Below, piece after piece: positions 1-64,000 of a stretch of 64,000 nucleotides of DNA. The stretch covers positions 13,379 to 77,378 of the forward strand of contig JAGVGJ010000003.1 of the NCBI GenBank assembly GCA_020057115.1, in the 5' to 3' direction. The DNA is from Candidatus Omnitrophota bacterium (lineage in GTDB: Bacteria > Omnitrophota > Gorgyraeia > 2-01-FULL-45-10). Numbering within the stretch: the stretch's first letter is position 1; each line of letters starts with the position of its first letter. The translations under genes and the position numbers were made by a program. The notes beneath the pieces are model-generated. The model ran no database searches. It had not been told where the DNA came from and saw nothing but the letters and a program-made list of their open reading frames with translations.

Positions 1-476
1 AAAAGTTCCTCGGAATATTCTATGTCAAGCGTCGCGAAGAAAGCCTTGATAACCTCTTTTGAATTCTCAAAATAGCGGACTTTGTCCTCCCCTGAAACGC
101 ACAGGAATACGCCTTTTCTCGTCTTGTGACGGGCCGACGTCCTCTTCAGGACATATTTTGATATCCAGGCATCCTGGAACCTGTCTATGAATGTTTTAAG
201 CTGGGCCGTTACGCTTGCGAAATATACGGGAGAAGCTATGATCACGCCATCGGCAAGATCGATCTGGGCGCGCACATCCGACAAGTCATCCGAAACTACG
301 CAAGCCCCCGTAGCGCTGCACTGGCCGCAATCCTGGCATGCTTCTACGCTCAACTCGTTCAGGACGATCTTTTCGACATGACAGCCTTCCGACCTTGCCC
401 CCTGGAGGGCGACATCGAGAAGGCTGTCACTTAAACCTTTATTGCGGGGGCTCCCGCCTATGCCGAGTATATACAT
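1..476 (-). CDS. NADPH-dependent FMN reductase / iron-sulfur flavoprotein (flavodoxin-like), 3' part runs off window
   Basis: Minus-strand translation from ATG at 474-476: MYILGIGGSPRNKGLSDSLLDVALQGARSEGCHVEKIVLNELSVEACQDCGQCSATGAC...PVYFASVTAQLKTFIDRF; typical NADPH-dependent FMN reductase fold with CxxCxxC insert. Not in ORF track because truncated at the edge. Confidence 0.6.
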   Translation of the reverse strand, partial: MYILGIGGSPRNKGLSDSLLDVALQGARSEGCHVEKIVLNELSVEACQDCGQCSATGACVVSDDLSDVRAQIDLADGVIIASPVYFASVTAQLKTFIDRFQDAWISKYVLKRTSARHKTRKGVFLCVSGEDKVRYFENSKEVIKAFFATLDIEYSEEL

Positions 477-484
477 CTAAGGCG

Positions 485-664
485 CTATGCTACCGCTATT
501 GCCGTTACCGGGCACTGGTCAGCTACTTCCTTGAGATCGCAGCCGCAACTATTGGCCAGGACATGCGCCAGGTTATCATCTCCCATCTCGAAACAATCCG
601 GGCAGTTAGCGGCGCAAAGCCCGCAACCGGTGCAGAGCGACTCATCTATCGTTATCTTTGCCAT
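485..664 (-). CDS. small 4Fe-4S ferredoxin (about 59 aa)
   Basis: Hand translation MAKITIDESLCTGCGLCAANCPDCFEMGDDNLAHVLANSCGCDLKEVADQCPVTAIAVA; CxxCxxC...CP motifs. Below ORF-track size cut-off. Tightly packed between the flanking minus-strand genes. Confidence 0.55.
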   Translation of the reverse strand: MAKITIDESLCTGCGLCAANCPDCFEMGDDNLAHVLANSCGCDLKEVADQCPVTAIAVA

Positions 665-925
665 CTATTTACTCTCCTTTTTATTTTTTATGTTAAGCCC
701 CACGGACCTAGCCAGCCTGCGGAACTCCCTTTCATCTATTTCGTCAAGGGTCTTCTTCAGCCGGTCGAGCTTCCGGTTGAACTCCAATACCTTGGCCTGC
801 ATGATCTCGTGAGTCTCTTCGGATCCTCCGAAAATACGGAAGTTATTACCCTTCGTAACCCTTATATGCCCGTCCTTGGAATCGAAACCAAGGCCAAGAA
901 GTATCTTTTTTGATATCCTGTTCAT
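665..925 (-). CDS. hypothetical small protein (86 aa)
   Basis: ORF track; no family recognised with confidence; same operon as the ferredoxin and FMN reductase. Confidence 0.35.
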   Translation of the reverse strand: MNRISKKILLGLGFDSKDGHIRVTKGNNFRIFGGSEETHEIMQAKVLEFNRKLDRLKKTLDEIDEREFRRLARSVGLNIKNKKESK

Positions 926-944
926 TATGTTTCTATTTCATCCT

Positions 945-1367
945 TTATATGATCTTATAAACGGTGTCGCCCTGCCTTGCTCGTGACTTTACCAAGAGAC
1001 CTATCTCCTGGCCCTTTACAGCCTCAGGAATAGGCTTGCGATCGAATTGTATAGATGCTACAGGCTCCCTAAAATCCGTGGTATGCCCTTTTACATACAC
1101 CTCATCGCCGACTTTCAATCCGCCCTTTAACATCTTCACGGCAGCGGCATTGACATGAGGGAAATAATGGGTGACCACGCCGATCTTCTCGAGGTTCTTC
1201 TCGAGACCGGCCGGCAGTTTCAGCTTCGGCTTCTTTGCAGCCGATTTTTTGGCAACCGCCTTTTTTGCCTTCGGGCTCCCGACTTTAGCCTTTGGCCTTT
1301 TTACGGGTTTCTTAACGGACTTCTTTACGGCCTTCTTAGACTTTGACTTAGCTTTCTTCGTTACCAT
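945..1367 (-). CDS. Lys/Ala-rich histone-H1-like protein fused to an EF-Tu-domain-2-like beta-barrel
   Basis: Start trimmed to internal Met (MVTKKAKSKSKK...) preceded by a GGAGGG RBS. N-terminal KAKK/AKK repeats. C-terminal GVVTHYF...LKVGDEVYVKG resembles the translation-factor domain-2 barrel. Confidence 0.5.
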   Translation of the reverse strand: MVTKKAKSKSKKAVKKSVKKPVKRPKAKVGSPKAKKAVAKKSAAKKPKLKLPAGLEKNLEKIGVVTHYFPHVNAAAVKMLKGGLKVGDEVYVKGHTTDFREPVASIQFDRKPIPEAVKGQEIGLLVKSRARQGDTVYKII

Positions 1368-1434
1368 AAGTCTGCCCTCCCATATTGTATTGTACTGAAA
1401 TTTTGATATATTATAGTATTGCCCATGACCATTA

Positions 1435-2091
1435 TCAAGATAATTCAAGGCGCCCGAGGGGGCAGTCCACGCAATCCGGTTTCTTCCTGCAGTGTTTTTT
1501 GGCAAGCCTGACTATTAAAGCGTGATATTCATTATAGACTTTAGCGTCGGGCCCGACCCGGTCGGAGAAGAATTTCTGGACATAATGATAGTCGGCCGTC
1601 TCCTTAAAAAGGCCGTGCCTTGAAAATATCCGTTTTGTATAAGCGTCAACGACGAAGACAGGCCTGTTGAACGCGTATAGCATGATCGAGTCGCATGTCT
1701 CCGGGCCTATGCCGTTTACAGATAACAGCTCCCGCCTTAAAGTGACCGTGGGAGTCTTTGCCATGCTCGCCAGGCTGCCCCCGTATCCGGAGAAGAGCAT
1801 CGCGATAAAATTCTTCAGTCTCTCTGTTTTTATATTGTAATAACCGGCTGGCCTGATAAGAGAGGCCAGCGTCTTTTTGCCGGCCTTTTTCATCGCTTCC
1901 GGAGTAAGGATGCGCTCTCTTTTAAGATTAGCTATCGCCTTTTCGACGTTTGTCCATGCCGTATTCTGGGTGAGTATGGCCCCGACGATGATCTCAAATC
2001 GAGTGTCGCCGGGCCACCAGTCTTGAGGGCCGTAAGCTTCATAGAGCCTGTCGTACGCGGCTCTTACGGTTTTATCCGAAGAACTCCTCAT
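1435..2091 (-). CDS. endonuclease III family HhH-GPD DNA glycosylase (MagIII-like) with C-terminal Cys cluster
   Basis: HhH-GPD motifs (LLSVNGIGPETCDSIMLYAF, VVDAYTKRI) and C-terminal CRKKPDCVDCPL. Confidence 0.75.
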   Translation of the reverse strand: MRSSSDKTVRAAYDRLYEAYGPQDWWPGDTRFEIIVGAILTQNTAWTNVEKAIANLKRERILTPEAMKKAGKKTLASLIRPAGYYNIKTERLKNFIAMLFSGYGGSLASMAKTPTVTLRRELLSVNGIGPETCDSIMLYAFNRPVFVVDAYTKRIFSRHGLFKETADYHYVQKFFSDRVGPDAKVYNEYHALIVRLAKKHCRKKPDCVDCPLGRLELS

Positions 2092-2866
2092 CGGTGTCTT
2101 TCGCCTTGCAGATGCCCCTCTTGGAGCTTTCGATGAAATCGACGAGATGGTCTATCTCCGGCGAATGCGGCAGCTTTTTTATCTGGTCAAGCGCACTCGC
2201 GGTATTGAGATCCGATACATATATGAGCCTGAAGGCCTCTTTAAGGTCCCTCATCGTCTCGCGCGCTATCTTGGCCCGGCGCAAGCCTACAAGATTAAGG
2301 GATCTTACCACCGACGGGCCGCGCACAAGCATGAACGGCGGGACGTCTTTATTGATCCCCGTAAAGCCGCCTACCATGGAGAGCTTTCCGATGCGGCAGA
2401 ACTGGTGTATCACGACATTGCCAGATATGAATGCCATGTCTCCTACCAGGACATAGCCGGCCAGGAGCGCGCCGTTAGCTACTATGACACGGTTGCCGAT
2501 CTCGCAATTGTGGCCCACGTGAGACATCGCCATGAGATAACAGTCGTCTCCTATCACGGTAGTCGTGCCTTCCTTCGTGCCCCTGTGTATGGTGACATAT
2601 TCTCTTATGACGTTTCGCTTTCCTATCTTTACGAATGTGGGCTTATTCTCAAAAGCGAGGTCCTGAGGGGTGTTGCCTATGACCGCTCCCATATGGACGC
2701 ATGTCCCCTCGCCTATCGTCGTGCCGGTCAATACGTGCGCGTGCGCGCCTATCTTCACGTTCGCTCCGAGCTCAACGCCATCTTCGATTATGGCGAATGG
2801 CGCTATCTCGACGCCGGCGCCTATCTTTGCCTTTTTACTCACTACCGCAAGTTCACTTACGCTCAT
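2072..2866 (-). CDS. lpxA: acyl-ACP--UDP-N-acetylglucosamine O-acyltransferase
   Basis: Left-handed beta-helix hexapeptide repeats throughout; length and C-terminal helical domain typical of LpxA. Confidence 0.88.
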   Translation of the reverse strand: MSVSELAVVSKKAKIGAGVEIAPFAIIEDGVELGANVKIGAHAHVLTGTTIGEGTCVHMGAVIGNTPQDLAFENKPTFVKIGKRNVIREYVTIHRGTKEGTTTVIGDDCYLMAMSHVGHNCEIGNRVIVANGALLAGYVLVGDMAFISGNVVIHQFCRIGKLSMVGGFTGINKDVPPFMLVRGPSVVRSLNLVGLRRAKIARETMRDLKEAFRLIYVSDLNTASALDQIKKLPHSPEIDHLVDFIESSKRGICKAKDTDEEFFG

Positions 2867-3333
2867 TTAGACCTTCCTTCGCTCGCTTTGGCCAGCAACT
2901 TGTTTATCGCATCCGCTATCCTGCGGATATCATCATGCTTCCTTACCCTGATGCGCCTGTGAAAATCTCCGGCCGCAGCTATCTCCTCGACCTCTCTCTG
3001 GAGCCTTTCAAGCGGCCCGGCTATCCTGTGCGAAATAATGGCTCCCCATACAAAGAGTAATGCCAAAAGAAGCGGAGAAACCACCAGGAGGATCGCGTTT
3101 ATCTTGTTTATGACAGGCACGAGATTTATCGCGATATACTCCGGGATGCCGAGCTGTTCCGCCATGATATTAAATATTAAAAAATATAGACATCCTCCGA
3201 CGAGAATGAGCGGGACCAGCATCGATACCATGAGAAACGCGAGTATCTTCAGTTGGACAGGCTCACCTGCCAATAACAGTTTCTTCCTTTTTATCGGTTT
3301 TCTCAAGTTCTTTCCCTCCCTGGTATTGGCCAT
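2863..3333 (-). CDS. membrane protein with HAMP domain (2 TM + HAMP, no output domain)
   Basis: Two hydrophobic segments then HAMP-like helix (HRIAGPLERLQREVEEIAAAGDF); 4-bp overlap with lpxA start. Confidence 0.5.
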   Translation of the reverse strand: MANTREGKNLRKPIKRKKLLLAGEPVQLKILAFLMVSMLVPLILVGGCLYFLIFNIMAEQLGIPEYIAINLVPVINKINAILLVVSPLLLALLFVWGAIISHRIAGPLERLQREVEEIAAAGDFHRRIRVRKHDDIRRIADAINKLLAKASEGRSK

Positions 3334-4180
3334 TCTTCATGCCATCCTCTTTGTATCCCAGTCTTATGTCATCATACATCGACACGGCGCTCGTGCCGGT
3401 ATGTTCCGCATTAGTCATGAATGCCACAGCTCCGACATTCTTCTCAGGCTTCCTGCCGAATACCTTTATATAATCCGCGACTATATCCCTCTCTTCGGAG
3501 AACCACTTCTTGTCCGGGTTAGGGCCGGACCTAACCACTATTATCTTTATATTCTTCGAGTAAGGGCTTGTCCCTGTCTCGCCCGCTGGAACGTTCTCCG
3601 TCCATATATACTCGAGGACTTTATAGTTCAGGATAAAATTTGCCGGGAATATGACATAGACCCTGGCCGCGAAATCGCTCTCATCCTCGGTCTCCAAGCT
3701 CTCTTTATGTTTTTTGACCGGGAATTCTTCTACATTCCACTTCCAGCTTATAATAGGGTTCTTCGTTTTTGCATTAAGCTCTATCTTATAATATAAAGCG
3801 GATGCGCTCGCCTTGGAGGTGGCCCTCACATAATCGATGCTCTTGTCCTTCTCTACCTCGTATACAACCCTGCCCTTAAATACCTTCTCCTCCCATTCTT
3901 TGAGAGCGCTTTCCTGGGAGAATGGGAATAACTTTACAAGGCTCACCTTATACTTCTCTATCTCTCTAAGCTTCGCCTGACCGAACTTCTCTATATGTCT
4001 CTTATATACTCCTGGCATCTCAAGGATAGCCTTATGAAAGCCGTCCTTTTGTAAACGCGATAATATGCCCGGGGCAAGGAATACTATGGCCAGGATGATG
4101 GCCGATATGAGGATCCTTATAGGATTATTTATATAATAGTGGCGTCTCTTCATATAGGGTGATTTGTAAAATTTTACCAT
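3263..4180 (-). CDS. membrane-anchored DUF3047-like protein
   Basis: N-terminal TM then about 250-aa domain; family assignment tentative and from memory. Confidence 0.4.
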   Translation of the reverse strand: MVKFYKSPYMKRRHYYINNPIRILISAIILAIVFLAPGILSRLQKDGFHKAILEMPGVYKRHIEKFGQAKLREIEKYKVSLVKLFPFSQESALKEWEEKVFKGRVVYEVEKDKSIDYVRATSKASASALYYKIELNAKTKNPIISWKWNVEEFPVKKHKESLETEDESDFAARVYVIFPANFILNYKVLEYIWTENVPAGETGTSPYSKNIKIIVVRSGPNPDKKWFSEERDIVADYIKVFGRKPEKNVGAVAFMTNAEHTGTSAVSMYDDIRLGYKEDGMKNGQYQGGKELEKTDKKEETVIGR

Positions 4181-4200
4181 GCCCTAGGGCCGATGGCAAT

Positions 4201-4247
4201 AAAAAACCCGCCCCCTTTTAGAGAGGGCGGGTTTTTTACAAGTAACT
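4201..4247. terminator. bidirectional Rho-independent terminator
   Basis: AAAAAACCCGCCCCCTTTTAGAGAGGGCGGGTTTTTT: GC stem flanked by A-tract and T-tract, immediately after the porin gene. Confidence 0.75.
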
Positions 4248-4250
4248 TCG

Positions 4251-5780
4251 TTAGAAGTTAACCGTTACTGAACCAACGAGATCCGTGGCTGTGGCATCAT
4301 TGTTGCCATAGTACACGTGTGCTCCAGGCATAAAGAAAGCCCCGAGGACGCTAAAGGTCACGTCTTCGGTATATGCCCAATCAGCGCTCAGATCTATTTC
4401 CTGGCCGATCAATCCGCCGTACTTATTGGCAGAGCTGCCGGGAGAAGAGTTTGAGGTCCTGATGACATAATCTTCATATGTCCAGAACAGGTTATAGTTA
4501 CCTCTTATCGTCAAGCTCTCGAGCGGCTGTATGCTGGCAGAGAATATTAACTGATTTTGATTGGTGAACGATGCATCGGCTGTCGGAGCATAGAAATCTG
4601 CTGTTGTCCGATAGTCGTACGTCGCATAGTATCTGCCAACCCATTCACGGATATGTGAATCGAATTTACCTCTGTACATCGGATCCCATCCGGCATAAGC
4701 CGTGCCATCGTTATTACCATTGGCATCATCCCTGTTACCGGAATATAGGATATACTCTGCTCCGAGTTTCGGTTTCCATGAGCATTTGTCCATGAAATAC
4801 CTCCACTCAGCGGCTAGGTCAAGCGCCCATGCAGAGCGGCTTCTGAGAGTCGTCTGCTGGGTTGCTCCAACGTAGCTTCCGAACTGATAAGCGACTTCAC
4901 CCGATATCGTCACTACATCGATAGGGTCAAAGCTGCCTCTTATACCTACTGTGTTAACGTTATTGTCGCCCTTTGCAACCCATCTCTCAACCTGGGAATC
5001 CTGCTTAAGGAACCAATAACCTTCAGCCTCAGCCTTATAGGCATCGAACTTATAACCAACGTTCACGCCGTAGAGGTTGACATCATCATCATCGCCGGTA
5101 GCATTTTCCCATATCTTGGAATAAATGCCGGTGATCGTCCATGGATCATAATCGAGGACTACCTTCACGGCATCAAACGCATGCATCTTCGACTGCTCAG
5201 GAGCAGTAAGGTTTAAGCTGCTGGTGTTGTCGAGATTAGCGCCGACGATGAAACCCTTACCGAGCCAAAGGTTCTGGCGTCCGATCGTCACTGTGAGCGG
5301 TGAATAGATGAAGTCTTTGAGAGTTACGTAAGCAAGCTCAAGCTCGACATCGAACTCATTACCGTTCGTGCCGTAAGCGCCGGCCTGGAAGCCCTGAGGG
5401 GTGTTGCCACCGGGGCCATTGATAGCTGAACCGACATTATAAGTCTTCGCTCTTACATTCCAATCTCTCTCATTGAGCAGTCTGATGACGGTCTGGACAT
5501 TGTCCGTGAGGTCCGCATCTATCTGCACTTCAGTCGTAGACATGAACCAAGAATTGTCATTACGCTGTTCCGGAACGCCGGTATCAGCCGTCATGCCATT
5601 CCTTGATCCGTTAAGAACTATGTCTGACTCAGGTGATGATGTTCTCAGCTCATAGTTGCTCCTGCCGATCCCTGTGATAGAGAGATCGCCGCTAACTTTT
5701 ACGCTTTGGGTCTCGGCGTATACGCTTGCTGTTACCAGTAGCGCTAACGCTATGATCCCAAGGATTCTAAAAAACTTCAT
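4251..5780 (-). CDS. outer-membrane beta-barrel protein (putative porin)
   Basis: Signal peptide MKFFRILGIIALALLVTASVYA, alternating amphipathic strands, C-terminal ...VTVNF (terminal Phe). Confidence 0.6.
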   Translation of the reverse strand: MKFFRILGIIALALLVTASVYAETQSVKVSGDLSITGIGRSNYELRTSSPESDIVLNGSRNGMTADTGVPEQRNDNSWFMSTTEVQIDADLTDNVQTVIRLLNERDWNVRAKTYNVGSAINGPGGNTPQGFQAGAYGTNGNEFDVELELAYVTLKDFIYSPLTVTIGRQNLWLGKGFIVGANLDNTSSLNLTAPEQSKMHAFDAVKVVLDYDPWTITGIYSKIWENATGDDDDVNLYGVNVGYKFDAYKAEAEGYWFLKQDSQVERWVAKGDNNVNTVGIRGSFDPIDVVTISGEVAYQFGSYVGATQQTTLRSRSAWALDLAAEWRYFMDKCSWKPKLGAEYILYSGNRDDANGNNDGTAYAGWDPMYRGKFDSHIREWVGRYYATYDYRTTADFYAPTADASFTNQNQLIFSASIQPLESLTIRGNYNLFWTYEDYVIRTSNSSPGSSANKYGGLIGQEIDLSADWAYTEDVTFSVLGAFFMPGAHVYYGNNDATATDLVGSVTVNF

Positions 5781-6015
5781 GCTGCCTCCTTTTAGGATTT
5801 ATGAATTATAGATACTTCTTATATTTGTAAAGCTTGGGCTTTCTTCTTTAGCGATATTCAACGTTGCGGCCCTTGCTTAATATATATTCATGCTTTATAT
5901 CTATAACGCCACGTCTTGACAACTTAGAACTGCTGGGTTCCACCACCTCCTTTTTCGTCATGATTTAAGTCGTCTATGGTGTTATAGCCGAACTGACTTT
6001 TGTCAGTTAACAAAA

Positions 6016-6043
6016 AGTATACCACAAAGCTAGCTTTTGTCAA
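6016..6043 (-). promoter_or_regulatory. sigma-70-type promoter (TTGACA-16-TATACT on minus strand) ahead of porin gene
   Basis: Forward agtata (6016-6021) and tgtcaa (6038-6043); gives a leader of about 230 nt. Confidence 0.35.
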
Positions 6044-6088
6044 GGGTAGTTTATTATTTTTATGATTGATATTTAATTGTATTAACGA

Positions 6089-6739
6089 TTAAGATAAACA
6101 GGCAGAAACAAGTTTTGCGGAATTATTATATACCTTCTTTATACTGGCGTTGTCAAGGCCGAGGTTCTTAAGGAAGCGGCCTGCCTGGGCATCGGATATC
6201 AGGTTCTCAGGGCCATGGGAGTCGGTATTAAGCACAAGTTTAGCCCCTATCCGGCTTGCCAGCCTATAAACATGCTTATTAGTGATGCTATGGCTCTTCC
6301 TTGTGGTAAGCTCCAGGCATACCCCCAGCTTTTTGGCCAAGGAGACATCCTCTTTTGTGATATGCCCGGGGTGAGACAATATGTCGCAGCGCGCTTCAAT
6401 GGCTGCCCTGTTCGTTCCTTTGATCACAGGCTCTGAAACCGTCTCACCATGGACGACCACGATCTTCGCGCCGAGTTTTCGAGCGAGCTTTACAAGCCCT
6501 TTGATCTCCTGGACCGGCGCGTGAGTGATCTCAACGCCCGGGATAGCCCTAATCTTCCAATATTTATTGAGAATTTTACAGACCTTGGCAAGGCGAGGAA
6601 CGATAAGATCGATATTTGAAGAATCCGCATGGTCTGCAAGCGCAATCGCCTTATAGCCGATAACCTCGGCTCGCCGCACGAGCTCGCTGGGGAGCAATTC
6701 TCCATCAGAGAAAAGCGTGTGTGTGTGCAAGTCGATCAT
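6089..6739 (-). CDS. PHP-family metal-dependent phosphoesterase
   Basis: MIDLHTHTLFSDGELLP...ALADHAD...VHGETV...NTDSHGP His/Asp motifs of PHP domain. Confidence 0.7.
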   Translation of the reverse strand: MIDLHTHTLFSDGELLPSELVRRAEVIGYKAIALADHADSSNIDLIVPRLAKVCKILNKYWKIRAIPGVEITHAPVQEIKGLVKLARKLGAKIVVVHGETVSEPVIKGTNRAAIEARCDILSHPGHITKEDVSLAKKLGVCLELTTRKSHSITNKHVYRLASRIGAKLVLNTDSHGPENLISDAQAGRFLKNLGLDNASIKKVYNNSAKLVSACLS

Positions 6740-6759
6740 TGGCGTAAGCTCCTTATTAC

Positions 6760-6836
6760 TGGCGCCCCCGGCCTGAGTCGAACAGGCGACACCAGGTTTA
6801 GGAAACCTGTGCTCTATCCATCTGAGCTACGGGGGC
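6760..6836 (-). tRNA. tRNA-Arg (anticodon CCT)
   Basis: Cloverleaf by hand: acceptor GCCCCCG/CGGGGGC, anticodon stem CAGGU/ACCUG, loop UUCCUAA, T-loop UUCGACU, encoded CCA. Confidence 0.85.
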
Positions 6837-6883
6837 GACGGATAAACGAATGCTGATTATAGCAATATTTATCAGGCATGTAA

Positions 6884-6928
6884 ATAAAAAAGGGATAGCT
6901 CTCGAAAGAACCGTCCCTTTATTATTTA
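6884..6928. terminator. Rho-independent terminator after small secreted-protein gene
   Basis: A-tract, GGGA...UCCC stem, T-tract. Confidence 0.4.
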
Positions 6929-6940
6929 TGTATCCGTGCC

Positions 6941-7228
6941 TTATTTCGTGCTCACGTTCGTGCGCAGCGTCTGGGCCTTGGCCTTTGCAGAACCTTCAGC
7001 AATACCATCGCTCATATTCTGAAAATGGCTTGTGGTCGGAATTTTCGGGCCGCTGAACGTAACGACCTTGTTCTTCTCTTTTCCGGGACCGAGTGTCATG
7101 GAATCCGCCATCTTCTGGAATAGCGAACCTTCTTTTGAGCCTTCGCACTTGCCGCAGCTTGCGAAAGCCGGAACTGCGAACGCAACTACCACTGCTACTA
7201 CCAATACCAACAATGCTATCTTCCTCAT
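6941..7228 (-). CDS. small secreted protein (signal peptide, 95 aa)
   Basis: MRKIALLVLVVAVVVAFAVPAFA signal; GGAGGAAG RBS. Confidence 0.5.
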   Translation of the reverse strand: MRKIALLVLVVAVVVAFAVPAFASCGKCEGSKEGSLFQKMADSMTLGPGKEKNKVVTFSGPKIPTTSHFQNMSDGIAEGSAKAKAQTLRTNVSTK

Positions 7229-7292
7229 GCTACTTCCTCCTTTTAGGTTAGTGCCATTTATTTATAATAAATGCCTGCCCTTATTGCTGTAA

Positions 7293-7323
7293 AGTATACC
7301 CGTAAATTGCCACTTTTGTCAAC
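7293..7323 (-). promoter_or_regulatory. sigma-70 promoter TTGACA-17-TATACT for small secreted-protein gene
   Basis: Minus strand TTGACAaaagtggcaatttacgggTATACT. Confidence 0.5.
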
Positions 7324-7352
7324 TTATAGTTAAAAAAGAGCTGGCGATCCTA

Positions 7353-7877
7353 TCAACAATACTCATCTTTTATGAGCGAAAGGATGGGATAGCCTTTTAA
7401 TTTCTCGCGCCCTTTTAACGGAACGAGTTCGATGACGAATGCGATGCCGATGACCTCGCCGCCTAACTTTTTGACTAGCTCTATGACGGCGGCAGTCGTG
7501 CCGCCTGTTGCGAGAAGATCGTCAACGATAAGGACCTTCGCGCCCTTCTTGAACGCATCCTCGTGCATCTCGAGGGTATCTGTGCCGTATTCAAGCTGGT
7601 ATGTCGCCGAGCAAGTCTTATGGGGAAGTTTCCCTTTTTTTCTTACAGGCACGACCCCTACTCCGAGATTATAAGCGACCGCGGCTCCGAACAGGAACCC
7701 GCGCGACTCTACGCTCAACACCGCATCGACCTTCTTATTCTTATATTCGGAGACTATCCTGTCAACGGCTTCTTTGAATGCAGGCCCTTCCTTTAATAAT
7801 GTGGTAATATCTTTGAATATTATCCCCTTTTTAGGAAAATCGGGAATGTCGCGAATATAGGTCTTAAGATCTGTCAT
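7353..7877 (-). CDS. apt: adenine phosphoribosyltransferase
   Basis: PRTase motif [13 protein letters not shown], length 174 aa. Confidence 0.9.
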
Positions 7878-8725
7878 TTGGCATGCCCTTTCTTCGCAGA
7901 TTTTACCGCCATGGCGGCGCCCTTCTCCTGCTGGAGCATCAGCTCCCGCATCTTCTTCATTGCGGCGGACTCGATCTGCCGCACCCTCTCCCTTGTTATC
8001 CCGAAATGCTTCGCAGTATCTCTCAATGTATGGGTCGTGCCGTCTTTCAGGCCGAACCTCAAGCTCAATATCTTCTTCTCGCGCTTCGTCATCTTCTCGA
8101 GGAGAGCCTTTATCCTCTCCTGCATAAGGAAGTTCGAAAGTCCGTCCACCGCGGAGACCATGTTCTCGTCTTCGATAAGATTAATGAACTCCGTCGACTC
8201 ATCCTCTCCGACGGGCGCATTCAGGCTCGATATCCCGGTGACCATCCTTGACAACTGCCTGACGCGCTTTACCGGAAGCTTCATGCGTTTAGCGACCTCG
8301 CTGATGCGGGGCTTTCTCTTGCGATGCAGCGTTAGGGCGTCGGTCACCTTCTTGTAGCGCATAAGAAGCTCTATGACATATACGGGAATGCGGACTGTCT
8401 TGCCCTGGTTCGCTATCGCTCTTGATATATACTGCCTTATCCACCAGGCGGCGTACGTGGAGAAGCGGTATCGCCTCTTGGGATTGAACTTCTCGACGGC
8501 CTTCATAAGGCCGAGGTTCCCCTCTTCGATAAGGTCGAGCATCGACACGCCAAGATGCGAATACTTCTTCGCGATATTGATGACGAGCCTCAAGTTAGAC
8601 TGTATCATCCTCACGCGGGCCGCCTTGTCGCCCCTCTTGATCTTATTCGCCAGCATTATCTCTTCTTCAGCCGTCAGAAGAGGGAGCTTCTTTATGTCGT
8701 CTAGATAGAGCCTGATAGCGTCCAT
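7874..8725 (-). CDS. RNA polymerase sigma factor, sigma-70 family (RpoD/RpoS-like, regions 2-4 only)
   Basis: Region 2 ([14 protein letters not shown]) and region 4 HTH ([20 protein letters not shown]). Confidence 0.85.
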
Positions 8726-8740
8726 AGCGTGATACCTTTA

Positions 8741-8810
8741 TAGGGTCTAGGGGCCTGGGTCCGGGGTCCAGTAAAATTTTTCTGGACCCTTGACCCTGGA
8801 CCCTTGCCCC
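8741..8810. repeat. GGGTCCA/GGGNCAA heptamer-based inverted repeat element (family copy 1)
   Basis: gggtccggggtccag-taaaattttt-ctggacccttgaccctggaccc. Confidence 0.7.
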
Positions 8811-8817
8811 TTTTGTA

Positions 8818-11625
8818 TTATTTCTTCTTCGCTTCTATAACTGCCTGCGCAGCCGCGAGGCGCGCTATAGGCACGCGGAACGGCGAGCAGCTTACGTAAT
8901 TCATGCCGACCTTATGGCAGAACTTGACGCTCTCCGGCTCTCCGCCATGCTCTCCGCAGATGCCGACCTTCAGGTCCTTCCTGGTCTTGCGACCGCGTTC
9001 TATGCCGATCTTTATCAGCTCGCCTATGCCGTCTTGATCGATAGTTTGGAATGGATCCGCCGGGAGTATTTTGTTATTGATATAATCCGGCAGGAAACTT
9101 CCGATATCATCGCGGCTGAACCCGAAGCCCATTTGCGTCAGGTCATTGGTACCGAACGAGAAGAACTCCGCAGTCTCGGCCATCTTACCGGCCTGGAGCG
9201 CGGCACGCGGTATCTCGATCATTGTGCCGTACATGAAAGGCATGCTCTTAAGCCCGAACTTCGTGCATACCTCTTTATATACTTTATCTACTATCACCTT
9301 CTGGTTGTCGAGCTCTGCCTTCGCGACCGTGACCGGGATCATGATCTCGGCGATCGCCTTCTTGCCTGCCTTATTCAGCTCGGCGGCGGCTTCTAGGATC
9401 GCTCGAACCTGCATCTCGGTTATCTCAGGATAAGTTATCCCGAGCCTTACTCCGCGGTGGCCTAGCATCGGATTATTCTCCTTCAATGCCTCGGCGCGCT
9501 TGTGCAGCTCGCTCATGTCGACTCCGAGGTCTTTTGCAAGCGCCTGGAGTTTCTCCTCGCTGTGCGGGACGAACTCGTGGAGCGGCGGATCAAGGAGCCT
9601 GATAGTGACAGGATATCCCTTCATCGCTTCGAGAGTAGCCTTGACATCGCTCTTCACATACGGGAAGAGCTCGCTCAGCGCCTCTTTTCTCTCTGCGAGG
9701 GTCTTTGACATGATCATCTTCCTGAGGAGGAACAGCGGCTTGTCGCTGCCCTCGCCGTAGAACATGTGCTCTGTCCTGAAGAGACCGATACCCTCGGCGC
9801 CGAACGCGATAGCCTGCGCGGCGTCCTTTGGAGTATCCGCATTGGTGCGGACCTTGAGCGTCCTATACTTATCGACGAGCTTCATCAGCTCTTTATATGA
9901 TTTATTATTCTCGATATCGCAATCGACGAGCGGCATCTTGCCTGTATACACAAAGCCGCTGGTGCCGTTCAAGCTGATCCAGTCGCCTTCTTTTACAACA
10001 GCGCCGGACTTGGTCTTGAAGGATTTATCATCATCGGCTATGTCGAGCTCCGAACAGCCGACTATACAGCACTTGCCCCAGCCGCGGGCTACGAGAGCCG
10101 CGTGGGAGGTCATGCCTCCCTTGGCAGTCAGGATCGCCTGCGCCTTGTGCATGCCGTCGACATCTTCGGGAGAGGTCTCTTCACGCACGAGGATCACCTT
10201 CTCGCCGCGCGAAGCCCATGCCACAGCGTCGTTGGACGTAAATACCGCGCGTCCGATGGCGCCGCCCGGGCCGGCCGGCAGGCCTTTTGCTATGGCCTTA
10301 GTGGAACCCTCGGCCTTAGGATCGAGCATCGGGAGAAGAAGCTCGACCAGCTGGTTAGGAGCGACTCTCTTTATTGCTGTCTCTGCATCGATGAACTTGT
10401 CCTTATACATGTCCATTGCCATCCTGACTGCGGCTGTGCCGTTACGCTTTCCAACGCGACACTGGAGCATGAATAGCTTGTCATTCTCGATCGTGAACTC
10501 AATATCCTGCATATCCTTATAGTGGTTCTCAAGCCTTGTCTTTATATCATCGAGCTCCTTATAGAGCTTCGGCATGAGCTTCTCAAGTGAAGTCATGGAC
10601 TTTGACTGGTCGTTCTTCGAGCAGTCGTTTATCGGAGCAGGCGTGCGGATACCTGCGACGACGTCTTCACCCTGCGCATTCACGAGATACTCGCCGTAGA
10701 ACTTGTTTTCGCCGTTACCGGGGTTGCGGCTGAATGCCACGCCCGTGGCGCAATCATCGCCCATGTTGCCGAATACCATCGACTGGACATTGACGGCCGT
10801 GCCCCACTCATCCGGTATGCGCTCTATCCTACGGTACTCTATGGCGCGCTTGCCGTTCCATGATGAGAATACGGCGCCGATACCGCCCCAGAGCTGCTCT
10901 TCGGCGGTTTCCGGGAACGGCTTTCCGAGGACGTCCTTGACCGTCTTTTTGAACTCGGCTACGAGGGCCTTCAGGTCCTCGGCAGTGAGATCTGTGTCTG
11001 ACTTATAACCTTTTGAGTGTTTCACCTTCTCGAGCTTCTCGTCTAGGACTTTGCGGATACCCTTGCCGCCCTTAGGTTCAACACCGGCCGCCTTTTCCAT
11101 GACGACGTCGGAATACATCATTATGAGCCTGCGGTATGCATCGTACGCAAAGCGCTCGTTGCCGCCGGTCTGCTTTATGAGGCCAGCGATCGTCTTATCC
11201 GTAAGGCCGACATTCAGAACGGTCTCCATCATGCCGGGCATCGAGCTACGCGCGCCTGAACGGACGGATACGAGAAGCGGGTTGTTGACATCGCCGAACT
11301 TTTTACCCATGATCTTCTCTACGCCCGCCATCGCCGTTTCAACCTGGCCCTGGAGCTCTTTAGGATACTTCTTGCCGTTATCGTAATAATATGTGCAGAC
11401 CTCGGTCGTGACCGTGAAGCCCGGAGGTACCGGAAGCCTCAGTTTGGGGTGACCGGCCATGGCCGCGAGGTTCGCGCCCTTGCCGCCCAACAGGTTCTTC
11501 ATCGTCTCATCCCCGTCGGCCTTCCCGCCGCCGAAGAAATAAACATACTTGGTGCCCTTCGATACCGTTTTCCCGCCTGTCTTCCCGCTCATCGTTGCTT
11601 GAACTCCTTCCATTTTTACTGCCAC
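8818..11625 (-). CDS. ppdK: pyruvate, phosphate dikinase
   Basis: Full-length PPDK motifs (GGMTSHAA(L/V)VARG, TNDLTQ, GICGEHGG); start may be the internal MSGKTGG. Confidence 0.95.
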   Translation of the reverse strand: MAVKMEGVQATMSGKTGGKTVSKGTKYVYFFGGGKADGDETMKNLLGGKGANLAAMAGHPKLRLPVPPGFTVTTEVCTYYYDNGKKYPKELQGQVETAMAGVEKIMGKKFGDVNNPLLVSVRSGARSSMPGMMETVLNVGLTDKTIAGLIKQTGGNERFAYDAYRRLIMMYSDVVMEKAAGVEPKGGKGIRKVLDEKLEKVKHSKGYKSDTDLTAEDLKALVAEFKKTVKDVLGKPFPETAEEQLWGGIGAVFSSWNGKRAIEYRRIERIPDEWGTAVNVQSMVFGNMGDDCATGVAFSRNPGNGENKFYGEYLVNAQGEDVVAGIRTPAPINDCSKNDQSKSMTSLEKLMPKLYKELDDIKTRLENHYKDMQDIEFTIENDKLFMLQCRVGKRNGTAAVRMAMDMYKDKFIDAETAIKRVAPNQLVELLLPMLDPKAEGSTKAIAKGLPAGPGGAIGRAVFTSNDAVAWASRGEKVILVREETSPEDVDGMHKAQAILTAKGGMTSHAALVARGWGKCCIVGCSELDIADDDKSFKTKSGAVVKEGDWISLNGTSGFVYTGKMPLVDCDIENNKSYKELMKLVDKYRTLKVRTNADTPKDAAQAIAFGAEGIGLFRTEHMFYGEGSDKPLFLLRKMIMSKTLAERKEALSELFPYVKSDVKATLEAMKGYPVTIRLLDPPLHEFVPHSEEKLQALAKDLGVDMSELHKRAEALKENNPMLGHRGVRLGITYPEITEMQVRAILEAAAELNKAGKKAIAEIMIPVTVAKAELDNQKVIVDKVYKEVCTKFGLKSMPFMYGTMIEIPRAALQAGKMAETAEFFSFGTNDLTQMGFGFSRDDIGSFLPDYINNKILPADPFQTIDQDGIGELIKIGIERGRKTRKDLKVGICGEHGGEPESVKFCHKVGMNYVSCSPFRVPIARLAAAQAVIEAKKK

Positions 11626-11655
11626 TCCTTTCGATTGACACTCGAAAACCGATTT

Positions 11656-11692
11656 AGGGTCCAGGGGCCAGGGTCCTGGGTCCTTGACCCTG
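11656..11692. repeat. heptamer repeat family copy (partial)
   Basis: agggtccaggggccagggtcctgggtccttgaccctg. Confidence 0.6.
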
Positions 11693-11709
11693 CTTCAATT
11701 TCAAGTAGT

Positions 11710-13023
11710 TTACGCAAGCTTCTCGATTAAATACTCTTTGATGTTGGCGATGTCGATCCTGTCCTGCAGCATCGTATCCCTGTCGCGGACCGTGACCTTC
11801 TTGTCCGCGAGACTGTCCACGTCGACAGTCACGCAATACGGCGTGCCCACCTCATCCTGGCGCCTGTAAAGCCGCCCGATCGAGGCAGTATCATCGTACA
11901 TCACCTTCATCTCTTTCCTTAAGCCATTGGTTATATTCTTCGCAAGCTCGACTATCTCGGGCCTGTTCCTCAAAAGCGGCAGCACCGCCACTTTTAAAGG
12001 GGCAAGCCTCTTGTGGAATGCGAGACTCACGCGTTTTTCGCCTTTGACCTCCTCTTCTCTGTACGCATCCGCCAGGAACGCAAGGATCGACCTGTCTATC
12101 CCGCCCGACGGTTCAATTACATAAGGTATATACCGTTCTTTGGTGACCTCGTCAAAAAATACAAGGTCTTTGCCCGAGAGCTGCATGTGTTGTTTCAAGT
12201 CAAAGTCGGTCCTGTTGGCGATACCCTCAAGCTCCGACCATCCGAACGGGAAATTGTATTCTATGTCCGTACACGCCTTGGCATAATGGGCGAGTTCGGT
12301 CTTCTCGTGCTCCCTCTTCCTTAAATTCTCTTTTCTGATGCCGTATTTTATATACCAGCCGTAACGCTCCTCCACCCATTTGCGGTACCAATCCTCATCC
12401 GTGCCGGGCTTTACAAAGAACTCTATCTCCATCTGTTCGAACTCGCGGGAGCGGAATGTAAAGCTTTTTGTGGTGACTTCATTGCGGAATGATTTTCCCA
12501 TCTGAGCTACGCCGAACGGGACTTTACGGCGCATGGAATTCACTACATTCTGGAAATTGACGAATATGCCCTGGGCCGTCTCCGGCCTCATATAGGTGAG
12601 GCTTGTGGCATCTTCGATAGGTCCGAGGTGGGTCTTGAGCATCATGTTGAATTGCCTCGGCTCGGTGAGCTCGCCGCCGCACTCCGGGCATTTTTTGCCG
12701 GTGATATTCTCGACCTTGAAGCGCTTCTTGCAGCCCTTACAATCGACAAGCGTGTCTTCGAAATTTGATACGTGCCCTGACGCCATCCAGGTCATCGGGT
12801 GCATAAGTATAGCCGCGTCAAGGCCGTCTATATCATCGCGCTCATATACATTTGAGCGCCACCACACCTCTTTTAAGTTGCGTTTAAGCTCAGCGCCCAG
12901 CGGGCCATAGTCCCATGTAGCGGCCAGGCCTCCGTATATCTCGCTTGATTGGAATACAAAACCGCGCCTCTTGCAAAGCGATACTATCTTCTCCATCACA
13001 TCTTGCGTTTGGGCCTGCTGCAT
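11710..13023 (-). CDS. glyQS: glycine--tRNA ligase, class II alpha2 type
   Basis: EIYGGLAATWDYGPLG N-terminus, class II motifs, 437 aa. Confidence 0.9.
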   Translation of the reverse strand: MQQAQTQDVMEKIVSLCKRRGFVFQSSEIYGGLAATWDYGPLGAELKRNLKEVWWRSNVYERDDIDGLDAAILMHPMTWMASGHVSNFEDTLVDCKGCKKRFKVENITGKKCPECGGELTEPRQFNMMLKTHLGPIEDATSLTYMRPETAQGIFVNFQNVVNSMRRKVPFGVAQMGKSFRNEVTTKSFTFRSREFEQMEIEFFVKPGTDEDWYRKWVEERYGWYIKYGIRKENLRKREHEKTELAHYAKACTDIEYNFPFGWSELEGIANRTDFDLKQHMQLSGKDLVFFDEVTKERYIPYVIEPSGGIDRSILAFLADAYREEEVKGEKRVSLAFHKRLAPLKVAVLPLLRNRPEIVELAKNITNGLRKEMKVMYDDTASIGRLYRRQDEVGTPYCVTVDVDSLADKKVTVRDRDTMLQDRIDIANIKEYLIEKLA

Positions 13024-13636
13024 ATTGTTATCTTTGCCTTATAACTAATGTAATTACAAATAGGGGTGGGAAAAACTTGGATATCTTAACATGCGCCTCT
13101 TATAAAATCAAGAGAAAACGATGAGATGATAATTTTTTCGGCCGCTGGCTTCTCTCCCCTCTCGGGGTGGTAAGGGTGTCTTCCAGCGAACGTTCACTTT
13201 CCAGAGGAAAGTTCACTCGGAAGGCCGCAATCTTCGTTGAAAGATTGCGGCCTTCGACGTCGCTTCCAGACACCCTTACCACCCCTCGGGGGCCCCTTCG
13301 AGTGGGCCAAAAAATATGGGGAGTGGAAACTGGTTCACTATCTCGAGTAAAACTGAGGCATGATTGGAAAAAATGAAGGAAGAATTTTCCTCATGGAGTA
13401 GGCGCGGCCCGCTGGGGTGGGTCTTGAAGCGGCCTTGAAAAATTTTGATACCTTATGCCAATTTAGCAAGGCCGGACAAACCTGTCAATTGCTTTACTTA
13501 TAGTCCGGGTTGGCCGGCCATCAAAATTTTTCGGAGTGAGCGAAGATGGCTAATCTGAGCGAACGTCCGCGTAAAGACCCACCCCAAAAGGGCCGATAGC
13601 CTTCATGGGAAGGAAAATTCTGACTGGGGGAAATTT
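13024..13636 (-). promoter_or_regulatory. about 600-bp ORF-free structured region (glyQS leader / downstream of rSAM) with nested long inverted repeats
   Basis: 17-bp perfect inverted repeat ggggtggtaagggtgtc/gacacccttaccacccc (13165-13181 vs 13272-13288) enclosing a 15-bp hairpin; 12-bp pair ggggtgggtctt/aagacccacccc (13404-13415 vs 13577-13588); further CCCACCCC near the glyQS RBS. Confidence 0.5.
13460..13488 (-). promoter_or_regulatory. sigma-70 promoter TTGACA-17-TAAATT inside the structured region, directed toward glyQS
   Basis: Minus strand TTGACAggtttgtccggccttgcTAAATT. Confidence 0.4.
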
Positions 13637-14701
13637 TCAGTGCAAAATTGACCTGATGTTCGGGGTGAATTTTGTCTTGGCTTCGCAGCCGCCTGTCTCA
13701 GAATAACAAAAAGACGGGTAACCGGTAAGCGCCGACTTTCTCAGCTCGATATAACGTTTTGAATTCCATATCTTGCCGATAGGCTCATTCATGATATTGC
13801 CCATGCCCGAATCGCATTTATAATTTGCCAGATAACAGCAAGGGACCACATCGCCATCTGAACGTATCATCATATGTTTCCATGGGCGCGGGCATCTCCA
13901 CGCTGAACCGGGAAGAGCGGACTTCGACACTTCCTCCTTGGTTTTGCGATATCCGTACATCGTACATACGATCCCTTTATATTTTGCATAAGCAACCGCC
14001 ATCTCCATAGCCGGAGTAGCCAGATCATCGGACACCTCAAGCTCAGGACAATTGTGCACACGCTGGAAAGCGAGTGAACCAAATTCATGCTCAACGGCGA
14101 AGTCCACCATTCCGTTCAACCTGTCGATATTCAGCTTATTAACGAGGCAGTGGCATTCTTTGGATAAAGCGCTCTTCAGTCCGATCCGCTTGTCATTCAA
14201 CGCCCTAAGACTGCTCACCAATCGCTTCCAGGACCCGCCCCTCCTTATCCGCTCATAAATATCGGGGTCGCTGCTGTCTATAGAAAATATCAGGTTGACG
14301 TTCGGAGACTTGCATAAGAGCGCTGCTATCTTATCGTCGTCAAGCAATAATCCATTGGTCGTTATTTGAACCTTGAGATCTTTGAACCTTGCGCACTTTT
14401 CAATGAATGGACCGATATCGGCATTCAGCAATGTCTCTCCCCAGCCATTGAGCTCTATCAATTCCAAATAGCCAAGCCACCCGCTCTTGACTATTTTATC
14501 GAATAGGCCGGGAACAGCGCGCCTTCCCCATTCAATATTCTCTTTTTCGCTGCGGCACATCACGCAGTGGAGGTTGCATAAAGTGCCCGGCTCGATCTGC
14601 AGCCATGTCGGCACGCTCTTTAACGCCAGTTTGCCTTCAATAAATTCTGAATGATTAAGCCTTTTATTCCTAAGGAACATGCGTCTTTCCAGGCCGAACA
14701 T
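13637..14701 (-). CDS. radical SAM protein with C-terminal SPASM domain (peptide/protein-modifying maturase family)
   Basis: CNLHCVMC (Cx3Cx2C), GWGETLL, and C-terminal Cys-rich SPASM segment (CPRPW...CCYLANYKCDSG...C). Confidence 0.8.
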   Translation of the reverse strand: MFGLERRMFLRNKRLNHSEFIEGKLALKSVPTWLQIEPGTLCNLHCVMCRSEKENIEWGRRAVPGLFDKIVKSGWLGYLELIELNGWGETLLNADIGPFIEKCARFKDLKVQITTNGLLLDDDKIAALLCKSPNVNLIFSIDSSDPDIYERIRRGGSWKRLVSSLRALNDKRIGLKSALSKECHCLVNKLNIDRLNGMVDFAVEHEFGSLAFQRVHNCPELEVSDDLATPAMEMAVAYAKYKGIVCTMYGYRKTKEEVSKSALPGSAWRCPRPWKHMMIRSDGDVVPCCYLANYKCDSGMGNIMNEPIGKIWNSKRYIELRKSALTGYPSFCYSETGGCEAKTKFTPNIRSILH

Positions 14702-14705
14702 AATA

Positions 14706-15512
14706 TCACTGCCTCTCCAGATCCTTCATGAATTCCACCGTCCTGAGACGGCGCTCTATGTGATAATCGAGAAACCTGCGCAGGACCTGTTCGAGCTCCC
14801 TGCCCACGTCCTGCGAGACCTTGACGCGGTCGATCTTGTCGAACGGCGAGTTCTGGATATACTCGATGAACTTTACCGTACCGGGTAACATCGGCCGCGC
14901 CGATTTATCCGCCCCAAGGCAGGTCTTGCACAATAGACCGCCGTTGCGAAGGCTAAAACGCGCCGCACCGTCTAGCGCCCCGCCGCAGCTGGCGCACTCG
15001 GTCATGGCCGGCATGAGCCCTATCAGGCTTAAAAGCTTTATTTCGAATATCCTGGCGACGCGCTTCGCGCTCGCGTCGGTACATAATAATTTGAGGCTGT
15101 TCACCGTAAGATCATATGCCTCTGGGTTCGCGTCGCCGAGCGTCGTCACGGAGTCGAGGAGCTCTATCATGTAAGTGGCGTGGGCTAGCCTGTCAAGGGA
15201 TTCTCTGGCTGGGCTGAAGAACTCGGCAAGGTCGCACTGCGACACCGTGAAGATATCGCCCTTCTTCCTGTCGTAGAATACTATATCGTCGCGGCTGAAT
15301 ATCTCAAGCGCCGCGCCGCCCTGTGAGCCGCGCGAGCCGCGTACGCCCCTCAAGATGCCTTTTATCTTGCCGAAATCCCTGGTGTAGAAAGTGACTATGA
15401 GGCTCGTCTCTCTGAGTTCCTGCTTCCTTAAAATGAGAGCCTCTGATTTTTGGATGGTCAATTTCAGCCTATTTTGATTAACGAAGTAATTGGAATATGA
15501 GGGTCGTGACAA
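14706..15512 (-). CDS. recO: DNA repair protein RecO
   Basis: OB-fold N-terminus and CASCGG...CKTC zinc motif. Confidence 0.85.
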   Translation of the reverse strand: MSRPSYSNYFVNQNRLKLTIQKSEALILRKQELRETSLIVTFYTRDFGKIKGILRGVRGSRGSQGGAALEIFSRDDIVFYDRKKGDIFTVSQCDLAEFFSPARESLDRLAHATYMIELLDSVTTLGDANPEAYDLTVNSLKLLCTDASAKRVARIFEIKLLSLIGLMPAMTECASCGGALDGAARFSLRNGGLLCKTCLGADKSARPMLPGTVKFIEYIQNSPFDKIDRVKVSQDVGRELEQVLRRFLDYHIERRLRTVEFMKDLERQ

Positions 15513-16176
15513 GAATTCCCAGGAGGGCGCCTACAATGACCTCCCATATGGTATGGATAGAGTCCTTTATCCTATGCCTGGCTATGAGAAACGCGAGCAG
15601 GAATACGAGCATGACGACACCGAAATTATTTGTCATGAATGTTATTATCGTCCATACCGAGAATGCGACGGCCGCGTGCCCTGAAGGCATCCCGCCGCGA
15701 AGCGGCGTGCCCCTGTGAAAGAAAGCCTTGCCAACGATAGTGAACGCAAGCACCAGTATCAGCGATATGAATGTCATATGCCACGAGGATTGCCGCAGGC
15801 GCGCTATGCCGTCTTCCATGTTGAACGGCACCCTCTTCGAGAAGAGGACATATCCGACTATGACTGCATTTATCGCGGTAAGGAGGACCGCTCCCGCCGC
15901 GACATCCTTGACTATGCGCGCTATAGGATGGAACTCGCTCTTCACCATATCCACCACGAGCTCAAGGGCCGTATTTACCATCTCGGACAAAAGGACGATC
16001 GCTATGGTCACGAAGAGTATCATGAGCTCCGTAGCTGAAAGGTTCAGGTATATCCCCAGGAGTATTATGAACAGGCCTATGAAGAAATGGACGCGCATGT
16101 TGCGCTCCGTCTTCATCATGTAGATGAACCCCTCTACCGCCGCATTAAGACTTTCGATAAATCTATTTTCGTGCAT
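15478..16176 (-). CDS. fusion of prokaryotic diacylglycerol kinase (DgkA) and PAP2 phosphatase domains
   Basis: DgkA signature ESLNAAVEGF at N-terminus; PAP2 motifs PSGH and SR..HRIKDSIHT at C-terminus. Confidence 0.6.
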   Translation of the reverse strand: MHENRFIESLNAAVEGFIYMMKTERNMRVHFFIGLFIILLGIYLNLSATELMILFVTIAIVLLSEMVNTALELVVDMVKSEFHPIARIVKDVAAGAVLLTAINAVIVGYVLFSKRVPFNMEDGIARLRQSSWHMTFISLILVLAFTIVGKAFFHRGTPLRGGMPSGHAAVAFSVWTIITFMTNNFGVVMLVFLLAFLIARHRIKDSIHTIWEVIVGALLGILVTTLIFQLLR

Positions 16177-16610
16177 AATCTCTCCAGTACCTTCTCCTGT
16201 TTTCTCGACATCCTCGCGCGGGCATCTTTCGTATAGTCCTCGTATCCGAATAGATGAAGGATGCCGTGTATCACGTAAAGCGCTATCTCTTCTTCCAGGC
16301 GCGTGCCATATATGGCGCAGTTCTTAACGGCCGTATCGGTTGAGATGAATATCTCCCCAAAAAACCCGTCCTCGCCAAACTCGCCGGATGCGATATTGAA
16401 ACTTAAGACATCGGTGGCGCGGTCTTTGCCCCTGTATTTCCTGTTGAGCGGCCTGATGGCTTTATCGCTTAAAAATACCACCTCGAGCGAGCCCATGCCG
16501 CGCCTCTTTATTATGCCGAGGACTTCAAGGACCAGGCGCCTTATAAATCTTTCGTCCAGCCTGAAGGTCTTGTTGCGGTTATCTATCCGTATCTTTGGGA
16601 GCGCTGTCAT
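16134..16610 (-). CDS. ybeY: rRNA maturation RNase YbeY
   Basis: HGILHLFGYEDY metal-binding motif. Confidence 0.85.
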   Translation of the reverse strand: MTALPKIRIDNRNKTFRLDERFIRRLVLEVLGIIKRRGMGSLEVVFLSDKAIRPLNRKYRGKDRATDVLSFNIASGEFGEDGFFGEIFISTDTAVKNCAIYGTRLEEEIALYVIHGILHLFGYEDYTKDARARMSRKQEKVLERLCTKIDLSKVLMRR

Positions 16611-17554
16611 TTCTTCAGTTTGTCGTAGGCCTTTATTATCTCCTGGACGAGCTCATGCCTTACGACATCCTCGCCCTTAAGATAGGTGAACTTTATCCCT
16701 TCGATATTGCCGAGCAAGTCGCGCACGTGAGAAAGGCCCGAAACCTTATGGCTCGGAAGGTCCGACTGGGTTATGTCGCCTGTTATAACGGTCTTGGAAT
16801 CGAATCCGAGGCGCGTCAGGAACATCTTCATCTGCTCGGGCGTAGAATTCTGCGCTTCATCCATTATTATGAATGAATCATTGAGCGTCCTGCCCCTCAT
16901 GTAGGCGAGGGGCACTATCTCTATCACGCCCCTCTCGACGCAATCCTTGATCTTGTCGATCTCCATCATGTCATAGAGCGCGTCATAGAGCGGCCTGACA
17001 TAAGGAGTCACTTTTTCATTGAGATCTCCCGGAAGATACCCGAGGCTCTCTCCGGCCTCCACCGCCGGCCTAGTCAATATGATCCTCGACACAAGTTGTT
17101 TCTTTAAAGCATTGACCGCCATTGCTACGGCCAGATATGTCTTTCCCGTGCCGGCCGGACCTATGCAGAAGACGATGTCATTATGCCTTATGGAATCTAC
17201 GTATTCCTTCTGGCCTGCCGATTTTGGCGTGATATACTGCCGCTTTGAGGATACCTCGATCCGGTCTAAATATATGCTGTGTATGTCGCGCGTCTGGTCC
17301 TTCTTTATCGCCTGGATGGCATAAATGATCTCATGCTTCTTAAGGATCCCGCCGTTACGGAGGGTGATGACGAGTTCTTCGACGAGCCTTGAGGCAAGTT
17401 CGACCCCTTTCGGCTCGCCCTGTATCTTGAGCGCGTCTCCCCTCGTCGCAAGAGTAATGCCGAATTCCGCCTCGATGATCTTAAGGTTCTCATCGTGCGT
17501 GCCGAACAGCGCGCGCGCTTCCGCGGTATCTTTTATTTTGAAGAGCTTTTCCAT
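16607..17554 (-). CDS. phoH: PhoH-family ATPase (YbeZ-like)
   Basis: Walker A GPAGTGKT, Walker B IIMDEAQ. Confidence 0.85.
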   Translation of the reverse strand: MEKLFKIKDTAEARALFGTHDENLKIIEAEFGITLATRGDALKIQGEPKGVELASRLVEELVITLRNGGILKKHEIIYAIQAIKKDQTRDIHSIYLDRIEVSSKRQYITPKSAGQKEYVDSIRHNDIVFCIGPAGTGKTYLAVAMAVNALKKQLVSRIILTRPAVEAGESLGYLPGDLNEKVTPYVRPLYDALYDMMEIDKIKDCVERGVIEIVPLAYMRGRTLNDSFIIMDEAQNSTPEQMKMFLTRLGFDSKTVITGDITQSDLPSHKVSGLSHVRDLLGNIEGIKFTYLKGEDVVRHELVQEIIKAYDKLKK

Positions 17555-17569
17555 TTTCTATGACCTAAA

Positions 17570-19345
17570 TTACTTCGCCTGCGCTGTCTTGATCCTCAGG
17601 CTCAGCTCATTCAACTGTTTCTCATCCACCGGAGACGGGGCGCTCGTCATAGGGCAGAATGCCTTCTGGGTCTTGGGGAATGCGATAACATCCCTTATCG
17701 ATTCGCAGCCCAAAAAGAGGGTCATGAGCCTGTCCAGCCCGAATGCGACGCCTCCGTGCGGCGGCGCGCCGTACCTGAACGCATCCAGGAGGAACCCGAA
17801 CCGCATCTTTGCATCCTCGTCGCTGATACCTATGGTCTTGAATATGAGTTCCTGCAGCTCCCTCTGGTGTATCCTTATCGACCCAGAGCCTATCTCCGTC
17901 CCATTGATGACAAGGTCATAAGATCTGGACCGCACCTTATCGAGTGTCTCGCCCTTCTCCAGCAAGCCTGTATCCTCGGGATGGACGGACGTGAAAGGAT
18001 GGTGCTCGGACACCCACCTCTTCTCCTGGGCATCATACTGGAAGAGCGGGAAATCCGTCACCCACAGGAAATTGAACTTCTTCTCGTCTATAAGGTCCAG
18101 GCGCTTGCCGAAGAGTTTCCTCAACTGGGACATGGAGTCATAAGCTGTCTTCGGCTTGTCGGCTACGATGAATATCATATCTCCGTCCTGACCGGCAAGC
18201 TTATCTTTTATGGCATTAAGTTCTTCGGGCTTAAAGAATTTGTCTATCTGGGATGCAAGCGAGCCCTTCTCCACCTTGAAATTCGCAAGGCCTTTCGCGC
18301 CGTATGTTTTGACGAACTCTATCAACTCGTCGACCTGGCCGCGGGAATACGAAGCGCAGCCTTTCGCATTTATGGCTATAGCCTTGCCGCCTTTACTTGT
18401 AATGTCGGCAAACACCTTGAATCCGCAAGACTTCACTATATCCGTTATTTCGACGAGTTCTAAGCCGAAGCGCGTGTCAGGCTTATCACAGCCGAACCTT
18501 GCCATCGCCTCCGCGTATTTAATGCGCGGGAACGGCGTCTTTAGATCTACGCCTATCGCGCCCTTGAAGAGCTTCTTCATGAGACCTTCCGAGACCTCGT
18601 ATATATCCTCTTCCGTCACGAATGACATCTCAAGATCGAACTGCGTGAATTCCGGCTGCCTGTCAGCCCTCAAGTCCTCGTCGCGGAAACACTTCGCTAT
18701 CTGGAAATACCTGTCGAGGGACGAGACCATCAGTATCTGCTTGAATAACTGCGGAGACTGCGGCAGCGCGTAAAACATCCCGGGGTTCACCCTCGAAGGC
18801 ACGAGGTAATCCCTGGCGCCTTCAGGCGTAGATTTTGTGAGTATAGGCGTCTCGACCTCGACAAAATCCCTCTCGTCGAAGTAGTCGCGCGCGAGTTTGC
18901 ACACCTTATGACGCAGCCTCAGGTTGTTCTGCATGCTCGAACGCCTCAGGTCAAGGTATCGGTATTTGAGACGCGCCTCTTCGGTGACCGAAATATTATC
19001 CGCTATCTCAAAAGGCGGCGTCGCGGCCTTGTTCAATATCTCGACTCTCTCGACCCGCACCTCTATCTTTCCGGTAGCGAGCTTTTCATTTATCGTCCCC
19101 TCCGGCCTTCGGCCTACCAGGCCTTCGACCAGGACCACAAATTCGCCTCTTAAGCCCTCACCCGTCTTGTGCGTGGCAGGATCGGTCTTGGGGTCGAATA
19201 CTATCTGCGTCAAGCCGTATCCGTCGCGCAGGTCGATGAATATCAGGCTTCCATGGTCACGCCTCGACGATACCCATCCGCAGAGCTTTACGGACTTTCC
19301 TATGTCTTTATCGTTCAGTTGGCCGCATGTGTGTGTTCGTAGCAT
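17570..19345 (-). CDS. aspS: aspartate--tRNA ligase
   Basis: OB anticodon domain plus class II motifs, 591 aa with GAD insertion. Confidence 0.95.
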
Positions 19346-19350
19346 AAAAC

Positions 19351-20613
19351 TTATTTCGCCCTCTCTTTTATCGTGTTTACAAGTTCTTCGAATTTAACGC
19401 TTGCCTGTTCCTTGGTAGCCATGTTCCTTAAGACCGCCTCGCCGCGAGCGAGCTCATCCTCGCCGATTATCAGGACAAATCTCGCCCCCAGCCTGTCGGC
19501 CGTCCTCATCTGGGCCTTCAGGGACTTTTTCTCGTAATCCATATCACCCGATACGCCGCTTGACCGCAGAGCATCCAATATGGTGAAGGCCTTCGAGCAG
19601 GCATTCTCGCCAAGGGTCGATATAAAGACATCGAGGCGGGGCTTTTGGGCCTTCTCTCCGGAGGTCTTCTCGAGAGCCAGCATGATCCGGTCCAGCCCAA
19701 GCGCGAATCCGCATGCCCCGACGGCCGGCCCGCCCATGGAAGAAGTGAGGTTGTCGTATCGCCCGCCAGCGCCGATCGCATCCTGGGACCCCAGAGAGCC
19801 ATGAGTCACTTCGAATACGGTCTTCGTGTAATAATCAAGCCCCCTCACGATGTAAGGATCTATCGTATATTTTATATTCAGGGAATCGAGGTATTTAAGC
19901 ACCTCTTTAAAGTGCGCGTCACAATCCTCACACAGGAATTTTGCAGCTTTAAAGGAACCTCTGATGATCGTCTTGCAATTCTCGTTTTTACAGTCGAGGA
20001 CCCGGAGCGGATTCAATTTCACGCGTTTTTTACAGTCATCGCAAAGCGCCTTCTCCTTGTCGCTAAGAGCCTCTTTTAATGCTCCGGAAAGCTTCTTCTT
20101 ATCGTCCGCGCATCCCAGATTATTCAGTTTAAGCGAATAGTCTTTTATGCCGACGCTATCCAATATTGCCGCGAGCAACCTTATCACCTCGGCGTCAAGC
20201 GCCGGGTGCGTGGAACCTATCGCCTCCACGCCTATCTGGTGGAACTGCCTCATGCGGCCGGCCTGCGGCCTCTCCGCCCTGAACATGGGGCCCATATAAT
20301 AGAGCTTCTGGAATTGGGATATCTTATCGAGGTTATTCTCGATATAGGCCCTGACTACCGGCGCCGTTCCTTCGGGTCTGAGCGAGATATTGCGCTCGCC
20401 CCTATCGACGAATGAGAACATCTCTTTGGAGACTATGTCGGTATTCTCGCCTACGGATTTTATAAAAAGCGCCGTCTCTTCTATCACGGGCGTCCTTATC
20501 TCTTCATAGCCGAAGCTTGAGAATACGCCGCGCGCCTTATTCTCTATATCCTGCCAGACATAAGACTCTCCCGGCAGTATGTCCTTCGTCCCCTTTATCG
20601 CTTTATAGTCCAT
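19351..20613 (-). CDS. hisS: histidine--tRNA ligase
   Basis: Class II HisRS motifs (GGRYD), 420 aa. Confidence 0.95.
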   Translation of the reverse strand: MDYKAIKGTKDILPGESYVWQDIENKARGVFSSFGYEEIRTPVIEETALFIKSVGENTDIVSKEMFSFVDRGERNISLRPEGTAPVVRAYIENNLDKISQFQKLYYMGPMFRAERPQAGRMRQFHQIGVEAIGSTHPALDAEVIRLLAAILDSVGIKDYSLKLNNLGCADDKKKLSGALKEALSDKEKALCDDCKKRVKLNPLRVLDCKNENCKTIIRGSFKAAKFLCEDCDAHFKEVLKYLDSLNIKYTIDPYIVRGLDYYTKTVFEVTHGSLGSQDAIGAGGRYDNLTSSMGGPAVGACGFALGLDRIMLALEKTSGEKAQKPRLDVFISTLGENACSKAFTILDALRSSGVSGDMDYEKKSLKAQMRTADRLGARFVLIIGEDELARGEAVLRNMATKEQASVKFEELVNTIKERAK

Positions 20614-20885
20614 TATCTTACCTTCTTCTTCATGATCATTCCGGACTTGAATGAAACGACCTTCTTCTCCGGTATCGGCACAGCGTCTCCGGTCTTGGGA
20701 TTCCGGCCTACCCTCGGCTTCCTGGATTTTACTTTGAAGACCCCGAAATTTCTGAGCTCGACTGTCTGGCCCCTTGAAAGAGACTCTGTTATGGCATCAA
20801 GCGTCCGCTGCACAACCTCTTTGACGTCGATCTGTTTTAAATCCGCTTCTTCGGCGATCTTGAGAACAATGTCTTTTTTGGTCAT
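20613..20885 (-). CDS. HU/IHF-family DNA-binding protein
   Basis: GRNPKTGD arm motif, 90 aa. Confidence 0.8.
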   Translation of the reverse strand: MTKKDIVLKIAEEADLKQIDVKEVVQRTLDAITESLSRGQTVELRNFGVFKVKSRKPRVGRNPKTGDAVPIPEKKVVSFKSGMIMKKKVR

Positions 20886-20891
20886 AAGTAA

Positions 20892-20985
20892 AGCTCCTGG
20901 CTGAGGGTCCAGGGGCCAGGGTCCGGGGTCCAGTAAAAAAATTTAGTTTTATTCTGGACCCTTGACCCTGGGCCCTTGCCCCTCA
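20892..20985. repeat. heptamer inverted repeat element (family copy)
   Basis: gggtccaggggccagggtccggggtccag-[AT loop]-ctggacccttgaccctgggcccttgcccc. Confidence 0.7.
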
Positions 20986-20989
20986 CGCA

Positions 20990-21409
20990 TTATTTATTCC
21001 TAAACATCCTCTTAAAAAACACCCCGACCGGGTTGAACTGCTCGAGCCTCCGCTTATTGCCTTTCAGCCTCTCAAGTATGCTGTTCAGGAAGACATACGA
21101 GTCCTTCCAGTCGTCATCCACTTTAGAAAGATTCTTCTCGGCCATGAAACGCACGCCGTTAAGCGCGAGGATGTCGCTGACCGGATCGGTTGGCCTCGTG
21201 CGGGGAACATAGTGGAGATCCATGCCCTTCTTCATCTCGTCATACTTCATCCTGATCAGTTCTTTCGTCTCAAGGAACTTGGCCTCATCGTCCTGGGTGA
21301 TAAGCTCTTTGGATATTATATTGGCGTATATGGAATGGAACTTGCCCCAGAACTCGAGGAAGCTCTTCACTGTTTTTATGTCTTGCTCGCTCTTCTTGCC
21401 TATTATCAT
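20990..21409 (-). CDS. hypothetical protein (139 aa)
   Basis: ORF track; no recognised motif. Confidence 0.35.
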   Translation of the reverse strand: MIIGKKSEQDIKTVKSFLEFWGKFHSIYANIISKELITQDDEAKFLETKELIRMKYDEMKKGMDLHYVPRTRPTDPVSDILALNGVRFMAEKNLSKVDDDWKDSYVFLNSILERLKGNKRRLEQFNPVGVFFKRMFRNK

Positions 21410-21464
21410 AACATTTTACTTTACAAGGAGTTATGTTAACACCGTCAGGCGGCCAAAGTCAATA

Positions 21465-24400
21465 TTAAACCGTGAAATTGACCACATTATTCCCGAATAT
21501 CTTCTCTATGTCCCTGACAAGGCCTTCATGCGGTTCTACCGTAAGTGTCCTGTCGATGGAAACGGTGGAACGCTTGCCATCGGGCTTGATGAAATTAAGA
21601 TATACCGGGACGCGGCCCGGATACCTTGTAAGCACCCTCTTCAGATTATCAAGGGTGGTCTTCTCCAGCCCTGCCATGACAAGGTCTATCAATATCGCCT
21701 TCGTGTATTTCTGCTTAACGGATTCGAGGGCGGCTATCTCGTCGGCGATTATCTTGGGGGTCTCTTCCCTTAAAGTGACATGCCCTTTGACGAATATCAT
21801 GGCGTCCGGCTTCACTATCTCGGCGGCCTTGACATAAGTCTTCGGGAATACGAGGACCTCCACGACTCCGTCCAGGTCCTCTAAAGAGACTATGGCCATC
21901 TTCTCATTGGTCTTTCTCGTAACAGTGAACTTGGCCTTGGATATTATACCGCCCATCAGGACCTCGTCTCCGTCTTTCAATGAAACAAGCTTCGTGATCG
22001 GGCATGTCGAGAACGTCCTGAGCATCTTCTCGAACCTGGCAAGAGGGTGCTTTGTGATATAGAAGCCGAGCATCTCTTTCTCGTTCGTAAGAAGCTGGTT
22101 CTCGGGCCATTCGGGTATGTTCGGTATCTCCTGGACCGTCTTCTTGAAATTCTCCTGATCCTCGAATCTGTCGAAGAATGACAGCTGCCCCGCCAACCGG
22201 TCCTTCTGGGCCCCGCCTGCCACGTCAAGCGCCTTATCTATCATGGTCGACAGCTGTGAGCGGTAGAGTCCGAACGAGTCCATCGCCCCGCATTTTATAA
22301 GGCTCTCTATGACCTTCCTGTTCACGAGGCGCGAATCTATCTTCTTAGTGAAGTCATATATCGATTTATACTTCCCGTCCTTCTTCCTTACGTTAATGAT
22401 AGAATCTATCGCCCCCTCGCCCACGTTCTTTACGGCGGCAAGGCCGAACCGTATTGAATCACCCACTACGGTAAAATCTGAATAGCTTTCGTTGATATCC
22501 GGCGGAAGGATCTTGATGCCCATCTTTATCGATTCATTTATGTAAAGCGATATCTTGTCCAGATCATCCTTTTCAGACGTAAGAAGGGCCGTCATGAACT
22601 CTACCGGATAATTCGCTTTAAGGTATGCCGTCCTGTAACTTATGAGGGCGTAGGCCGCGCTGTGCGATTTGTTGAAGCCGTATCCGGCAAAGTGCTCTAT
22701 CTGGTTGAATATCTTCTCGGCGACTTTTCTGTCTATATCGTTCTTGCCGCACCCCTCGACGAAGCGCTGCCTCATCTCGGCGATATACTCTGGGATCTTC
22801 TTCGCCATGGCCCGGCGAAGCGAATCGGCTTCCGCCATCGAGAAACAGGCGAGGACCGATGCTATCCTCATCGCCTGCTCCTGATATAGTATGATGCCGT
22901 ATGTCTCTTTTAATATCGGCTCCAACAGCTTGTGGTCATACTTGAGGCTTATCTCGCCATGTTTGCGCTTCATGAAGTCGTCTAGCATGCCTGAGCCTAT
23001 CGGACCGGGCCTGAACAAGGCCAGAAGCGCTATTATATCCTCAAACCTCTCCGGCTTAAGCTTCTTCAAAAGATCCCTCATGCCCGAACTTTCAAGCTGG
23101 AACACCCCTGCCGATTCGGCATTGGCCAGAAGCTTATAGGTCTTCTTGTCGTCCAGAGGGAGCTTCTTTATGTCGAGGTCCACATCCTTGGTGCGCTTTA
23201 TGATCTTCACCGTCTCATCTATGACGGTAAGCGTTATGAGGCCGAGGAAGTCCATCTTGAGGACCCCGACCTTTTCGAGCGCCTTCATGTCATAGCCGGT
23301 AGATATCTGCCCGTCCTGGATCTTGAAGAGGGGCGAATAGTTCACAAGCGGCTTCTCGGAGATGACTACGCCGGCGGCATGAGTGGACGCGTGGCGCGTC
23401 AAACCCTCGAGTACGAGCGAAGTCTCTATAAGCTGCGCGACCTTCGGATCGCTCTTATAAAGGCTGCGCAATTCCGGCTCCCTGTCGAGCGCGGCCCTAA
23501 GCGTCATGTCAAGCTCTTCCGGAACAAGCTTTGCTATCTTGTCTACGTCGGCATAAGCCATGCCCAGGGCGCGGCCGACGTCTCGTATCACGGCCTTGGC
23601 CTTCATCTTTCCGAAAGTGATTATCTGCGCGACATTGTCTTTTGAATATTTTTTGACGACATAATCTATGACCTCAGCCCTGCGCTCGTAGCAGAAATCT
23701 ATGTCTATATCCGGAAGGCTTATCCTGTCGGGATTTAAGAACCTTTCAAAGAGGAGGTCATACTTGAGAGGGTCTATATCGGTAATGTCCAGGGCGTAAC
23801 TGACGACGCTTCCTGCTGCGCTGCCTCTTCCCGGCCCTACGGGTATATTGCTCTCCTTGGCATGGCGCACGAAGTCGCGGACGATAAGGAAATAGCTGAC
23901 ATACCCGGCATTCTCGATGACCTTTAGCTCATGGCCTACGCGCTCGGTTATCACCTTATCGATCTTATCGCCGTACTTCTTCTCCAGGCCTTCGTTAACA
24001 AGCTCGCGCAGGTAGCCTTCCCTGGTCTTCCCTTCAGGCGGCTTATAATTAGGAAGGTGGTGCTTCTTGAAGTCCAGCTCAAGATTACACATCTCGGTTA
24101 TCTTCATCGTGTTCTTGAGCGCCTCCGGCACCGTAGAGCCGAATGAACGCGCCATATCTTGCTTTGACTTGAAATAAAATTCGTCCGTCTGGAGCCTCAT
24201 CCTGTTCGGGTCATCCATGGTGGTCTGCGTCTGTATGGCGAGAAGCGTCTCGTGGGCCCTTGCGTGGCTCTTCTCTATGTAATGGACGTCGTTCGTGGCG
24301 ACAAGGCCGACGCCCATATCTTTCGACAGTTTTATAAGCTCTTTATTGACATGGTCCTGTTCGGGTATAAGGTTATCCTGTATCTCAAGGTAGAAATTAT

Positions 24401-24914
24401 CTTTGCCAAATATGTCCAGATACTCCCCCGCGACTTTTTTTGCCTTCTCCATCTGCCCTGACATGATAAGGTGCGGTATCTCTCCCTTAAGGCAAGCGGA
24501 TGAACAGATGAGCCCGTCTTTATATTTGGACAGGACCTCTCTGTCTATCCTTGGGCGGTAGTAGAAGCCTTCGAGGAAACCTGCGGAGACTATCTTCATC
24601 AGGTTCTTGTAGCCTGTCTCATCCTTGGCTAAAAGTACTATATGGAAAGAAGCATCATGTATGCCGTGGCTCGACTTCTCGAAACGCGAGCCGGGAGCTA
24701 TATAAGCCTCGCACCCTATGATAGGCTTTATGCCATGCTTCATCGCCAGGCTGTAGAATTCGATGGCGCCGAACATGTTGCCATGGTCGGTTATGGCGCA
24801 GGCGGGCATCTTGTGTTCTTTGGCTTTTTTGAGAAGCGGCTCCAGTATGCAGGCGCCGTCTAGGAGGCTGTACTGAGTGTGGACATGTAAGTGGACGAAG
24901 TCAGAGTGTGTCAT
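21465..24914 (-). CDS. dnaE: DNA polymerase III alpha subunit
   Basis: N-terminal PHP (HLHVHTQYSLLDG), palm/fingers, OB fold; 1149 aa. Confidence 0.95.
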   Translation of the reverse strand: MTHSDFVHLHVHTQYSLLDGACILEPLLKKAKEHKMPACAITDHGNMFGAIEFYSLAMKHGIKPIIGCEAYIAPGSRFEKSSHGIHDASFHIVLLAKDETGYKNLMKIVSAGFLEGFYYRPRIDREVLSKYKDGLICSSACLKGEIPHLIMSGQMEKAKKVAGEYLDIFGKDNFYLEIQDNLIPEQDHVNKELIKLSKDMGVGLVATNDVHYIEKSHARAHETLLAIQTQTTMDDPNRMRLQTDEFYFKSKQDMARSFGSTVPEALKNTMKITEMCNLELDFKKHHLPNYKPPEGKTREGYLRELVNEGLEKKYGDKIDKVITERVGHELKVIENAGYVSYFLIVRDFVRHAKESNIPVGPGRGSAAGSVVSYALDITDIDPLKYDLLFERFLNPDRISLPDIDIDFCYERRAEVIDYVVKKYSKDNVAQIITFGKMKAKAVIRDVGRALGMAYADVDKIAKLVPEELDMTLRAALDREPELRSLYKSDPKVAQLIETSLVLEGLTRHASTHAAGVVISEKPLVNYSPLFKIQDGQISTGYDMKALEKVGVLKMDFLGLITLTVIDETVKIIKRTKDVDLDIKKLPLDDKKTYKLLANAESAGVFQLESSGMRDLLKKLKPERFEDIIALLALFRPGPIGSGMLDDFMKRKHGEISLKYDHKLLEPILKETYGIILYQEQAMRIASVLACFSMAEADSLRRAMAKKIPEYIAEMRQRFVEGCGKNDIDRKVAEKIFNQIEHFAGYGFNKSHSAAYALISYRTAYLKANYPVEFMTALLTSEKDDLDKISLYINESIKMGIKILPPDINESYSDFTVVGDSIRFGLAAVKNVGEGAIDSIINVRKKDGKYKSIYDFTKKIDSRLVNRKVIESLIKCGAMDSFGLYRSQLSTMIDKALDVAGGAQKDRLAGQLSFFDRFEDQENFKKTVQEIPNIPEWPENQLLTNEKEMLGFYITKHPLARFEKMLRTFSTCPITKLVSLKDGDEVLMGGIISKAKFTVTRKTNEKMAIVSLEDLDGVVEVLVFPKTYVKAAEIVKPDAMIFVKGHVTLREETPKIIADEIAALESVKQKYTKAILIDLVMAGLEKTTLDNLKRVLTRYPGRVPVYLNFIKPDGKRSTVSIDRTLTVEPHEGLVRDIEKIFGNNVVNFTV

Positions 24915-24940
24915 TAAAAGCTGCTCGGAAATTATACGTT

Positions 24941-25012
24941 AGGGGCCAGGGACAAGGGTCCAGGGTCCAGTAGAAGAAAATTTTATTTTTCTGGACCCTT
25001 GACCCTATCTTC
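24941..25012. repeat. heptamer inverted repeat element (family copy)
   Basis: aggggccagggacaagggtccagggtccag-[AT loop]-ctggacccttgaccc. Confidence 0.7.
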
Positions 25013-25015
25013 AAA

Positions 25016-26179
25016 CTACTTCCCCATCCCTACGCGCTGGGCAACCTGGAATACCTTGCCTTCTGTCTGGATGGACGGGGCGATTATTATCTCGGTCTTG
25101 CCCATCTCCTTAAGGTTCTTGGCACCGACATTGCCCATAGATGTCTGGAGCGCGCCCATGAGATTCTGCGAGCCGTCGTCTACCTTGGCAGGCCCGAACA
25201 ATATCTCGCTTAAACTTCCGGTCACTCCGACCCTTACGCGGGTGCCTCTCGGGAGATTCGCGTGAGGCGTTGCCATGCCCCAGTGATATCCTCTGCCCGG
25301 GGCTTCCTTGGATCTTGCAAATGCCGAACCGACCATGACCGCATCGGCGCCACAAGCGAATGCCTTGCAGATATCTCCGCCCGTCGTCATACCGCCGTCG
25401 GTGATGATGGGGATATATCTCTTTGTCTTCTTGTAATATGTGTCTCTTGCCGCAGCACAGTCGACCGTAGTAGTCACCTGCGGAACGCCGATCCCGAGAA
25501 CACCGCGCGTGGTACATGCCGCACCGGGTCCTACGCCCACCAGGAGGCCGCTTGCGCCTGTGGCCATGAGCTCAAGAGCGACATCATACGTAACGCAGTT
25601 GCCGATTATGACCGGCATCTTTGTAGACTTGCAGAACTTCTTGAAGTCGAGGACCTTGTATGCTTTTGATATATGTTTTACGGTAGTGACCGTAGATTGC
25701 ACGATAAACACGTCTGCACCGGCTTCTTCGGCTATCTGGGCATAGCGCTCGGCCTTCTGCGGTATGGCGCTCACCATGGCAGGCACACCAGCTTTCTTTA
25801 TCTCTTCGATCCTCTTAGCAACAAGCTTCTCTTTTACAGGCTCCAGATATATCCCCTGGACGAGCTGAGTAGCTTCTTCGGAAGTGGCCATGGATATCTT
25901 CTCAAGGACTTCGCTCGGGTTCTCGTATCTGGTCTGGACGCCTTCAAGATTGAGGACAGCCATGCCGCCCATCTTACCCATAGCGATAGCAAACTTCACG
26001 TCCACTACTCCGTCCATAGCTGCAGCGATGATCGGAACACGGTATTTTTTGCCGCCTATCGCCCATGAAGTATCCACTTCCGCAGGATTGATCGTCACGC
26101 ACCCCGGGACAAGAGCTATCTCATCAAAACCATAGCAACGCCTTACTTTCCTATTAACGCCAATATAAAATTGCGCCAT
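25016..26179 (-). CDS. IMP dehydrogenase/GMP reductase-family TIM-barrel protein (no CBS pair)
   Basis: Start trimmed to MAQFYIGV with GAGGAAAAT RBS; IMPDH-family motifs. Confidence 0.65.
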   Translation of the reverse strand: MAQFYIGVNRKVRRCYGFDEIALVPGCVTINPAEVDTSWAIGGKKYRVPIIAAAMDGVVDVKFAIAMGKMGGMAVLNLEGVQTRYENPSEVLEKISMATSEEATQLVQGIYLEPVKEKLVAKRIEEIKKAGVPAMVSAIPQKAERYAQIAEEAGADVFIVQSTVTTVKHISKAYKVLDFKKFCKSTKMPVIIGNCVTYDVALELMATGASGLLVGVGPGAACTTRGVLGIGVPQVTTTVDCAAARDTYYKKTKRYIPIITDGGMTTGGDICKAFACGADAVMVGSAFARSKEAPGRGYHWGMATPHANLPRGTRVRVGVTGSLSEILFGPAKVDDGSQNLMGALQTSMGNVGAKNLKEMGKTEIIIAPSIQTEGKVFQVAQRVGMGK

Positions 26180-26238
26180 ATTTTCCTCGCGGATTATTAA
26201 TAAATTATGTTTGGTTAGAATTAATAATATTAGCATAT

Positions 26239-26265
26239 ATTATATAATCAAGGTGGGTTTGTCAA
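26239..26265 (-). promoter_or_regulatory. sigma-70 promoter TTGACA-15/16-TATAAT for IMPDH-like gene
   Basis: Minus strand TTGACAaacccaccttgattaTATAAT. Confidence 0.4.
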
Positions 26266-26272
26266 TCATAAA

Positions 26273-26302
26273 TATATCCCGCTTTTTAAAGCGGGATATA
26301 TG
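26273..26302. terminator. perfect palindromic hairpin (terminator of upstream PEP-CTERM gene)
   Basis: atatcccgctttttaaagcgggatat. Confidence 0.45.
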
Positions 26303-26326
26303 GCTTCATTACACCAAAATAATCGC

Positions 26327-27454
26327 TTATGCTTTCCTGATTTTCCTTACCGCAAGCCCGATCGCTGCACCGAGGAATGATATGATAGTTGAAGGTTCCG
26401 GCACTCCTGGTGATGGCGGCGGTTCACTAAAGTGATCGCCGGCGGTGCCTTGATATAAGCCATCCTCAATTACCCGATTATTGCCATAGCCCGCAATCCG
26501 GTCTGGAAGGGGCGGAGCATCAAAATAAAGAATAGGTTCCCAGTTCCCTCCAGAAAACGTACCATTTACTGTAACAAAAAGAGTTGTCATATTATAATAA
26601 GTGTCTTCATCCATAGATCCAAAAACTGTTGTATACCATTCGGAAGCCATAGGACCTGTCGATACACCTGTCAGGCCTGTTACCCCGTTCATAGTGAAAG
26701 ATACGTGAAGGCCGAGTCCGTCTTCAGTATAAAGAGAGGTATCATAATCATACGGCGTCAGCATTGAAAAAACACCAGTGTTCATATCCGCGTCATACTC
26801 ATATTTATAAAGAAAGCCGCCGAGCACGGGGCCGTCAGTCAGCCATCCATCAGATAAAACACCGTATGTATCGTCCCATCGGCTACCGCCTTGATACTGG
26901 GTACTCTCTACAGACCCGCTACCGCTGAGCTGTGTTAAAGTCCCCTCATTATAATCCCATTGCACCGGCCCGGAAGGATCAGTATCATAGTCAGGCCCGT
27001 GGAGCACAAAAGTCGAGAAATTCAATTTCCAGCCGGAGCTTACCGCATCTGCAAAATTCACATCCACTGCCAAAGGATTCATAAGATCTCTCTCCGCGGT
27101 TCCGGTAAATGAAACCGGGCTCGGGGCATTAATGGTCAAGGTTGCGGATCCCGGTACATTTATCTCCGATTGCCAGAAACTAAGGTCCCAGCCATAGCCA
27201 TTTAAACCCAGATCCGGGCCTTGCTGTTGTGTGAGAAGGAGCGGATTAGGATCATCCTGGGGCACTTCTACGCTGCCATAATAGTCATACCAGCCGGTCC
27301 CGTAAGTTAAAGAGCCGTGATCGCTATCCCAACAGGATACAAGTGTAAACTGAGTATCCGTACCACCGCCACCGCCACCACCGCCTGCGATCGCAGGAAC
27401 CGTGAAAGCCAGCATAAAGCCTATAGCCATCATCGTTATCAGTATGTTTTTCAT
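26327..27454 (-). CDS. PEP-CTERM sorting-domain secreted protein
   Basis: Start trimmed to MKNILITMMAIG (GAAGG RBS); poly-Gly linker; C-terminal VPEPSTIISFLGAAIGLAVRKIRKA = PEP-CTERM motif, TM helix and basic tail. Confidence 0.75.
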   Translation of the reverse strand: MKNILITMMAIGFMLAFTVPAIAGGGGGGGGTDTQFTLVSCWDSDHGSLTYGTGWYDYYGSVEVPQDDPNPLLLTQQQGPDLGLNGYGWDLSFWQSEINVPGSATLTINAPSPVSFTGTAERDLMNPLAVDVNFADAVSSGWKLNFSTFVLHGPDYDTDPSGPVQWDYNEGTLTQLSGSGSVESTQYQGGSRWDDTYGVLSDGWLTDGPVLGGFLYKYEYDADMNTGVFSMLTPYDYDTSLYTEDGLGLHVSFTMNGVTGLTGVSTGPMASEWYTTVFGSMDEDTYYNMTTLFVTVNGTFSGGNWEPILYFDAPPLPDRIAGYGNNRVIEDGLYQGTAGDHFSEPPPSPGVPEPSTIISFLGAAIGLAVRKIRKA

Positions 27455-27483
27455 TTTATCGCCTTCAACCTTCTGCAAGCCAA

Positions 27484-27516
27484 TAAAAAATCCCAACCTT
27501 CAAAAAGATTGGGATG
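27484..27516 (-). terminator. intrinsic-terminator-like hairpin in 5' leader (expression platform candidate)
   Basis: Minus strand AUCCCAAUCUUUUUGAAGGUUGGGAUUUUUUAUU located between conserved leader motif and RBS. Confidence 0.5.
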
Positions 27517-27527
27517 CAAAGCAATGA

Positions 27528-27613
27528 CTCGCGTTTTACGTTACGCTTATAAACGGCAACTGGCTGCCATCGTCCTCTCGGACTTTAGGCCCTATAGCTT
27601 TGCGTCCACACCC
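27528..27613 (-). ncRNA. conserved PEP-CTERM leader motif, copy 1 (candidate cis-regulatory RNA)
   Basis: Shares ...CAGGGCCUAA-[hairpin]-AUGGCAGCCAGUUGCCGU-...ACGU.AAA.CGAG with copy 2; hairpin GUCC-GAGA-GGAC here versus UCUCC-GUA-GGAGA in copy 2 (compensatory). Confidence 0.5.
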
Positions 27614-27843
27614 TTTCGAGTGGTTTGCGATTTATACACCGTCAAAAAGAACATACTTCTTCGTTCTAATTATAGAATACACTATATTGTATGTTAAGTC
27701 AATAGAAGCTTTGCTGCCTATTTTCTCGCCACCCTCAGATGATCTATTTTAACACCTTATAGTCAAGCAAAAACAGAGCATGCATATCACGCCCAATATT
27801 ATCATTTCTGTTATGAATATTTCCTTTCCGTTTCTCGTAATTA

Positions 27844-30800
27844 TCATTTTTGTTTTTTGCATATACATCCTCTCCTTTTTAAAAGTCTTCGATAACCGAG
27901 CATAAAAATACCGCTTATTATACTCACGACCGTCGCCGGCTCAGGAACTGAATTAAGAGGCTCGGGATCTCCCTGGTTGCTATAATAAGGATTACCCAGC
28001 GAAAAACCTGTAAATGAAGTGCCTCCTGTTATGGTGACGAGCTTGTTAACCTCATCTATGCTTGTGGTGGTGAACTTATGCCACAGGTTATCGCTACCAT
28101 AGTGGTATACGGTGAGGTCTGCCGGCAATATGCCTAGTGAGTTTAACAACAGCTCATCATACCTGAAGATTATGTCGACAGAGCCGAATACAAGCGACGG
28201 CGCTTCATCGCCAGGATTCTCGCCCCAGGTATATGTGTGAGCCCCTGACGCTACCTGTATGGCCGGGAGGGTCAGCTTACCTTGATTGGTGGCGAACCAT
28301 CCGTTTGTTGTGGTGTTGTCTATGGTATTCGTGACGCTTGCAAAGCCTGACATATCAAGCGTGCCGCCGTCAGCTATTATGCGGCCGTTATTGGTAAGGG
28401 TGCCTGTCATGCCTACAGCGCCTTGGCCCTGGAAGATTCCTGCTACGTCACTGGTATTTCTCACGACAAGATTACCCCCGCTTAATCCATCGCCGCTTAG
28501 GGTGAGTATTCCTGTGCCGCTATTTCCGATGATAACATTTCCGGCGGTAAGCGTCTTTCCGCTTGCCAGGGTGAACGAGCCGGTCGTGCTTGCAGCATTA
28601 CCGACATTAAAGTTCTCTATACTGATATCATTACTTGATAGCGCGAGCATTCCGCCGTCCATATTAATGGTGCCTGTGCCTGCAATATTATTTATGGATG
28701 TGGCATTAAGCGTCCCGCCGCTGTTTAGGTTCAATGTGCCTGTGCCGATAGTGACTACTTTGGCATTAGCCGTATCGCCTATATTCGCAACTGCGCTTGT
28801 AGCATCTATGGCGACATTGTTCGTAGCTTGCGGTATCACCTGAGGATTCCAGCTTGAGGCGCTTGACCAATTGCCTGTAGTCGTGTTCCACACTAGGTCC
28901 CCAAATGAGAATGTGAGTACTAGGTTTGTGCCTACTACGTTCTTGGTAAAGCTGCCTGAGCCGAACTGGTTGTCTATGGATGAGGTATCCGTAAAGCTCT
29001 TAGATAAATCCCACGAGAGGATATTAAAGGTATTGCCCTCGGCTATAGACCATGTGCCATACTTGGCTATCCTTAATGTGCCGTCTAGGCTTACATCTCC
29101 TCCGTTAACGTCTATGGTGTCATAGTATTGGCCGGGGGTCCCGCCTATGCCGCCGAGCTCGAATATTATAGTACCTGAATTTGTGAAGTTGCCGTTTATC
29201 GTGGTAAGCCCGGGTGAATTACCTGGAGACAGCGTGCCGCCTGACTGCACATTCAATGCGCCGTTAAATGTGTTCACGCTTAACGTGCCGCCTGTGAAAT
29301 TAAAGGCACTTGTGCCTGAGCCTCTTGTTATCGTTGTAGCCTTCAGATATCCGCCTTGGAGGTCATAGGTGCCGCTTGAGCCGACGTTATTACCTAAAAT
29401 AATAACGCCTGCCTGGTTCGTGCCACCTGTCTGAGTAAATGTGCCTTTGCCGGAAGCGCCGATATATTCAGTCTTGCCGGTTGCGTCAAGTAAGCCTGTC
29501 CCGGAAAGTGAATAGACGCCTGTGGCGCCTGCAGCGGAACCGATAGTGAGCGTGCCTTTCACTGAGGTGACGCCGGCTGACTGGGTGTACGTGCCGTTTG
29601 CACCGGCGCCGTTATACCCTATGCTGATCTGATAAGCATCGTTCGTGCCGCCTGTCTGGGTGAATGTGCCCTTACCCAGGTTTCCGATATATTCATATAA
29701 AGTTTTAGAATCAATGTAACCTGTGCCGGAAAGATTATAACTGCCTGAGGAGCCTGAGGCATTGCCTACATTCAGGGAACCTGCGCCTCCTGATAATATT
29801 TTGGCCGTTCCGCCTGACTGCGTGTAAGTGCCGTTTGAAAGGTTATTATTACCTACATTAATAATTTTTGCCTGGTTGGTGCCGCCTGTCTGGGTGAATG
29901 CGCCTGTTCCGGTGGATCCTATGTTTTCGGTTGCATTTGTCCCATCTATAAGGCCTGTGCCGGAGAGAAAATAACTGCCTTCGGAAGTGCTGTTATTGCC
30001 AACGTAGAAGGCGCTTGTTACTGTATTTGTCCCGCCCGACTGGGTGTATGTGCCGCTTGAACCTGAACTATTACCTATATATATAGTAGCCGTCTGATTC
30101 GTACCACCGGACTGAATTAGAGTGCCTTTTCCGGAATTGCCGATGTATTCCGTAGGAGCTGAAAGGAAGCCACCCGACACAGAATATGTTCCTGAAGATC
30201 CTGACAGATTGCCAACGCTGAATGTGCTTATTCCTTTATATGTCCCGCCTGTCTGTGTATATGTGGCGTTTGAGCCGGAAGAATTACCGATATTTAAATT
30301 AGATACAGCCATGGAATTGGCGGTCAATGTGAATGTGCCGCCGTCTATATTTAAAGTACTTGTGCCCACAGGAGCTGCTATTGCATTTGTTACGCTTAGC
30401 GCTCCGCCGCTTAATGTATATGTGCCGTTGCCGCCTGTACCTGTCGCGAGACCTAGCGTCGCGGCAATATTAGTGTCGCCTGATTGGGTGAATGTGCCTG
30501 CGCCTGAGGTACTTATAGATTCACTGGTTGTTGTCAGCGTGCCGCCTGTCATATTGATATTGCCGCTATCGCCTGAATTTTGGGCGAGATATAAATTAGC
30601 CGCGGCTGCTCCGGCAGTCGTGATGGACACTGTCCCGCCATTATTAATAGAGACGGCGTCCGAACTTGTGGGCACACCGGTCGTCCAGCTGCCAGAAGTA
30701 CTCCAATCGTCTGTAGTCGCTTGCCACATATTATTGTCATAGCCGATCGCGAGGTCGCCTGTAAAAGCAGCGACACTGCCAAAACTAGTCGTAGTCAACC

Positions 30801-32277
30801 AATTATTCGTAGTATCAACACTTGAAGTAACATCTGCCCATGCGCTGCCATTATACCGGTAGATCTTTAGGTTAGCCTCATGCGAACCTGCCAATAGATC
30901 ATCGTACCTGAAAATGATATTTGTTGAAGTGGCCGTAAAACTTGCAGGGACAACGTTGTAGTAACTTATCAAAGTGCTTGTTGCGAGCGGATGGATGTCG
31001 GAGGTCCTATCAAGAGAAAGAAGCGACATGGTCAGTGATCCGGAGGCACCTGATTCCCCTGCGAATGTAAATCGAGCGCTATTGACAAGGTCTATAGTAG
31101 TATCACTGGGAGCCTCCCCCCAATTGTAAGAACCATTTCCTGTTATCGAAAGTGCCTTCAAGGTCAGCTTACCTTTATTCTGGGCAAACCATCCGTTCGT
31201 CCCGCCTGTAGTCGGATTCTCCATGGTATTTCCAATGCCATTTACGACATTTGCAAGACTCAAAGTCTGTTCAGCGCCATAGCCATCAGCGATAACGCGG
31301 CCGTTATTGACGAGCGCGCTATAAGTCACTGTAGGCGAGCCGTATCCCATGAGTGTGCCTGAGGCTCCTGCATCCTGGCGAACAGTCATGCCAACGTTGG
31401 ATATAAATGTTCCGCCTTTAAGTTCGTATGTTCCGCTTCCGCTGGCACCAGCTCCTATATAAACGTTTCCTACCCCCACCCGATTAGTACCGCCCGTCTG
31501 GACAAATCTGCCGCTGCCAGATTTACCTATATATTCACTCGCACTAGACGAAAGGTCGCCTCCGGATAAAATATAAGTACCTGCGGCGCCTGCCTCTGAG
31601 CCGATCATAAGGCCGGTACTTGTTATTCTGACTGTCCCGCCAGATTGGGTGTATGTGCCGCTTAAGCCGCTGTAAAAACCTACGGTAATATTAATCCCCT
31701 GGTTCGTGCCGCCAGTTTGAGTAAATGTGCCTGTTCCGTTACTACCGATGTATTGAGCTGCGGTGGTAGTTGTATCTAAAATACCTGTGCCGGAGAGAGA
31801 ATAACTGCCTTTAGAGCCAGCGCCATCGCCAAGGTAGAGTGACCCTGTTACTTTGTTTGTCCCGCCTGATTGGGTAAATGTGCCTGTACCGTATTGGCCT
31901 AAAGTTTCATAATACACCGTTAGATTGCCGGATGTCATGTTCACGGTTCCGGTGGTGCCAGCAAATTGGCCTAAAGTGAGATCATACGTGGCTTCGCTTG
32001 GCTGCGTGATATTTACTATGCCATTGTTATTTACTTTTGAATAATCACCGGACGCCGGTTCTGTGCCTCCCCAGTTGGAGCCCGTGGACCAATCGCCCGC
32101 ATTGCCGGCAGCTCGCGACCAAACTCTAGTTGCCGCGACAGCGGGCGGGGCATGTACCATGGCTATTAACGATATGACCATAAAAATTCCGATGCTAAGA
32201 GTAGCGATCTTTCTAAACAATGCCCTCACCCCTTTCAGGTTTTTGTGAATCATTTTATTTGTTGATCTATTTTTCAT
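27844..32277 (-). CDS. giant PEP-CTERM protein (1477 aa) with about 40-aa Gly/Thr/Ser-rich beta-strand repeats
   Basis: Start trimmed to MKNRSTNK (AGGA RBS); signal peptide; more than 20 repeats of GTFTQ(S/T)GGTN...; C-terminal VPEPATVVSIISGIFMLGYRRLLKRR PEP-CTERM. Confidence 0.8.
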   Translation of the reverse strand: MKNRSTNKMIHKNLKGVRALFRKIATLSIGIFMVISLIAMVHAPPAVAATRVWSRAAGNAGDWSTGSNWGGTEPASGDYSKVNNNGIVNITQPSEATYDLTLGQFAGTTGTVNMTSGNLTVYYETLGQYGTGTFTQSGGTNKVTGSLYLGDGAGSKGSYSLSGTGILDTTTTAAQYIGSNGTGTFTQTGGTNQGINITVGFYSGLSGTYTQSGGTVRITSTGLMIGSEAGAAGTYILSGGDLSSSASEYIGKSGSGRFVQTGGTNRVGVGNVYIGAGASGSGTYELKGGTFISNVGMTVRQDAGASGTLMGYGSPTVTYSALVNNGRVIADGYGAEQTLSLANVVNGIGNTMENPTTGGTNGWFAQNKGKLTLKALSITGNGSYNWGEAPSDTTIDLVNSARFTFAGESGASGSLTMSLLSLDRTSDIHPLATSTLISYYNVVPASFTATSTNIIFRYDDLLAGSHEANLKIYRYNGSAWADVTSSVDTTNNWLTTTSFGSVAAFTGDLAIGYDNNMWQATTDDWSTSGSWTTGVPTSSDAVSINNGGTVSITTAGAAAANLYLAQNSGDSGNINMTGGTLTTTSESISTSGAGTFTQSGDTNIAATLGLATGTGGNGTYTLSGGALSVTNAIAAPVGTSTLNIDGGTFTLTANSMAVSNLNIGNSSGSNATYTQTGGTYKGISTFSVGNLSGSSGTYSVSGGFLSAPTEYIGNSGKGTLIQSGGTNQTATIYIGNSSGSSGTYTQSGGTNTVTSAFYVGNNSTSEGSYFLSGTGLIDGTNATENIGSTGTGAFTQTGGTNQAKIINVGNNNLSNGTYTQSGGTAKILSGGAGSLNVGNASGSSGSYNLSGTGYIDSKTLYEYIGNLGKGTFTQTGGTNDAYQISIGYNGAGANGTYTQSAGVTSVKGTLTIGSAAGATGVYSLSGTGLLDATGKTEYIGASGKGTFTQTGGTNQAGVIILGNNVGSSGTYDLQGGYLKATTITRGSGTSAFNFTGGTLSVNTFNGALNVQSGGTLSPGNSPGLTTINGNFTNSGTIIFELGGIGGTPGQYYDTIDVNGGDVSLDGTLRIAKYGTWSIAEGNTFNILSWDLSKSFTDTSSIDNQFGSGSFTKNVVGTNLVLTFSFGDLVWNTTTGNWSSASSWNPQVIPQATNNVAIDATSAVANIGDTANAKVVTIGTGTLNLNSGGTLNATSINNIAGTGTINMDGGMLALSSNDISIENFNVGNAASTTGSFTLASGKTLTAGNVIIGNSGTGILTLSGDGLSGGNLVVRNTSDVAGIFQGQGAVGMTGTLTNNGRIIADGGTLDMSGFASVTNTIDNTTTNGWFATNQGKLTLPAIQVASGAHTYTWGENPGDEAPSLVFGSVDIIFRYDELLLNSLGILPADLTVYHYGSDNLWHKFTTTSIDEVNKLVTITGGTSFTGFSLGNPYYSNQGDPEPLNSVPEPATVVSIISGIFMLGYRRLLKRRGCICKKQK

Positions 32278-32304
32278 TTTTTTCCTGGACCCTAAAACAA
32301 AGAT

Positions 32305-32378
32305 CCCAACCACGCATACTGCATGATTGGGAGTTAAAATAAAAATCCCGACCTACATTTCTAGATCGGGAGATAAAA
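32305..32378 (-). terminator. two tandem intrinsic-terminator-like hairpins in 5' leader of giant PEP-CTERM gene
   Basis: CUCCCGAUCUAGAAAUGUAGGUCGGGAUUUUUAUUUU then CCCAAUCAUGCAGUAUGCGUGGUUGGGAUCUUUGUUUU, immediately before the RBS. Confidence 0.45.
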
Positions 32379-32380
32379 AC

Positions 32381-32468
32381 TCTCATCTCGCTTTCACGTA
32401 AGCAAATACGGCAACTGGCTGCCATTGTCTCCTACGGAGAGTTAGGCCCTGTAGTTTTGCCACGCCAT
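32381..32468 (-). ncRNA. conserved PEP-CTERM leader motif, copy 2
   Basis: See copy 1; identical 18-nt core AUGGCAGCCAGUUGCCGU; near-identical promoters (TTAACA-17-TATAAT versus TTAACA-17-TAGATT) upstream of both. Confidence 0.5.
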
Positions 32469-32659
32469 ATTATTTGATTGGCGCGATCCCGCGCTATTCG
32501 TAGGGATGTCGCCGGGTTTCCCCGGGTTTGCTATTATCCGAAACACCTAAAGAACAATGCCAAGCTCGATCACAAATCTAGTATATCTTATAATCTATGT
32601 TAAAGCAATAGAAACCTAGCTTCCTATTTCCGTGTTAACGGGTGATTGGAAAAAGATAA

Positions 32660-32698
32660 AATCCGTAAAAATGGCCCCGGGTTTTCCCCGAGGCCATT
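32660..32698 (-). terminator. Rho-independent terminator of groEL
   Basis: AUGGCCUCGGGGAAAACCCGGGGCCAUUUUUACGG. Confidence 0.65.
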
Positions 32699-32737
32699 TG
32701 CTTTCTTACAGCTTAAAGCTTATAGCTTAAAGCTTTT

Positions 32738-34691
<1,954 letters not shown>

Positions 34692-34764
34692 GCTGCCTCC
34701 TTTTATTTAATGTGTCTTGATAGATTGCTTCGGCCTTCGGCCTCGCAATGACAACTTCCTGCTT

Positions 34765-34791
34765 TTAGCACTCACTGGCCAAGAGTGCTAA
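34765..34791. promoter_or_regulatory. CIRCE operator (HrcA binding site)
   Basis: TTAGCACTC-actggccaa-GAGTGCTAA, perfect 9-N9-9 CIRCE between promoter and groES. Confidence 0.88.
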
Positions 34792-34801
34792 CAGAGATGC
34801 T

Positions 34802-34829
34802 ATTATATGAAAATCAGAAAAATTGTCAA
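34802..34829 (-). promoter_or_regulatory. sigma-70 promoter TTGACA-16-TATAAT for groESL
   Basis: Minus strand TTGACAatttttctgattttcaTATAAT directly upstream of CIRCE. Confidence 0.7.
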
Positions 34830-34837
34830 CAAAATTG

Positions 34838-35599
34838 TCAGGAATTTGACGCGGTTATCAGGTTGAGACCTTTTAAGGTGAGATCCTCGTCGACGATATC
34901 TATCGACTCGGAATATTGTTTGATGAGGCCGGCATTGCCGCCTGTAGCGACCACCTTCATATCTTTACCGAGCATGTTGCGGTATTTTTCTACCAGGCCG
35001 TCGCACATGGCGCCGTAACCGAACAGTATCCCTCCCTGCATGCTTGATTCGGTATCTGTCCCTATCAGGTGCTTGGCAGGTTTTAATTCTACCTTTGGCA
35101 GGAGCGCTGTCTGCTTGTGAAGCGACTGGAGGCCCATCTCAATTCCCGGAAGTATCAATCCGCCGAGATAGTCCCCTTCTTTTGATATGACATCGAATGT
35201 TATGGCTGTCCCGAAATCTATTACGACAGCCGGATGGCCGTACAAGGCGCGGGCCGCATATGCATTTACAAGGCGGTCCTGACCCACCTCTTTCTTTTCT
35301 TGATACATGTTCTTTATAGGAGCTTCCACGTCCCTGCCGATTATGCGGATATTGCATTTAACAGACCTGTTCAGGGATACTATGAACCTGGCAAGCGCGA
35401 TCGGGACAACGCTCGATATGGCCGCATGCCCGACATCATCGGCTTTGATGCCGCATTCTTTAAGGATCCTTTTTAAGTGTTTCTCATATAAGGAATAGGA
35501 AAACGTGGGGATCTTGACTTTCCTGGCAGCGTGCTTGCCCTTGAACAGCCCGATCGTTATATTCGTATTACCTATATCTACAGCTAGCATGTGGCTCAT
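34838..35599 (-). CDS. coaX: type III pantothenate kinase
   Basis: MLAVDIGNTNITIGLF N-terminus, 253 aa. Confidence 0.85.
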   Translation of the reverse strand: MSHMLAVDIGNTNITIGLFKGKHAARKVKIPTFSYSLYEKHLKRILKECGIKADDVGHAAISSVVPIALARFIVSLNRSVKCNIRIIGRDVEAPIKNMYQEKKEVGQDRLVNAYAARALYGHPAVVIDFGTAITFDVISKEGDYLGGLILPGIEMGLQSLHKQTALLPKVELKPAKHLIGTDTESSMQGGILFGYGAMCDGLVEKYRNMLGKDMKVVATGGNAGLIKQYSESIDIVDEDLTLKGLNLITASNS

Positions 35600-35605
35600 T
35601 TATAT

Positions 35606-36583
35606 CTACTCCATTATCACTACGTCACCCGACGACACCTTCTCCATCTGGCCGCGCTCGCGTCGAACGACCAGCGAACCGTCCTGGTCGATATCATGCG
35701 CCTGCCCTTCGAATGTCCTGGAGTGGGTCATTACCTTGACCCTCGAGCCTATGATATCGGAAAAACTCTTCCACTCCTCTATTATAGGCCCAAAACCTCT
35801 TTTCTTCAATGAGGCATACTCATGTTCCAGGGATTCGATAAGTTTTCTTGCCAGGCCCACCCTGGACAATTTTTCGCCTCTTCCGGACCTGGACATCTCT
35901 TCTTTCAGAGATGTCCCGACCTTCGGGAGGTCCGCGCGAGACGTATTTACATTGATGCCTATTCCGAGGATAATAAATCCGACGGCATCCGCTTCCGCCT
36001 TCATCTCGGTAAGTATGCCGCACACTTTTTTACCGTTTATCAATATATCATTCGGCCACTTTATCATGGCGCTCAATCCCGAAAACTCCCTTATAGCCTT
36101 GGCGACTGCCACTGCGGCCAGAAGCGTGATCCTCGATATCTCGTTCGGCATGATATCGGGCCTCAATATGCAGGACATGTATATGCCGCCTTTCGGAGGG
36201 GATGCCCACTTGCGGCCAAGCCGCCCCTTTCCGGCAGCCTGCTCTTCGGCGATTATGACCAGTCCTTCCTTCATGCCTTTTTCTGCAAGAGAATAGGCGA
36301 CATCGTTCGTAGAGTCGACTTTTTTGTATGCGATCACCTCTTTACCTAATATGCGGGTATCAAGCTTCCACTTTATCTCGTCAGGTATCAGGCTGTCTGG
36401 CGAGGCGACAAGCCTGTAACCCAGATGCGGTGATGCCTCTATCTCATAGCCTTCTTCGCGCAGGCTCTCCATCCTCTTCCATATCGCGGCTCTCGAGATA
36501 TCTGCATCCTTGCACAGCTCATCGCTTGAGACGTATTCGCCCGGCCTGTCACGCAATACTTTTAATATCTTCTCGTCATGCAT
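35606..36583 (-). CDS. birA: bifunctional biotin--[acetyl-CoA-carboxylase] ligase / repressor
   Basis: N-terminal wHTH, GRLGRKW biotin-binding loop, 325 aa. Confidence 0.85.
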
Positions 36584-38597
36584 TTTTGCCTGGCTCTCCT
36601 GGACCCTGGTCCCTTGCCCCTTGACCCAACCCGTATTTTTCCTTGAGCTCTTTTATCTGATCCCTGAGCACCGCGGCGCGCTCGAACTGCAGATTGCGCG
36701 CGGCCATCTCCATGTCGCGCTGGAGCTCCGATATAAGCATAGTCACATCATACTCATCCGCCGTCTCATCGGCGGCCTGGCATATCACTTCCCTGGCCTT
36801 CTTGTAGGATTCTATGCCCTCCCTTACGGCCTTCTCTATCGAGCGGGGGGTTATATTGTGCAGGACATTGAAGTCGGTCTGGATCTTGCGTCGGCGATCG
36901 CCTTCATCGATAGCTGCCTTCATCGATCGAGTCACCTTGTCAGCATACATGAGCACCCGACCGTTCAGGTGGCGCGCCGCGCGGCCTGCGACCTGGATAA
37001 GGCTCGTCTCGCTTCTCAGGAATCCCTCCTTGTCTGCATCCAGTATGATTACAAGCGATACCTCCGGAAGATCAAGCCCTTCCCTCAACAGGTTTATGCC
37101 GATCAGGCAATCGAACTTATTGAGCCTGAGGTCGCGCAGTATCTCGACGCGCTCTATGGCGTCGATCTCCGAATGTAAATATTTGACCTTGAGCCCCATC
37201 TCCTGGAGAAAGCGCGCCAGGTCCTCTGCGAGCCGTTTCGTAAGAGTGGTGACAAGCACCCGCTCTTTTCGCTCGGCCCTTTGGCGCACTTCTTTTATAA
37301 GATCGTCTATCTGATTTTTTGTCGGCCGCACCTCTATCGGCGGGTCTATAAGCCCGGTAGGCCTTATTATCTGCTCGACTATCCTTCCTCCGGACTTTCC
37401 TATCTCATAGTCAGAAGGCGTGGCAGACACAAAGACAGTCTGGGGAATAAGCGCCTCGAACTCTTCAAACTTAAGAGGCCTGTTGTCGAGAGCCGACGGA
37501 AGCCTGAAACCATATTCGACGAGCGTCTCTTTTCTTGCCCTGTCCCCGTTATACATCCCGCGCACCTGCGGTATGGAGACATGAGATTCGTCGATAAATA
37601 AGAGGTAATCCTTAGGAAAATAGTCTATAAGGCACCAGGGCCTTGAGCCGGCAGGCCTTCCTGATATATGACGCGAATAGTTCTCTATGCCGCTACAATA
37701 ACCTATCTCCCTCATCATCTCGACATCATACTTGGTCCGCTGCTCCAGCCGCTGAGCCTCGAGCAGCTTGTGGTCATGCCTGAATTCGGCGAGCCGCCCG
37801 CAGAGCTCTTCCTCTATGGACTTTACGGCTTTTTCTATCCTCTCGCCGGTAGTGACAAAATGCTTTGCGGGATATATGCCGACCTTCTTTACGCCTGTAA
37901 GTATATTACCAGTGAGCGGGTCTATCTCATATATATGTTCTATGCGGTTCCCGAATTGCTCTATCCTGTATGCAGTCTTAGTGTAAGCCGGATACACCTC
38001 TACGGTATCGCCCCTTACCCTGAATGTCGAGCGCTTGAAATCATAATCATTCCTGTCATAGTGTATCGCTATCAGCTTCTTTAGGATGGCGTCTCGAGGC
38101 ACCTCTTCGCCTTCCTCGAAAAATGCAAGCATCTCGCCGTATTCTTCCGGAGAGCCGAGACCATATATGCATGATACGCTCGCTACTATTATTACGTCAT
38201 CCCTGGACATGAGGGAGCTTGTCGCGGAGAGCCTCAGGCGGTCTATGTCCTCATTGATGGATGAGTCCTTCTCTATGTATATGTCATTATGAGGGATATA
38301 TGCTTCGGGCTGGTAATAGTCATAGTAGCTAACAAAATACTCGACCGCATTCTCCGGGAAAAATTCCTTGAATTCGCTGTATAGCTGGGCGGCGAGGGTC
38401 TTGTTGTGGGATATGATGAGCGCGGGCTTCCCGATATTAGCGATGACATTCGCCATGGTGAATGTCTTGCCTGAGCCGGTGACCCCGAGAAGCGTCTGGA
38501 ATTTATCATTCTTATTCAAGCCCGCGGTGAGTTTCGCGATAGCCTGGGGCTGGTCCCCTTCGGGCTTAAAAGAGCTTACTAGCTTGAATTTCGCCAT
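36576..38597 (-). CDS. uvrB: excinuclease ABC subunit B
   Basis: GVTGSGKT Walker A, helicase motifs, C-terminal UVR domain; tail [13 protein letters not shown] is encoded by a heptamer-repeat copy (36596-36640). Confidence 0.95.
36596..36640. repeat. heptamer repeat copy forming uvrB C-terminal tail
   Basis: tggaccctggtcccttgccccttgacc. Confidence 0.6.
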
Positions 38598-38598
38598 A

Positions 38599-39480
38599 TC
38601 AGACTATATCCAAAGTCATGTCGATATCTTCAACGGAGCTCGTGAGCGAGCCGACGGATATCATGTCGACTTTTGTTTTGGCGTATTTCTCTATGGTGCC
38701 GAGATCGATGCCTCCGGATACTTCAAGCTGAGGCTTTATCTTGGAGAGCTTCCTTATGTCCATGCATGCTTTCACGTTATCCGGCGTCATATTGTCGAGC
38801 ATGATGATGTCGGGCTTTCCCGAAAGCGCGTCGCTGAACTCCGCCAGGCTCTCCACCTCGACCTCGACGACAGTTCCTTTGATATTATTCTTCCTCGCCC
38901 TCTCGACAAGGTCTTTTAATTTAAGCTTCTCTCCGCTGTCCGAACCCCGGTGCCAGATGCCTGCCACCCTGATATGGTTATCCTTGATCAGGACCGCGTC
39001 ATAGAGCCCCATCCTGTGGTTCGTGCCTCCGCCGGTAAATACCGCGTACTTTTGAAGATAGCGCAAAAGCGGTATAGTCTTCCGGGTATCCATGATCTTG
39101 ACGCCATAAGGCTTCGCGATATCGACGAATTTTCTGGTTTTGGTCGCTATGCCGCTCAAGAATGCGACAAGGTTAAGCATAGCCCTCTCGGTCTTTAATA
39201 TGGACTGGGCGCGCCCTTCTATATAGGCGAGCTCCTTCCACGCGCCGACAAGATCCCCATCCGAACAATTGGGCTTAAAACGGACGCTGCAATCGATGGC
39301 GCCAAGCATCCACTCCGCTATCTGAAGCCCGCAGACTACGCAATCCTCCCGGGTCAGCATCACGGTGTCTATCGACGTCGACTTATCGATAAGAGCGCTC
39401 GTGGTGATGTCGCCAGAGCCTATATCCTCTTTGAGCACCGCCTTTATTATTGCCAGCGTTCTCGCCTTATCAAGCTGCAT
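38599..39480 (-). CDS. nadC: nicotinate-nucleotide pyrophosphorylase (carboxylating)
   Basis: QAPRTase N- and C-domains, 293 aa. Confidence 0.9.
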
Positions 39481-39485
39481 CTATC

Positions 39486-39794
39486 CTAATCTCCGAATTC
39501 CTGGTCTGATGCGGTGACCATGGGCATGCCGGTATTAGGATCATAGTCCAGATACCTGTCATTCATACCGTCGCCGTCATCGTCGTAATCTTTTCGGACT
39601 ATCCTGTGCTGGTCATCATAAACGTCTACGCCGTCTATCTTAGTGTCGCCATTCCTGTCAACAGGCACTTCTTTATATTGCTTGGCCACTGCCGGCTGAC
39701 TCTCATCCTTCGCAGGCGCTTGCGCATCCTGGGCATGGCATGTCCCAAAAAATATAGCTAACGTCAATATCGCAACTAAATAAAAATACCGCAT
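39486..39794 (-). CDS. secreted Asp-rich (putative Ca-binding) small protein
   Basis: Signal peptide; DRNGDTKIDGVD and DYDDDGDG motifs. Confidence 0.45.
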   Translation of the reverse strand: MRYFYLVAILTLAIFFGTCHAQDAQAPAKDESQPAVAKQYKEVPVDRNGDTKIDGVDVYDDQHRIVRKDYDDDGDGMNDRYLDYDPNTGMPMVTASDQEFGD

Positions 39795-39806
39795 ATTTCC
39801 CTCCCG

Positions 39807-42533
39807 TTATTTATCCAGGTTCTTAAGGTTGTCTCTTAACTTCTGTATCTGCAGGACCAGCTCTTCTTTATAATCACTCTGTTTTTTCACGATCTCCTCG
39901 GGAGCTTTCGAGGTAAAATTCTCATCGCTAAGGCGCGAGGTTATGCTCGCTATCTCTTTGTCTATCCTGGCCTCTTCCTTTTTTATCCTCGCCTTCTCCT
40001 TTTCAAAGTCGATAAGCCCTTCGAGAGGCACGTAAACCTCTATGTCTCTCACTACGCTGACGGCCGAGCTCTTAGGTTTCGGGAATTTCCCGATCTTTAT
40101 GTCCGATACCCTGGAAAGCTTCCTGATTATGTCAGCTACGTCACTCAGGATCTTCTCGTCTTCGGGCTTATGTATGTTAAGTATGGCGTTTATCGTGGTC
40201 TTCGGGTCTATGTTCCATACTGAACGTATGTTCCTTATGGCTGTCACTATCTCTATCATATGCTGCATTTTCGCTTCCGTATCGCCGGAGATCATCTGGC
40301 TCTGAAGATGCGGCCATGGCTGGACCATGATAGAATCATCGCCGCCTGAGCGTTCGCGCGGCAGCTTCTGCCATATCTCCTCGGTCACGAAAGGCATGAA
40401 AGGATGCAGCATCCTCAAGGATTTCTCGAGTATCTTGTACAGGATGACTTGTGTTCTCTTCTCGGTTATGGAGAGCTTGACCATCTCTATATACCAGTCG
40501 CAAAACTCATGCCAGAAGAATTCGTAGATGGAATTGGCGGCCTCATTGAATTTATATTCGTCCAGGCATTTTCCGACATATCCAAGCGTCGAATAGAAAC
40601 GCGACAATATCCACCTGTCCGGGAATGAAAGATCCTCTTTTTTAAAGAACTCGCAGAGATCCACCCTTATATCTTCCGGCTTCAGGTTCATCAATATGAA
40701 GCGCGAGGCATTCCATATCTTATTGGCAAAATTCCTGCCGAGCTCAAACTTTCCTTCGGAGAGGAATACGTCCTGGCCCTGGGCTGTTATCGAGATTATG
40801 CTGAACCGCAGCGCGTCGGTACCATACTTCTTTATCATGTCGAGCGGGTCTATGACATTGCCCAGCGATTTTGACATCTTGGTGCCGGTGATATCCCTTA
40901 CCGTCCCGTGGATATAGACATCCTTGAACGGGATATCGCCCATGAACTCCATGCCAGCCATTATCATCCTGGCGACCCAGAAGAATATTATCTCCTGGGC
41001 GGTAACTAACGCATTCGTAGGATAGAAATATTTCAGCTCCTCTGTCTTGTTCGGCCATCCGAAGGTCGAGAATGGCCATAGCCATGACGAGAACCATGTA
41101 TCAAGGACATCCGGGTCCTGCTCGATATCGGTCGATCCGCACTTCGGGCACTTCTCCGGCTTTGTCTTCGCGACAATAACGCCCGTCTTCCAATCATCCT
41201 TACTGGCCCCTGGCCCCTGGCCCCTGGACCCTGCTCCAGCTACACATTGCTTACAATAGTAAACCGGTAATCTATGCCCCCACCATATTTGCCGCGATAT
41301 GCACCAGTCGCGGATATTGTACATCCAGTCAAGATAGACCTTCGTCCATCTCTCGGGATAGAACTTTATCCTTCCGTCCTCTACCGCCTTGATGGCAGGC
41401 TCGGCAAGCGGCTTCATCTTGACAAACCACTGGGGCGATAGCCTCGGCTCCACGACCGTATGGCAGCGGTAACAATGGCCGACGGCATGCCTGTGGGCCT
41501 CGCTCTTTACGAATAACCCGCGCTCTTTTAACTCTACAAGTATCGCCTCGCGCGCCTCAAAGCGGTCCATGCCCTCATAGTCTCCGCCATTGGCATTGAT
41601 CGTTGCATCATCATTCATGATATTTATCTGCTCTAGTCCATGCTTCAAGCTAAGACCGAAGTCGACCGGGTCATGGGCAGGTGTCACCTTAAGAGCGCCT
41701 GTGCCGAATTTGAGATCGACCATAGTGTCTTCGATGACCTTCAGCTCCCGCTCGAGTATCGGGAGGATGACCTTTTTGTCTTTCAGGCCCTTATATCTCT
41801 TGTCCTTCGGATTTATGGCTACGGCCACGTCTCCAAGCATAGTCTCCGGCCTCGTCGTCGCCACCACGATGAATTCTTCATCCGGCCCCTGGCCCCTGGC
41901 CCCTGGCCCCTTCACCGGATATTTTATGTAATACAGCATCCCATCCAGATCCTTATGCTGCGACTCTTCGTCGGAAAGAGCGGTCTGGCAGCGCGGGCAC
42001 CAGTTTATGATGTAATTGCCGCGGTAGATGAGCCCTTTTTCATATAATCTCACAAAAACCTCAAGCACCGAGTCGGACAACCCTTCATCCATCGTGAACC
42101 TGGTCCTCTGCCAGTCGCATGAGGCGCCAAGTTTCTTAAGCTGCCTTATGATGGTCGAGCCATACTCCTCTCGCCATTTCCAGACCTCTTCCACGAACTT
42201 CTCGCGTCCGAGGTCATGGCGTTTTTTGCCTTCCTTGGCAAGCTTACGCTCTACGACATTCTGCGTGGCTATGCCGGCATGATCTGTTCCTGGCATCCAT
42301 TCGGTCTCAAAGTCCTGCATGCGTTTGAAGCGTACGAGTATGTCCTGGATGGTATCATTGAGCGCATGGCCCATGTGGAGAATTCCGGTGATATTGGGAG
42401 GCGGTATGACTATCGAATACGGCTTTTTATTTGGATTTGAGGAGGCGTGGAAATATCCCTTCTCCTCCCACTTCTTATATGATCTATCCTCAACATCATG
42501 AGGATCATATGCTTTTGGTAATTCGTCGGCCAT
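39807..42533 (-). CDS. valS: valine--tRNA ligase
   Basis: HMGH and KMSKS motifs, editing domain, C-terminal coiled coil; contains two in-frame heptamer-repeat insertions. Confidence 0.95.
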   Translation of the reverse strand: MADELPKAYDPHDVEDRSYKKWEEKGYFHASSNPNKKPYSIVIPPPNITGILHMGHALNDTIQDILVRFKRMQDFETEWMPGTDHAGIATQNVVERKLAKEGKKRHDLGREKFVEEVWKWREEYGSTIIRQLKKLGASCDWQRTRFTMDEGLSDSVLEVFVRLYEKGLIYRGNYIINWCPRCQTALSDEESQHKDLDGMLYYIKYPVKGPGARGQGPDEEFIVVATTRPETMLGDVAVAINPKDKRYKGLKDKKVILPILERELKVIEDTMVDLKFGTGALKVTPAHDPVDFGLSLKHGLEQINIMNDDATINANGGDYEGMDRFEAREAILVELKERGLFVKSEAHRHAVGHCYRCHTVVEPRLSPQWFVKMKPLAEPAIKAVEDGRIKFYPERWTKVYLDWMYNIRDWCISRQIWWGHRLPVYYCKQCVAGAGSRGQGPGASKDDWKTGVIVAKTKPEKCPKCGSTDIEQDPDVLDTWFSSWLWPFSTFGWPNKTEELKYFYPTNALVTAQEIIFFWVARMIMAGMEFMGDIPFKDVYIHGTVRDITGTKMSKSLGNVIDPLDMIKKYGTDALRFSIISITAQGQDVFLSEGKFELGRNFANKIWNASRFILMNLKPEDIRVDLCEFFKKEDLSFPDRWILSRFYSTLGYVGKCLDEYKFNEAANSIYEFFWHEFCDWYIEMVKLSITEKRTQVILYKILEKSLRMLHPFMPFVTEEIWQKLPRERSGGDDSIMVQPWPHLQSQMISGDTEAKMQHMIEIVTAIRNIRSVWNIDPKTTINAILNIHKPEDEKILSDVADIIRKLSRVSDIKIGKFPKPKSSAVSVVRDIEVYVPLEGLIDFEKEKARIKKEEARIDKEIASITSRLSDENFTSKAPEEIVKKQSDYKEELVLQIQKLRDNLKNLDK
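41200..41245. repeat. heptamer tandem (CTGGNCC x5) inside valS encoding GAGSRGQGPGAS
   Basis: ctggcccctggcccctggcccctggaccctgctccagc. Confidence 0.7.
41881..41915. repeat. heptamer tandem (GGCCCCT x4) inside valS encoding GPGARGQGP
   Basis: ggcccctggcccctggcccctggcccct. Confidence 0.7.
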
Positions 42534-42534
42534 C

Positions 42535-42900
42535 TTACTCCATTCCTTCCACTTCTATAGACTCTACGAAAAATTCCTTCTGCATGTCAAACTCGAGGTC
42601 AGAGCTCTTGCACCCCGGGCACTCGAACGTCGGTGCGGAGACCTTGGAGAGCTTCTTGCAGGCCTTGCAATATATATCGAATTGCATAGTATTGATATTA
42701 AGGCGAATGTTCTTTAAGTCGGGTGCCTCATGACTGAGGATATGTTTGAATGTTTCCCTGAATCCATCCGGCTTCACGTGGCTTAACGGGCTCAATGCCA
42801 CATTGACTATTATGGGTTTCGACAATGCGCTTTTACCGAGTTTGGCTATCTCGCGCTTTAATATGAATATCGTCTCATTCGCAAATTTCAAATCGTGCAT
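42535..42900 (-). CDS. hypA: HypA-like Ni/Zn metallochaperone (hydrogenase/urease maturation factor family)
   Basis: MHDL N-terminus, CKAC-x13-CPGC zinc ribbon, C-terminal IEVEG; 1-nt spacing to valS. Confidence 0.6.
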   Translation of the reverse strand: MHDLKFANETIFILKREIAKLGKSALSKPIIVNVALSPLSHVKPDGFRETFKHILSHEAPDLKNIRLNINTMQFDIYCKACKKLSKVSAPTFECPGCKSSDLEFDMQKEFFVESIEVEGME

Positions 42901-42925
42901 TTTTATTTTTTCCTTTTACTATGAT

Positions 42926-43141
42926 CTACTTCTCCTTCGGCTGCCTGAATTTAACCACAAAATCCTTAGGGGCAGGCTTCCTGCCTCTACCGATGCCATT
43001 CTCCGGCCATACGAGCGCCAGGCAGTTTATACCGATCGCGGCTATTATAAGCAAAAACGCCCCCGTATCAGCATGGCGATATACAAATAGCGCCGCCAAT
43101 AGCGCCGTCGAGACCTCGAGCAATATCAATGCCTTCTTCAC
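42926..43141 (-). CDS. small 2-TM membrane protein (NfeD-like partner of SPFH protein)
   Basis: Position immediately downstream of SPFH gene; two hydrophobic helices. Confidence 0.35.
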   Translation of the reverse strand: MKKALILLEVSTALLAALFVYRHADTGAFLLIIAAIGINCLALVWPENGIGRGRKPAPKDFVVKFRQPKEK

Positions 43142-43171
43142 GATATATGCCCTCCCTTATTATCTATCTTG

Positions 43172-44044
43172 CTATTTTGTCTTGCCATCTTCCTTCTTTA
43201 ACGGCAGGATACCGGCAAGCTCTCCGATGACGTTCACGAGCTCCGTGTTGGACGGGACTATCACCTTGGCATTATTGGCAAGTGACTTCTCTACAGTCTC
43301 AAGCCGCCTCAAAACCTGCGCATTTCCTACAAAATACTTTTCCGCCGCCTCATTGACAAGCTTTATCGACTCGGCCTCGCCCTGCGCCTGAAGTATCTTG
43401 GATTGCCTAAGGCCCTCGGCGCGCTTGATCTGGGCCCTGCGCTCGCCGTCAGCGACCGTCTCTGTAGCTGTCGCGTAATCTATGGCCGCTATCTTTTCAT
43501 TCTCTGCCTTGACGACCTTGTTCATGGTCTCCTGGACATCCTTAGGCGGGTCTATCTCCTTAAGCTCCGTCCTTACTATCTCAAGGCCCCAGGTCGCTGT
43601 CTCATTCATCAGCGTCTTATGGAGTTCATCATTTATCTTTCCGCGCTCGCTATTGGCGGATTTCAGCGTAAGAGTGCCTATGATATTCCTTAAGGTGGTT
43701 CGCGCGAGATTGACTATCTGATAGAGGTAATTATTTACGCTGTACTGGCTGCGCTTGACGCTCTCCTCTTCGGGTTTGACCTTGAAATATACCTGGGCGT
43801 CTACCTTGGCATTAAGGTTATCGTTCGTGATTATCTCCTGCGGCTCGGCGTCGACCATCTGCTCGGTGACATTTACCTGATACATCACATCTATGAAAGG
43901 CATTATCCAGTGAAATCCTGGGTTCGCGAACCTGTTGTATTTTCCGAACCTCTCGATCAGGCCTCTGTGCGTAGGCCTGATGATCCTGATCCCCGCAAAG
44001 AACACGATAACAACCGCCATCACCGCAATATATACTATCGTCAC
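43172..44044 (-). CDS. SPFH/band-7 (stomatin/prohibitin-like) membrane protein
   Basis: N-terminal TM then SPFH domain and coiled-coil tail. Confidence 0.85.
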   Translation of the reverse strand: MTIVYIAVMAVVIVFFAGIRIIRPTHRGLIERFGKYNRFANPGFHWIMPFIDVMYQVNVTEQMVDAEPQEIITNDNLNAKVDAQVYFKVKPEEESVKRSQYSVNNYLYQIVNLARTTLRNIIGTLTLKSANSERGKINDELHKTLMNETATWGLEIVRTELKEIDPPKDVQETMNKVVKAENEKIAAIDYATATETVADGERRAQIKRAEGLRQSKILQAQGEAESIKLVNEAAEKYFVGNAQVLRRLETVEKSLANNAKVIVPSNTELVNVIGELAGILPLKKEDGKTK

Positions 44045-44188
44045 AATACCCGCCTTTCTAGATCGTTTTACTTAGTGTAGTCCGGACGTTTATATGCACC
44101 GCTATCTTCTTCCTCTTCCAGCTCCTCTTCCACTATATAATAAATAGGACTCTTCTTCTTGATTTTAGGCTTAGGCGCGGTCTCTTTT

Positions 44189-44455
44189 TCAATAGGCACG
44201 CCGAAAGGACCAAGTTCCGGAGCTGTCGTTCTCAATTGGTACGGGGTATATATTCGTACTCCCCGGAGCCACTTCTTTCATCGACGTAGGAGCTGGCTGC
44301 GCGTAAGGATATTTCATCCCGCTGTATGTCTGTTTTATCGGCGTCTGACGATTCTTCTGGACCTTGGCGCTCGTGCCATATGCTCCCTGAGCATGTGCGG
44401 GAATAGATATCAACACCGCAAGGAGTACTACGACCGATATTTTACCGATACCCAT
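44189..44455 (-). CDS. small secreted protein
   Basis: Signal peptide ...ISIPAHAQGA. Confidence 0.4.
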   Translation of the reverse strand: MGIGKISVVVLLAVLISIPAHAQGAYGTSAKVQKNRQTPIKQTYSGMKYPYAQPAPTSMKEVAPGSTNIYPVPIENDSSGTWSFRRAY

Positions 44456-44464
44456 ATCGCCTCC

Positions 44465-44707
44465 TTATTCTTCGTCAGCCTGCTCAACAGCTGTCATTTG
44501 GGATCCGGAATTCCCGGCGGTCTCCTCATCCGCTATGTTCGATTCGGACCGAGCTGCCTCTTCCTGGCCGGACATCTCGCTCGAGAGGTTCGAGCTCATC
44601 CCGGCTTCCGCGGCAGCAGTAGACTGCGACGCATCATCCTGCGCGTAAAGCGAAGCGGGCAATGTCAAAAGCGCTAATGCTAATGCTAAAACAAATATCC
44701 TGTTCAT
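44465..44707 (-). CDS. small secreted acidic protein
   Basis: Signal peptide then Ser/Glu/Asp-rich tail. Confidence 0.4.
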   Translation of the reverse strand: MNRIFVLALALALLTLPASLYAQDDASQSTAAAEAGMSSNLSSEMSGQEEAARSESNIADEETAGNSGSQMTAVEQADEE

Positions 44708-44729
44708 ATCCCCTCCGTATTTTATGATG

Positions 44730-45344
44730 CTATCGACCGCGACCTGTCTTGGCGCCCATAGCCTTCATCATGTCAGCCATGTTCGGCACTTCGAATTTTG
44801 TGTAGCCCTGCGGCATTTCGAATAAAGCCGTATCCTGAGGCCCGACCCGTAAATTCTTATACTCCACCGACCAGCTTCCGTCCTCTGCGGATGTCTTCAC
44901 CGGTATCCCGGATTGGATATCGACCCATTGAAGGACGGTATCCCGCCTTCCTGCAGTGCTATATGTGACGCGATACTTCCGCGCATTTCTTCCGTTTACA
45001 GATTCCTCTCCCAGGAAAGTCCTCTCTATCTCGCCGGGCATCTTTTCCGTGGCTCCCGCGATCTTCATAGGATCAAAAGGCTGTTCCATATACATGCCCT
45101 GATCAGGCATGACAAGCCATACCAATTTTTTGTCTATCCTTGTTATAGAGATAGCGCCGGCCATCTCCATACGGACTTTATCATTAGCTACGAACATCTT
45201 TCCTGTAGCGCTCCTGCCAGCTGCCGTACTGACCATGTCAGCGGAGAATTCAAGCGCTTCGGCCGCGCCTGCCAGAACAATGCTTGCCAATACTGTCAGA
45301 ACAACCGCTATTTTCTTCATTACTCCTCCTATTATCGTAATCAA
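44730..45344 (-). CDS. periplasmic LolA-like / DUF4412-like protein
   Basis: Signal peptide (likely start MKKIAVV about 24 nt inside the ORF); family assignment tentative. Confidence 0.4.
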   Translation of the reverse strand: MITIIGGVMKKIAVVLTVLASIVLAGAAEALEFSADMVSTAAGRSATGKMFVANDKVRMEMAGAISITRIDKKLVWLVMPDQGMYMEQPFDPMKIAGATEKMPGEIERTFLGEESVNGRNARKYRVTYSTAGRRDTVLQWVDIQSGIPVKTSAEDGSWSVEYKNLRVGPQDTALFEMPQGYTKFEVPNMADMMKAMGAKTGRGR

Positions 45345-45385
45345 ATTATATAAGGGGTATATTATACAATATTAAGTGGTATAAA

Positions 45386-46162
45386 TTAACTTAAAAAATC
45401 TTTTAAGCTTACTGCGGGGTTGTGATAACGTTTGCGGCCGGCCGTATTCTTGCCGCATTGTATTGCTTCTTGAGGGCACCATTGCAGGCATGCAAAACAC
45501 TGCTCACACTTATGCAACCACACAGGCTTCTTTTCCGCCATAGCTATGTTGTTGACCGGACACACCTTTTCGCATATTCCGCAGTTGTTGCACTTTTCGT
45601 CTGATCGGAAATGCTTGTCTTCGGAACGCGTCATCTTTAGCATTGGCGGATAGAGGGCCCTGCCAACCAGGTACCACAGCGGATTCGACCCTTCCATCTT
45701 ATGCGGCCGGCCCTGCCTGACAATATCGGCTATCTCGCCCGTCCTTTTAAATGCGGCGGCAAAAAGCTCTTCCTGTTTTTCTAAGGGGATCGCTCCGCCG
45801 AAAGGCGTGTAATTACTGGGCATCAGTATCCCAAAACCTGCGGAAAGATTTAAACCCTTCTGTTTTAAATGGCGGGCAACCTGCCAGAGAGCGCAGCCCT
45901 GCGCCCCGGCATATGTGGTAATGGCAAAAATATATTTGTCGAACGGCGCCTGGAGTTTCCTGATAAAGTCCAATACGATAAGCGGAGGGTTGAAAGCATA
46001 GACCGGGAATACCAGCCCTATCCTGTCTGCGGATATATCGATCTCGCCTTTCACGGCCTTGGCCACGGATACGACTTCGGCATCCTTCAGTTGAGCGGCA
46101 AGGTCCCTTGCTATCTTGAGACAGTTGCCAGTGCCGGAAAAATAAAATATAGTTGTTTTCAT
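45386..46162 (-). CDS. flavodoxin-domain protein fused to 2x[4Fe-4S] ferredoxin domain (EFR1-like)
   Basis: Flavodoxin-like N-terminus (IFYFSGTGN); C-terminal CNNCGICEKVCP...CEQCFACLQWCP. Confidence 0.65.
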   Translation of the reverse strand: MKTTIFYFSGTGNCLKIARDLAAQLKDAEVVSVAKAVKGEIDISADRIGLVFPVYAFNPPLIVLDFIRKLQAPFDKYIFAITTYAGAQGCALWQVARHLKQKGLNLSAGFGILMPSNYTPFGGAIPLEKQEELFAAAFKRTGEIADIVRQGRPHKMEGSNPLWYLVGRALYPPMLKMTRSEDKHFRSDEKCNNCGICEKVCPVNNIAMAEKKPVWLHKCEQCFACLQWCPQEAIQCGKNTAGRKRYHNPAVSLKDFLS

Positions 46163-46177
46163 TCCCTATTCTCCTGT

Positions 46178-46969
46178 TTATATCCGTTTTCTTATCACTA
46201 TACAAAAGTCCTCTGCTTTTTTAGAGGCGCTCTCTCTTACGCAGATCGTTTCTATGGGAATGCGGTTAGCGTTTATATAATCAAAAAGTTCCGATATGTC
46301 TTCCGGGACCCAGACATGATTGTGGATATAAGGATGAGCGCCATTTCTTGGGGGGTCCGTATTCTCATTATTATCTCTGACGTGTGTTGGATCATCTACA
46401 GGGACGCTCTTCTTGAAGTCGTCGATCAGGTGGCTCAACTTCGTCCTTTCCCTATTTCGGTCGAAAGTCTTACGCTTATCGGGTATCCTTAGCCAGAGAA
46501 TACCGCCCGGCTTCAATATCCTTAGCCACTCCGATATCGCCTTTATCGGATCCGTCAGGTGCTCCAGAACATGGCTTGCGCATACATAATCCAGTGAAGA
46601 GCCTTCTATCTTTGGCAGATCATGCGCATCTGAAACATAATCTACCTTATATGGGTGCTCGCTTGAAAAATCATCTACAAGGTCCACCAGTATCGACCCT
46701 TTGACCATATGCTTGCCGCAGCTTCCGATCTCAATACCCTTGCCCTTGCAGAACCTCCAGGGACCCTTCATATGCTCCCGCATGGCTTTAATAGCAACTT
46801 TGCCTATCCTGATCAGCATGGACAGGGCAAGGATCCCTGCGGCTATTGAATATATCCTGGTATTGTTCTTCCCGGCAAAAAAGAGGATCAAAACGGCTGA
46901 TATGAAAAAAATGAAGGATAGGAAATAGAGGTTATTCTTTATCTTCTTAAGCGCTGGCGTTTTTTTCAT
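46178..46969 (-). CDS. class I SAM-dependent methyltransferase with N-terminal TM anchor
   Basis: Methyltransf_11-like ...LDYVCASHVLEHLTDP...LKPGGILWL. Confidence 0.6.
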   Translation of the reverse strand: MKKTPALKKIKNNLYFLSFIFFISAVLILFFAGKNNTRIYSIAAGILALSMLIRIGKVAIKAMREHMKGPWRFCKGKGIEIGSCGKHMVKGSILVDLVDDFSSEHPYKVDYVSDAHDLPKIEGSSLDYVCASHVLEHLTDPIKAISEWLRILKPGGILWLRIPDKRKTFDRNRERTKLSHLIDDFKKSVPVDDPTHVRDNNENTDPPRNGAHPYIHNHVWVPEDISELFDYINANRIPIETICVRESASKKAEDFCIVIRKRI

Positions 46970-46992
46970 TGGGGGAGAATCCCGGCTATAAA

Positions 46993-47244
46993 CTATTTAA
47001 AATGAACGAATATGCGCCCAAAGTTCTTACTGTCCTTCTCTACGCGATGATACAGGCTCTTGATGCGCTTCTCTTCGAGGAACCGCAGGACCCGCTTCTT
47101 GAGCTGCCCGCTGCCTTTGCCCGGTATTATCTCCACAAGAGGTATCTTTTTCTCCACCGCCTCCATGATAACGCGGTCAAGCTCCTCTTCAATAGCCCTG
47201 CCATTATCAAATATGTCATGGAGATCGAGCTTCAATTTCGCCAT
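46993..47244 (-). CDS. Smr-domain small protein
   Basis: 83 aa, Smr-like ...LVEIIPGKGSGQLKKRV... Confidence 0.55.
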   Translation of the reverse strand: MAKLKLDLHDIFDNGRAIEEELDRVIMEAVEKKIPLVEIIPGKGSGQLKKRVLRFLEEKRIKSLYHRVEKDSKNFGRIFVHFK

Positions 47245-47280
47245 CTTCGCCTTTATCCAGGCCAGGGTCCAGGGATCAAT

Positions 47281-47327
47281 TAAAAACGCCCCTTATCCCT
47301 TCCAGCCATAAGCTGTAAGGGATAAGG
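47281..47327 (-). terminator. Rho-independent terminator after Zn-ribbon gene
   Basis: CCUUAUCCCUU...AAGGGAUAAGG stem (11 bp) followed by GGCGUUUUUAAUU. Confidence 0.55.
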
Positions 47328-47356
47328 TCTAGCCAAATAGGGCGTCTGCGGATTAT

Positions 47357-47548
47357 CTAGCGGCCGCTGTCCTTGCGCTTTGAAAAGCAGTCCTTGCAAT
47401 ATACCGGACGGTCTTCCCTTGGCTTGAAAGGAACTTCGCATTCTTTCTTACATTCCGCGCAAATTGCCTTGTGCATTTCCCGCGGTCCGCCAAATCCACC
47501 ACCTTGCTGATACGCCACATTACCCTCCCTTTGTTTTACTACTTGCAT
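47357..47548 (-). CDS. small CxxC...CxxC zinc-ribbon protein
   Basis: CAECKKEC...CKDC. Confidence 0.4.
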   Translation of the reverse strand: MQVVKQREGNVAYQQGGGFGGPREMHKAICAECKKECEVPFKPREDRPVYCKDCFSKRKDSGR

Positions 47549-47586
47549 GCCTACGAGGCATGCCTCTAATTTTTAAAAATGCTGCG

Positions 47587-49158
47587 TTATTTCTTTTTAA
47601 TATCTTTCAAGAGTTTATATTCGACAGAGTCAACTAGCGCTTGCCACGATGCATCTATGACGTTCTCGGAAACGCCGATCGTCCACCATGTATCATCTTT
47701 ATCTTCCGACTGTATCAGAACGCGCACGCGCGCCGCCGTGCCCTGTTTCTCGTCAAGAACCCTTACCTTGTAGTCCGTAAGGTGCATCTCGGCGAGCTTC
47801 GGGTAGAATGCCATGAGCGCTTTTCTGAGCGCGCTATCGAGCGCATTGACAGGGCCGTCGCCCTGGGAGGCGGTATGTTCAATATCTTTACCAACTTTAA
47901 GTTTAATGATGGCCTCCGAGGTCATCTTCCCGCCTCGTTTTTTCTCGATGATGACCCGGAAATCCTCAAGCTCAAAGAAGTCCTTGAACTTCTTCATCGC
48001 GCGCTTCATGAAGAGCTCGAGCGACGCCTCTGCTGCCTCAAAGTGGAATCCCTTATTCTCAAGTTCCTGGAGCAGCTTCAGGATGCTCTTGCCCTTCTCC
48101 TCATCCTTGCCGATCCCCAGGTTCATCTCTTCGGCTTTCTTGAGGATCGTCGATTTGCCTGATAGCTCTGATATCAAAAGCCGCCTGTGGTTGCCGATCA
48201 ACGATGGATCGATATGTTCGTATGTCCTTGAGTTCTTAAGGACTGCGTTGACGTGAACGCCCGCCTTGTGGGCGAATGCGCTGTTCCCCACGAACGGCTG
48301 GCTGTCCATCGGCTTCATATTAGATGTCTCTGCTATGAACCTCGATATCTCGGTGAGCTCTCTCAACGCCATATCTGAGACGCAGTCTATGCCGAGTTTC
48401 AATTTCAGCGCCGGTATTATCGACATTAGATTGGCATTGCCGCACCTCTCGCCATAGCCGTTTATCGTGCCATGGACCTGTATGCATCCTGCCTGGACGG
48501 CCGCGACGGAATTCGCGACAGCCATCTCACAGTCATTGTGGGCATGGATGCCGATCGGGACCTTGATTACGCACCTGACCTCTTCGACTATCTCGAAAAC
48601 TTGCGAAGTGATAGTGCCGCCGTTGGTATCGCATAGGATTATGCGCTTGGCGCCCGCGCCTTCGGCCGCCTTCAGGGTCTTGAGCGCGTATTCGCGGTTA
48701 TCTTTATATCCGTCGAAGAAGTGCTCGGCATCATAGAATACGGTGCGCCCCTTTGACGTAAGGTAGCCCACAGAGTCGGATATCATCTTCAGGTTCTCGC
48801 TCAAATCGCACTTGAATACATCCTTAACGTGGAGGTCCCAGGACTTCCCGAAGATGGTGATGTATTTCGTTTCGGCGGATAAAAGGCCTTTAAGTATGGC
48901 ATCCTGCGCGACCTTGGTATTTGCCCTGCGGGTGGAACCGAATGCCGTGAGCTTTGCGGTCTTAAGCTTATGCTTTTTCGCCTTCCTGAAATACTCCATG
49001 TCCTTGGGGTTCGCGCCTGGCCATCCGCCCTCGATGAAATGGACGCCAAGCTCGTCGAGCTTCTCGGTGATCTTAAGCTTGTCCGCAACGGAAAACGATA
49101 TGCCCTCACCCTGCGAACCGTCCCTTAATGTCGTATCATACAGCTCGATCTTCTGCAT
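47587..49158 (-). CDS. (R)-citramalate synthase / 2-isopropylmalate synthase family (CimA-like, 523 aa)
   Basis: DTTLRDGSQ and HAHND motifs plus LeuA-dimer C-terminal domain; size and context favour CimA. Confidence 0.85.
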
Positions 49159-49163
49159 TTAGG

Positions 49164-50393
49164 CTATGCCCTCTTTTTGCTCAGCTTGAACTTCGCGTGG
49201 AGCGCCTTCACGGCTTCGGCTCCGAGCTCTTTCTTTACGACGCACGAGATCTTGATCTCGCTGGTGGATATCATCTCGATATTGATCTTCTTTCTGGCAA
49301 GCGTCTCGAACATATCCGCGGCAACGCCGGAGTGGCTCCTCATTCCGATCCCGACTATGGAGACCTTGGCGATGTTGTTATCGACCGTTACGTCGCCCGC
49401 GCCTATCGTCCCGGACGTCTCCTTAGCGACCTTGATCGTCTTGTTGAGGTCGCTCGTCGGAACGGTGAATGACACGTCCGTCGCGCCCGTCCTCGAAACG
49501 TTCTGGACGATCATGTCTACGTTTATATCTGCTTTGGCCAGGTCTTTGAATATCTTCGCCGCCAAGCCCGGCTTGTCAGGCACGTCGCAGATGGTGACCT
49601 TTGCCTCGTTCTTGTTTATAGCTACCCCTGAAACGACTGTGTCTTCCATCGCCTTTACCTCCTTGGAAATTATCGTGCCCATCTTATTTGAGAAACTTGA
49701 CCTTACGTGTATAGGAACATTGAACTTCATCGCGAATTCTATCGAGCGCGGCTGGAGTATCTGCGAGCCCAGCGACGCGAGCTCGAACATCTCTTCGTAA
49801 CTTATCTTGTCGATCTTCCTGGCGTCGGGAACTATCCTGGGGTCGGCCGTAAATACGCCCTCGACGTCGGTGCACATCTCGCAGATGTCGGCCTTCACGA
49901 CCCTCGCAATAGCCACTGCCGTAAGGTTCGACCCTCCGCGGCCGAGCGTCGTGATGTCCTGGTTCAGCGTGATCCCCTGGAAACCCGCGACTATCACTAT
50001 CCTGTTATCCTTGAGCTCGTCGAGTATGCGTTTCGCGTTGATGTCGATTATGCGCGCCTTGGTGTAAGAGGTATCGGTTATTATGCCTACCTGTGCGCCT
50101 GTAAAAGATATGGCGTCCTCGCCCAGCTTGTGTATGGCCATCGCAAGGAGCGCGCAGGATACCTGCTCGCCGGTAGAGATGAGCATGTCGAGCTCTCTGT
50201 CGGAAGGGTTATAGGTTATCTTGTGCGCCAGGTCTATCAGGTTGTCGGTCGTGTCACCGAGCGCCGAGACCACCACGACGACCTTATTGCCCTGCCTCTT
50301 GGTCTTTACGACGCGCCTTGCGACATTCTGTATCCTTTTTACGTCGGCGACGCTCGTGCCGCCGTATTTTTGGACTATTACCTTCTTCGACAT
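49164..50393 (-). CDS. lysC: aspartate kinase
   Basis: KYGGTSV N-terminus, two ACT domains. Confidence 0.9.
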   Translation of the reverse strand: MSKKVIVQKYGGTSVADVKRIQNVARRVVKTKRQGNKVVVVVSALGDTTDNLIDLAHKITYNPSDRELDMLISTGEQVSCALLAMAIHKLGEDAISFTGAQVGIITDTSYTKARIIDINAKRILDELKDNRIVIVAGFQGITLNQDITTLGRGGSNLTAVAIARVVKADICEMCTDVEGVFTADPRIVPDARKIDKISYEEMFELASLGSQILQPRSIEFAMKFNVPIHVRSSFSNKMGTIISKEVKAMEDTVVSGVAINKNEAKVTICDVPDKPGLAAKIFKDLAKADINVDMIVQNVSRTGATDVSFTVPTSDLNKTIKVAKETSGTIGAGDVTVDNNIAKVSIVGIGMRSHSGVAADMFETLARKKINIEMISTSEIKISCVVKKELGAEAVKALHAKFKLSKKRA

Positions 50394-50444
50394 ATCATTT
50401 AACCCTTTTTAGCTGAAAGCTGACAGCTGATGGCTGAAAGCTTC

Positions 50445-51653
50445 TTATTTATTCTTCAAAAAATGGCCCGTCAAGGCCGCGCCCGACTTGAACTTGACCT
50501 CGCTTGCGGCGCCATTCTTCTCGGTAAATGCTTCAAAACCATTCTGGCCTATGCCCTTACCGGCCATGACGAACGGAACGGGATCTGCAACGTGGGTCCT
50601 CACCTCTACCGGGGTTGCATGGTCCGGCAGGACCATGATACGGTACTCTTTCGAATTCTTCAGATACTGCCATACCGGCCCAACGACAAATTTATCGAAG
50701 TTCTCTATGGCCCTTATCTTCTCCCTCACCTCGCCGTTATGGCCTGCCTCGTCGGGCGCCTCCACATGGACGAATACGAAATCCTTATCCTTTAAAGCAT
50801 TGACGGCATATTCTCCCTTGCCCTGGTAATTCGTATCATAGTATCCTGTCGCGCCCGGAACGCTCACCACGTCAAGCCCTACGAGCTTTCCTATCCCATT
50901 CAGCAGGTCTACGGCCGAGATGACCGCTCCGGTAAGGCCGAACATGCCCTTGAATGTCGGCATGTTGGGATCTGTGCCCTGCCCCCAGAGCCATATCATG
51001 TTGGCAGGGTTCTCGCCCAGGTCGAGCCTGACCTTGTTTATCTCGTGCTTCTCCAGTAATTGGCGCGCCTTCTGCATGATATCGATGATACTATCGGCCT
51101 GTTTGCCCTTTGGCAGGTTCTTCGATATCGACTTGCCGGTTATGTCATGGGGCGGAACGCATACAGTCTTGACATAGTCTGTCGCCTCTTCATGCGACCT
51201 GGTCTTTATGATAAGAAGGTGGCGGTAGCTCTTGCCGGGGCAGAACCTGATCCTGTCGGAGCCGAGCTTCTCGTTAAGGAAATTGATGATAGTCGTCGCT
51301 TCTTTATCGTGGATGTGGCCTGCGCTGTAATCCGCAAGCGTGTCGTTGTTTGCGGTGATGAGGTTGCATCTGAAGGCAACATCACCTTCTGTCAGCGTCA
51401 CGCCGATATTGGCTGCCTCGAGCGGCCCCCTTCCGGTGTAATAGATCTTAGGGTCATATCCCATAACCGCAAGATTGGCAACATCGCTTGCCGCCTTCAT
51501 GCCGCGAGGTATCGTCTTTACGATGCCTACGGTGCCGGCCTTCGCTATCTCATTCATATTGGGTATCTTGGCGACTTCCAAAGGCGTCTTGCCATCCAAC
51601 TCTGCCATCGGCCAGTCAGCCATCCCATCGCCTAAAAGGATCGCATATTTCAT
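50445..51653 (-). CDS. ApgM-family (cofactor-independent phosphoglycerate mutase-like) protein; proposed homoserine kinase
   Basis: [15 protein letters not shown] metalloenzyme N-terminus; sits between lysC and thrC where thrB is expected (matches the TIGR02535 proposed-homoserine-kinase context). Confidence 0.7.
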
Positions 51654-52753
51654 ATCCCTATCTCCTTCAACACGGCATCAAGTTTCGCTTCTACTACAGC
51701 GGGCTTGGATACACTTGCTATCGCCCTGTCCGGGTCCTTCAACCCATGCCCGGTGAGAATGCAGACGATCTTAATTTTCCCGGACCCCGGACCCCCTGTC
51801 CCGAGCGAAGTCGAGGGATGGACCCTGGCCCCTTTAAAATATCCTTTTTTCGCGAGTTTCAACACGCCCGCCACGCTTGCCGCGCTTGCGGGTTCGACGA
51901 AGACACCTTCTTTTGCGGCAAGAAGTTTATAAGCGGCAAGTATCTCGTCATCGGTCACCATATCTATCAGGCCGCCTGATTCATCGCGTGCAGCCTCGGC
52001 CTGCTTCCAGCTCGCGGGATTGCCTATCTTTATCGCGGTCGCGATGGTATGAGGGTCTTTTACAGGATGCCCGAGCACGATGGGCGCCGCGCCCTCAGCC
52101 TGAAAACCGAGCATCTTCGGCAGTTTCGTCGCCTTCTTCGCGGCCTTATATTCTTTGTAACCCTTCCAGTATGCGGTGATGTTGCCTGCGTTGCCCACGG
52201 GGATGGCATGAAAATCCGGCGCATCCCCGAGAGAGTCGCATATCTCAAATGCCCCGGTCTTCTGCCCTTCTATCCTGTAAGGGTTGATGGAGTTCACCAA
52301 AGTTATAGGATATTTATCTGTTATCTCCCTCACCAGGTTGAGCGCATCGTCAAAATTACCCTTTACAGCTATGACTTTTGCGTTGTGTATCATCGCTTGG
52401 GAGAGTTTGCCCAGCGCGATCGCTCCTTCTGGGATGAGGACTACGCATTTTAAACCTGCCCTTGCGGAATACGCGGCGGCGGACGCGGAGGTGTTGCCTG
52501 TGGAAGCGCACATAACGAACTTCGAACCCTCTTCGATGGCCTTAGATATGGCCATGGTCATGCCTCTGTCCTTGAAAGAACCGGTTGGATTAAGCCCCTC
52601 GTATTTAAGATAGACCTCGACGCCTTCTCCGACGAGACTCGATACGTGGCAAGCATAGACCAGCGGCGTATTGCCTTCGTTAAGCGTCACCACCGGAGTC
52701 TTGTCGGTTACCGGTAAGAACTTCCTGTATTCCTCTATTACGCCCTTCCACAT
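51650..52753 (-). CDS. thrC: threonine synthase
   Basis: PLP lysine motif GSFKDRG; C-terminal GTGGPGSG insertion derives from a heptamer-repeat copy (51781-51835). Confidence 0.9.
51781..51835. repeat. heptamer repeat copy inside thrC 3' region
   Basis: cggaccccggaccccctgtccc...ggaccctggcccc. Confidence 0.55.
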
Positions 52754-52757
52754 AGAT

Positions 52758-54047
52758 TTATCCTTCGACCCTCACCCTCACCGACTTCTTCTTTATAACG
52801 CTTAGGGCGTTTATCTCTTTCAATGCCCTGGCCATGTCCCGCTCAAGCGCTTCATGGGTCATCATGACGATAGGCGCGATCTGGGACGAGCGCTTCTCTT
52901 TCTGGGTCACGGTCGCGATGCTTATATCGTATTTGCCGAGTATCCCCGATATTTTCGCAAGCACGCCTGGCTTATCGACGGCGGAGAATCTCATGTAATA
53001 CCTGGATCTCACGTCATTCATGTGCTTTAGGCCGGTGACGTCCTTCTTGAATATTATGCTATTTTCTATCTTGGCGTCCTCTTGAACGACCTTCGCTATA
53101 TCGACGATGTCAGCCACCACTGCGCTCGAAGTGGGCTCGGGACCTGCGCCGCGGCCGTAAAAAAGGTTGTCTCCCACCAGATCGCCCCTCACGAATATGG
53201 CGTTGTAAGCGCCGCCCACGCTCGCCAGCAGATGATCGACAGGTATCAGCGTCGGATGGACCCTGAGCTCGAGAGAGGTCCCTGACCTCTTCGCGATGGC
53301 GAGAAGTTTTATGGCATAACCGTGCTCTCTGGCATATTCTATGTCTACGGGTTCTATATCCGAGATACCTTCGGTATATATTTTTTTAGGCTTTACGTGG
53401 ACCCCGAACCCCAAAAGCGCCAATATCGAAAGCTTGTGGGCCGAATCTATGCCTTCTATGTCAAGGGACGGATCGTGCTCGGCATAGCCTTTCTTCTGTG
53501 CGAGCTCAAGCGCGTCGTCAAAGCTTAAGCCCCCTTCGGCCATGTTTGAAAGTATGAAATTGCTCGTCCCGTTTATTATCCCGTATATGAGCTCGATCTT
53601 ATTGGCTATGAAACCTTCGCGCAATGATTTTATTATGGGAATGCCGCCTCCGACCGACGCCTCGAAACCCACGAGAAGCCCCAGCCTGTTGGCGAGACCG
53701 AAGACATCGTCCCCGACTTCCGAGAGGAGCGCCTTGTTGGCCGTGACGACGTGTTTGCCCTGGCGCAAAGCCTCGAGAATTATATCCCTTGCGGGATATA
53801 CGCCGCCTACGAGCTCTACCACGATATCTATGTCAGGATCATACAGGACCTTGCCTATGGATTTGGTAAGGACCTTCTTCGAGACCTTCACGGGCCTCTT
53901 AGTAGAAATATCCTTGTCGCATATCTTGTCTATGACGATATCGACGCCTGTCCTATCGCGCAAAAAGGATCTCTTGGTCTTAAGCGCCTTCACAACTCCG
54001 CTGCCGATAGTGCCAAAGCCTATAAGCCCTACTTTGATCTTTTTCAT
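52758..54047 (-). CDS. hom: homoserine dehydrogenase
   Basis: Start trimmed to [17 protein letters not shown] (NAD-binding Rossmann); C-terminal ACT domain. ORF-track N-terminal extension overlaps tRNA-Pro and is not coding. Confidence 0.85.
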
Positions 54048-54060
54048 ATCACGCCTTTTT

Positions 54061-54098
54061 TTCTTGGACCCTAGACCCTTGTCCCTGGACCCTAAAAA
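54061..54098. repeat. heptamer repeat copy between hom and tRNA-Pro
   Basis: cttggaccctagacccttgtccctggaccc. Confidence 0.55.
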
Positions 54099-54176
54099 TG
54101 GTCGGGGCGGGCGGATTCGAACCGCCGACCCCTTGCACCCCAAGCAAGTGCGCTTAGCCAGCTGCGCTACGCCCCG
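54099..54176 (-). tRNA. tRNA-Pro (anticodon GGG)
   Basis: Acceptor CGGGGCG/CGCCCCG, anticodon stem CUUGC/GCAAG, loop UUGGGGU, T-loop UUCGAAU, encoded CCA; TTGTAT-16-TATAAT promoter about 20 nt upstream. Confidence 0.8.
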
Positions 54177-54225
54177 AAATCAAAATAATATATTGGGTGA
54201 TATTATAACAAATTTGACATAATAT

Positions 54226-54262
54226 ACAATAAAAAAAGAGGCTCTTTTCCTGATAGAAAAGG
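54226..54262 (-). terminator. strong Rho-independent terminator (12-bp stem + U7)
   Basis: GAGGUCCUUUUC-UAUCAG-GAAAAGAGCCUC-UUUUUUUAUUG. Confidence 0.6.
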
Positions 54263-54460
54263 ACCTCATCCATTTAGTCCTGACGCGGCCTGGCACGATA
54301 GCGTTTCCTAAAAGAGCTTTGCCAAGCTTTAGGTAGCACTACCGTGCCGGTATTACAATTACCCCCTTACCCATCTTTGCTGCTTCTCTCGAGCGTCTAA
54401 TTTCGAGCGTCTTATTTTATCGATTAAGAAAGTTGTTTTAATGAACTTTCGTTTTTCTCG
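54226..54460 (-). ncRNA. candidate small RNA (about 235 nt), promoter-to-terminator unit without ORF
   Basis: Minus-strand TTGACA-17-TATATT promoter at 54466-54496 and terminator at 54226-54262; interior has no ORF over 11 codons. Confidence 0.3.
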
Positions 54461-54618
54461 TCTCAATTATAATATACCTTCAAATTCGTGTTTTGTCAAG
54501 GGGCAATATCAAGCTTTTTTATTGCCTAATTCTATATGCTCTAAAGCTTCGAATTATAGTGAATGGGCAAGGAAGACGCATATGTAGATTTTTAATGGAC
54601 TAATGTTATATTGTGCTA

Positions 54619-55626
54619 TTAGTAGGCGCTCTCTTCTTTTGGAGAGCGTGTCATGAGATCCTGGACTGCTTTTTTAGGATCCTTATTCTCATAAAGGACC
54701 TTGTATATCTCTGATGTAATGGGCATTTCGACTTTACATCTCTTCGCAAGCTCATATGCGGACTTCGTGGTCGCGACACCTTCAATGACCATCTCCGTCC
54801 CCTTCAGAATATCTTTAAGTTTCTTGCCCTTGCCTATCTCTTCTCCGAGCCACCTGTTGCGGCTGTATGAGCTCATGCATGTGGTCGCAAGGTCGCCGAG
54901 ACCGCTCAAACCGTAGAATGTTTCGCGCTTCGCGCCCATCGCGAGGCCGAGCCTGACTATCTCGACCAGGCCGCGCGTGAGAAGCGCCGCCTTGGCGTTA
55001 GTGCCGAAACCGAGCCCGTCGGAGGCGCCAGCCGCTATGGCTATTATGTTCTTTATAGAACCGCCGACCTCGACGCCGATAATATCATTATTCGTATATA
55101 CCCTGAAGCGGTCGGTCATGAATATCTCCTGGACCGCCTTAGCAAGCTCAAAGTCTGTGGAAGATGCTACGATAGTGGTGGGAACGCCGTTGGCCACTTC
55201 AAGCGCTATTGTGGGTCCGGAAAGCATAGCAAGCGGAATGTCACCGAGCACTTCGGTGATCAACTCCGACATGAGCTTCAGCGTGCCATTTTCTATCCCT
55301 TTGGTGACGCTGACAAATACCTTGCCCGAGAGGTCCTCCATCTTGATCATGGCGAGAACGCCTCTTAAGTATTGGGACGGCACAGCAAGGACGATGAGGT
55401 CGCTCTTCTTTACCGCCTCATCCATGGATGAAGTTATGCAGATATCCGGCGGTATCTTGACGCCGGGCAAAAATTTCACATTCTCCCTGTCGCGCTTCAG
55501 GATCTCGACGTAATCGGGAAATATGCCCCAGATCGTGACGCCGAAACCTTTCTTAGAAAGGAGTATCCCCAGCGTCGTCCCCCACCCCCCGTCTCCTATC
55601 ACAGCTATATTCTTTACCGGTTTCAT
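54619..55626 (-). CDS. gpsA: NAD(P)H-dependent glycerol-3-phosphate dehydrogenase
   Basis: IAVIGDGGWGT Rossmann N-terminus, 335 aa. Confidence 0.9.
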   Translation of the reverse strand: MKPVKNIAVIGDGGWGTTLGILLSKKGFGVTIWGIFPDYVEILKRDRENVKFLPGVKIPPDICITSSMDEAVKKSDLIVLAVPSQYLRGVLAMIKMEDLSGKVFVSVTKGIENGTLKLMSELITEVLGDIPLAMLSGPTIALEVANGVPTTIVASSTDFELAKAVQEIFMTDRFRVYTNNDIIGVEVGGSIKNIIAIAAGASDGLGFGTNAKAALLTRGLVEIVRLGLAMGAKRETFYGLSGLGDLATTCMSSYSRNRWLGEEIGKGKKLKDILKGTEMVIEGVATTKSAYELAKRCKVEMPITSEIYKVLYENKDPKKAVQDLMTRSPKEESAY

Positions 55627-55748
55627 AGTATCACTTTTATATCACACCTCTCCACCCGCGTCAAGGAATCCGTGACCATAGGCAGAATTTCCTTACTGCG
55701 AAGGCGGGCGGCCCTTCTGGGGTAGATCTGTCGCTTGACGTTCGCTCA

Positions 55749-55800
55749 CAAGATAGCAAGATAAGGCAAGATAAGGTAAGGCCAAGATAAGCAAGATAAG
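55749..55800. repeat. tandem 9-mer array (CAAGATAAG x about 5)
   Basis: caagatagcaagataaggcaagataaggtaaggccaagataagcaagataag. Confidence 0.7.
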
Positions 55801-56034
55801 GGACGTTTCTAAATCTGATCTTGGGACGTTTGTAAATTCCATCCTGCACCTGTCCCCTAACTTTTTAGTGGACTGGCGCGATTTTTAATTTTGGGACATG
55901 CGTAAGATGGATTTTAGAAATATTCCTATATCTGTTTATGCCTATATATTGTATCCCTCCTTCCCGGGGACAGGTGTGATCTTAAATTTGGGGACACATG
56001 CAGGATGGAATTTAGAAACGTCCCTAATTTTTGC
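55798..56034. repeat. cluster of four 35-bp GGGAC-N25-GTCCC palindromic units in mixed orientation
   Basis: Units at 55798-55815 (partial), 55821-55857, 55901-55936, 55989-56034; the second and fourth are near-exact inverted copies (gggacgtttgtaaattccatcctgcacctgtcccc versus rc gggacgtttctaaattccatcctgcatgtgtcccc). Confidence 0.7.
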
Positions 56035-56079
56035 CTCTGGACCCTTGACCCTGGACCCTTGACCCTCTATAATATCTGG
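56030..56079 (+). promoter_or_regulatory. heptamer repeat copy providing TTGACC-17-TATAAT promoter; dus mRNA apparently leaderless
   Basis: tggacccTTGACCctggacccttgaccctcTATAATatctggATG: -10 ends 8 nt before the ATG. Confidence 0.45.
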
Positions 56080-57045
56080 ATGCTGAAGATCGGCAACAAG
56101 AAGATCGAGACCAATATTTTCCTCGCGCCCTTATCCGGATGCTCGGACCTCGCGTTCAGGATGATAGCCAGGGAACATGGCGCAAAGTTCTGTTTCTTCG
56201 AGATGGTAGATTCGCACTCTATGATCTACAACCGCAAGAGGACCCTCTCGATACTAAAGACAGACGAGAAGGACAGGCCTATCGCGGGCCAGCTCCTGGG
56301 GCGCGATCCCTCCATAATGCTCGAGGCCGCGCTCAAGATGCTCGAACTGGTAGATATGCCATTTATAGACATCAACTGCGCATGTCCGGCGAAGAAGGTC
56401 ATAAAGAAGAAGGCCGGATCATATCTTCTGAAAGACACCGAAAGCCTTTATAAGGTAGTGAAGAAGCTCGCGTCATCCCTCCCCGTGCCTGTCACCGTAA
56501 AACTAAGGATCGGATTTGACAAGAAAGATGCCGGAGAGATAGCCGAGACCGCCAAAAGGTGCGAGTCGAGCGGCGCGGCCGCGATATTCGTCCACGGAAG
56601 GACGCGCGAACAAGGGTATAGAGGCGACATCGACCATGCTTCGATCAAGGCGATAAAAGACGCTGTGGGCATACCTGTCATCGGCGGCGGGAACATATTC
56701 TCGCCGGAGCTGGCCAAAAAGATGTTTACGGAAACCGGATGCGATGGTATATTTGTCGCAAGAGGCGCTTTCGGTAACCCGTGGATATTCAATGACATCG
56801 AGCGATATATTAAGACCGGAAGGCTGCCGTCTCCCGTAAGCGCCGAGACCAGAAAAGAGGTCCTAGAAAAGCACCTCTCTTATATCGAGACGTATAAGGA
56901 GATGCGGCCCGCTTCGCGGGTCAACTGCATGCGAAAAGCCGTCATCTGGTATGTAAAAAGCTTGCCTCACGCTTCAAGGATACGCGATACCGCATGCCGC
57001 GCGAGAAGTTATGAAGAGATGGTCGACATCGTCGACAAAATATAA
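56080..57045 (+). CDS. dus: tRNA-dihydrouridine synthase
   Basis: Start trimmed to MLKIGNKKIE; FMN-binding TIM barrel with catalytic Cys (INCACPAKKV). Confidence 0.85.
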   Translation: MLKIGNKKIETNIFLAPLSGCSDLAFRMIAREHGAKFCFFEMVDSHSMIYNRKRTLSILKTDEKDRPIAGQLLGRDPSIMLEAALKMLELVDMPFIDINCACPAKKVIKKKAGSYLLKDTESLYKVVKKLASSLPVPVTVKLRIGFDKKDAGEIAETAKRCESSGAAAIFVHGRTREQGYRGDIDHASIKAIKDAVGIPVIGGGNIFSPELAKKMFTETGCDGIFVARGAFGNPWIFNDIERYIKTGRLPSPVSAETRKEVLEKHLSYIETYKEMRPASRVNCMRKAVIWYVKSLPHASRIRDTACRARSYEEMVDIVDKI

Positions 57046-57059
57046 GGAGAGACATTGTA

Positions 57060-57389
57060 ATGCTTAAAGAACTGAAGTCAAAACTCCAACTTGAGGTAAG
57101 ACCGAATTCCAGGGAAGGCGAATATCTGGAGGCGGTGGTCAAGACGAATGACCTTGAAGCGTTGAACGCCATACTTGTAAAACATTTGGGGCACCCTGTC
57201 AAAAAGGGCGGAAAACATGCTGAGCTGACGGGCGAAGCAGGAAAAGTCGCCGGCATGATCGGAGGCATAAGGACCGAGCAGACATTCTACTGCAGCGACA
57301 AGGATGATGCCGTATATTACGCCGCGCTATGGCCGTGGGCATCGGATCCGCTGAGAATAACTTTAAAAGCAGGTATCCTAAAGAAGTAG
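57060..57389 (+). CDS. hypothetical protein (109 aa)
   Basis: ORF track; co-directional with dus. Confidence 0.4.
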   Translation: MLKELKSKLQLEVRPNSREGEYLEAVVKTNDLEALNAILVKHLGHPVKKGGKHAELTGEAGKVAGMIGGIRTEQTFYCSDKDDAVYYAALWPWASDPLRITLKAGILKK

Positions 57390-57390
57390 G

Positions 57391-57864
57391 CTATTTTAAA
57401 TACGCCTTTATTATCTTCTGTTCCTTCACCGGCTTATCCCCCGCTCCTACCGGAACAGACTCCAGCTTCTTGACTATGTCATAACCCGACGTGACCTCGC
57501 CGAATATGGTGTGGTGCATGCTGAGCCACGGCGTCTGGACTGTCGTGATGAAGAACTGGCTTCCGTTTGTGCCGGGCCCGGCGTTCGCCATGGCCAGAAG
57601 CCCCGTCTTATCGAAAGACACCTTGGGCGTGACCTCATCCGCGAAAGGCTTTCCCCATATGGAACTTCCGCCGCGGCCCGTGCCTGTAGGATCCCCGCCC
57701 TGTATCATGAAATCTTTTATGACCCTGTGGAATATGGTGCCGTTATAATAGCCCTTCTCTACGAGCGACGTAAAGTTCTCGCACGCCTTAGGCGCCACGT
57801 CGGGCTTGAGCGTAAGCTCTATATTGCCCTGGCTTGTCTCTAGAACTACTGTCTTCTTATCCAT
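57391..57864 (-). CDS. ppiB: peptidyl-prolyl cis-trans isomerase, cyclophilin type
   Basis: Start trimmed to MDKKTVVLE (AGAGGA RBS); [15 protein letters not shown] and [16 protein letters not shown]. Confidence 0.85.
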
Positions 57865-57938
57865 CGCGTATCCTCTTTCTGTAAATGAGACTACAATAAA
57901 TATAGCAAATAAAAATATCGCAAGCCTGTTAAATGTCT

Positions 57939-58703
57939 TCAATTTGAGTTTACCCTCATCTTGTAAAGGTCCCCGTGCGTTCCCGTTATCCACATGCTCT
58001 CTCCGTCCCATGCTATCCCCGTAGCATCCGATACCGGGGATGTGAATACCCCGATGGCCTTCCAGGTGTCAATATCCACTTTATAGACGAGCTTGGAGAA
58101 CCAGCTCGTGATCCACAGATATTTGCCGTCCCATGCAAGCTGAGACGGTTCCTGTATGCATTTTATGAGGATGACCGAAAGCAGGCGCCCGTCGCGGTCG
58201 AGCTCCAGCAGGTGGAACTTCGTGCCCATCCCCCTTGTCCATGTTATCACATATACCCTCTCGCCCGTACAGATCACCCCTGCCGGATGGGAAGGCTCAA
58301 CGCTCATATCTTTAAGCGGCGTAAACCTGTCGCCGGAGAGCTTGGCGCGGTAGATCTTCATGGTGTCCCAGTCCGTAATATAATAAGTCCCGTCCCCGGC
58401 ATAAGATATCGCCTCTGTAAAAGTCCCGATCGAGCGTATGGTGGACTTCACCTTACCGTTTGAAATATCGACTATCCAGGTATGTCCCTTTTTGCCGTTA
58501 CTGACCCACATATCTTTTCCGTCGAAATAAAGCCCCTCGTGATATCCGCCCGGCAGGCGCACCTTCTGCAATACCTTTGCCTGTATCCACTGATATTCGT
58601 CCACCCTCTCAAGCGAAAGCGACGCCGGCTCCGCAAAAGATATGTCCGCGGCAAATGATATCAATAATAGCGCTGCGGCGATAATGCCTGGCATCTTCTT
58701 CAT
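57939..58703 (-). CDS. secreted beta-propeller protein, glutamine cyclotransferase-like
   Basis: Signal peptide; YHEGLYFDG...W repeated propeller blades similar to plant/bacterial QC family. Confidence 0.55.
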
Positions 58704-58717
58704 CGTGGCTTCCTGGT

Positions 58718-59839
58718 CTATTTGAATCCGCTCATTATTTCTGCATTTTCGAGGGCGACCGCCGCGCTAGCGGCAAGGCCGTGGAGCATGAACATGTCGA
58801 GGACGTCAAAGGGGTGCTTTTCGAGCTTGTTATATATCTCGAAACAGCCGAGGAGGACTCCCTTCCTGCTTATTATGGGCGCTGCGGCGACATTATAAAA
58901 ACTGACATCTCTGCGGACATCCTGAAGGACATGGGGATCGCGCGCGGCATCATTGGTATAATACGGCCTCATCGTCTCCGCCACCCATCCGGAGATGCCC
59001 TCGCCCCGCTCGAAAGAATACTTTACCGGGAAGACTTTGCCTTCTTTATTATATTCCGTGAAGACCATCTTCTTGTCAATGGACAACCCCGCCATGCCGC
59101 CCTCCGCGCCCACAAGCTCCATCGCCGAAGCAATGAGAATCCGCATGATGATCGGCACTTCCAGGACGGCATTTATGTGAACGCTCGTGCGCGAGAGGAC
59201 CTCAAGCTGGTAGTCGCGCCTAAGAAGAGCCTCTTCGGCTTTCTTGCGGTCGGTTACGTCGCGGATATATTCGATGACGCCGGCGATCCTGTTGGTGGCA
59301 GGATCTACGAGCGGATAACTATATATATCGAGCCATCCCGCATTCTCGCCTTTAGGGCCTATCTTCTGGACAATATCGTGGGCGGACTCGCCGGTCTGCA
59401 AAGTCTTGTATGTAGGGCATACTTCGCATATGGCCTTCCGCCCGTGGTATGCTTCATAGCATTTCTTTCCGACAAGAGGCATGGCGTGTTCATACCACTT
59501 CTCCATGGCCGGGTTGACGCGGATGATGTTCATGTTCTTGTCGAGGATGCTTATGCCGTCCTGGATGCTTGTAAATACGCTCGAGAGGAATGCTTCGTTC
59601 TTCTGGAGAGCCGCCTCTGCGCGCTTGCGCTCCTCGATCTCGAGGACCATCGGACGGAACAGGAACAGATATAATGCCGGAGAGAGCAGCGTGATGGACA
59701 TAAGGGCGTCGAGGAAGACGTTATATCTTACGCGTAAGAACGGTATAAAGATGAAGAGCGTTATGACCAGCGCTTCGCATATGATTATAGACAAAGTGAT
59801 CGTTACCAGGACCGATGTCGGGGATAGCCGCTTTACCAT
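58718..59839 (-). CDS. membrane-anchored PAS-GAF sensor protein without output domain
   Basis: Two TM helices, PAS (about aa 80-190), GAF (about aa 200-370). Confidence 0.65.
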   Translation of the reverse strand: MVKRLSPTSVLVTITLSIIICEALVITLFIFIPFLRVRYNVFLDALMSITLLSPALYLFLFRPMVLEIEERKRAEAALQKNEAFLSSVFTSIQDGISILDKNMNIIRVNPAMEKWYEHAMPLVGKKCYEAYHGRKAICEVCPTYKTLQTGESAHDIVQKIGPKGENAGWLDIYSYPLVDPATNRIAGVIEYIRDVTDRKKAEEALLRRDYQLEVLSRTSVHINAVLEVPIIMRILIASAMELVGAEGGMAGLSIDKKMVFTEYNKEGKVFPVKYSFERGEGISGWVAETMRPYYTNDAARDPHVLQDVRRDVSFYNVAAAPIISRKGVLLGCFEIYNKLEKHPFDVLDMFMLHGLAASAAVALENAEIMSGFK

Positions 59840-59913
59840 TAAATACCTTTACTTCCTTTCGTTATAATTTTATGGATATATTATATCATCACTTCCGGCA
59901 TAAGGCAAAAATT

Positions 59914-61692
59914 CTAAGATAAAAGCTTCCTGGCCAGATAAAGCTTATTGAGCTTCTTTAACGCCTCAAGGACATACCGCTTGTTGCCGGGCTGTTTTGA
60001 CTGGATGAGGGCTCTCTGAAGCTTCCGCTCCCTCGGATTGCGCGCTACATATATCTCCCGGCCGGTAAACGGGTCCTTGCCCGTATAATAGATCGCGGCG
60101 GAGAAAGTCATGGGAAGCGGTATATAATCCTGTATCTGCTCCGGACTTATCTTGTTCTTCGCAAGATAGAGCGCCAGCTCTAGCGCTCCCTCGAGATCGG
60201 CGCCGGGATGGGCGCTTAAAAAGTAGCTCACCAGGAACTGTTTTTTATTGAGGCTCTTATTTATCCTGCTGAATTTCTCGACGAACTTTTCATAGACCTT
60301 AAAGGACGGCTTGTTCATAAGCTCGAGAACCTTGTAGTCGCAATGCTCCGGCGCCACCTTGAGCTGGCCGCTGACGCGCTCGGAGCACAGCGCCCTCAGG
60401 TATTCGTCGGCATCCTTATCTACGAGAAGGTCGTATCTTACGCCGCTTCCTACGAATACATGCTTTACCCCGGGTATCCCTTTAAGGCGCTTCCACAGCC
60501 GCAGGGTCGGGCCGTACCCCAATTTCAGGTCCTTGCACTTTTCGGGGACAAGGCACTTCTTGTTCCTGCAGGCGCCGCTCTTCTCCCATGACGGGCACTC
60601 GGCCCTGTAGAGATTCGCCGTCGGCCCGCCTATATCGGTTATCGTCCCGCCGAAGTCGCGGCGCTTCACAAGCCTCTTCGCCTCTTCGACTATAGAATCC
60701 TCGCTGCGGCTCTGAATGATCCTGCCCTGGTGAAGGCAAAGCGTGCAGAAACTGCATCCGCCGCTGCAGCCGCGATGGGATATTATCGAATTCCTCACCG
60801 TTTCGAAGCCGGGCACTCCGCCGGCTTTGGAATAGCCGGGATGCCATGCGCACGCGTAGTTTAAAAGATATATCCTGTCCATCTCGTCGGTAGAGAGCGG
60901 CTTGGCCGGCGGAAGCTGGACGACGAACCTTTTCTCGTGCCTCTGGACGATCGTCTTTCCGCGCACGGGATCGGCTTCCGCGTAAAATGCCCTGAATGCT
61001 TCGCTGAACTTCTCCTTGCCGGCGAGCACCTCCTCAAAAGAAGGTATCTCGACAAAATCCTTGAGGGTCGTGATATCATTCCTCGCTATGACCGTTCCGC
61101 GAACGTTATCTATGGCCTTCAACTCCTCGCCGCAACGCAAGCGCCGGGCGATCTCGAAGATCTGTTTTTCGCCCATGCCGTATACGAGCATATCGGCTTT
61201 GGCATCCAAAAGTATGGAGCGCCTCACCTTGTCGGACCAGTAGTCATAGTGCGCGAGTCTCCGGAGGCTCGCCTCTATTCCTCCGAGCACTATCGAAACT
61301 CCCGGGAAGGCCTCGCGGATCTTATTGCAGTATATGATAGATGCCCTGTCGGGCCTTAAGCCGGGCTTGCCTCCGGGCGAATAATCATCCGAGCTCCTGG
61401 GCATCTTATTGGCAGTATAATTAGCGACCATGGAGTCGAGATTCCCTGCCGTGACTCCGAAGAAAAGTTTCGGGCGGCCGAGCCTCTTAAAATCATCTGC
61501 GCTCTTCCATTCCGGTTGGGCTATTATACCGACCTTGAAGCCCTCGCTCTCAAGGACGCGGCCAATGATGGCAGCGGCATAAGACGGGTGGTCAACATAG
61601 GCATCACCGGTGACTATTATTATGTCGAGCTCCGACCATCCGCGCTTGTCGAGATCGGCTTTCGATGTGGGCAGGAACTTGTCTGGTATCAT
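59914..61692 (-). CDS. YgiQ-family radical SAM protein (UPF0313)
   Basis: N-terminal ...VTGDAYVDHPS, CSGGCSFC radical SAM motif, 592 aa. Confidence 0.8.
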   Translation of the reverse strand: MIPDKFLPTSKADLDKRGWSELDIIIVTGDAYVDHPSYAAAIIGRVLESEGFKVGIIAQPEWKSADDFKRLGRPKLFFGVTAGNLDSMVANYTANKMPRSSDDYSPGGKPGLRPDRASIIYCNKIREAFPGVSIVLGGIEASLRRLAHYDYWSDKVRRSILLDAKADMLVYGMGEKQIFEIARRLRCGEELKAIDNVRGTVIARNDITTLKDFVEIPSFEEVLAGKEKFSEAFRAFYAEADPVRGKTIVQRHEKRFVVQLPPAKPLSTDEMDRIYLLNYACAWHPGYSKAGGVPGFETVRNSIISHRGCSGGCSFCTLCLHQGRIIQSRSEDSIVEEAKRLVKRRDFGGTITDIGGPTANLYRAECPSWEKSGACRNKKCLVPEKCKDLKLGYGPTLRLWKRLKGIPGVKHVFVGSGVRYDLLVDKDADEYLRALCSERVSGQLKVAPEHCDYKVLELMNKPSFKVYEKFVEKFSRINKSLNKKQFLVSYFLSAHPGADLEGALELALYLAKNKISPEQIQDYIPLPMTFSAAIYYTGKDPFTGREIYVARNPRERKLQRALIQSKQPGNKRYVLEALKKLNKLYLARKLLS

Positions 61693-61735
61693 AGTTGTCC
61701 CAAAGCTGATTAATATATGATAGGTAAAGTATGGC

Positions 61736-62692
61736 TTACGCTACTGTCTGACTGGAAACTGACTGAAGATCCTGCGGGACGGCTATATTCTTTACTTCAA
61801 GCTTCGGATCTATCTTTTTAAGGAGGCCTTTCAGGACCTGACCCGGGCCTATCTCCAGGAATGTAGTTATGCCGCTTGCGGCGACATTCTTTATCGACTC
61901 CTCCCAGAGCGTGCGTGAGCTTACCTGGGTTATAAGGTTATCTTTTATGGCCGCCGGGTCTGTCTGCGCTTTTGCATCGACATTGCTGACAAAAGAGAGC
62001 CTGGGCGCGGAGATGTTGACCTTGTCGATATAATTCTTCAATTTATCGGCCGCGTGGACCATCAGGGATGAGTGGAACGGACCGCTGACGTCTAGCATCA
62101 GCACTCTCTTGGCGCCCTTATCCTTCGCAAAGCTGGCCAACAGCTCTATATTATTTGTCTTCCCGGAAACTACCACCTGTCCCGGACAATTGAGGTTAGC
62201 TATCTCGCATCCTATGCCCTTGCAGAGTTCCTCTACGGCTTTAATGTCCATTCCTATGATGCAGGCCATCTTGCCCGGGTTCTTCTTCGAGGCCTCTTCC
62301 ATAAGCTCGCCGCGCTTCCTCACCAAAACAAGCGCATCCTCGAAAGAGATAGAGCCTGCCGCGATAAGAGCCGTGTATTCGCCGAGGCTCAAGCCCAGGC
62401 TGAACTTAGGAGCGTAATTTGAATAAACTTGAGATGCCTCAAGCGCTCTCAGCGCGGCTATGCTCGCAGTAAGTATCGCCGGCTGGCTGTTCTTTGTGCT
62501 CGACAGCTCTTCCTGCGGCCCTTCGAAACAGAGCTTCTTAATGTCAAATTTCAGTATCTCGCCGGCTTTATCGAAGATCTCTTTCGCCTGAGGAAAAGCA
62601 TCGTAAAGCTCTTTGCCCATGCCGACTGCTTGCGCGCCCTGCCCCGGAAATATCAGCGCCGTGTCTACCATTCGAGTACTATCGCTCCCCAT
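61736..62692 (-). CDS. fabD: malonyl-CoA-ACP transacylase
   Basis: GLSLGEY active site. Confidence 0.9.
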   Translation of the reverse strand: MGSDSTRMVDTALIFPGQGAQAVGMGKELYDAFPQAKEIFDKAGEILKFDIKKLCFEGPQEELSSTKNSQPAILTASIAALRALEASQVYSNYAPKFSLGLSLGEYTALIAAGSISFEDALVLVRKRGELMEEASKKNPGKMACIIGMDIKAVEELCKGIGCEIANLNCPGQVVVSGKTNNIELLASFAKDKGAKRVLMLDVSGPFHSSLMVHAADKLKNYIDKVNISAPRLSFVSNVDAKAQTDPAAIKDNLITQVSSRTLWEESIKNVAASGITTFLEIGPGQVLKGLLKKIDPKLEVKNIAVPQDLQSVSSQTVA

Positions 62693-63651
62693 GTCAATCC
62701 TCCGCCGAAAGCGTCGAGAAGGACCTTGTCGCCCCTCTTTATCCTGCCGCCCTTAATAGCCTCGACAAAAGCTACCGCGCTTGACGCGGCGGACATGTTG
62801 CCGTATTTTTCTATATTGAGATAGATCTTGTCTTCCGTCAGGCCCATCCTCTTCGCGACCGCGTTCAATATCCTGAGGTTGGCCTGGTGCGGGATGACGA
62901 GCTTTATGTCCTCGGCCTTCAGGCCCAGCGATTTCGTCGCTTCAAGAGCCGCGTCAGCCATTATCTTTACGGCGTGCTTGAACAGCTCCGAACCGTTCAT
63001 CTTTATAAAGTGCAGTTTGTCCTCGACCGACTTCTTCGACGCCGGTATGCGCGAGCCTCCGGCCGGAAGTTTTATGAGTTCGCCTTGCTTGCCGTTCGCG
63101 CCCAGGTGGACCGAAAGTATGCCGCCTTTCTCGACGGGTCCGAGCACCGCGGCCCCTGCGCCGTCGCCGAAGAGGACGCACGTATTGCGGTCGCTCCAGT
63201 CTGTTATTGTAGAAAGTTTTTCGGCGGCTATCACAAGGGCATGCTTGTAAGTGCCGGACGCTATGAACTGCTTGGCTATGGCCAGGCCGTATATGAAACC
63301 GGAACAGGCGACGCTTACGTCGAATGCCGGCACCTGCCTCGCGCCGAGCTTGTCCTGGACGATGCAGGCCGTCGCCGGGAAGAACATGTCGGGCGTTATC
63401 GTGGCGACGATTATGAGATCGATATCCGCAGGCGTTAACTTTGCATCCTCAAGCGCGCGCTTTGCAGCCATGGTAGCCATGTCGCTTGTCGCCTCATCCT
63501 CGCGGGCTATCCTGCGCTCCTTTATGCCGGTCCTCGTCGTTATCCACTCGTCGGTGGTATCGACTATCTTCTCGAGGTCCTTGTTGGTAAGCCTCTTCTC
63601 GGGAAGATACATGCCTACTCCCAGTATTCCTACTTTTTTAGTATCGCACAT
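62665..63651 (-). CDS. fabH: 3-oxoacyl-ACP synthase III
   Basis: Cys-His-Asn triad context (ACSGF, HQAN, GGGLTWG). Confidence 0.9.
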   Translation of the reverse strand: MCDTKKVGILGVGMYLPEKRLTNKDLEKIVDTTDEWITTRTGIKERRIAREDEATSDMATMAAKRALEDAKLTPADIDLIIVATITPDMFFPATACIVQDKLGARQVPAFDVSVACSGFIYGLAIAKQFIASGTYKHALVIAAEKLSTITDWSDRNTCVLFGDGAGAAVLGPVEKGGILSVHLGANGKQGELIKLPAGGSRIPASKKSVEDKLHFIKMNGSELFKHAVKIMADAALEATKSLGLKAEDIKLVIPHQANLRILNAVAKRMGLTEDKIYLNIEKYGNMSAASSAVAFVEAIKGGRIKRGDKVLLDAFGGGLTWGAIVLEW

Positions 63652-63654
63652 ATT

Positions 63655-64000
63655 TTAATAGCTCTCCAATTCCTCTATTATATGCTTGTTCACGTCCTGT
63701 TTGATCGATTCCCCCGCGAACTTAACAGCGTTCTTTATTGCCTTGGCCGTAGACGAGCCATGGGATATTATGCATCTTCCGTCGACCCCCAGAAGCGGCG
63801 CCCCGCCGTATTCGGAATAGTCCAGCTTCTTCTTGAGCTCATTGAATGCCGAGCTTGCCAGGGCGGCGCCGATGGTGGCTATGATATTGACCTTTATCTC
63901 GCGCTTCAACAGCTGGACTATCGTATCGACCACGCTCTCGGATACCTTAAGTATTACATTGCCGACAAAACCGTCGCAGAGCACCACGTCGGCCTTGCCC
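63655..64000 (-). CDS. plsX: phosphate acyltransferase PlsX (3' part; 5' end beyond window)
   Basis: C-terminal PlsX sequence ...LLGVDGRCIISHGSS... Confidence 0.8.
   Translation of the reverse strand, partial: GKADVVLCDGFVGNVILKVSESVVDTIVQLLKREIKVNIIATIGAALASSAFNELKKKLDYSEYGGAPLLGVDGRCIISHGSSTAKAIKNAVKFAGESIKQDVNKHIIEELESY

Follow-up and report, generated by a model that had tools for sequence, protein, structure and literature searches.

Xanthomonas and Nostoc harbor the known repeats that are closest in kind to those described here, G-rich heptamers capable of quadruplex formation (Rehm et al., 2015; PMC4692102). These are built of GGGAATC units in Xanthomonas and of GGGGA(C/T)T units in Nostoc, with a mode of four units per run and with 70-75 convergent pairs per genome, and they are 89-93% intergenic, located near the 5' neighboring ORF, and 7-11% coding (PMC4692102). 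Comparable too are the STRR of Calothrix and Anabaena and the TAACTGA repeats found in Beggiatoaceae, cyanobacteria and Bacteroidetes. These tandem heptamers, with anything from two to six or more units, are dispersed and mostly intergenic, reside near start or stop codons, and are patchy across phyla, several heptamer families being sometimes mixed (PMC4679880). Two further systems are palindromic. The Rickettsia palindromic elements (RPEs; Ogata, 2000, 2002, as summarized in PMC10969869) comprise ten families of unique-sequence palindromes of about 100-150 bp that are found between genes as well as in frame in unrelated housekeeping genes, adding a peptide at fold-compatible positions, and encode no transposase, as is also true of the elements described here. 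REP, BIME and REPIN elements of Enterobacteria and Pseudomonas (REPINs: PMC3116915) are short, GC-rich, imperfect palindromes located between co-transcribed genes, just past stop codons, as doublets and singlets; REPs have no tandem units, are strictly extragenic, are marked by a conserved recognition tetranucleotide and are linked to RAYT transposases, whose gene they typically flank.

We analyzed a stretch of 64,000 nt (the window) of Candidatus Omnitrophota bacterium (GCA_020057115.1 JAGVGJ010000003.1:13379-77378), in which a first-pass annotation had noted a dispersed heptamer family resembling the RPEs. Like the repeats of Rehm et al., the elements in the window consist of 7-nt units in tandem, each with a G3-4 tract, show the four-unit mode and include convergent inverted pairs that could fold into stem-loops; they are also dispersed, mostly intergenic between co-oriented ORFs, near the end of the upstream ORF or antisense just upstream of an ORF, with a minority intragenic and with positions that relatives have in common despite variation in length and sequence. 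However, the unit is GGGNCMA, not GGGAATC or GGGGA(C/T)T, and the host belongs to Omnitrophota, so that the repeats are alike in kind but form separate sequence families. What is new here is that one third of the copies (4/12, versus 7-11%) are coding, all four on the coding strand, which is under-represented in Rehm et al.; that different runs of 7- or 8-nt units are present at the same protein places in other Omnitrophota; that composite elements, judging from their sequences, have evidently been copied between sites; and that non-G-rich heptamer families in the same genome, along with 8-nt-unit families in relatives, likewise have 4-5 units. The kinship with the Xanthomonas and Nostoc repeats through the four-unit mode, the stop-free nature of the G-rich orientation, and the phylum-wide occurrence of other units at the same loops are all points that the annotation had missed.

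The likeness to RPEs in combining intergenic and in-frame coding copies is upheld, and we read the elements as selfish and RPE-like in behavior, but not as RPEs: they measure 28-95 nt, consist of tandem 7-nt or 8-nt units, are often single-armed, as are all coding copies in the window, come from an unrelated phylum and have no sequence relationship to RPEs, and we thus reject membership in that family. With REP, BIME and REPIN elements, those in the window have in common short, GC-rich, imperfect palindromes just past the stop codons of co-transcribed genes and the occurrence as doublets and singlets. Neither the recognition tetranucleotide nor a RAYT gene was found in the 64 kb, the arms are made of tandem units, and the four copies within coding sequence rule out a strictly extragenic, REP-type location. 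As to the STRR and TAACTGA repeats, unit sequences and hosts differ, and hairpin pairs or in-frame insertions in core enzymes are rarely described for them. We take the STRR units of heterocystous cyanobacteria to differ from GGGNCMA, but they match it in tandem-heptamer architecture, and dispersal, a mostly intergenic position near start or stop codons and the occasional mixing of several heptamer families are common to the elements in the window and both groups of repeats.

The Heptamer Family in the Window

GGGNCMA heptamers (TKGNCCC on the opposite strand) are present at all 12 sites that the annotation had named, with runs of about four units at 10 of them (Table 1), the variants seen including GGGTCCA, GGGGCCA, GGGTCAA and GGGGCAA. 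The weak sites are 32283-32297, with one unit, and 47261-47277, with two; the former is the weakest member of the family and could be of chance origin. With Tandem Repeats Finder, arrays of period 7 and 3.9-4.4 copies are called at 8785, 11656, 20904, 20957, 24941, 36598, 41203, 41884, 54067 and 56040, and one of 2.4 copies at 51779. The pattern GGGNCMAGGGNCMAGGGNCMAGGG, with up to two mismatches, has 18 matches in the window versus 0.00 in 100 dinucleotide-preserving shuffles, and a scan for at least three units yields 12 period-7 windows, compared with 0.05 in shuffled sequence, and no windows of period 8-12. All 17 of the GGGTCCAG octamers in the window fall within the listed sites. The basic module is a run of about four tandem heptamers, 28-30 nt in length, that occurs either solo, many elements being single-armed, or as a convergent inverted pair.

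Table 1. Heptamer elements in the window, with their positions, units and genomic setting.
Feature	Position	Strand	Units or parts	Setting
Full hairpin element	8743-8810	.		Between PPDK stop (8818) and sigma-70 gene start (8725)
G-arm of the same	8743-8771		GGGTCTA GGGGCCT GGGTCCG GGGTCCA G
Loop of the same	8772-8781		TAAAATTTTT
C-arm of the same	8782-8810		C TGGACCC TTGACCC TGGACCC TTGCCCC
Single G-arm, 4 units	11657-11692	+	GGGTCCA GGGGCCA GGGTCCT GGGTCCT, then one complementary unit (TTGACCCTG)	Between class II aaRS stop (11710) and PPDK start
Full hairpin element	20905-20982	.	G-arm 20905-20933; 20-nt A/T loop 20934-20953; C-arm 20954-20982	Between stop of 139-aa ORF (20990) and HU-like gene start (about 20888)
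Hairpin, C-arm truncated	24942-25005	.	G-arm 24942-24970 (4 units); loop 24971-24990; C-arm 24991-25005 (2 units)	Between IMPDH-like stop (25016) and dnaE start (24914)
Single unit	32285-32293	-	GGGTCCAGG on minus strand	Just upstream of likely start of 1489-aa ORF
UvrB C-terminal tail	36597-36627	-	Single G-arm, sense GGGTCAA GGGGCAA GGGACCA GGGTCCA	Coding; translated as extra tail
ValS loop 2 insertion	41201-41233	-	Sense GGGTCCA GGGGCCA GGGGCCA GGGGCCA	Coding; GAGSRGQGPGAS
ValS loop 1 insertion	41883-41911	-	Sense (GGGGCCA)x4	Coding; GPGARGQGP
Two-unit remnant	47263-47275	+	CAGGGTCCAGGGA	Spacer between methyltransferase gene and 63-aa ORF
ThrC insertion	51779-51833	-	Heptamer units 51779-51797 and 51819-51833, split by 21-nt piece 51798-51818	Coding
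Single G-arm	54066-54094	-	Sense GGGTCCA GGGACAA GGGTCTA GGGTCCA	Begins 5 nt past encoded CCA end of tRNA-Pro(GGG); about 14 nt before likely hom start codon (54046)
Single C-arm	56037-56066	+	C TGGACCC TTGACCC TGGACCC TTGACCC	Directly upstream of dus
Second-family run, 4.4 units	32705-32735	-	Sense AAGCTTT AAGCTAT AAGCTTT AAGCTGT	Between groEL stop (32738) and canonical intrinsic terminator of groEL
Second-family run, 4.6 units	50410-50445	-	Sense AAGCTTT CAGCCAT CAGCTGT CAGCTTT CAGCTAA	Between phosphoglycerate-mutase-like gene stop and aspartate kinase start

Intergenic copies start 0-17 nt past the preceding stop codon or, where a tRNA gene precedes them, past its end. Of the settings proposed in the annotation, that at gene 3' ends stands, that between divergent genes applies to 56030-56075 only, and that between convergent genes was not encountered, almost all intergenic copies residing between co-directional minus-strand genes. 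Inverted pairs around an A/T-rich loop, as annotated, are found at three sites, always in the order of G-arm, loop and C-arm, and are predicted to fold into long, imperfect hairpins at -29 to -58 kcal/mol (z of -3.3 to -7.3). The RNA of the 8743 hairpin folds at -42.5 (minus strand) and -44.4 kcal/mol (plus strand; z of -6.1 and -5.4), that of the 20905 hairpin at -55.8 and -58.3 kcal/mol (z of about -7), and that of the truncated hairpin at 24942 at -28.8 and -35.3 kcal/mol; the 11657 copy folds at -26.7 kcal/mol on the plus strand. When the G-quadruplex option of ViennaRNA is used, the hairpin copies prefer the hairpin over the quadruplex, a strong RNA G-quadruplex is predicted for ValS loop 1 (-42.8 versus -18.8 kcal/mol), and weaker ones are predicted for three other single arms, the UvrB arm among them.

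Copies inside Genes

The four coding copies, two in ValS, one in the C-terminal tail of UvrB and one in ThrC, are all translated in frame, with the peptides quoted earlier (VKGPGARGQGPDEEF and VAGAGSRGQGPGASKDDWKT in ValS, the UvrB tail and the ThrC segment) being correct, and all are single-armed, with the G-rich strand as the sense strand. The description of the host genes as essential is only in part appropriate, as UvrB and ThrC are housekeeping but not strictly essential. None of the three frames of the G-rich sense orientation contains a stop codon, because the unit reads GGG NCM AGG GNC MAG GGN CMA, and this property, along with each insertion being a multiple of 3 nt overall, accounts for the in-frame tolerance of a 7-nt unit.

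In ValS, the loop 1 insertion is at the tip of a beta-hairpin ahead of the ATTRPE motif, in the editing domain, and corresponds to a 9-residue gap in Thermus ValRS 1GAX; in a predicted model of poor quality, residues 210-217 form a coil between strands 199-208 and 221-226. The loop 2 insertion falls within the zinc knuckle, where it separates the CxxC pairs, and is also a gap in 1GAX; in the same poor model, pLDDT is below 50 at residues 434-449. The UvrB tail is absent in the relatives L119, L120 and L122, while L124 has a different heptamer there. The inserted segment in ThrC is translated after the PALP domain and adds 8-9 aa to the protein relative to L119, L122 and L123; the 21-mer that splits it has a single occurrence in the window. 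Overall, the ValS, UvrB and ThrC segments have no counterpart in the syntenic orthologues of L122 and L120 or, for ValS, in 1GAX, in agreement with the proposed lineage specificity. Orthologues without the Gly/Pro segments thus exist, and the repeat is dispersed at the DNA level.

Orthologous Sites in Other Omnitrophota

The databases contain no strain-level relatives of the source genome. In 116 Omnitrophota ValS homologues, loop 1 is 6-45 aa and loop 2 is 1-35 aa in length, and in many lineages the loops are empty. At both ValS loops, in ThrC, at the UvrB tail and in an internal segment of NadC, whose length is nearly constant across lineages, other Omnitrophota possess different 7- or 8-nt-unit runs or hairpins. 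The unit sequence varies by lineage yet is common to several loci within one genome, and the length of 4-5 units remains constant whatever the unit sequence or period. Such occupation of orthologous positions by lineage-specific units of fixed number might suggest functional cis-acting sites, that is, arrays bound or folded (as a G-quadruplex, a hairpin, or with one protein per 7-nt unit and about four units per site) and a lineage-specific trans factor with which units co-evolve genome-wide, the ValS, NadC and ThrC copies then working at the RNA or DNA level in transcriptional or post-transcriptional control. The strict placement beside stop and start codons is consistent with such sites, as is the G-arm-first order of nearly all inverted pairs (3/3 in the window, 11 to 1 in other phyla). 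One run, the C-arm at 56037, creates with the flanking TATAAT a near-consensus promoter-like TTGACC-17-TATAAT at 56045-56073, and work cited in PMC4679880 describes heptamer repeats to which CspB-type proteins bind, with a single protein on each unit. However, a 26-aa element is present in some and absent in other ValS proteins that are at least 90% identical, and this, along with the empty loops of many lineages, implies that the sites are dispensable. Moreover, the associated genes have no common function in the window, no candidate trans factor is found among the window genes, the hairpin arms reveal no compensatory covariation beyond chance (0.66 versus 0.64 paired, 230 of 2000 permutations being as good), and a regulatory role was likewise not found by Rehm et al. 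(PMC4692102). We consider functional sites a rather unlikely explanation.

The turnover of units at one position is best seen in ValS loop 1, where the window has (GGGCCAG)4 and the closest relative, L120, has (GTTCCAG)2(GCACCAG)2 in the same phase. Such in-phase replacement would be expected of purely local simple-sequence repeats, with each run arising independently through slippage on chance proto-repeats, without transfer, and with unit similarity due to a shared mutational bias. G-rich heptamer runs of similar kind do occur in many phyla, and in many bacteria no long simple repeats are commoner than heptamers, an abundance ascribed to slippage of the polymerase (Mrazek, 2007, as summarized in PMC4679880 and PMC4692102). 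But distinct unit variants follow in identical order in the aligned 20905 and 8743 hairpins, L141 has hairpin elements in both ValS loops that are identical at 69/72 nt with unrelated flanks, and the same multi-part hairpin families are found in loop 1 in some lineages and in loop 2 in others. Independent slippage is unable to yield shared composites, and an exclusively local origin, already disfavored for this reason, appears improbable.

The existence of dispersed, nearly identical copies brings up mobilization by a transposase, of either REP/REPIN-like hairpins by RAYT (an IS200/IS605-type Y1 enzyme) or MITEs by an IS in trans. The hairpin doublets and single-arm remnants do resemble the REPIN doublets and REP singlets (PMC3116915), and one copy, in L142, which otherwise has the L141-like arrangement, holds a nested 48-nt insertion. 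Yet neither a transposase nor RAYT is encoded among the about 55 genes of the 64-kb window, and filled versus empty ValS loops (seven lineages) and the two L141 copies reveal no target-site duplication, though the relatives are distant and old duplications may have decayed. In the filled loops, residues are replaced, not duplicated, and, apart from the arms themselves, filled versus empty sites show no terminal inverted repeats. Tandem-unit arms, several unit families per genome and in-gene sites are also atypical for REPs, and we regard transposase-driven spread as very doubtful. Assignment to MITEs was rejected, with neither target-site duplications nor separate terminal inverted repeats at the ValS loops or the L141 copies.

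Possible Origin and Consequences

The reading that we favor, at a probability of roughly 0.55, is that the elements are small, non-autonomous, structure-prone repeats that spread by slippage and occasional copying and are kept only where harmless. Replication slippage within a run would turn over the units in place and hold the runs near 4-5 units, which we propose because the closest relative has other units in the same phase as those of the window. An occasional copy-and-paste step would carry whole composite elements to new sites, as suggested by near-identical composite copies at unrelated sites, by the variable presence of the 26-aa element in closely similar ValS proteins, and by families that occupy loop 1 or loop 2 depending on the lineage. 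Selection would then retain copies only at harmless places, such as the short operon gaps from a stop codon to the next gene, the trailer of a tRNA, a spacer close to a promoter, and a small number of protein surface loops or termini; in genes, the sense G-rich strand would give rise to Gly/Pro/Ala/Arg/Gln-rich loops. Counting against such spread by slippage and copying, the same protein positions are filled by different unit sequences in many lineages, and this repeated occupation, together with the nearly constant length of the NadC segment, is no less compatible with a functional or targeted process than with random insertion followed by selection. The lack of covariation between hairpin arms beyond chance, and the equal length of runs that are not G-rich, also count against it.

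Protection of mRNA 3' ends is a likely RNA-level consequence of REP elements, and we extend it by analogy to the elements in the window. Much as REP/BIME do in E. coli, the hairpins 3-7 nt past stop codons probably serve as barriers to 3' exonucleases or as modulators of ribosome release or operon polarity. Based on the folding predictions, single G-arms may form RNA or DNA G-quadruplexes, and the TTGACCC units, by their sequence, could supply a -35 box.

A broader proposal, possible but tentative, is that Omnitrophota harbor an undescribed class of mini-elements, with arms made of four 7- or 8-nt units, that spread without a recognizable transposase, terminal repeats or target duplication, that repeatedly rewrite loops in ValS, NadC and ThrC and the end of UvrB, and whose units change in concert in each genome. 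If this is true, either simple-repeat hairpins would be spread by a new copy-and-paste mechanism, or the co-evolution of the units would be driven by a lineage-specific factor able to read about four of them.

A Second, Non-G-Rich Family

Two runs of a second heptamer family are present in the same window (Table 1). As these non-G-rich runs also comprise 4-5 units, the length rule is explained neither by a slippage equilibrium nor by G-quadruplexes alone. The unit of this second family, AGCTGAN, is about one base away from TAACTGA.

The Heptamer Family and Its Spread

The first-pass annotation had described a dispersed family of G-rich heptamers at 12 sites, and the family is real: the unit GGGNCMA or its complement is present at 12 of 12, and the reported short tandem runs are recovered by Tandem Repeats Finder as period-7 arrays, ten of them with 3.9-4.4 copies and that in thrC with 2.4. 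Two of the sites do contain units, but so few that they are marginal members (see Table). A three-unit pattern (at most two mismatches) matches 18 times in the window versus 0 times in 100 shuffles, a period scan finds 12 windows of period 7, where 0.05 would be expected, and none of periods 8-12, and all of the GGGTCCAG octamers in the window (17/17) fall within the 12 sites. No Rfam family covers the heptamer elements.

Similar arrays are found far outside of Omnitrophota. In a pattern scan of one genome per species, with at least the matches listed here (L001-L118, from other phyla), the listed matches come from Acidobacteriota, Geobacter, Nitrospinota, Gemmatimonadota, Planctomycetota, Chloroflexota, Calothrix, and others, with no Omnitrophota locus among 80 of the matches listed. 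Many of the listed matches have a common layout of a G-arm (about four tandem units), a loop, and a C-arm (the complementary run), and, where runs are paired among the matches listed, the C-run follows downstream of its G-run 11 times and precedes it once. Hairpins of the window's own family were found, through a metagenome scan, in 16 contigs, none from the window genome. Repeats of this kind are thus already known and are widespread; we found no mention of them in Omnitrophota in the literature. Several of the listed G-rich arrays are followed by an unrelated heptamer run (CCTCTAG, GCCTATC, AGCTTAC, or TTCTAAC), and the G-heptamer pattern is also found in 66 viral contigs of IMG/VR (L143-L208), some with long arrays.

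The window also possesses a second, non-G-rich family, in two arrays of 4.4-4.6 units, one of them upstream of a canonical terminator that groEL has of its own. In L119, a locus from another Omnitrophota genome, this family forms both in-frame ValS hairpins and intergenic hairpins. Its unit is about one base apart from TAACTGA, a repeat present in Beggiatoaceae and cyanobacteria.

Hairpins, Single Arms, and Their Placement

Inverted pairs around an A/T-rich loop, also proposed at first pass, are present in full at three places, each with a four-unit G-arm and a 10-20 nt loop; the C-arm also has four units, except in the third pair, where it has two. The three can be aligned over the whole element length, and in those at 8743 and 20905 the unit variants follow one another identically (GGGTC(T/C)A GGGGCC(T/A) GGGTCCG GGGTCCA, loop, TGGACCC TTGACCC TGG(A/G)CCC TTGCCCC). 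On either strand, their predicted RNA folds have energies of -29 to -58 kcal/mol (z -3.3 to -7.3), with stems that are imperfect except at the GGG/CCC blocks. The remaining sites are single arms, of which those in uvrB, at both valS sites, in thrC, and in the tRNA-Pro trailer have the G-rich strand as the sense (minus) strand. Folding with quadruplex energies predicts a G-quadruplex for these sense-G-rich arms, strongly at ValS loop 1 (the first of two in-frame sites in ValS), and favors the hairpin over the quadruplex for the inverted pairs. Intergenic copies occupy nearly all of very short spacers, starting 0-17 nt past the stop codon or tRNA end that precedes them and ending 3-30 nt ahead of the next start codon.

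As to possible roles of the hairpins, that of an intrinsic terminator was rejected as the main one, as no T-run follows them in the direction of transcription; a consensus scan of the window for terminator-like sites revealed no excess (22 versus 18.4 expected). Folding does not distinguish the strands: both fold about equally, the plus strand slightly better via G-U pairs. In a set of 18 hairpins, taken from the window and from metagenomes and aligned in a register that is crude for a few, the arms do not covary (pairing 0.66 versus 0.64 in the control), 230 of 2000 permutations being as good; with no excess arm pairing, a maintained structure finds no support. REP elements affect mRNA 3' ends and ribosome release, and, by analogy, a similar effect would be plausible here, since the hairpins begin 3-7 nt past stop codons.

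The arm at tRNA-Pro stops approximately 14 nt short of where hom is likely to start. As it follows the encoded CCA by five T residues, the tRNA 3' trailer is itself a repeat, predicted to be quadruplex-capable. Ahead of dus, a C-arm run contributes the -35 box (TTGACC) of a promoter-like site, separated by 17 nt from TATAAT; the site agrees with the consensus at 11 of 12 positions and ends 6 nt short of the likely dus start codon (56079). Judged by sequence, this suggests a near-leaderless putative dus promoter made from the repeat.

In-frame Copies in ValS, UvrB, and ThrC

The Gly/Pro-rich peptides originally attributed to the in-frame copies are correct, and so is the proposal that the insertions are lineage-specific. 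When 116 full-length ValS proteins of Omnitrophota are aligned, only two large length-variable regions appear, loop 1 (6-45 aa, mode 7), at a beta-hairpin tip ahead of the ATTRPE motif, and loop 2 (1-35 aa, mode 2), between both CxxC pairs. Both loops are minimal in the syntenic locus L122, and the ValRS of Thermus thermophilus (1GAX) has gaps at both sites. In a poor AlphaFold model (mean pLDDT 63.5, pTM 0.45), both insertions are low-confidence coil. The UvrB tail is absent from L119, L120 (the closest relative), and L122, and the ThrC segment exceeds that of L119, L122, and L123 by 8-9 aa. The window ValS is identical to a protein encoded on a contig of 204,981 bp, and its closest named relatives, at 74-77% identity, are all proteins of Candidatus Omnitrophota MAGs, on which basis the window is taken to belong to an Omnitrophota genome. 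No strain-level relatives of the window genome are present in the protein collection, where ValS, UvrB, ThrC, and NadC have one member per protein cluster.

A 7-nt unit inside essential genes had been considered unusual, but the total length of each of the four coding insertions is divisible by 3 nt, and in 4/4 the G-rich strand is the sense strand. Read as GGG NCM AGG GNC MAG GGN CMA, this strand contains no stop codons in any frame, which explains the tolerance of the unit in genes; TTGACCC as the sense strand gives a TGA stop. The heptamer run in thrC is divided by a 21-nt piece without a second copy in the window, suggesting a nested insertion similar to a 48-nt piece in ValS loop 1 of another Omnitrophota locus, L142.

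Shared Positions, Different Units, and Copying between Sites

Syntenic loci of other Omnitrophota carry period-7 or -8 arrays at matching places, with differing units (see Table); L122, with empty ValS loops, has a single array in 22.6 kb. One example is an internal NadC segment after KDNH(I/L), of near-constant length in six lineages, that is degenerate in the window and represented by clean heptamer arrays in relatives, with units TAGCGTA, GGGTGWA, ACAGTTR, and GGGNNTC: the unit has been replaced, with position and length kept. Turnover in place is also seen at ValS loop 1, where the window has (GGGCCAG)4 versus (GTTCCAG)2(GCACCAG)2 in L120, with phase unchanged. Elements are also copied between sites. 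The two ValS loops of L141 contain hairpins of an 8-mer unit that match each other at 69 of 72 nt, the flanks being unrelated; the same family occupies both loops in L142, where further copies are nearby and one ValS-loop copy is broken by the nested 48-nt insertion; and peptide families found at loop 1 in some lineages recur at loop 2 in others. As whole composite elements have been copied between sites, slippage alone is insufficient.

The main rival reading, which we consider unlikely, is that the arrays are functional sites recognized by a lineage-specific factor. Such a factor would speak to three features otherwise unexplained, lineage-specific units at orthologous positions, a length of four to five units whatever the unit sequence or period, and the G-arm-first polarity; the four-unit length is not simply a G-quadruplex requirement, as non-G-rich 7-mers and 8-mers also show about four units. 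However, the arrays are dispensable among close relatives, their arms lack covariation, and the neighboring genes share no functional theme. Presence and absence differ cleanly, by 26 aa, between ValS proteins at least 90% identical.

Positions and units of arrays and associated features in the window and in loci of other Omnitrophota
Locus	Feature	Position (strand)	Unit or layout
Window	Full inverted pair	8743-8810	
Window	Full inverted pair	20905-20982	
Window	Full inverted pair	24942-25005	
Window	Marginal member	32283	One unit
Window	Marginal member	47261	Two units
Window	Non-G-rich array, groEL stop to groEL canonical terminator	32705-32735	Sense MAGCTNT (AAGCTNT/CAGCTNT)
Window	Non-G-rich array, fills operon spacer	50410-50445	Sense MAGCTNT
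Window	NadC segment	~38926-38970 (-)	Degenerate
Window	ValS	39807-42533 (-)	
Window	Piece within thrC run	51798-51818 (-)	TCCCTCGACTTCGCTCGGGAC
Window	tRNA-Pro(GGG) end and trailer	54066-54099	Encoded CCA end, five T, four-unit G-arm
Window	gpsA-dus spacer (400 nt)	55749-56031	
Window	Direct repeats in spacer	55749-55801	AAGATAAGG-type
Window	Tandem pair in spacer	55800-55845	23 nt
Window	Inverted repeat in spacer	55823-55863 with 55984-56024	41 nt
Window	Promoter-like site ahead of dus	56045-56073 (+)	
L119	ValS loop 1		(CAGCTNT)4-AAAAAAAGAA-(AGCTGAA)4 hairpin
L124	ValS loop 1		(GGGTCAA)4.5
L121	ValS loop 1		(GTGTCAGC)4
L119	ValS loop 2		GTCCACA/CGTGGAC hairpin
L124	ValS loop 2		GTCGTTC/CGAACGA hairpin
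L121	ValS loop 2		GGGATTC x5
L119	ThrC		CAACGAA x5
L141	ThrC		CCGGCAAA x4.9
L119, L124, L142	UvrB end		Arrays
L119, L142	Directly after NadC		Arrays
L122	NadC segment	13422-13457	
L123	NadC segment	13306-13332	
L124	NadC segment	5250-5286	
L142	NadC segment	12398-12428	
L142	ValS (two genes)	8627-11480	
L142	Third array in ValS	10220-10256	CAGAAAT x5
L123	UvrB	13753-17409	

Comparison with Known Repeats and Interpretation

Since 2007, heptamers have been recognized as the most frequent of the long simple repeats in bacteria (PMC4679880, PMC4692102). The closest published description is that of the GGGAATC repeats of Xanthomonas and the GGGGA(C/T)T repeats of Nostoc (Rehm et al., 2015; PMC4692102). 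Four units is the most frequent array length of these repeats, each genome has 70-75 inverted pairs in convergent orientation, and 89-93% of copies are intergenic, mainly between aligned ORFs near the upstream ORF, and 7-11% intragenic, with positions kept across species but length and sequence variable; the repeats form G-quadruplexes in vitro, and no function was found (PMC4692102). The window family fits the architectural rules of these repeats throughout, with a different unit. What goes beyond the known kind are the non-G-rich families, the shared positions with different units, the copying between sites, and the turnover in place. As to the resemblance to Rickettsia palindromic elements suggested previously, it is one of behavior, while membership fails on size, architecture, and host. 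Membership in REP/REPIN systems or MITEs is likewise not supported: no RAYT (REP-associated Y1 transposase) is encoded within the 64 kb of the window, the copies are not strictly extragenic, and no target duplication is seen. Transposase, integrase, and RAYT domains are absent from the genes of the 64-kb window, which has a GC content of about 50% and a negative GC skew across its full length. With few exceptions these are minus-strand housekeeping genes, including those for a sigma-70 factor, PPDK, and several aaRS, dnaE, groES/EL, birA, uvrB, nadC, valS, a leuA-like gene, an aspartate kinase gene, thrC, hom, gpsA, and dus.

The best-supported reading, to which we assign a probability of roughly 0.55, is that the arrays are simple-repeat hairpin elements, selfish or nearly neutral. 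Their units would turn over by slippage, whole elements would occasionally be copied to new sites, and they would persist in harmless places only. If true, Rickettsia-style protein colonization by selfish repeats extends to a free-living or episymbiotic candidate phylum. The enzyme loops filled by different units across lineages offer natural pairs of filled and empty sites for studying the mechanism. In core proteins of Omnitrophota, the insertions also produce spurious length differences and loops of low complexity, which can interfere with alignment, phylogenomics, and structure prediction.

Additional Features of the Loci

The gpsA-dus spacer contains, besides direct repeats and a 23-nt tandem pair, an inverted repeat whose halves are 88% complementary and 120 nt apart, and together these repeats may represent a distinct small element or a gene for an RNA. 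Elsewhere in the window, c-di-GMP-I riboswitches are matched on the minus strand at 27552-27639 (70.8 bits) and 32407-32476 (36.9 bits), ahead of proteins of 389 aa and 1489 aa, respectively, both lacking Pfam domains. The L142 genome is very rich in 7-nt and 8-nt arrays, a third one being present in its ValS, which is called as two genes, of 886 aa and a 71-aa C-terminal coiled-coil piece, with a 23-nt overlap; the split call may reflect a frameshift. In L123, UvrB is a protein of 1218 aa with an intein (Intein_splicing and LAGLIDADG domains).

Follow-up and report, generated by a model that had tools for sequence, protein, structure and literature searches.

A probable cluster of palindromic intergenic repeats beside the glyQS promoter of an Omnitrophota bacterium

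Results

Two quasi-palindromes occupy a 613-bp gap upstream of glyQS

The DNA analyzed here, referred to as the window, is a 64-kb stretch from a Candidatus Omnitrophota bacterium. A 613-bp intergenic gap in this window separates a radical SAM/SPASM gene from glyQS, and all genes around the gap are located on the minus strand:

8818-11625, minus strand: ppdK, next after glyQS in gene order
11710-13023, minus strand: glyQS, a class II glycyl-tRNA synthetase by Pfam, with homologues from Omnitrophota named glycine--tRNA ligase
13024-13636: intergenic gap of 613 bp between the radical SAM/SPASM gene and glyQS
13637-14701, minus strand: radical SAM/SPASM gene (rSAM-SPASM), with the Pfam domains Radical_SAM and SPASM
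14706-15512, minus strand: recO
15478-16176, minus strand: dgkA/PAP2
16134-16610, minus strand: ybeY

The nested inverted repeats that the initial annotation had reported in this gap do exist, being visible in the sequence and statistically far beyond chance, but their coordinates were off by 1-10 nt. The perfect 17-bp repeat GGGGTGGTAAGGGTGTC, placed previously at 13165-13181 and 13272-13288, is found at 13164-13180 (plus strand) and 13269-13285 (minus strand); the pairing around it is in fact perfect over 18 bp, and a second copy of the 17-mer would be expected by chance 0.05 times in the 64-kb window. Its reported 5-bp extension (AGCGA/TCGCT) is included in extended arms at 13157-13189 and 13260-13292, and the enclosed perfect 15-bp hairpin is present at 13220-13234 and 13241-13255. 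The second pair, GGGGTGGGTCTT, lies at 13414-13425 and 13574-13585 rather than at 13404-13415 and 13577-13588, and extends into 20-nt arms (13413-13432 and 13567-13586). We also found stems that had escaped the earlier description, at 13132-13146/13301-13315, 13381-13391/13611-13621, and 13437-13449/13520-13532. With these outer and inner stems added, each domain becomes a quasi-palindrome over its whole length, and we refer to the two as elements A and B:

13132-13315: element A, a quasi-palindrome over the whole 184 nt
13132-13146 and 13301-13315: outer stem of A, A/T-rich
13157-13189 and 13260-13292: long-type unit arms of A, 33 nt, 82% complementary
13164-13181 and 13268-13285: core of the A arms, perfect over 18 bp
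13196-13212: side hairpin of A, 7 bp, between GTTCACT direct repeats
13220-13255: apical hairpin of A, perfect over 15 bp
13316-13380: spacer between A and B
13381-13621: element B, a quasi-palindrome over the whole 241 nt
13381-13391 and 13611-13621: outer stem of B
13413-13432 and 13567-13586: short-type unit arms of B
13437-13449 and 13520-13532: inner stem of B
about 13533-13566: extra insert of ~34 nt in the right half of B

The arms of A and B are copies of one ~45-55-nt unit with the core GGGGTGG(TAAGGGT)GTCTTnnnGCGnACGTTC, and five of the six occurrences of GGGGTGG in the 64-kb window fall inside the gap. The gap holds four units in the orientation +,-,+,-, which amounts to two inverted pairs and two hairpins. 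The spacers between inverted partners (70 nt in A and 134 nt in B) are themselves structured, each unit contains internal palindromes (CCCC-N4-GGGG and the GCGAACGTTCGC type), and the palindromy of each element is broken by one insertion in one half. Between A and B, a degenerate fragment at 13333-13351 resembles the interior of A at 13192-13210 (79% over 19 nt). Both elements are shorter than 300 bp, non-coding, and palindromic from end to end, as looked for in a MITE with terminal inverted repeats (TIRs). The flanks of A read ...GATA/ATTTTTT...AAAAAAT/ATGG (slashes mark the borders), where a TA duplication is possible, although it is seen in a single copy and is inseparable from the A/T-rich outer stem.

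Calling the gap ORF-free, as had been done, holds loosely, since mechanical ORFs of 43-69 aa occur in it; these are mirror-image by-products of the palindromes, and neither A nor B contains a credible ORF. The promoter-like site that had been described as pointing toward glyQS (TTGACA-17-TAAATT) is present inside B, on the minus strand at 13488-13460, with an upstream TG and 10 of 12 consensus matches. Promoter-like sites are not enriched in the region relative to shuffled sequences (2 found, 1.4 expected), and this one may be a putative outward-facing promoter carried by B.

Folding of the gap points to repeats at the DNA level

Folding z-scores of the gap were about -10 to -13 on both strands, while those of 12 other intergenic gaps in the window ranged from +0.3 to -5.4. 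Element A had nearly the same folding energy on either strand (-103.2 vs -105.7 kcal/mol), and its 64-69 predicted pairs included only 2-3 G-U pairs, with only 3-5 among the 82-88 pairs predicted for B. A permissive Rfam search of 12500-14200 (E up to 10) gave chance matches only (E >1), Rfam at gathering thresholds across the whole window gave two tRNAs and two c-di-GMP-I riboswitches, all outside the gap, and ARAGORN made no prediction within the gap. Since the stability is strand-symmetric, the pairing is almost purely Watson-Crick, and no Rfam family matches, these findings argue for DNA-level repeats rather than a selected RNA. Perfect 15- and 18-bp stems with scarce G-U pairs are the pattern of recent inverted duplication at the DNA level. 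The shape of the hairpins had suggested SRP, 6S, tmRNA, and T-box RNAs as candidates, and these were ruled out by the Rfam results.

The same data bear on whether the gap encodes structured non-coding RNA, as one gene or two; an sRNA that starts from the promoter-like site in B and contains hairpin A would be an example. The very stable predicted structures and the 10/12 match of the TG-extended promoter at 13488-13460 would fit such a gene. Nevertheless, we consider it very improbable, as the permissive Rfam search (E up to 10) produced no family match, no terminator follows A on either strand, and strand symmetry together with a near-absence of G-U pairs is atypical of selected RNAs. As described below, the region is also missing from the syntenic loci of relatives, and what occurs at other loci are fragments of units, arranged in direct orientation and unable to form the same fold.

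Other structured regions of the window were noted alongside the gap. The two c-di-GMP-I riboswitch aptamers (RF01051), at 27552-27639 and 32407-32476 on the minus strand, scored 70.8 and 36.9 bits (gathering score, 35), and they occupy the gaps that precede a 389-aa ORF (26327-27496) and a 1489-aa ORF (27844-32313). Another long inverted repeat occupies 55793-56031, in the gap between a glycerol-3-phosphate dehydrogenase gene (54619-55626, minus strand) and the divergent dus (56005-57045, plus strand); its 41-nt arms (55823-55863 and 55984-56024) are 88% complementary, a second pair overlaps them, and its sequence is unrelated to the GGGGTGG family. A second gap of likewise exactly 613 bp, at 6740-7352 between the PRT and PHP genes, holds a tRNA-Arg(CCT) at 6760-6836 and shows moderate structure (z of -3 to -4); its counterpart in the related contig L001 contains a palindrome with 38-nt arms.

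The palindromes and the rSAM-SPASM gene are missing from related loci

Look-ups for exact matches to the GlyRS, rSAM, and RecO proteins of the window gave no record, and the comparison therefore used relatives. Two related Omnitrophota contigs, L019 and L021, encode GlyRS proteins that are 83-85% identical to that of the window and have the gene order ybeY-dgkA/PAP2-recO-glyQS-ppdK-sigma-PRT, with no rSAM gene and no palindromes. The distance between recO and glyQS is 98 nt in L019 and 118 nt in L021. The corresponding gap is just 165 nt in a relative with an 89%-identical GlyRS, and for the two closest glyQS relatives the contig sequence ahead of the gene stops after 179 nt and 290 nt. Since only 98 or 118 nt separate recO from glyQS in these relatives, the rSAM gene and the palindromes represent a lineage-specific insertion, and this comparison of gene order indicates that 13132-14705 (rSAM, B, spacer, and A) is the ~1.57-kb segment inserted specifically in this lineage.

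L019 and L021 lack the rSAM gene together with the palindromes, and the inserted block is contiguous from 13132 to 14705, as would be expected if the palindromes were scars or terminal structures of a mobile event that brought rSAM-SPASM between recO and glyQS in the same cassette. We find this explanation quite unlikely. The gene has both palindromes on the same side; on the recO side, where the rSAM-SPASM ATG is 4 nt past the recO stop, there is no GGGGTGG unit and no inverted partner. A 5.8-billion-protein database contains only about seven homologues of the protein (50-58% identical), and those that we examined have unrelated neighborhoods, with downstream gaps of 52 nt and 129 nt and no sequence like the palindromes. 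In addition, the contigs L008 and L028 carry units next to rimP without an rSAM gene, and no attC-type core sites are visible. By these comparisons, the palindromes are not tied to the rSAM gene. An integron attC or cassette origin was rejected as well, with no RYYYAAC/GTTRRRY cores and no integrase, and so was a RiPP precursor in the gap, given that the small ORFs are palindrome mirror images without Cys and that units also occur without rSAM. One of the rSAM homologues lies among glycosyltransferases and adjoins a PqqD-like gene.

The closest relative, L001, whose GlyRS is 93% identical, carries intergenic palindromes of its own, which are built from short tandem repeats, are located at 1-75, 5786-5968, and 6610-6685, and are unrelated to those of the window. 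At its contig end, directly upstream of the glyQS promoter, lies a perfect palindrome, ACTAGGCGACTAAGT-N7-ACTTAGTCGCCTAGT, with 15-nt arms at 1-15 and 23-37, while two other gaps contain TACGCAA-type and TAGTCGG-type heptamer arrays as inverted pairs. Since L001 has palindromes in several gaps, including the one upstream of the glyQS promoter, long lineage-specific intergenic palindromes seem, from these sequences, to be a habit of this clade.

The conserved glyQS promoter lies downstream of both palindromes

We aligned the short gaps of four related loci (L001, L019, L020, and L021) with the ~110 nt of the window that lie nearest to glyQS. The invariant columns include a TG-extended promoter on the minus strand at 13111-13083, consisting of a -35 box TTGATT (13111-13106), a 17-nt spacer, and a -10 box TAAGAT (13088-13083), within the invariant motif GTTTT..CTTGATTT-N-ATGnTAaGATA. 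This conserved promoter is located downstream of both A and B, with 20 nt between the end of palindrome A and the -35 box, and its position predicts a TSS near 13076 and a 5'UTR of ~53 nt to the glyQS ATG (13023). The additional box GGGGTGGG that had been noticed 40 nt ahead of the glyQS ATG is indeed there, at 13063-13070. It is the fifth GGGGTGG box in the gap (plus strand), reads CCCACCCC on the glyQS strand, lies within the short 5'UTR, and is shared with the closest relative L001 (as CCCCACC), not with L019 or L021.

The initial annotation had proposed that the G-rich and C-rich blocks form mutually exclusive pairings on a glyQS leader RNA, making it an attenuator or riboswitch. In favor of this, the 5'UTR contains the CCCACCCC box, to which GGGGTGG blocks located further upstream on that strand are complementary, and transcription from the distal promoter-like site would place these blocks on one RNA. 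We regard the proposal as barely credible, since the invariant proximal promoter, with its conserved TSS ~53 nt from the ATG, is downstream of all hairpins, and an attenuator reading fails when the promoter lies downstream of both palindromes. The leader is also not conserved in the way such a role would require: L019, L020, and L021 have none of these palindromes, and neither does the visible part of L001. Further, each G block already has a perfect partner inside its own palindrome, no terminator or SD-sequestering alternative is present, and Rfam gave no T-box, glycine riboswitch, or other family match. A TSS close to the glyQS start, which the initial annotation took to exclude an attenuator, is placed there by comparative evidence rather than by TSS mapping.

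No intrinsic terminator was detected between rSAM and the glyQS promoter. The hairpins themselves have no U-tract, while canonical terminators exist in this genome, for example, at 4200-4238.

Units of the same family recur upstream of rimP in other Omnitrophota

We scanned collections of genome contigs and metagenome contigs, neither of which includes the source contig, with exact 18-mer seeds. The genome contigs gave four single chance matches, and the metagenome contigs gave nine matches, of which only L008 extended past the seed. L008 is an Omnitrophota contig of 1,074 nt that carries rimP and has three units upstream of the rimP promoter, in tandem and in the same orientation. Two of them resemble the left arm of A, one at 93% identity over 45 nt and one at 84% over 51 nt, and the third, at 1033-1058, is a B-type unit (92% over 26 nt to the B arm). 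A second contig, L028, was reached without a DNA seed, through a RimP that is 90% identical to that of L008; its positions 1-71 match B over the outer stem and the right arm (78% over 73 nt, window positions 13548-13620) and are followed by an additional CCCCAGAAGGGCCG fragment. The rimP promoter and leader are near-identical base by base between L008 and L028, while the number, type, and order of units differ, and such different arrangements at one rimP site suggest rapid turnover. Just ahead of the rimP start codon, the leader contains a conserved hairpin followed by a T-run (L008 814-846 and L028 181-213; GTGGGTTTATACATACGTAGACCCAC in L028, with L008 ending ...GACCCGC), which may act as a terminator or attenuator in the leader of the rimP-nusA operon.

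An alignment of eight units defines one family with a common GTCTTnnnGCGnACGTTC tail and two forms, a long form (...CCCCTCTCGGGGTGGTAAGGGTGTCTTnnnGCGAACGTTC...) with TAAGGGT after GGGGTGG and a short form (...GGCCCnnnTGGGGTGGGTCTTnnnGCGGACGTTC...). All unit copies found are intergenic. Outside the gap, neither blastn-short nor an nhmmer profile of the eight units detected a copy in the 64-kb window, and a search of about 100 kb of other Omnitrophota loci gave no further copy; one cluster in 64 kb places the density far below that of classical REPs. The collections searched with exact 18-mer seeds yielded no full-length second copy of A or B, with L008 and L028 both truncated. In viral contigs, degenerate A-type and B-type patterns gave chance matches within coding regions or none, blastn of phage and plasmid records gave no match to the elements, and transposase, Y1_Tnp, and RAYT domains were absent from the 43 window ORFs scanned.

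At each of the three loci (the window, L008, and L028), a stretch of 17-23 nt lies between the repeat block and the -35 box of a sigma-70-type promoter downstream, and the operons that follow (glyQS; rimP) are translation-related. This shared spacing could speak for a cis-regulatory role rather than selfish spread, with the units acting as an upstream module that controls the glyQS and rimP-nusA promoters through GGGGTGG protein-binding sites, or as exapted hairpin insulators or terminators that shield these promoters from read-through. Since no canonical terminator separates rSAM from the glyQS promoter, the hairpins are the only candidate barrier there. We still judge such a module unlikely, because just two distinct gene contexts are known, the relatives use the same conserved glyQS promoter without units, and unit number, type, and orientation vary between L008 and L028 at one site. 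Tolerated intergenic repeats also pile up naturally at promoter boundaries, so a block ending there could reflect simple insertion tolerance as well as hint at a cis-regulatory or insulating role, and a terminator role in particular sits poorly with hairpins that lack the U-tract of the terminator at 4200-4238. A stronger version, in which the GGGGTGG units are a dedicated, non-selfish module of one Omnitrophota clade set ~20 nt upstream of translation-operon promoters (glyQS; rimP-nusA-infB), strikes us as improbable; it would serve either as a set of sites bound by a putative growth-rate regulator or as hairpin insulators that RNase III processes and that take the place of canonical terminators.

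Discussion

We conclude that the gap upstream of glyQS probably holds a group of clustered palindromic repeats that are intergenic, specific to this lineage, and similar in kind to REP/BIME/REPIN elements or foldback MITEs. The initial annotation had offered miniature inverted-repeat elements as an alternative, and the repeat part of that idea is supported, with the arms recurring upstream of rimP. Since ~50-nt units occur in tandem and in direct orientation there, a REP-like unit able to pair up fits better than fixed MITEs of 125 bp and 185 bp with those termini. A literature search on Omnitrophota intergenic inverted repeats found nothing relevant, and under this reading the family is a new one, undescribed before in this phylum.

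Multi-copy repeats are typical break points of assemblies, and the repeat reading gains support from where the related contigs break: the L008 contig end and the L028 contig start both fall inside repeats, and the two closest glyQS relatives have contigs that likewise stop a short way upstream of the gene. On the other hand, no dispersed copies beyond these loci and no full-length copies occur in the data searched, and both are points against it.

Under the repeat reading, the units would spread or rearrange at the DNA level, and the cluster may have arisen or landed in newly inserted intergenic DNA beside the ancestral glyQS promoter. Since no canonical terminator lies between rSAM and the glyQS promoter, transcripts of recO-rSAM probably read into B and then A. 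By analogy with REP and Correia elements, the long near-perfect hairpins on this read-through RNA would block 3' exonucleases and would be substrates for RNase III. Such effects would decouple glyQS, with a promoter of its own, from the operon upstream, and B may contribute an outward promoter; any function of this kind would be secondary and perhaps incidental.

For annotation, these results remove a false riboswitch or attenuator lead, place the conserved glyQS promoter, and mark rSAM-SPASM and the hairpins as a recent insertion in the otherwise conserved ybeY-dgkA-recO-glyQS-ppdK block. They also document undescribed palindromic repeats in Omnitrophota, a phylum for which nearly all knowledge comes from fragmented MAGs and where four related contigs end at or in such repeats, which could mark recent genome rearrangement. 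If the units are truly tied to translation-gene promoters, they would offer a way into a regulatory system of this uncultured phylum.

Among known systems, the leaders of aminoacyl-tRNA synthetase genes (T-box and glycine riboswitch) share with the gap only the location upstream of glyQS; they differ in sequence and structure by Rfam, and the elements here are upstream of the promoter and missing in relatives. The resemblance to the REP/BIME/REPIN repeats of Enterobacteria and Pseudomonas is closer. REPs sit between genes and can stabilize or process upstream mRNA. In both cases, the units are short, lie outside genes, and contain small palindromes; they can stand alone, be repeated in tandem, or face each other in inverted pairs that fold into long hairpins, and they build mosaic clusters of two unit types in alternating orientation (the three units of L008 being direct) that are lineage-specific and turn over fast between close relatives. 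Unlike REPs, the gap unit is longer (~50 nt), its partners are separated by long, structured spacers (70 and 134 nt), and no RAYT transposase is found among the 43 window ORFs scanned. REP families also reach tens to hundreds of copies per genome, while the family described here is known from one cluster in 64 kb, with the unit at a second locus seen only in other organisms (L008 and L028). Foldback MITEs, such as the Neisseria Correia, ERIC/IRU, and pneumococcal BOX/RUP elements, differ in that no full-length second A or B was found, and a MITE of fixed structure would not predict the tandem direct arms without interiors in L008. Like A and B, however, they measure 100-250 bp, form one long hairpin over the whole element, insert between genes by promoters, and can carry an outward-facing promoter, and the modular composition of BOX elements resembles that of the elements in the gap.

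Follow-up and report, generated by a model that had tools for sequence, protein, structure and literature searches.

The DNA between recO and glyQS in the window (the whole stretch of DNA that was analysed, 64,000 nucleotides of a Candidatus Omnitrophota bacterium) carries an intact gene whose product is predicted to be a radical SAM (rSAM) enzyme with a C-terminal domain of the Twitch type, not the SPASM type, and the gene appears to have entered this locus as a single-gene insertion. Taken together, the Twitch type, the insertion and the intactness are highly probable. The whole explanation, a functional, horizontally acquired Twitch rSAM enzyme that would be expressed by read-through and would act on a carbohydrate-type substrate, is offered tentatively: it is the reading we prefer, and we regard it as plausible without calling it probable. 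The original prediction had taken the same gene for an orphan SPASM maturase of peptides or proteins.

The 354-aa open reading frame (ORF) and its CNLHCVMC motif are present as originally described, as is the 4-bp gap (tatt) that separates the recO stop codon (TGA, 14708-14706) from the rSAM ATG at 14701 (Table 1). The ORF can be accepted as a real gene and not a chance ORF because it has seven homologues of 50-58% identity, with E-values of 1e-111 to 1e-132. Pfam assigns residues 36-174 to PF04055 (Radical_SAM; 53.1 bits, cut-off 29.5) and residues 270-332 to PF13186 (SPASM; 58 bits, cut-off 21.5). The C42/C46/C49 cluster motif is invariant across the family and in distant homologues, and a GGE-like GWGET motif and the SxD ribose motif are conserved in the rSAM family alignment. 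The AF2 model (pLDDT 89.1, pTM 0.88) has the partial TIM-barrel fold of the radical SAM superfamily.

Table 1. Coordinates of the rSAM gene, its parts and the flanking features in the window.
Feature	Position	Strand	Basis or remark
rSAM/Twitch enzyme gene	13637..14701	-	intact, 354 aa, ATG start; ORF and PF04055/PF13186 matches
CNLHCVMC codons, C42-x3-C46-x2-C49, radical-SAM [4Fe-4S] cluster motif	14555..14578	-	sequence reading
Predicted Twitch-type auxiliary-cluster domain, residues 270-339	13685..13894	-	family alignment and BtrN HMMER alignment
recO, upstream neighbour, last ancestral operon gene	14706..15512	-	exact start codon uncertain
SD-like GGAGAGG	14712..14718	-	10 nt upstream of the rSAM ATG, within the recO 3' end
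Long imperfect hairpin 2	13413..13586	.	inverted repeats I2/I4
Long hairpin 1, 33-nt arms, inner perfect 15-bp stem-loop	13157..13292	.	inverted repeats I1/I3
Putative glyQS promoter element TTGATT, 17-nt spacer, TG-n-TAAGAT	13083..13111	-	four-genome junction alignment
glyQS, single-chain GlyRS, downstream neighbour	11710..13023	-	ORF

A SPASM domain is defined by a seven-cysteine motif (CX9-15GX4C-gap-CX2CX5CX3C-gap-C) with two auxiliary clusters, and a Twitch domain is a shortened version of SPASM that has one auxiliary cluster (PMC6231123, PMC9012708); the Twitch cysteines lie one before a beta-hairpin, one after it and two past the following helix (PMC6231123). Only five C-terminal cysteines are invariant in the family alignment (C270, C288, C289, C332 and C339). 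They form the pattern C270-x12-G283-x4-C288-C289 ... C332-x6-C339, and the protein ends 15 residues past C339. In the AF2 model a hairpin (E276-279/E284-286) and a helix (315-326) fall within this stretch. C270, C288 and C332 align to the Twitch ligands C169, C187 and C232 of BtrN (HMMER, E=1.6e-12), and C339 lies 7 residues after C332. The family alignment shows the first SPASM half only, with no CX2CX5CX3C block in the 354-aa protein; the block was likewise found in none of the 148 best representatives (0/148), nearly all of which end with a BtrN-like C-x2-C. The layout is thus that of a one-cluster Twitch domain, and the strict seven-cysteine layout of SPASM is not present. We concluded that the C-terminal domain is to be classed, from its residues, as Twitch and not as SPASM because its invariant cysteines align with the single-cluster ligands of BtrN; the five cysteines would suffice for one cluster, which is the number we infer. 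The PF13186 match reflects the half that SPASM and Twitch have in common, since the SPASM block is missing and the BtrN ligands are aligned; BtrN aligns over the same region, and the match has no discriminating power. The "Cys-rich C-terminus" of the original prediction therefore stands with regard to the five invariant cysteines and falls with regard to the seven of SPASM, and its use of a SPASM domain as the hallmark of a peptide or protein maturase is not supported, in view of the missing CX2CX5CX3C block, the alignment to the BtrN Twitch ligands and the lack of an RRE. Apart from this, the terminal C-x6-C pair was observed to be family-specific, and the family has further invariant cysteines, likewise family-specific, at C103 and C183-x-C185.

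We examined whether any NCBIfam model claims the protein. The scan gave 45 weak matches, none of them close to its own cut-off, and the distant homologues behaved likewise. The two top models, N_Twi_rSAM (NF033640; 89.1 bits vs a cut-off of 170) and W_rSAM_matur (TIGR04317; 84.8 vs 380), fall short of assignment and are also top-scoring for the distant homologues; the N_Twi_rSAM match is confined to the rSAM core, and the window genes examined did not include one for a tungsten oxidoreductase. A prokaryotic viperin (pVip) was considered as a candidate and rejected: the PADLOC matches (35 and 25 bits) do not extend beyond the rSAM core, and the NCBIfam model viperin_w_prok gave 25.9 bits vs 180. 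HMM classification as an anSME or a peptide maturase, to which the original prediction had looked, was not obtained with any NCBIfam model.

Structure searches with the 354-aa model returned a flat plateau (SuiB 23.8, SkfB 22.5, DesII 21.3, anSME 21.0, BlsE 20.6, PqqE/MoaA ~19.6), which mixes peptide- and sugar-modifying enzymes and from which the substrate class would not be decidable; the SkfB paper explicitly gives the same limit on fold-based substrate assignment. The best structural matches (SuiB, SkfB, CteB, PqqE and ChlB) favour a RiPP or peptide maturase of the sactisynthase, ranthipeptide or cross-linking type, with its precursor and RRE partner encoded elsewhere, and SkfB provides a precedent of a Twitch enzyme that acts as a RiPP maturase (PMC6231123). 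This reading is nevertheless unlikely, though it keeps some weight. The peptide-maturase NCBIfam models reach 23-43 bits vs cut-offs of 300-850 (StsB 40.5/625, WgkB 37.8/650, mycofactocin 35.1/265, CbpB 34.7/375, AlbA 25.6/850, SkfB 22.9/300), and the SPASM Aux II motif is absent. The protein has no N-terminal RRE, because only 41 residues stand before the cluster motif, which starts at residue 42, and no PqqD Pfam match was obtained. As originally noted, the substrate is not encoded nearby: the 613-bp gap between the rSAM gene and glyQS holds no Cys/Gly-rich or leader-like small ORF, even at a threshold of 20 aa. Elsewhere in the window, a 95-aa ORF (6941-7228) was tried as a candidate substrate and rejected; it is lipoprotein-like, has two cysteines only and matches no family.

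Comparison with related genomes bears on how the gene came to the junction. On the minus strand the order is hisS-aspS-phoH-ybeY-dgkA/PAP2 fusion-recO-rSAM-613-bp gap-glyQS-ppdK. A scan with the neighbouring GlyRS placed the source in Candidatus Omnitrophota; the nearest species representatives by GlyRS identity are L012 (83%), L013 (80%), L015 (79%) and L014 (78%), and the window recO is 65-67% identical to the ORFs at the recO position in L012 and L014. L012 has the order hisS-aspS-ybeY-dgkA/PAP2-recO-glyQS-ppdK, with recO ending 95 bp before glyQS; the recO-glyQS gap is 347 bp in L014 and 492 bp in L015. The rSAM gene is absent from the recO|glyQS junction in L012, L014 and L015, the three closest informative relatives. 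The conserved junction itself, as originally described, was confirmed by recO|glyQS adjacency in further Omnitrophota (L018, L020 and L029) and in Rokubacteria/Acidobacteria loci (L058, L060 and L068). Since the relatives have recO|glyQS without it, the rSAM gene is best interpreted as a lineage-specific single-gene insertion of ~1.1 kb, essentially the ORF alone, between the recO stop and the spacer. Neither a housekeeping rSAM assignment nor an ancestral recO-rSAM-glyQS order, either of which would have spoken against an orphan insertion, was found.

The boundaries of the insert were examined on both sides. The recO 3' end can be aligned to relatives up to 14712-14722. On the glyQS side, the spacer contains two long hairpins, with folding energies of -101 kcal/mol (z=-9.5) for hairpin 1 and -80 kcal/mol (z=-4.85) for hairpin 2. 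Over 108 nt, the recO-glyQS spacer of L015 matches the hairpin 2 core (13425-13532) with 76% identity (E=8e-18), and the L014 spacer has its own palindrome with 39-nt arms in the same place. Because the hairpin 2 core is kept in L015 and L014 has its palindrome, the structured spacer appears to be ancestral at least in part, with hairpin 2 lying outside the insert, and because the spacer is partly ancestral the inserted DNA would be essentially the ORF alone. Rfam gave nothing significant on the spacer, and the hairpin motif has no further copy in the window. No flanking direct repeat was found in the window (p ~0.4), no integrase or transposase was found among the annotated neighbours, and no flank motif is shared among the loci except in L007. 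Compositional foreignness was not significant (GC z=-1.3, GC3 z=-0.8, codon-usage rank 24/47), and the case for insertion is therefore one of synteny and not of composition, as far as the compared junctions go.

The stretch from recO to the rSAM gene showed no terminator-like site. The short gap and the SD-like sequence within the recO 3' end suggest that the rSAM gene is co-transcribed and translationally coupled with recO, and the TTGATT element with its TG-n-TAAGAT partner may function as a promoter for glyQS. In the scheme that we propose, the gene would have entered the Omnitrophota lineage as a bare ~1.1 kb insert directly after the recO stop, upstream of the ancestral hairpin-rich spacer and the glyQS promoter. 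From this position, after recO and before the spacer and promoter, expression would be by read-through from the phoH-ybeY-dgkA-recO operon.

The family is very small. Its members form 8 clusters at 90% identity; 0 were found in 185,579 GTDB species-representative genomes, which agrees with the original description of an orphan, and a JGI metagenome scan of 241 million records gave one family locus. Plasmid and phage collections held no close relative, with matches of 23-27% identity only, or none. A HMMER search of 1.84 billion representatives placed the family proper in two 50%-identity clusters (594-620 bits), below which the scores fall to ~130-160 bits per domain; the surrounding clade has 401 representatives if E<=1e-30 is required, and 15,165 if the limit is set at E<=1e-10. 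The superfamily as a whole has more than 100,000 SPASM/Twitch sequences. By these scores the family would be an isolated twig in a large uncharacterised Twitch clade, and the protein belongs, in its predicted features, to a known superfamily and domain class and to an uncharacterised, very rare subfamily.

This extremely sporadic distribution could also be that of a functionless hitchhiker, recently transferred and heading for decay. None of the partners seen in relatives accompanies the window gene, and promoterless inserts at operon 3' ends occur in several hosts. The reading frame is intact, however, and keeps all family-invariant residues (111/111); where the other 7 members do not vary, the window copy has private substitutions at only 3 sites, all conservative (F to L, N to S and A to S; family range 1-9). 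The host-like composition also argues for long residence under selection. A hitchhiker is therefore very improbable, and the window copy does not appear to be decaying.

Next, we compared the neighbourhoods of the relatives, whose hosts range from 39% to 64% GC. No partner gene or small ORF is common to all of them. Three members (P0003, P0005 and P0008; mutual identity 56-66%, hosts of 57-64% GC) form subclade A, in which the rSAM gene is paired with a following gene for a 690-aa protein that joins an N-terminal domain without assignment to a GT2 and a SAM-methyltransferase. In L003 the rSAM gene is the first of a six-gene operon (glycosyltransferases and a hexapeptide acyltransferase), divergent from more glycosyltransferases. 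The P0006 gene lies 22 bp after an AsnB-like amidotransferase gene, among glycosyltransferases; the top NCBIfam models for the AsnB-like neighbour are the XrtA/PEP-CTERM amidotransferase and asparagine synthase, both sub-threshold. Overall, most relatives lie in gene clusters for sugar polymers, and the gene is otherwise a solitary insert in housekeeping operons. No homologues of the relatives' partner genes were found in the 64-kb window, and the window genes that were scanned yielded no sulfatase, PqqD or glycosyltransferase. Separately, the ORF upstream in L096 was tried as a CE4-deacetylase and dropped, as Pfam and PDB gave no confirmation.

These neighbourhoods also bear on three competing explanations. 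For a RiPP maturase, L003 has, in the same cluster as P0008, a PqqD-like 92-aa protein (26.6 bits) that adjoins a 92-aa two-Cys IPTL-CTERM protein; the match, however, fails to reach its cut-off of 46, is 2.3 kb distant on the other strand and occurs in one lineage only, and no small ORF is shared between the contexts. An anSME-like maturase, which would convert Cys/Ser to formylglycine in a sulfatase encoded elsewhere, would find its only candidate partner in the PF00884 protein that is convergent with P0006, but this protein has neither the C/S-x-P-x-R motif nor an NCBIfam sulfatase match. With no anSME model in the 25 best NCBIfam matches, the second SPASM half missing and no sulfatase among the window genes examined, this reading can be given hardly any credence. 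A lipid-modifying rSAM enzyme acting on membrane lipids or a polyprenyl carrier is suggested by P0004 (aas, L001), which shares 11 bp with an Aas-like acyl-ACP synthetase/acyltransferase gene, itself after an MFS gene, with a ROK glucokinase, dnaX and recR downstream. The aas context is found in one 90% cluster only, with no lipid genes in the other four contexts, and the proximity of dgkA/PAP2 in the window is uninformative because relatives that lack the rSAM gene have the dgkA/PAP2-recO order as well, which is ancestral; we consider a lipid enzyme quite improbable.

The contexts also indicate how such a gene may move. The P0002 gene (L007) has batD on one side and a BatC-like TPR gene on the other and is flanked by a 56-nt direct repeat (51/56 identical; score 87, with 29 as the highest null score) in which the final 16 codons of batD are duplicated. 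Read as a target duplication, the repeat gives direct evidence of movement of the gene as a minimal unit of one gene. The distant homologue P0012 stands alone within truB-ribF-(EF-G-like)-rpsO-pnp. It is conceivable, as a speculative proposal to which we attach little probability, that the gene is a promoterless single-gene module inserting at conserved operon 3' ends (recO; batD in L007; aas in L001; the cousin in truB-ribF-rpsO-pnp) and that it has an undescribed Twitch chemistry whose target is ubiquitous, either a sugar of the cell envelope or a lipid-linked glycan precursor, possibly with C183-x-C185/C103 as a second redox or H-donor site.

With regard to the substrate, the relatives at 49-58% identity suggest that it is most likely non-peptide and of carbohydrate type; a RiPP precursor or a sulfatase is probably not the substrate. 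A carbohydrate is preferred over a peptide because the rSAM/GT2-methyltransferase pair is conserved in three lineages, because a fourth lineage has the amidotransferase/glycosyltransferase context, because BtrN is the nearest solved sequence relative with DesII and BlsE among the top folds, and because there is no RRE, no precursor and no Aux II. In the proposed reaction the CX3CX2C cluster would reductively cleave SAM, the resulting 5'-deoxyadenosyl radical would abstract a hydrogen atom from the substrate, and the Twitch cluster would take up an electron from the radical formed on the substrate, in line with what is proposed for BtrN (PMC9012708). Nucleotide sugars are candidate substrates, as are glycan precursors, lipid-linked or bound to a polymer, whose synthesis would be encoded elsewhere in the genome.

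Should the carbohydrate assignment hold, this small family would add a new reaction to the few characterised sugar-acting Twitch rSAMs (BtrN, DesII, BlsE and similar), in a phylum for which, to our knowledge, there is almost no biochemistry. The single-gene insertion, together with the target duplication in L007, would be an example of accessory enzymes that use housekeeping operons for their expression. The case also calls for caution in annotation: a Pfam "SPASM" match at an orphan location does not amount to a hidden RiPP system, and a check of the Cys motif is needed, as Twitch domains with one cluster are matched by PF13186 too. Beyond these points the locus is an ordinary one, with an uncharacterised superfamily member, and we concluded that its enzyme, though uncharacterised, is of a known kind and is not to be read as a concealed peptide-antibiotic system.

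Among known systems, anSME, SuiB, CteB and PqqE have the Aux II half (CX2CX5CX3C...C), whereas the 354-aa protein is without it; it also differs from the SPASM maturases in having no RRE, no adjacent precursor and no FGly-type sulfatase. SkfB, CteB and SuiB each have an N-terminal RRE (PMC6231123). SkfB, the Twitch sactisynthase, combines this RRE with a skf operon that encodes its own precursor (PMC6231123), and the 354-aa protein has neither. DesII and BlsE, which modify nucleotide sugars and nucleoside sugars, are only 13-16% identical to it and are absent from the sequence search of solved structures, and no TDP-sugar or blasticidin pathway genes are present. BtrN (2-deoxy-scyllo-inosamine dehydrogenase of the butirosin pathway, PDB 4M7T) is the top match in a profile search of all PDB sequences (E=1.6e-12). 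The identity is ~21%, HMMER aligns two part-length stretches (20 and 28 bits), and no aminoglycoside (2-DOS) pathway genes were found in any context, so that the protein is not assigned as a BtrN orthologue. What the two proteins nevertheless have in common is an rSAM core followed by a Twitch domain at the C-terminus, with the 'G-x4-(P)C' of the beta-hairpin and the 'GN..IW' signature, and the substrate of BtrN is a carbohydrate-like small molecule.

The radical SAM homologue P0002, which lies between batD and a BatC-like TPR gene in locus L007, is bracketed by a 56-nt direct repeat (51/56 identical) with copies at approximately 2199-2254 and 3352-3407. The repeat is a duplicate of the final 16 batD codons, and the ancestral ATGA overlap of the batD stop codon with the next gene has been retained in the downstream copy. 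The arrangement is the clear footprint of one gene having inserted and duplicated ~50 bp of its target. The distant homologue P0012 (L094 7001-8200; ~30% identity), also a Twitch-domain radical SAM protein, is likewise solitary in a conserved housekeeping operon, in the gene order infB-rbfA-nrnA-truB-ribF-(EF-G-like)-[rSAM]-rpsO-pnp, where rSAM is P0012.

The recO-glyQS spacer of the window is occupied by two long hairpins, both very stable (see table). The core of hairpin 2 is kept in the relative L015 (108 nt at 76% identity), and the junction of the relative L014 carries at the same place a separate palindrome of its own with 39-nt arms. An Rfam search of the spacer hairpins gave no match; candidate identities are a terminator, an insulator, a structured RNA, and a REP/MITE-like element. 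All four aligned Omnitrophota junctions share the promoter-like element that precedes glyQS. Elsewhere in the window, a large nested inverted repeat, which shows no sequence kinship to these hairpins, is located in the intergenic region 5' of the plus-strand ORF 56005-57045 and extends into the start of that ORF. Gene order also varies at phoH: its position between aspS and ybeY is shared with the more distant Omnitrophota L018 and L029, and the interval is without phoH in the two nearest relatives for which sufficient sequence is available, aspS abutting ybeY directly in L012 and being separated from it by ~340 bp in L014.

Coordinates and properties of features in the window and in locus L003
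Feature	Position	Strand	Details
Long hairpin 1	13157-13292		recO-glyQS spacer; -101 kcal/mol, z = -9.5
Long hairpin 2	13413-13586		recO-glyQS spacer; -80 kcal/mol, z = -4.85
Promoter-like element	13083-13111	-	upstream of glyQS; TTGATT, 17-nt spacer, TG-n-TAAGAT
Large nested inverted repeat	55793-56031		arms of 41 nt at 88% and 31 nt at 81%
phoH	16607-17554	-	between aspS and ybeY
c-di-GMP-I riboswitch match	27552-27639	-	70.8 bits; directly upstream of 389-aa ORF 26327-27496
c-di-GMP-I riboswitch match	32407-32476	-	36.9 bits; directly upstream of 1489-aa ORF 27844-32313
95-aa ORF	6941-7228	-	signal peptide; lipobox-like AFASC then GKCEG
Pair of 92-aa proteins	L003 5050-5328 and 5459-5737	both -	adjoining; IPTL-CTERM sorting-signal protein (two cysteines) and PqqD-like protein (sub-threshold)

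The 389-aa and 1489-aa ORFs downstream of the riboswitch matches have no Pfam match and show the lowest GC3 of the window (z = -2.6 and -2.1, respectively). A surface or adhesin-like function under c-di-GMP control and a foreign origin are possible for both.

Both genes for the 92-aa proteins of L003 lie within the glycosyltransferase cluster that contains the radical SAM homologue P0008, and their products are a possible peptide-recognition pair. The 95-aa ORF of the window, for which no family match was found, was considered as a substrate of the radical SAM enzyme and dropped; it probably encodes a small lipoprotein.

Among the nearest outgroup of the enzyme family (P0039-P0047) are giant proteins 860-1,480 aa long, which carry two or three rSAM-Twitch modules in tandem, with TPR arrays or a class-III aminotransferase as the fusion partner. 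In the window enzyme (13637-14701, minus strand), C103, C183, C185, and C289 are family-invariant and located outside both predicted cluster motifs, the C-x-C among them being placed on barrel strand beta-5. These cysteines may form a second metal site, act as an H-atom donor, or play a structural role.

Follow-up and report, generated by a model that had tools for sequence, protein, structure and literature searches.

We analysed a 64-kb window of Omnitrophota DNA, that is, the whole stretch of 64,000 nucleotides, in which a lineage-specific island of about 6.35 kb (26305–32660) carries two cassettes. All features described below lie on the minus strand. The island, defined by alignment breakpoints against relatives, is flanked by the groEL terminator (32667–32699) and the guaB3 promoter. 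In three relatives (L123, L124 and L127), guaB3 and dnaE directly follow groEL with no island, and no GEMM-I aptamer was found in the corresponding regions of the relatives. Cassettes 1 and 2 are homologous over their whole length. The elements listed in the earlier note, namely a shared 18-mer, internal hairpins, promoter-like sites, terminators and two cargo genes, were all located on this strand.

Cassette 1 encodes a 375-aa secreted PEP-CTERM protein (26327–27454), which matches TIGR02595 at 20.9 bits against a cut-off of 16. A search of 5.8 billion clusters and an exhaustive HMMER search of 1.84 billion representatives each returned only the protein itself and, by this sequence comparison, it is an orphan. 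Cassette 2 encodes a 1477-aa secreted repeat protein (27844–32277), which its translation and the names of its homologs (T5SS/PEP-CTERM-associated repeat or autotransporter-associated beta-strand repeat; nearest 37% identical) mark as adhesin-like. It has no match to Pfam or NCBIfam HMMs, including TIGR02595, and its C-terminal sorting signal, VPEPATVV...RR, was recognised by eye from the motif VPEPATVVSIISGIFMLGYRRLLKRR. As the criterion for PEP-CTERM cargo we took the TIGR02595 features, namely a PEP motif at the C terminus with a transmembrane helix and a basic cluster, together with an exosortase encoded by the same genome. Both cargo proteins end in a VPEP, hydrophobic, basic sorting signal. 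No GGDEF, EAL or exosortase gene is encoded in the 64-kb window.

Each cargo gene is preceded by a candidate sigma-70-like promoter, identified by consensus scan in a phylum whose promoters are uncharacterised. Promoter 1 (TTAACA-17-TATAAT, 27669–27697) has 11 of 12 consensus matches and promoter 2 (TTAACA-17-TAGATT, 32575–32603) has 9 of 12, with consensus-based transcription starts predicted near 27662 and 32568, respectively. Alignment and pattern counts identified a promoter-proximal inverted-repeat motif in both cassettes, AAATAGGCAGCAAAGCTTCTATTG in cassette 1 (27700–27723) and AAATAGGAAGCTAGGTTTCTATTG in cassette 2 (32606–32629). Within the window, AAATAGGNAGCNNNGNTTCTATTG matches at the two promoters and nowhere else (2 sites against an expectation of 0.02), and the shared repeat may be the operator of a DNA-binding regulator.

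Between each promoter-like site and the signal-peptide PEP-CTERM gene, on the same strand, lies the block that the earlier note had singled out, in the 5′ position that GEMM-I elements take ahead of genes with motility, membrane or extracellular functions. A covariance-model search of the whole window with Rfam RF01051 aligned copy 1 at 27552–27639 (70.8 bits, E = 7e-12) and copy 2 at 32407–32476 (36.9 bits, E = 1.4e-3). Both exceed the curated gathering score of 35 bits that defines membership, and each alignment covers model positions 1–87. The score of copy 2 is marginal because the model skips a displaced first hairpin. A lineage model gave 96.1 bits for copy 1, whose full extent is 27548–27639, and 54.2 bits for copy 2 over 32401–32548. 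Judged by sequence and predicted fold, both blocks are c-di-GMP-I (GEMM-I) riboswitch aptamers, a class first reported in 2007 (PMC1950547), and ordinary members of it except for the split in copy 2.

The diagnostic elements of the class are present in both copies. Copy 1 has a closing helix (UAUAAA/UUUAUA), a first hairpin with a GAAA loop (27602–27628, GC-AAA-CCACUC-GAAA-GGGUGUGG-AC-GC), an AAA linker, a second hairpin with a tetraloop receptor (27558–27599) and a GCCG tail. The first-hairpin pattern was found twice in 64 kb against 0.00 expected. The linker, almost invariant in the family, reads GC-AAA-GCUA and GC-AAA-ACUA in copies 1 and 2, respectively. With GAAA as the first loop, the second hairpin is expected to hold a tetraloop receptor, and the sequences aligned to the model columns CUAAg...uAuGa are CCUAAA...GAUGG (copy 1) and CCUAAC...AAUGG (copy 2), for which docking is predicted. 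A47, the first A of the linker, and C92, in the GCCG tail, contact the ligand (PMC6140456) and are kept in both copies. The hairpins GUCC-GAGA-GGAC and UCUCC-GUA-GGAGA, to which the earlier note had drawn attention, correspond to the second hairpin's distal stem in copies 1 and 2, and the compensatory differences seen in them are genuine. In an Omnitrophota alignment that includes both copies, the GEMM-I fold pairs 83% of cells, compared with 30–43% for slid partners, and 11 pairs are changed on both sides, values equalled by none of 500 shuffles. The identical 18-mer (ATGGCAGCCAGTTGCCGT, 27553–27570 and 32408–32425) carries little weight because it is close to the GEMM-I family consensus.

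The proposal that the motif forms a new riboswitch or attenuator class dedicated to PEP-CTERM and exosortase cargo was rejected, and we give it virtually no chance. In its favour, the aptamer stands ahead of both PEP-CTERM genes and at no other site in the window, but the RF01051 match across the full model refutes it. Moreover, the pattern GGGCCTAA-N8-24-ATGGCAGCCAGTTGCCG occurs in more than 118 genomes of several phyla among the matches listed, where it also precedes pilins and other unrelated genes. None of the 112 genes downstream of sampled aptamers sharing the pattern was PEP-CTERM-like. The aptamer is also absent upstream of two homologs of the large cargo gene, and no leader peptide conserved across the two leaders was found. 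The GEMM-I element is not restricted to PEP-CTERM cargo. Nor is the pairing of such an RNA with this cargo undescribed, as had been supposed: c-di-GMP riboswitches have been published there for Methylophaga (PMC12530212). GEMM targets are typically extracellular proteins (PMC1950547), and so are both cargo proteins here.

Copy 2 departs from the canonical architecture. Its first hairpin, GCAAACCCGGGGAAACCCGGCGAC (32508–32531), located by pattern count and preceded by A at position 20, sits 47 nt farther upstream, so that the element spans about 148 nt and not the roughly 85 nt first estimated for both blocks. This hairpin is identical, letter for letter, to the first hairpin of a canonical aptamer at another locus (L073). 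The second half, aligned by RF01051 (32407–32460), runs from the closing GC through the AAA linker and the receptor-bearing second hairpin to the GCCG tail. Between the halves lies a 47-nt insert (32461–32507), found nowhere else in the window or in any fetched locus. It folds (MFE −14.3 kcal/mol, z = −2.5) into exactly two abutting hairpins, AUCCC...GGGAU and CGCGCCA...UGGCGUG, with zero spare nucleotides. In copy 2 the first-hairpin feature therefore reads GC-AAA-CCCGGG-GAAA-CCCGGC-GAC, 47 nt, closing GC, and is complete only with the insertion allowed. When scored with a profile built from 115 canonical aptamers, copy 2 without the insert reaches 64.2 bits, copy 1 63.3 bits and the Rfam-aligned region of copy 2 41.4 bits. 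Read from these alignments, copy 2 retains the whole aptamer, but the internal loop of the first hairpin is interrupted by the two-hairpin insert, and this split is the sole unusual element of the riboswitch pair.

Whether the split aptamer would still sense its ligand we put at about even odds. A disabled relic, broken by the insert, is a serious contender that falls somewhat short of an even chance; the 1477-aa gene would then be ruled by its promoter and operator, with the two leader terminators either constitutive or answering to some protein antiterminator. The Rfam score just above threshold (36.9 versus 35), the weakness of the closing helix in the canonical register and the lack of antiterminator complementarity in copy 2 point in this direction. 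So does the complementarity of the 3′ part of the insert to the conserved 3′ strand of the aptamer (AAUAUGGC with GCCGUAUU), a pairing that is present in minimum-energy folds of copy 2 and could trap the aptamer strand. The only close structural parallel, L041, in which Rfam itself spans a comparable insertion, is an orphan with no same-strand gene downstream. Against decay, the conserved elements of copy 2 (GAAA-loop first hairpin, AAA linker, tetraloop receptor and GCCG tail) are all intact, removal of the insert restores a score like that of copy 1, and the insert consists of two hairpins without spare nucleotides, as would be expected of a module that the aptamer tolerates. Four genomes (L005, L010, L060 and L109) conserve another two-hairpin insertion in this domain; in them, two covarying hairpins lie inside the first hairpin, before a conserved pilin-like gene. 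Since this group carries them, the GEMM-I domain tolerates two-hairpin modules.

We tentatively raise a further reading, which we hold to be unlikely: copy 2 would be functional and belong to a structural subclass of GEMM-I that has gone unrecognised. Here a two-hairpin module would convert the internal loop or stem of the first hairpin into a four-way junction, and the loss of G20 (see below) would alter specificity. The 3′ half of the module of copy 2 is complementary to the ligand-binding 3′ strand and therefore the module could compete from within the RNA, tuning or gating ligand sensing. Candidate members are copy 2 and L041, with the module on the 3′ side, and the four pilin-associated aptamers, with the module inside the stem and covarying arms; their hosts are Omnitrophota, Planctomycetota and related MAGs.

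The ligand of both aptamers is likely to be c-di-GMP. The canonical G20, which reads the Hoogsteen edge of one c-di-GMP guanine (PMC6140456), is missing in both: position 20 is C in copy 1 (AAAU-C-GCAAA) and A in copy 2 (AAU-A-GCAAA). Its absence from both copies may shift affinity or specificity. Among the 118 sampled aptamers in which position 20 could be assigned, 73 have G, 39 have A and 6 have C; a residue other than G is natural variation within the family and compatible with GEMM-I membership. A preference for 3′3′-cGAMP, or bispecificity, which would make the aptamers GEMM-Ib-like, is quite unlikely. This alternative draws on the two replacements at position 20, on the binding of both c-di-GMP and cGAMP by G20A variants and on the natural A20 riboswitches of Geobacter that sense cGAMP (PMC6140456). 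However, A20 is common (the 39 of 118 above, mostly in Bacillota), and among published A20 variants bispecificity is frequent, rather than selectivity for cGAMP (PMC6140456), so that A20 alone is insufficient for a GEMM-Ib assignment, which also calls for selective cGAMP binding. Binding by the Cd1 riboswitch was not greatly affected when its equivalent G was changed to A or C (PMC9262584), and no cGAMP synthase gene was seen in the window.

Downstream of the aptamers, both leaders contain predicted intrinsic terminators. Leader 1 has one (27485–27515), an 11-bp stem (27515–27490) followed by U6 (−13.1 kcal/mol). Leader 2 has two in tandem: T1 (32336–32371), a 10-bp stem (32371–32346) followed by UUUUUAUUUU (−15.3 kcal/mol), and T2 (32294–32332), a 13-bp stem (32332–32304) followed by UCUUUGUUUU (−18.9 kcal/mol). 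The riboswitch layout first suspected here holds, in that an aptamer is followed by intrinsic terminators before the ribosome-binding site, but its novelty does not, since the aptamer is RF01051. Each PEP-CTERM gene would thus have its own promoter and a 5′ leader with a GEMM-I aptamer and one or two terminators, an arrangement in which cyclic-dinucleotide levels would decide whether transcription reaches the gene. We consider it very probable that the leaders are GEMM-I riboswitches acting through transcription termination.

For copy 1, nearest-neighbour folding leads us to favour, by a little, an OFF switch of the Cd1 type. A switching (T) strand, GCUUUGCAUCCCAAUCUUUUUG (27501–27522), is predicted to pair either with the aptamer core (27597–27618), forming an antiterminator, or with the 3′ arm of the terminator. 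Without ligand, GCUUUGCAUCCCAAUCUUUUUG, on leaving the polymerase, would pair with the core CGAAAGGGUGUGGACGCAAAGC, giving the antiterminator and read-through. With ligand bound, the locked aptamer would leave GCUUUGCAUCCCAAUCUUUUUG free, the terminator would form and the gene would be off. The duplex between the switching strand and the core has a predicted energy of −23.0 kcal/mol (z = −3.3), and 5 of 1000 shuffles were as strong; this signal leans largely on one 7-mer, GCUUUGC with GCAAAGC, and the terminator arm alone gives z = −1.2. The competing folds differ by 2.2 kcal/mol (terminator −56.3, antiterminator −54.1 kcal/mol). Before the terminator 3′ arm exists, the minimum-energy fold is the antiterminator. 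The antiterminator would have to act kinetically because the minimum-energy fold of the full-length leader holds the terminator even without ligand. In copy 2, no antiterminator complementarity was found (z from −0.4 to +0.9), and its leader combines two tandem terminators with no recognisable antiterminator.

An ON switch in copy 1 would have ligand favour read-through, such that high c-di-GMP, in sessile or biofilm cells, induces the surface proteins. c-di-GMP often induces matrix and adhesion proteins, and an ON switch would fit this biology. [quoted passage not shown] We nevertheless regard it as unlikely from the predicted folds. The terminator of copy 1 starts about 33 nt past the closing helix and, because it does not overlap the aptamer, the two can coexist. 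The fold with a locked aptamer keeps the full terminator, and the terminator has a single significant competitor, a helix whose formation destroys the aptamer.

The riboswitch itself is unremarkable: it is detected by Rfam, and control of surface proteins by c-di-GMP, PEP-CTERM proteins among them, is already established. The island documents what we infer to be control of adhesin-like PEP-CTERM cargo by cyclic-dinucleotide riboswitches in the uncultured phylum Omnitrophota. The presence of both cassettes on a small island absent from relatives suggests that promoter, riboswitch, terminator and cargo gene can move or duplicate as a unit. Copy 2 and the pilin-associated variants of related phyla indicate that a structured module of two hairpins can be accommodated in the first hairpin of GEMM-I, and aptamers of this kind are probably under-counted in annotation because standard models score them near or below threshold. 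The two homologous leaders, with apparently different platform logic, form a natural pair for studying platform divergence after duplication.

We compared the two leaders with known systems. Both copies share the three-helix architecture of Vc2, the Vibrio cholerae c-di-GMP-I riboswitch and structural reference (PDB 3IRW), with predicted GAAA tetraloop/receptor docking, an AAA linker with the intercalating A47 and a GCCG tail containing C92. In place of its G20 they have C (copy 1) or A (copy 2), and Vc2 lacks the 47-nt two-hairpin insert that separates the GAC bulge of copy 2 from the closing G45-C46 pairs. The GEMM-Ib 3′3′-cGAMP riboswitches of Geobacter (for example, Gs1761 and pilM) have the same fold, carry A at the G20 equivalent as copy 2 does and control extracellular proteins via a terminator (PMC6140456, PMC9262584). 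However, in these ON switches the terminator overlaps the aptamer, and position 20 of copy 1 is C in place of A. In cargo, there is a likeness to Methylophaga nitratireducenticrescens GP59, in which riboswitches 4–7 each adjoin a PEP-CTERM or VPLPA-CTERM gene (PMC12530212): the riboswitch and cargo class are the same, with several copies close together and one riboswitch per gene. Whereas the copies of this gammaproteobacterium lie within an exopolysaccharide gene cluster, the Omnitrophota cassettes form an isolated islet among housekeeping genes with no exopolysaccharide or exosortase genes nearby. In mechanism, the model for copy 1 is Cd1, a c-di-GMP-I riboswitch of Clostridioides difficile that acts as a transcriptional OFF switch upstream of flagellar genes, in which the aptamer and a distant intrinsic terminator coexist and both compete with an antiterminator formed by the terminator 5′ strand and part of the aptamer (PMC9262584). 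Copy 1 differs in having C rather than G at position 20, in targeting a PEP-CTERM protein of a Gram-negative-type Omnitrophota bacterium and in an antiterminator whose invasion would extend to the 3′ strand of the first hairpin and the junction instead of being confined to the aptamer's 3′ end. Its layout is nonetheless that of Cd1, and the same mechanism is predicted for it.

We scanned the whole window with Rfam at curated thresholds, which returned two tRNAs and two matches to the c-di-GMP-I (GEMM-I) aptamer, RF01051. Both aptamers lie on the minus strand, in the leaders of the two PEP-CTERM genes: copy 1 at 27552-27639 (70.8 bits, E = 7e-12) and copy 2 at 32407-32476 (36.9 bits; gathering score 35). 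The earlier note had proposed a new kind of riboswitch here; the kind of element was correct, while the novelty was not, since both blocks match this family. The c-di-GMP-I riboswitch class has been known since 2007-2008, and its typical targets are extracellular proteins. Aligned to the family consensus, copy 1 contains the first hairpin with its GAAA loop, the AAA linker, a second hairpin with a tetraloop-receptor-like CCUAA...AUGG motif, and the GCCG tail. The 18-mer is identical in both leaders (27553-27570 and 32408-32425), as had been noticed, and is near the family consensus. Self-complementary internal hairpins of differing sequence were likewise found in both leaders; what had been described as compensatory there corresponds to the second hairpin's distal stem. 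More than 118 genomes, from Bacillota, Omnitrophota, Planctomycetota and others, contained the pattern GGGCCTAA-N8-24-ATGGCAGCCAGTTGCCG in a scan of genome contigs whose listed matches were mostly from Bacillota and did not include the source genome.

The proposed covariation held when both window copies were aligned with six aptamers from Omnitrophota. The GEMM-I fold was 83% paired in these eight sequences, compared with 30-43% when the partners were slid, both-sided changes occurred in 11 pairs, and the observed values were reached by none of 500 shuffles. RNAalifold recovered the two hairpins from the eight Omnitrophota-type sequences and mis-paired the outer region, so the pairs were counted on the Rfam-based structure.

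Copy 2 is a split aptamer. Its Rfam alignment deletes the whole first hairpin, and 47 nt farther upstream there is a perfect first hairpin (32508-32531, minus strand, GCAAACCCGGGGAAACCCGGCGAC), letter-identical to that of a canonical aptamer in comparison locus L073. Each leader has one occurrence of the pattern GCAAAC-N5-GAAA-N6-7-GAC, with none elsewhere in the 64-kb window (0.00 expected). Scored with a sequence profile built from 115 canonical aptamers, copy 2 without the 47 nt reached 64.2 bits, compared with 63.3 for copy 1 and 41.4 for the Rfam-aligned region of copy 2. A lineage-specific covariance model aligned copy 2 over 32401-32548 at 54.2 bits, which is supportive and not independent, because the spliced copy 2 was in the training set.

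The 47-nt insert (32461-32507, minus strand) is unique to copy 2 and folds as two abutting hairpins with zero spare nucleotides (-14.3 kcal/mol, z = -2.5). The GAC bulge lies on one side of it and the closing GC pairs on the other, and therefore the internal loop of the first hairpin would become a four-way junction. We considered a repeat or mobile element and rejected it, as zero other copies were present in the window or any fetched locus. A metagenome scan with the split-type junction TGGCAAARCTANAGGGCCTAA found no other split aptamers, its one hit (L120) being a chance match in eukaryote-like DNA. The canonical folds are suboptimal to the minimum-energy folds by 7.7 and 10.9 kcal/mol, and this comparison does not discriminate because both copies are similarly suboptimal. 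The 3' part of the insert is able to pair with the conserved 3' strand of the copy 2 aptamer, which could either abolish ligand sensing or gate it. Copy 2 may be a relic or a variant that still works.

Among about 125 sampled aptamers, the copy 2 layout was seen elsewhere only in an Omnitrophota MAG (L041, 3692-3825, minus strand), where the Rfam match spans the insertion (134 nt, 42.4 bits). About 41 extra nucleotides follow the first hairpin as two hairpins, with AAGGAUG duplicated at both insert ends. Downstream are a strong terminator and then convergent genes; since no same-strand gene follows, L041 is weak evidence that the split layout works, and is an orphan or relic riboswitch, or possibly a small RNA. 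A different two-hairpin variant is found in four loci, L005 (270-411, plus strand, with an Rfam score of only 40.6 bits), L010 (4344-4485, plus), L109 (4554-4696, plus) and L060 (950-1092, minus), from MAGs labelled Omnitrophota, Planctomycetia (two) and Deltaproteobacteria. All four carry, within the first stem, two additional hairpins whose arms covary, and an orthologous 141-aa pilin-like (prepilin-like) gene lies downstream, a setting that looks functional. These may represent an unrecognised structural variant, and they show that the GEMM-I first-hairpin domain can tolerate a structured module. That insert-bearing GEMM-I aptamers constitute a functional structural subclass seems to us rather unlikely. 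Separately, tandem GEMM-I aptamers were observed in Bacillota MAGs, about 200 nt apart in one leader in L001, L030 and L093 and about 430 nt apart in L116, an arrangement known for the class.

We compared the ligand-contact positions (Vc2 numbering). Both copies retain the linker A (A47) and the GCCG tail (C92). Immediately before GCAAA, at the position corresponding to G20, copy 1 has C and copy 2 has A. Of the sampled aptamers, 73 have G here, 39 have A and 6 have C. One guanine of c-di-GMP is recognised by G20; RNAs with G20A bind c-di-GMP as well as 3'3'-cGAMP, and the Geobacter riboswitches with A20 sense cGAMP (PMC6140456). Replacing the corresponding G with A or C in Cd1, a Clostridioides difficile c-di-GMP-I OFF switch, did not strongly affect binding (PMC9262584). 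Because non-G bases at position 20 are natural in the family and the published effects differ, membership of GEMM-I is safe for both copies, and their ligand specificity may be shifted.

The hairpin-plus-U-tract terminators were found as proposed, one in leader 1 (27485-27515) and two in tandem in leader 2 (T1, 32336-32371; T2, 32294-32332; all minus strand), with stem energies of -13.1, -15.3 and -18.9 kcal/mol, leader 1 first. In both leaders the terminators begin well downstream of the aptamer and do not overlap its 3' side, unlike the common ON design of GEMM riboswitches, where the terminator does so (PMC1950547). When leader 1 was folded to the terminator loop, the 5' arm and linker GCUUUGCAUCCCAAUCUUUUUG (27501-27522) paired with the aptamer core CGAAAGGGUGUGGACGCAAAGC (27597-27618). 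This duplex (-23.0 kcal/mol, z = -3.3) beats 995 of 1000 dinucleotide shuffles; the terminator arm alone gave a z of only -1.2. At the decision point the terminator and antiterminator folds are near-equal (-56.3 vs -54.1 kcal/mol), and the terminator forms when the aptamer is locked. Since this arrangement matches that described for the Cd1 OFF switch (PMC9262584), we infer from folding that ligand binding to copy 1 would promote termination.

Leader 2 showed no significant complementarity between copy 2 and either terminator arm (z of -0.4 to +0.9, with the insert in or looped out), and a local hairpin, GAGAUGAG/UUUAUCUC, shares just 2 nt with T1. T1 and T2 look unconditional. The stem core UCCCRAUC...GRUYGGGAU is common to all three terminators. 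Most of the T1 3' arm is therefore complementary to the T2 5' arm, making alternative pairings between T1 and T2 possible. Attenuation by a leader peptide was rejected: the 20-codon ORF of leader 1 has no ribosome-binding site at a suitable distance and no equivalent in leader 2, and the two leaders share no conserved leader peptide.

Upstream, both sigma-70-like promoters were found as described, TTAACA-17-TATAAT (27697-27669, 11/12 matches) and TTAACA-17-TAGATT (32603-32575, 9/12 matches), on the minus strand. Directly upstream of each -35 is a 24-nt inverted-repeat motif, AAATAGG.AGC...TTCTATTG (27700-27723 and 32606-32629, minus strand), located only at these two promoters in the window (two occurrences, 0.02 expected). 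The motif resembles a shared operator, in which case protein-level control would act on top of the riboswitches. Reading this motif as a sigma-54 promoter was considered unlikely by eye, as the spacing of GG and GC does not appear to be GG-N10-GC. Homology between the two leaders extends from about -60 up to and including the terminator. Together with the shared motif and terminator core, this shows that whole cassettes have been duplicated.

Both genes are on the minus strand and encode proteins of 375 and 1477 aa, each with a signal peptide and a C-terminal VPEP-hydrophobic-basic sorting signal, in agreement with their reading as PEP-CTERM cargo; the 375-aa protein is above the TIGR02595 cut-off. 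The longest-ORF starts, TTG 27496 (389 aa, also the JGI call) and GTG 32313 (1489 aa), both minus strand, fall inside the leader terminators. ATG 27454 and ATG 32277 are more plausible because each has a ribosome-binding site and a signal peptide starting there, and the public gene call probably overstates the length of the small protein.

The cassettes together form an island of about 6.35 kb (about 26305-32660, minus strand) between the groEL terminator (32667-32699) and the guaB3 promoter, both retained at its flanks. Three close relatives lack the island and otherwise share the gene order, valS-nadC-uvrB-birA-coaX-groES-groEL-guaB3-dnaE, with guaB3 directly after groEL and no GEMM-I aptamer in the corresponding regions. 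Many Candidatus Omnitrophota proteins share 88-91% identity with the window GroEL, and an exact match to P0003 placed the window on a 205-kb contig of JGI metagenome 3300038439. The island showed no integrase, transposase or flanking repeat. Searches with the 375-aa protein, which has an eight-glycine run directly after the predicted signal-peptide cleavage site, recovered only itself among 5.8 billion clusters and by exhaustive HMMER against 1.84 billion representatives; it is a true orphan. Exact-sequence look-up gave no match for this protein, a 383-aa variant, GroEL or the nearest homolog, P0004. The 1477-aa protein is a T5SS/PEP-CTERM-associated repeat protein whose nearest relative is 37% identical, with no orthologs in the collections and no GEMM-I aptamer upstream of two homologs (L121, L122). 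The window contains no exosortase or c-di-GMP turnover genes. The only signalling-type protein seen in it is a 373-aa PAS-GAF protein (58718-59839, minus strand), with no output domain recognisable at the threshold used.

The expectation of further copies upstream of PEP-CTERM genes was not borne out in the aptamer sample, where 0 of 112 downstream genes were PEP-CTERM-like, and the pairing of GEMM-I with PEP-CTERM is uncommon. Methylophaga nitratireducenticrescens GP59 has four c-di-GMP riboswitches, each flanking a PEP-CTERM or VPLPA-CTERM gene (PMC12530212). The riboswitch class and its pairing with PEP-CTERM genes are already known; the unusual features here are the split aptamer with a non-G at position 20 and the homologous leaders whose expression platforms appear to differ.
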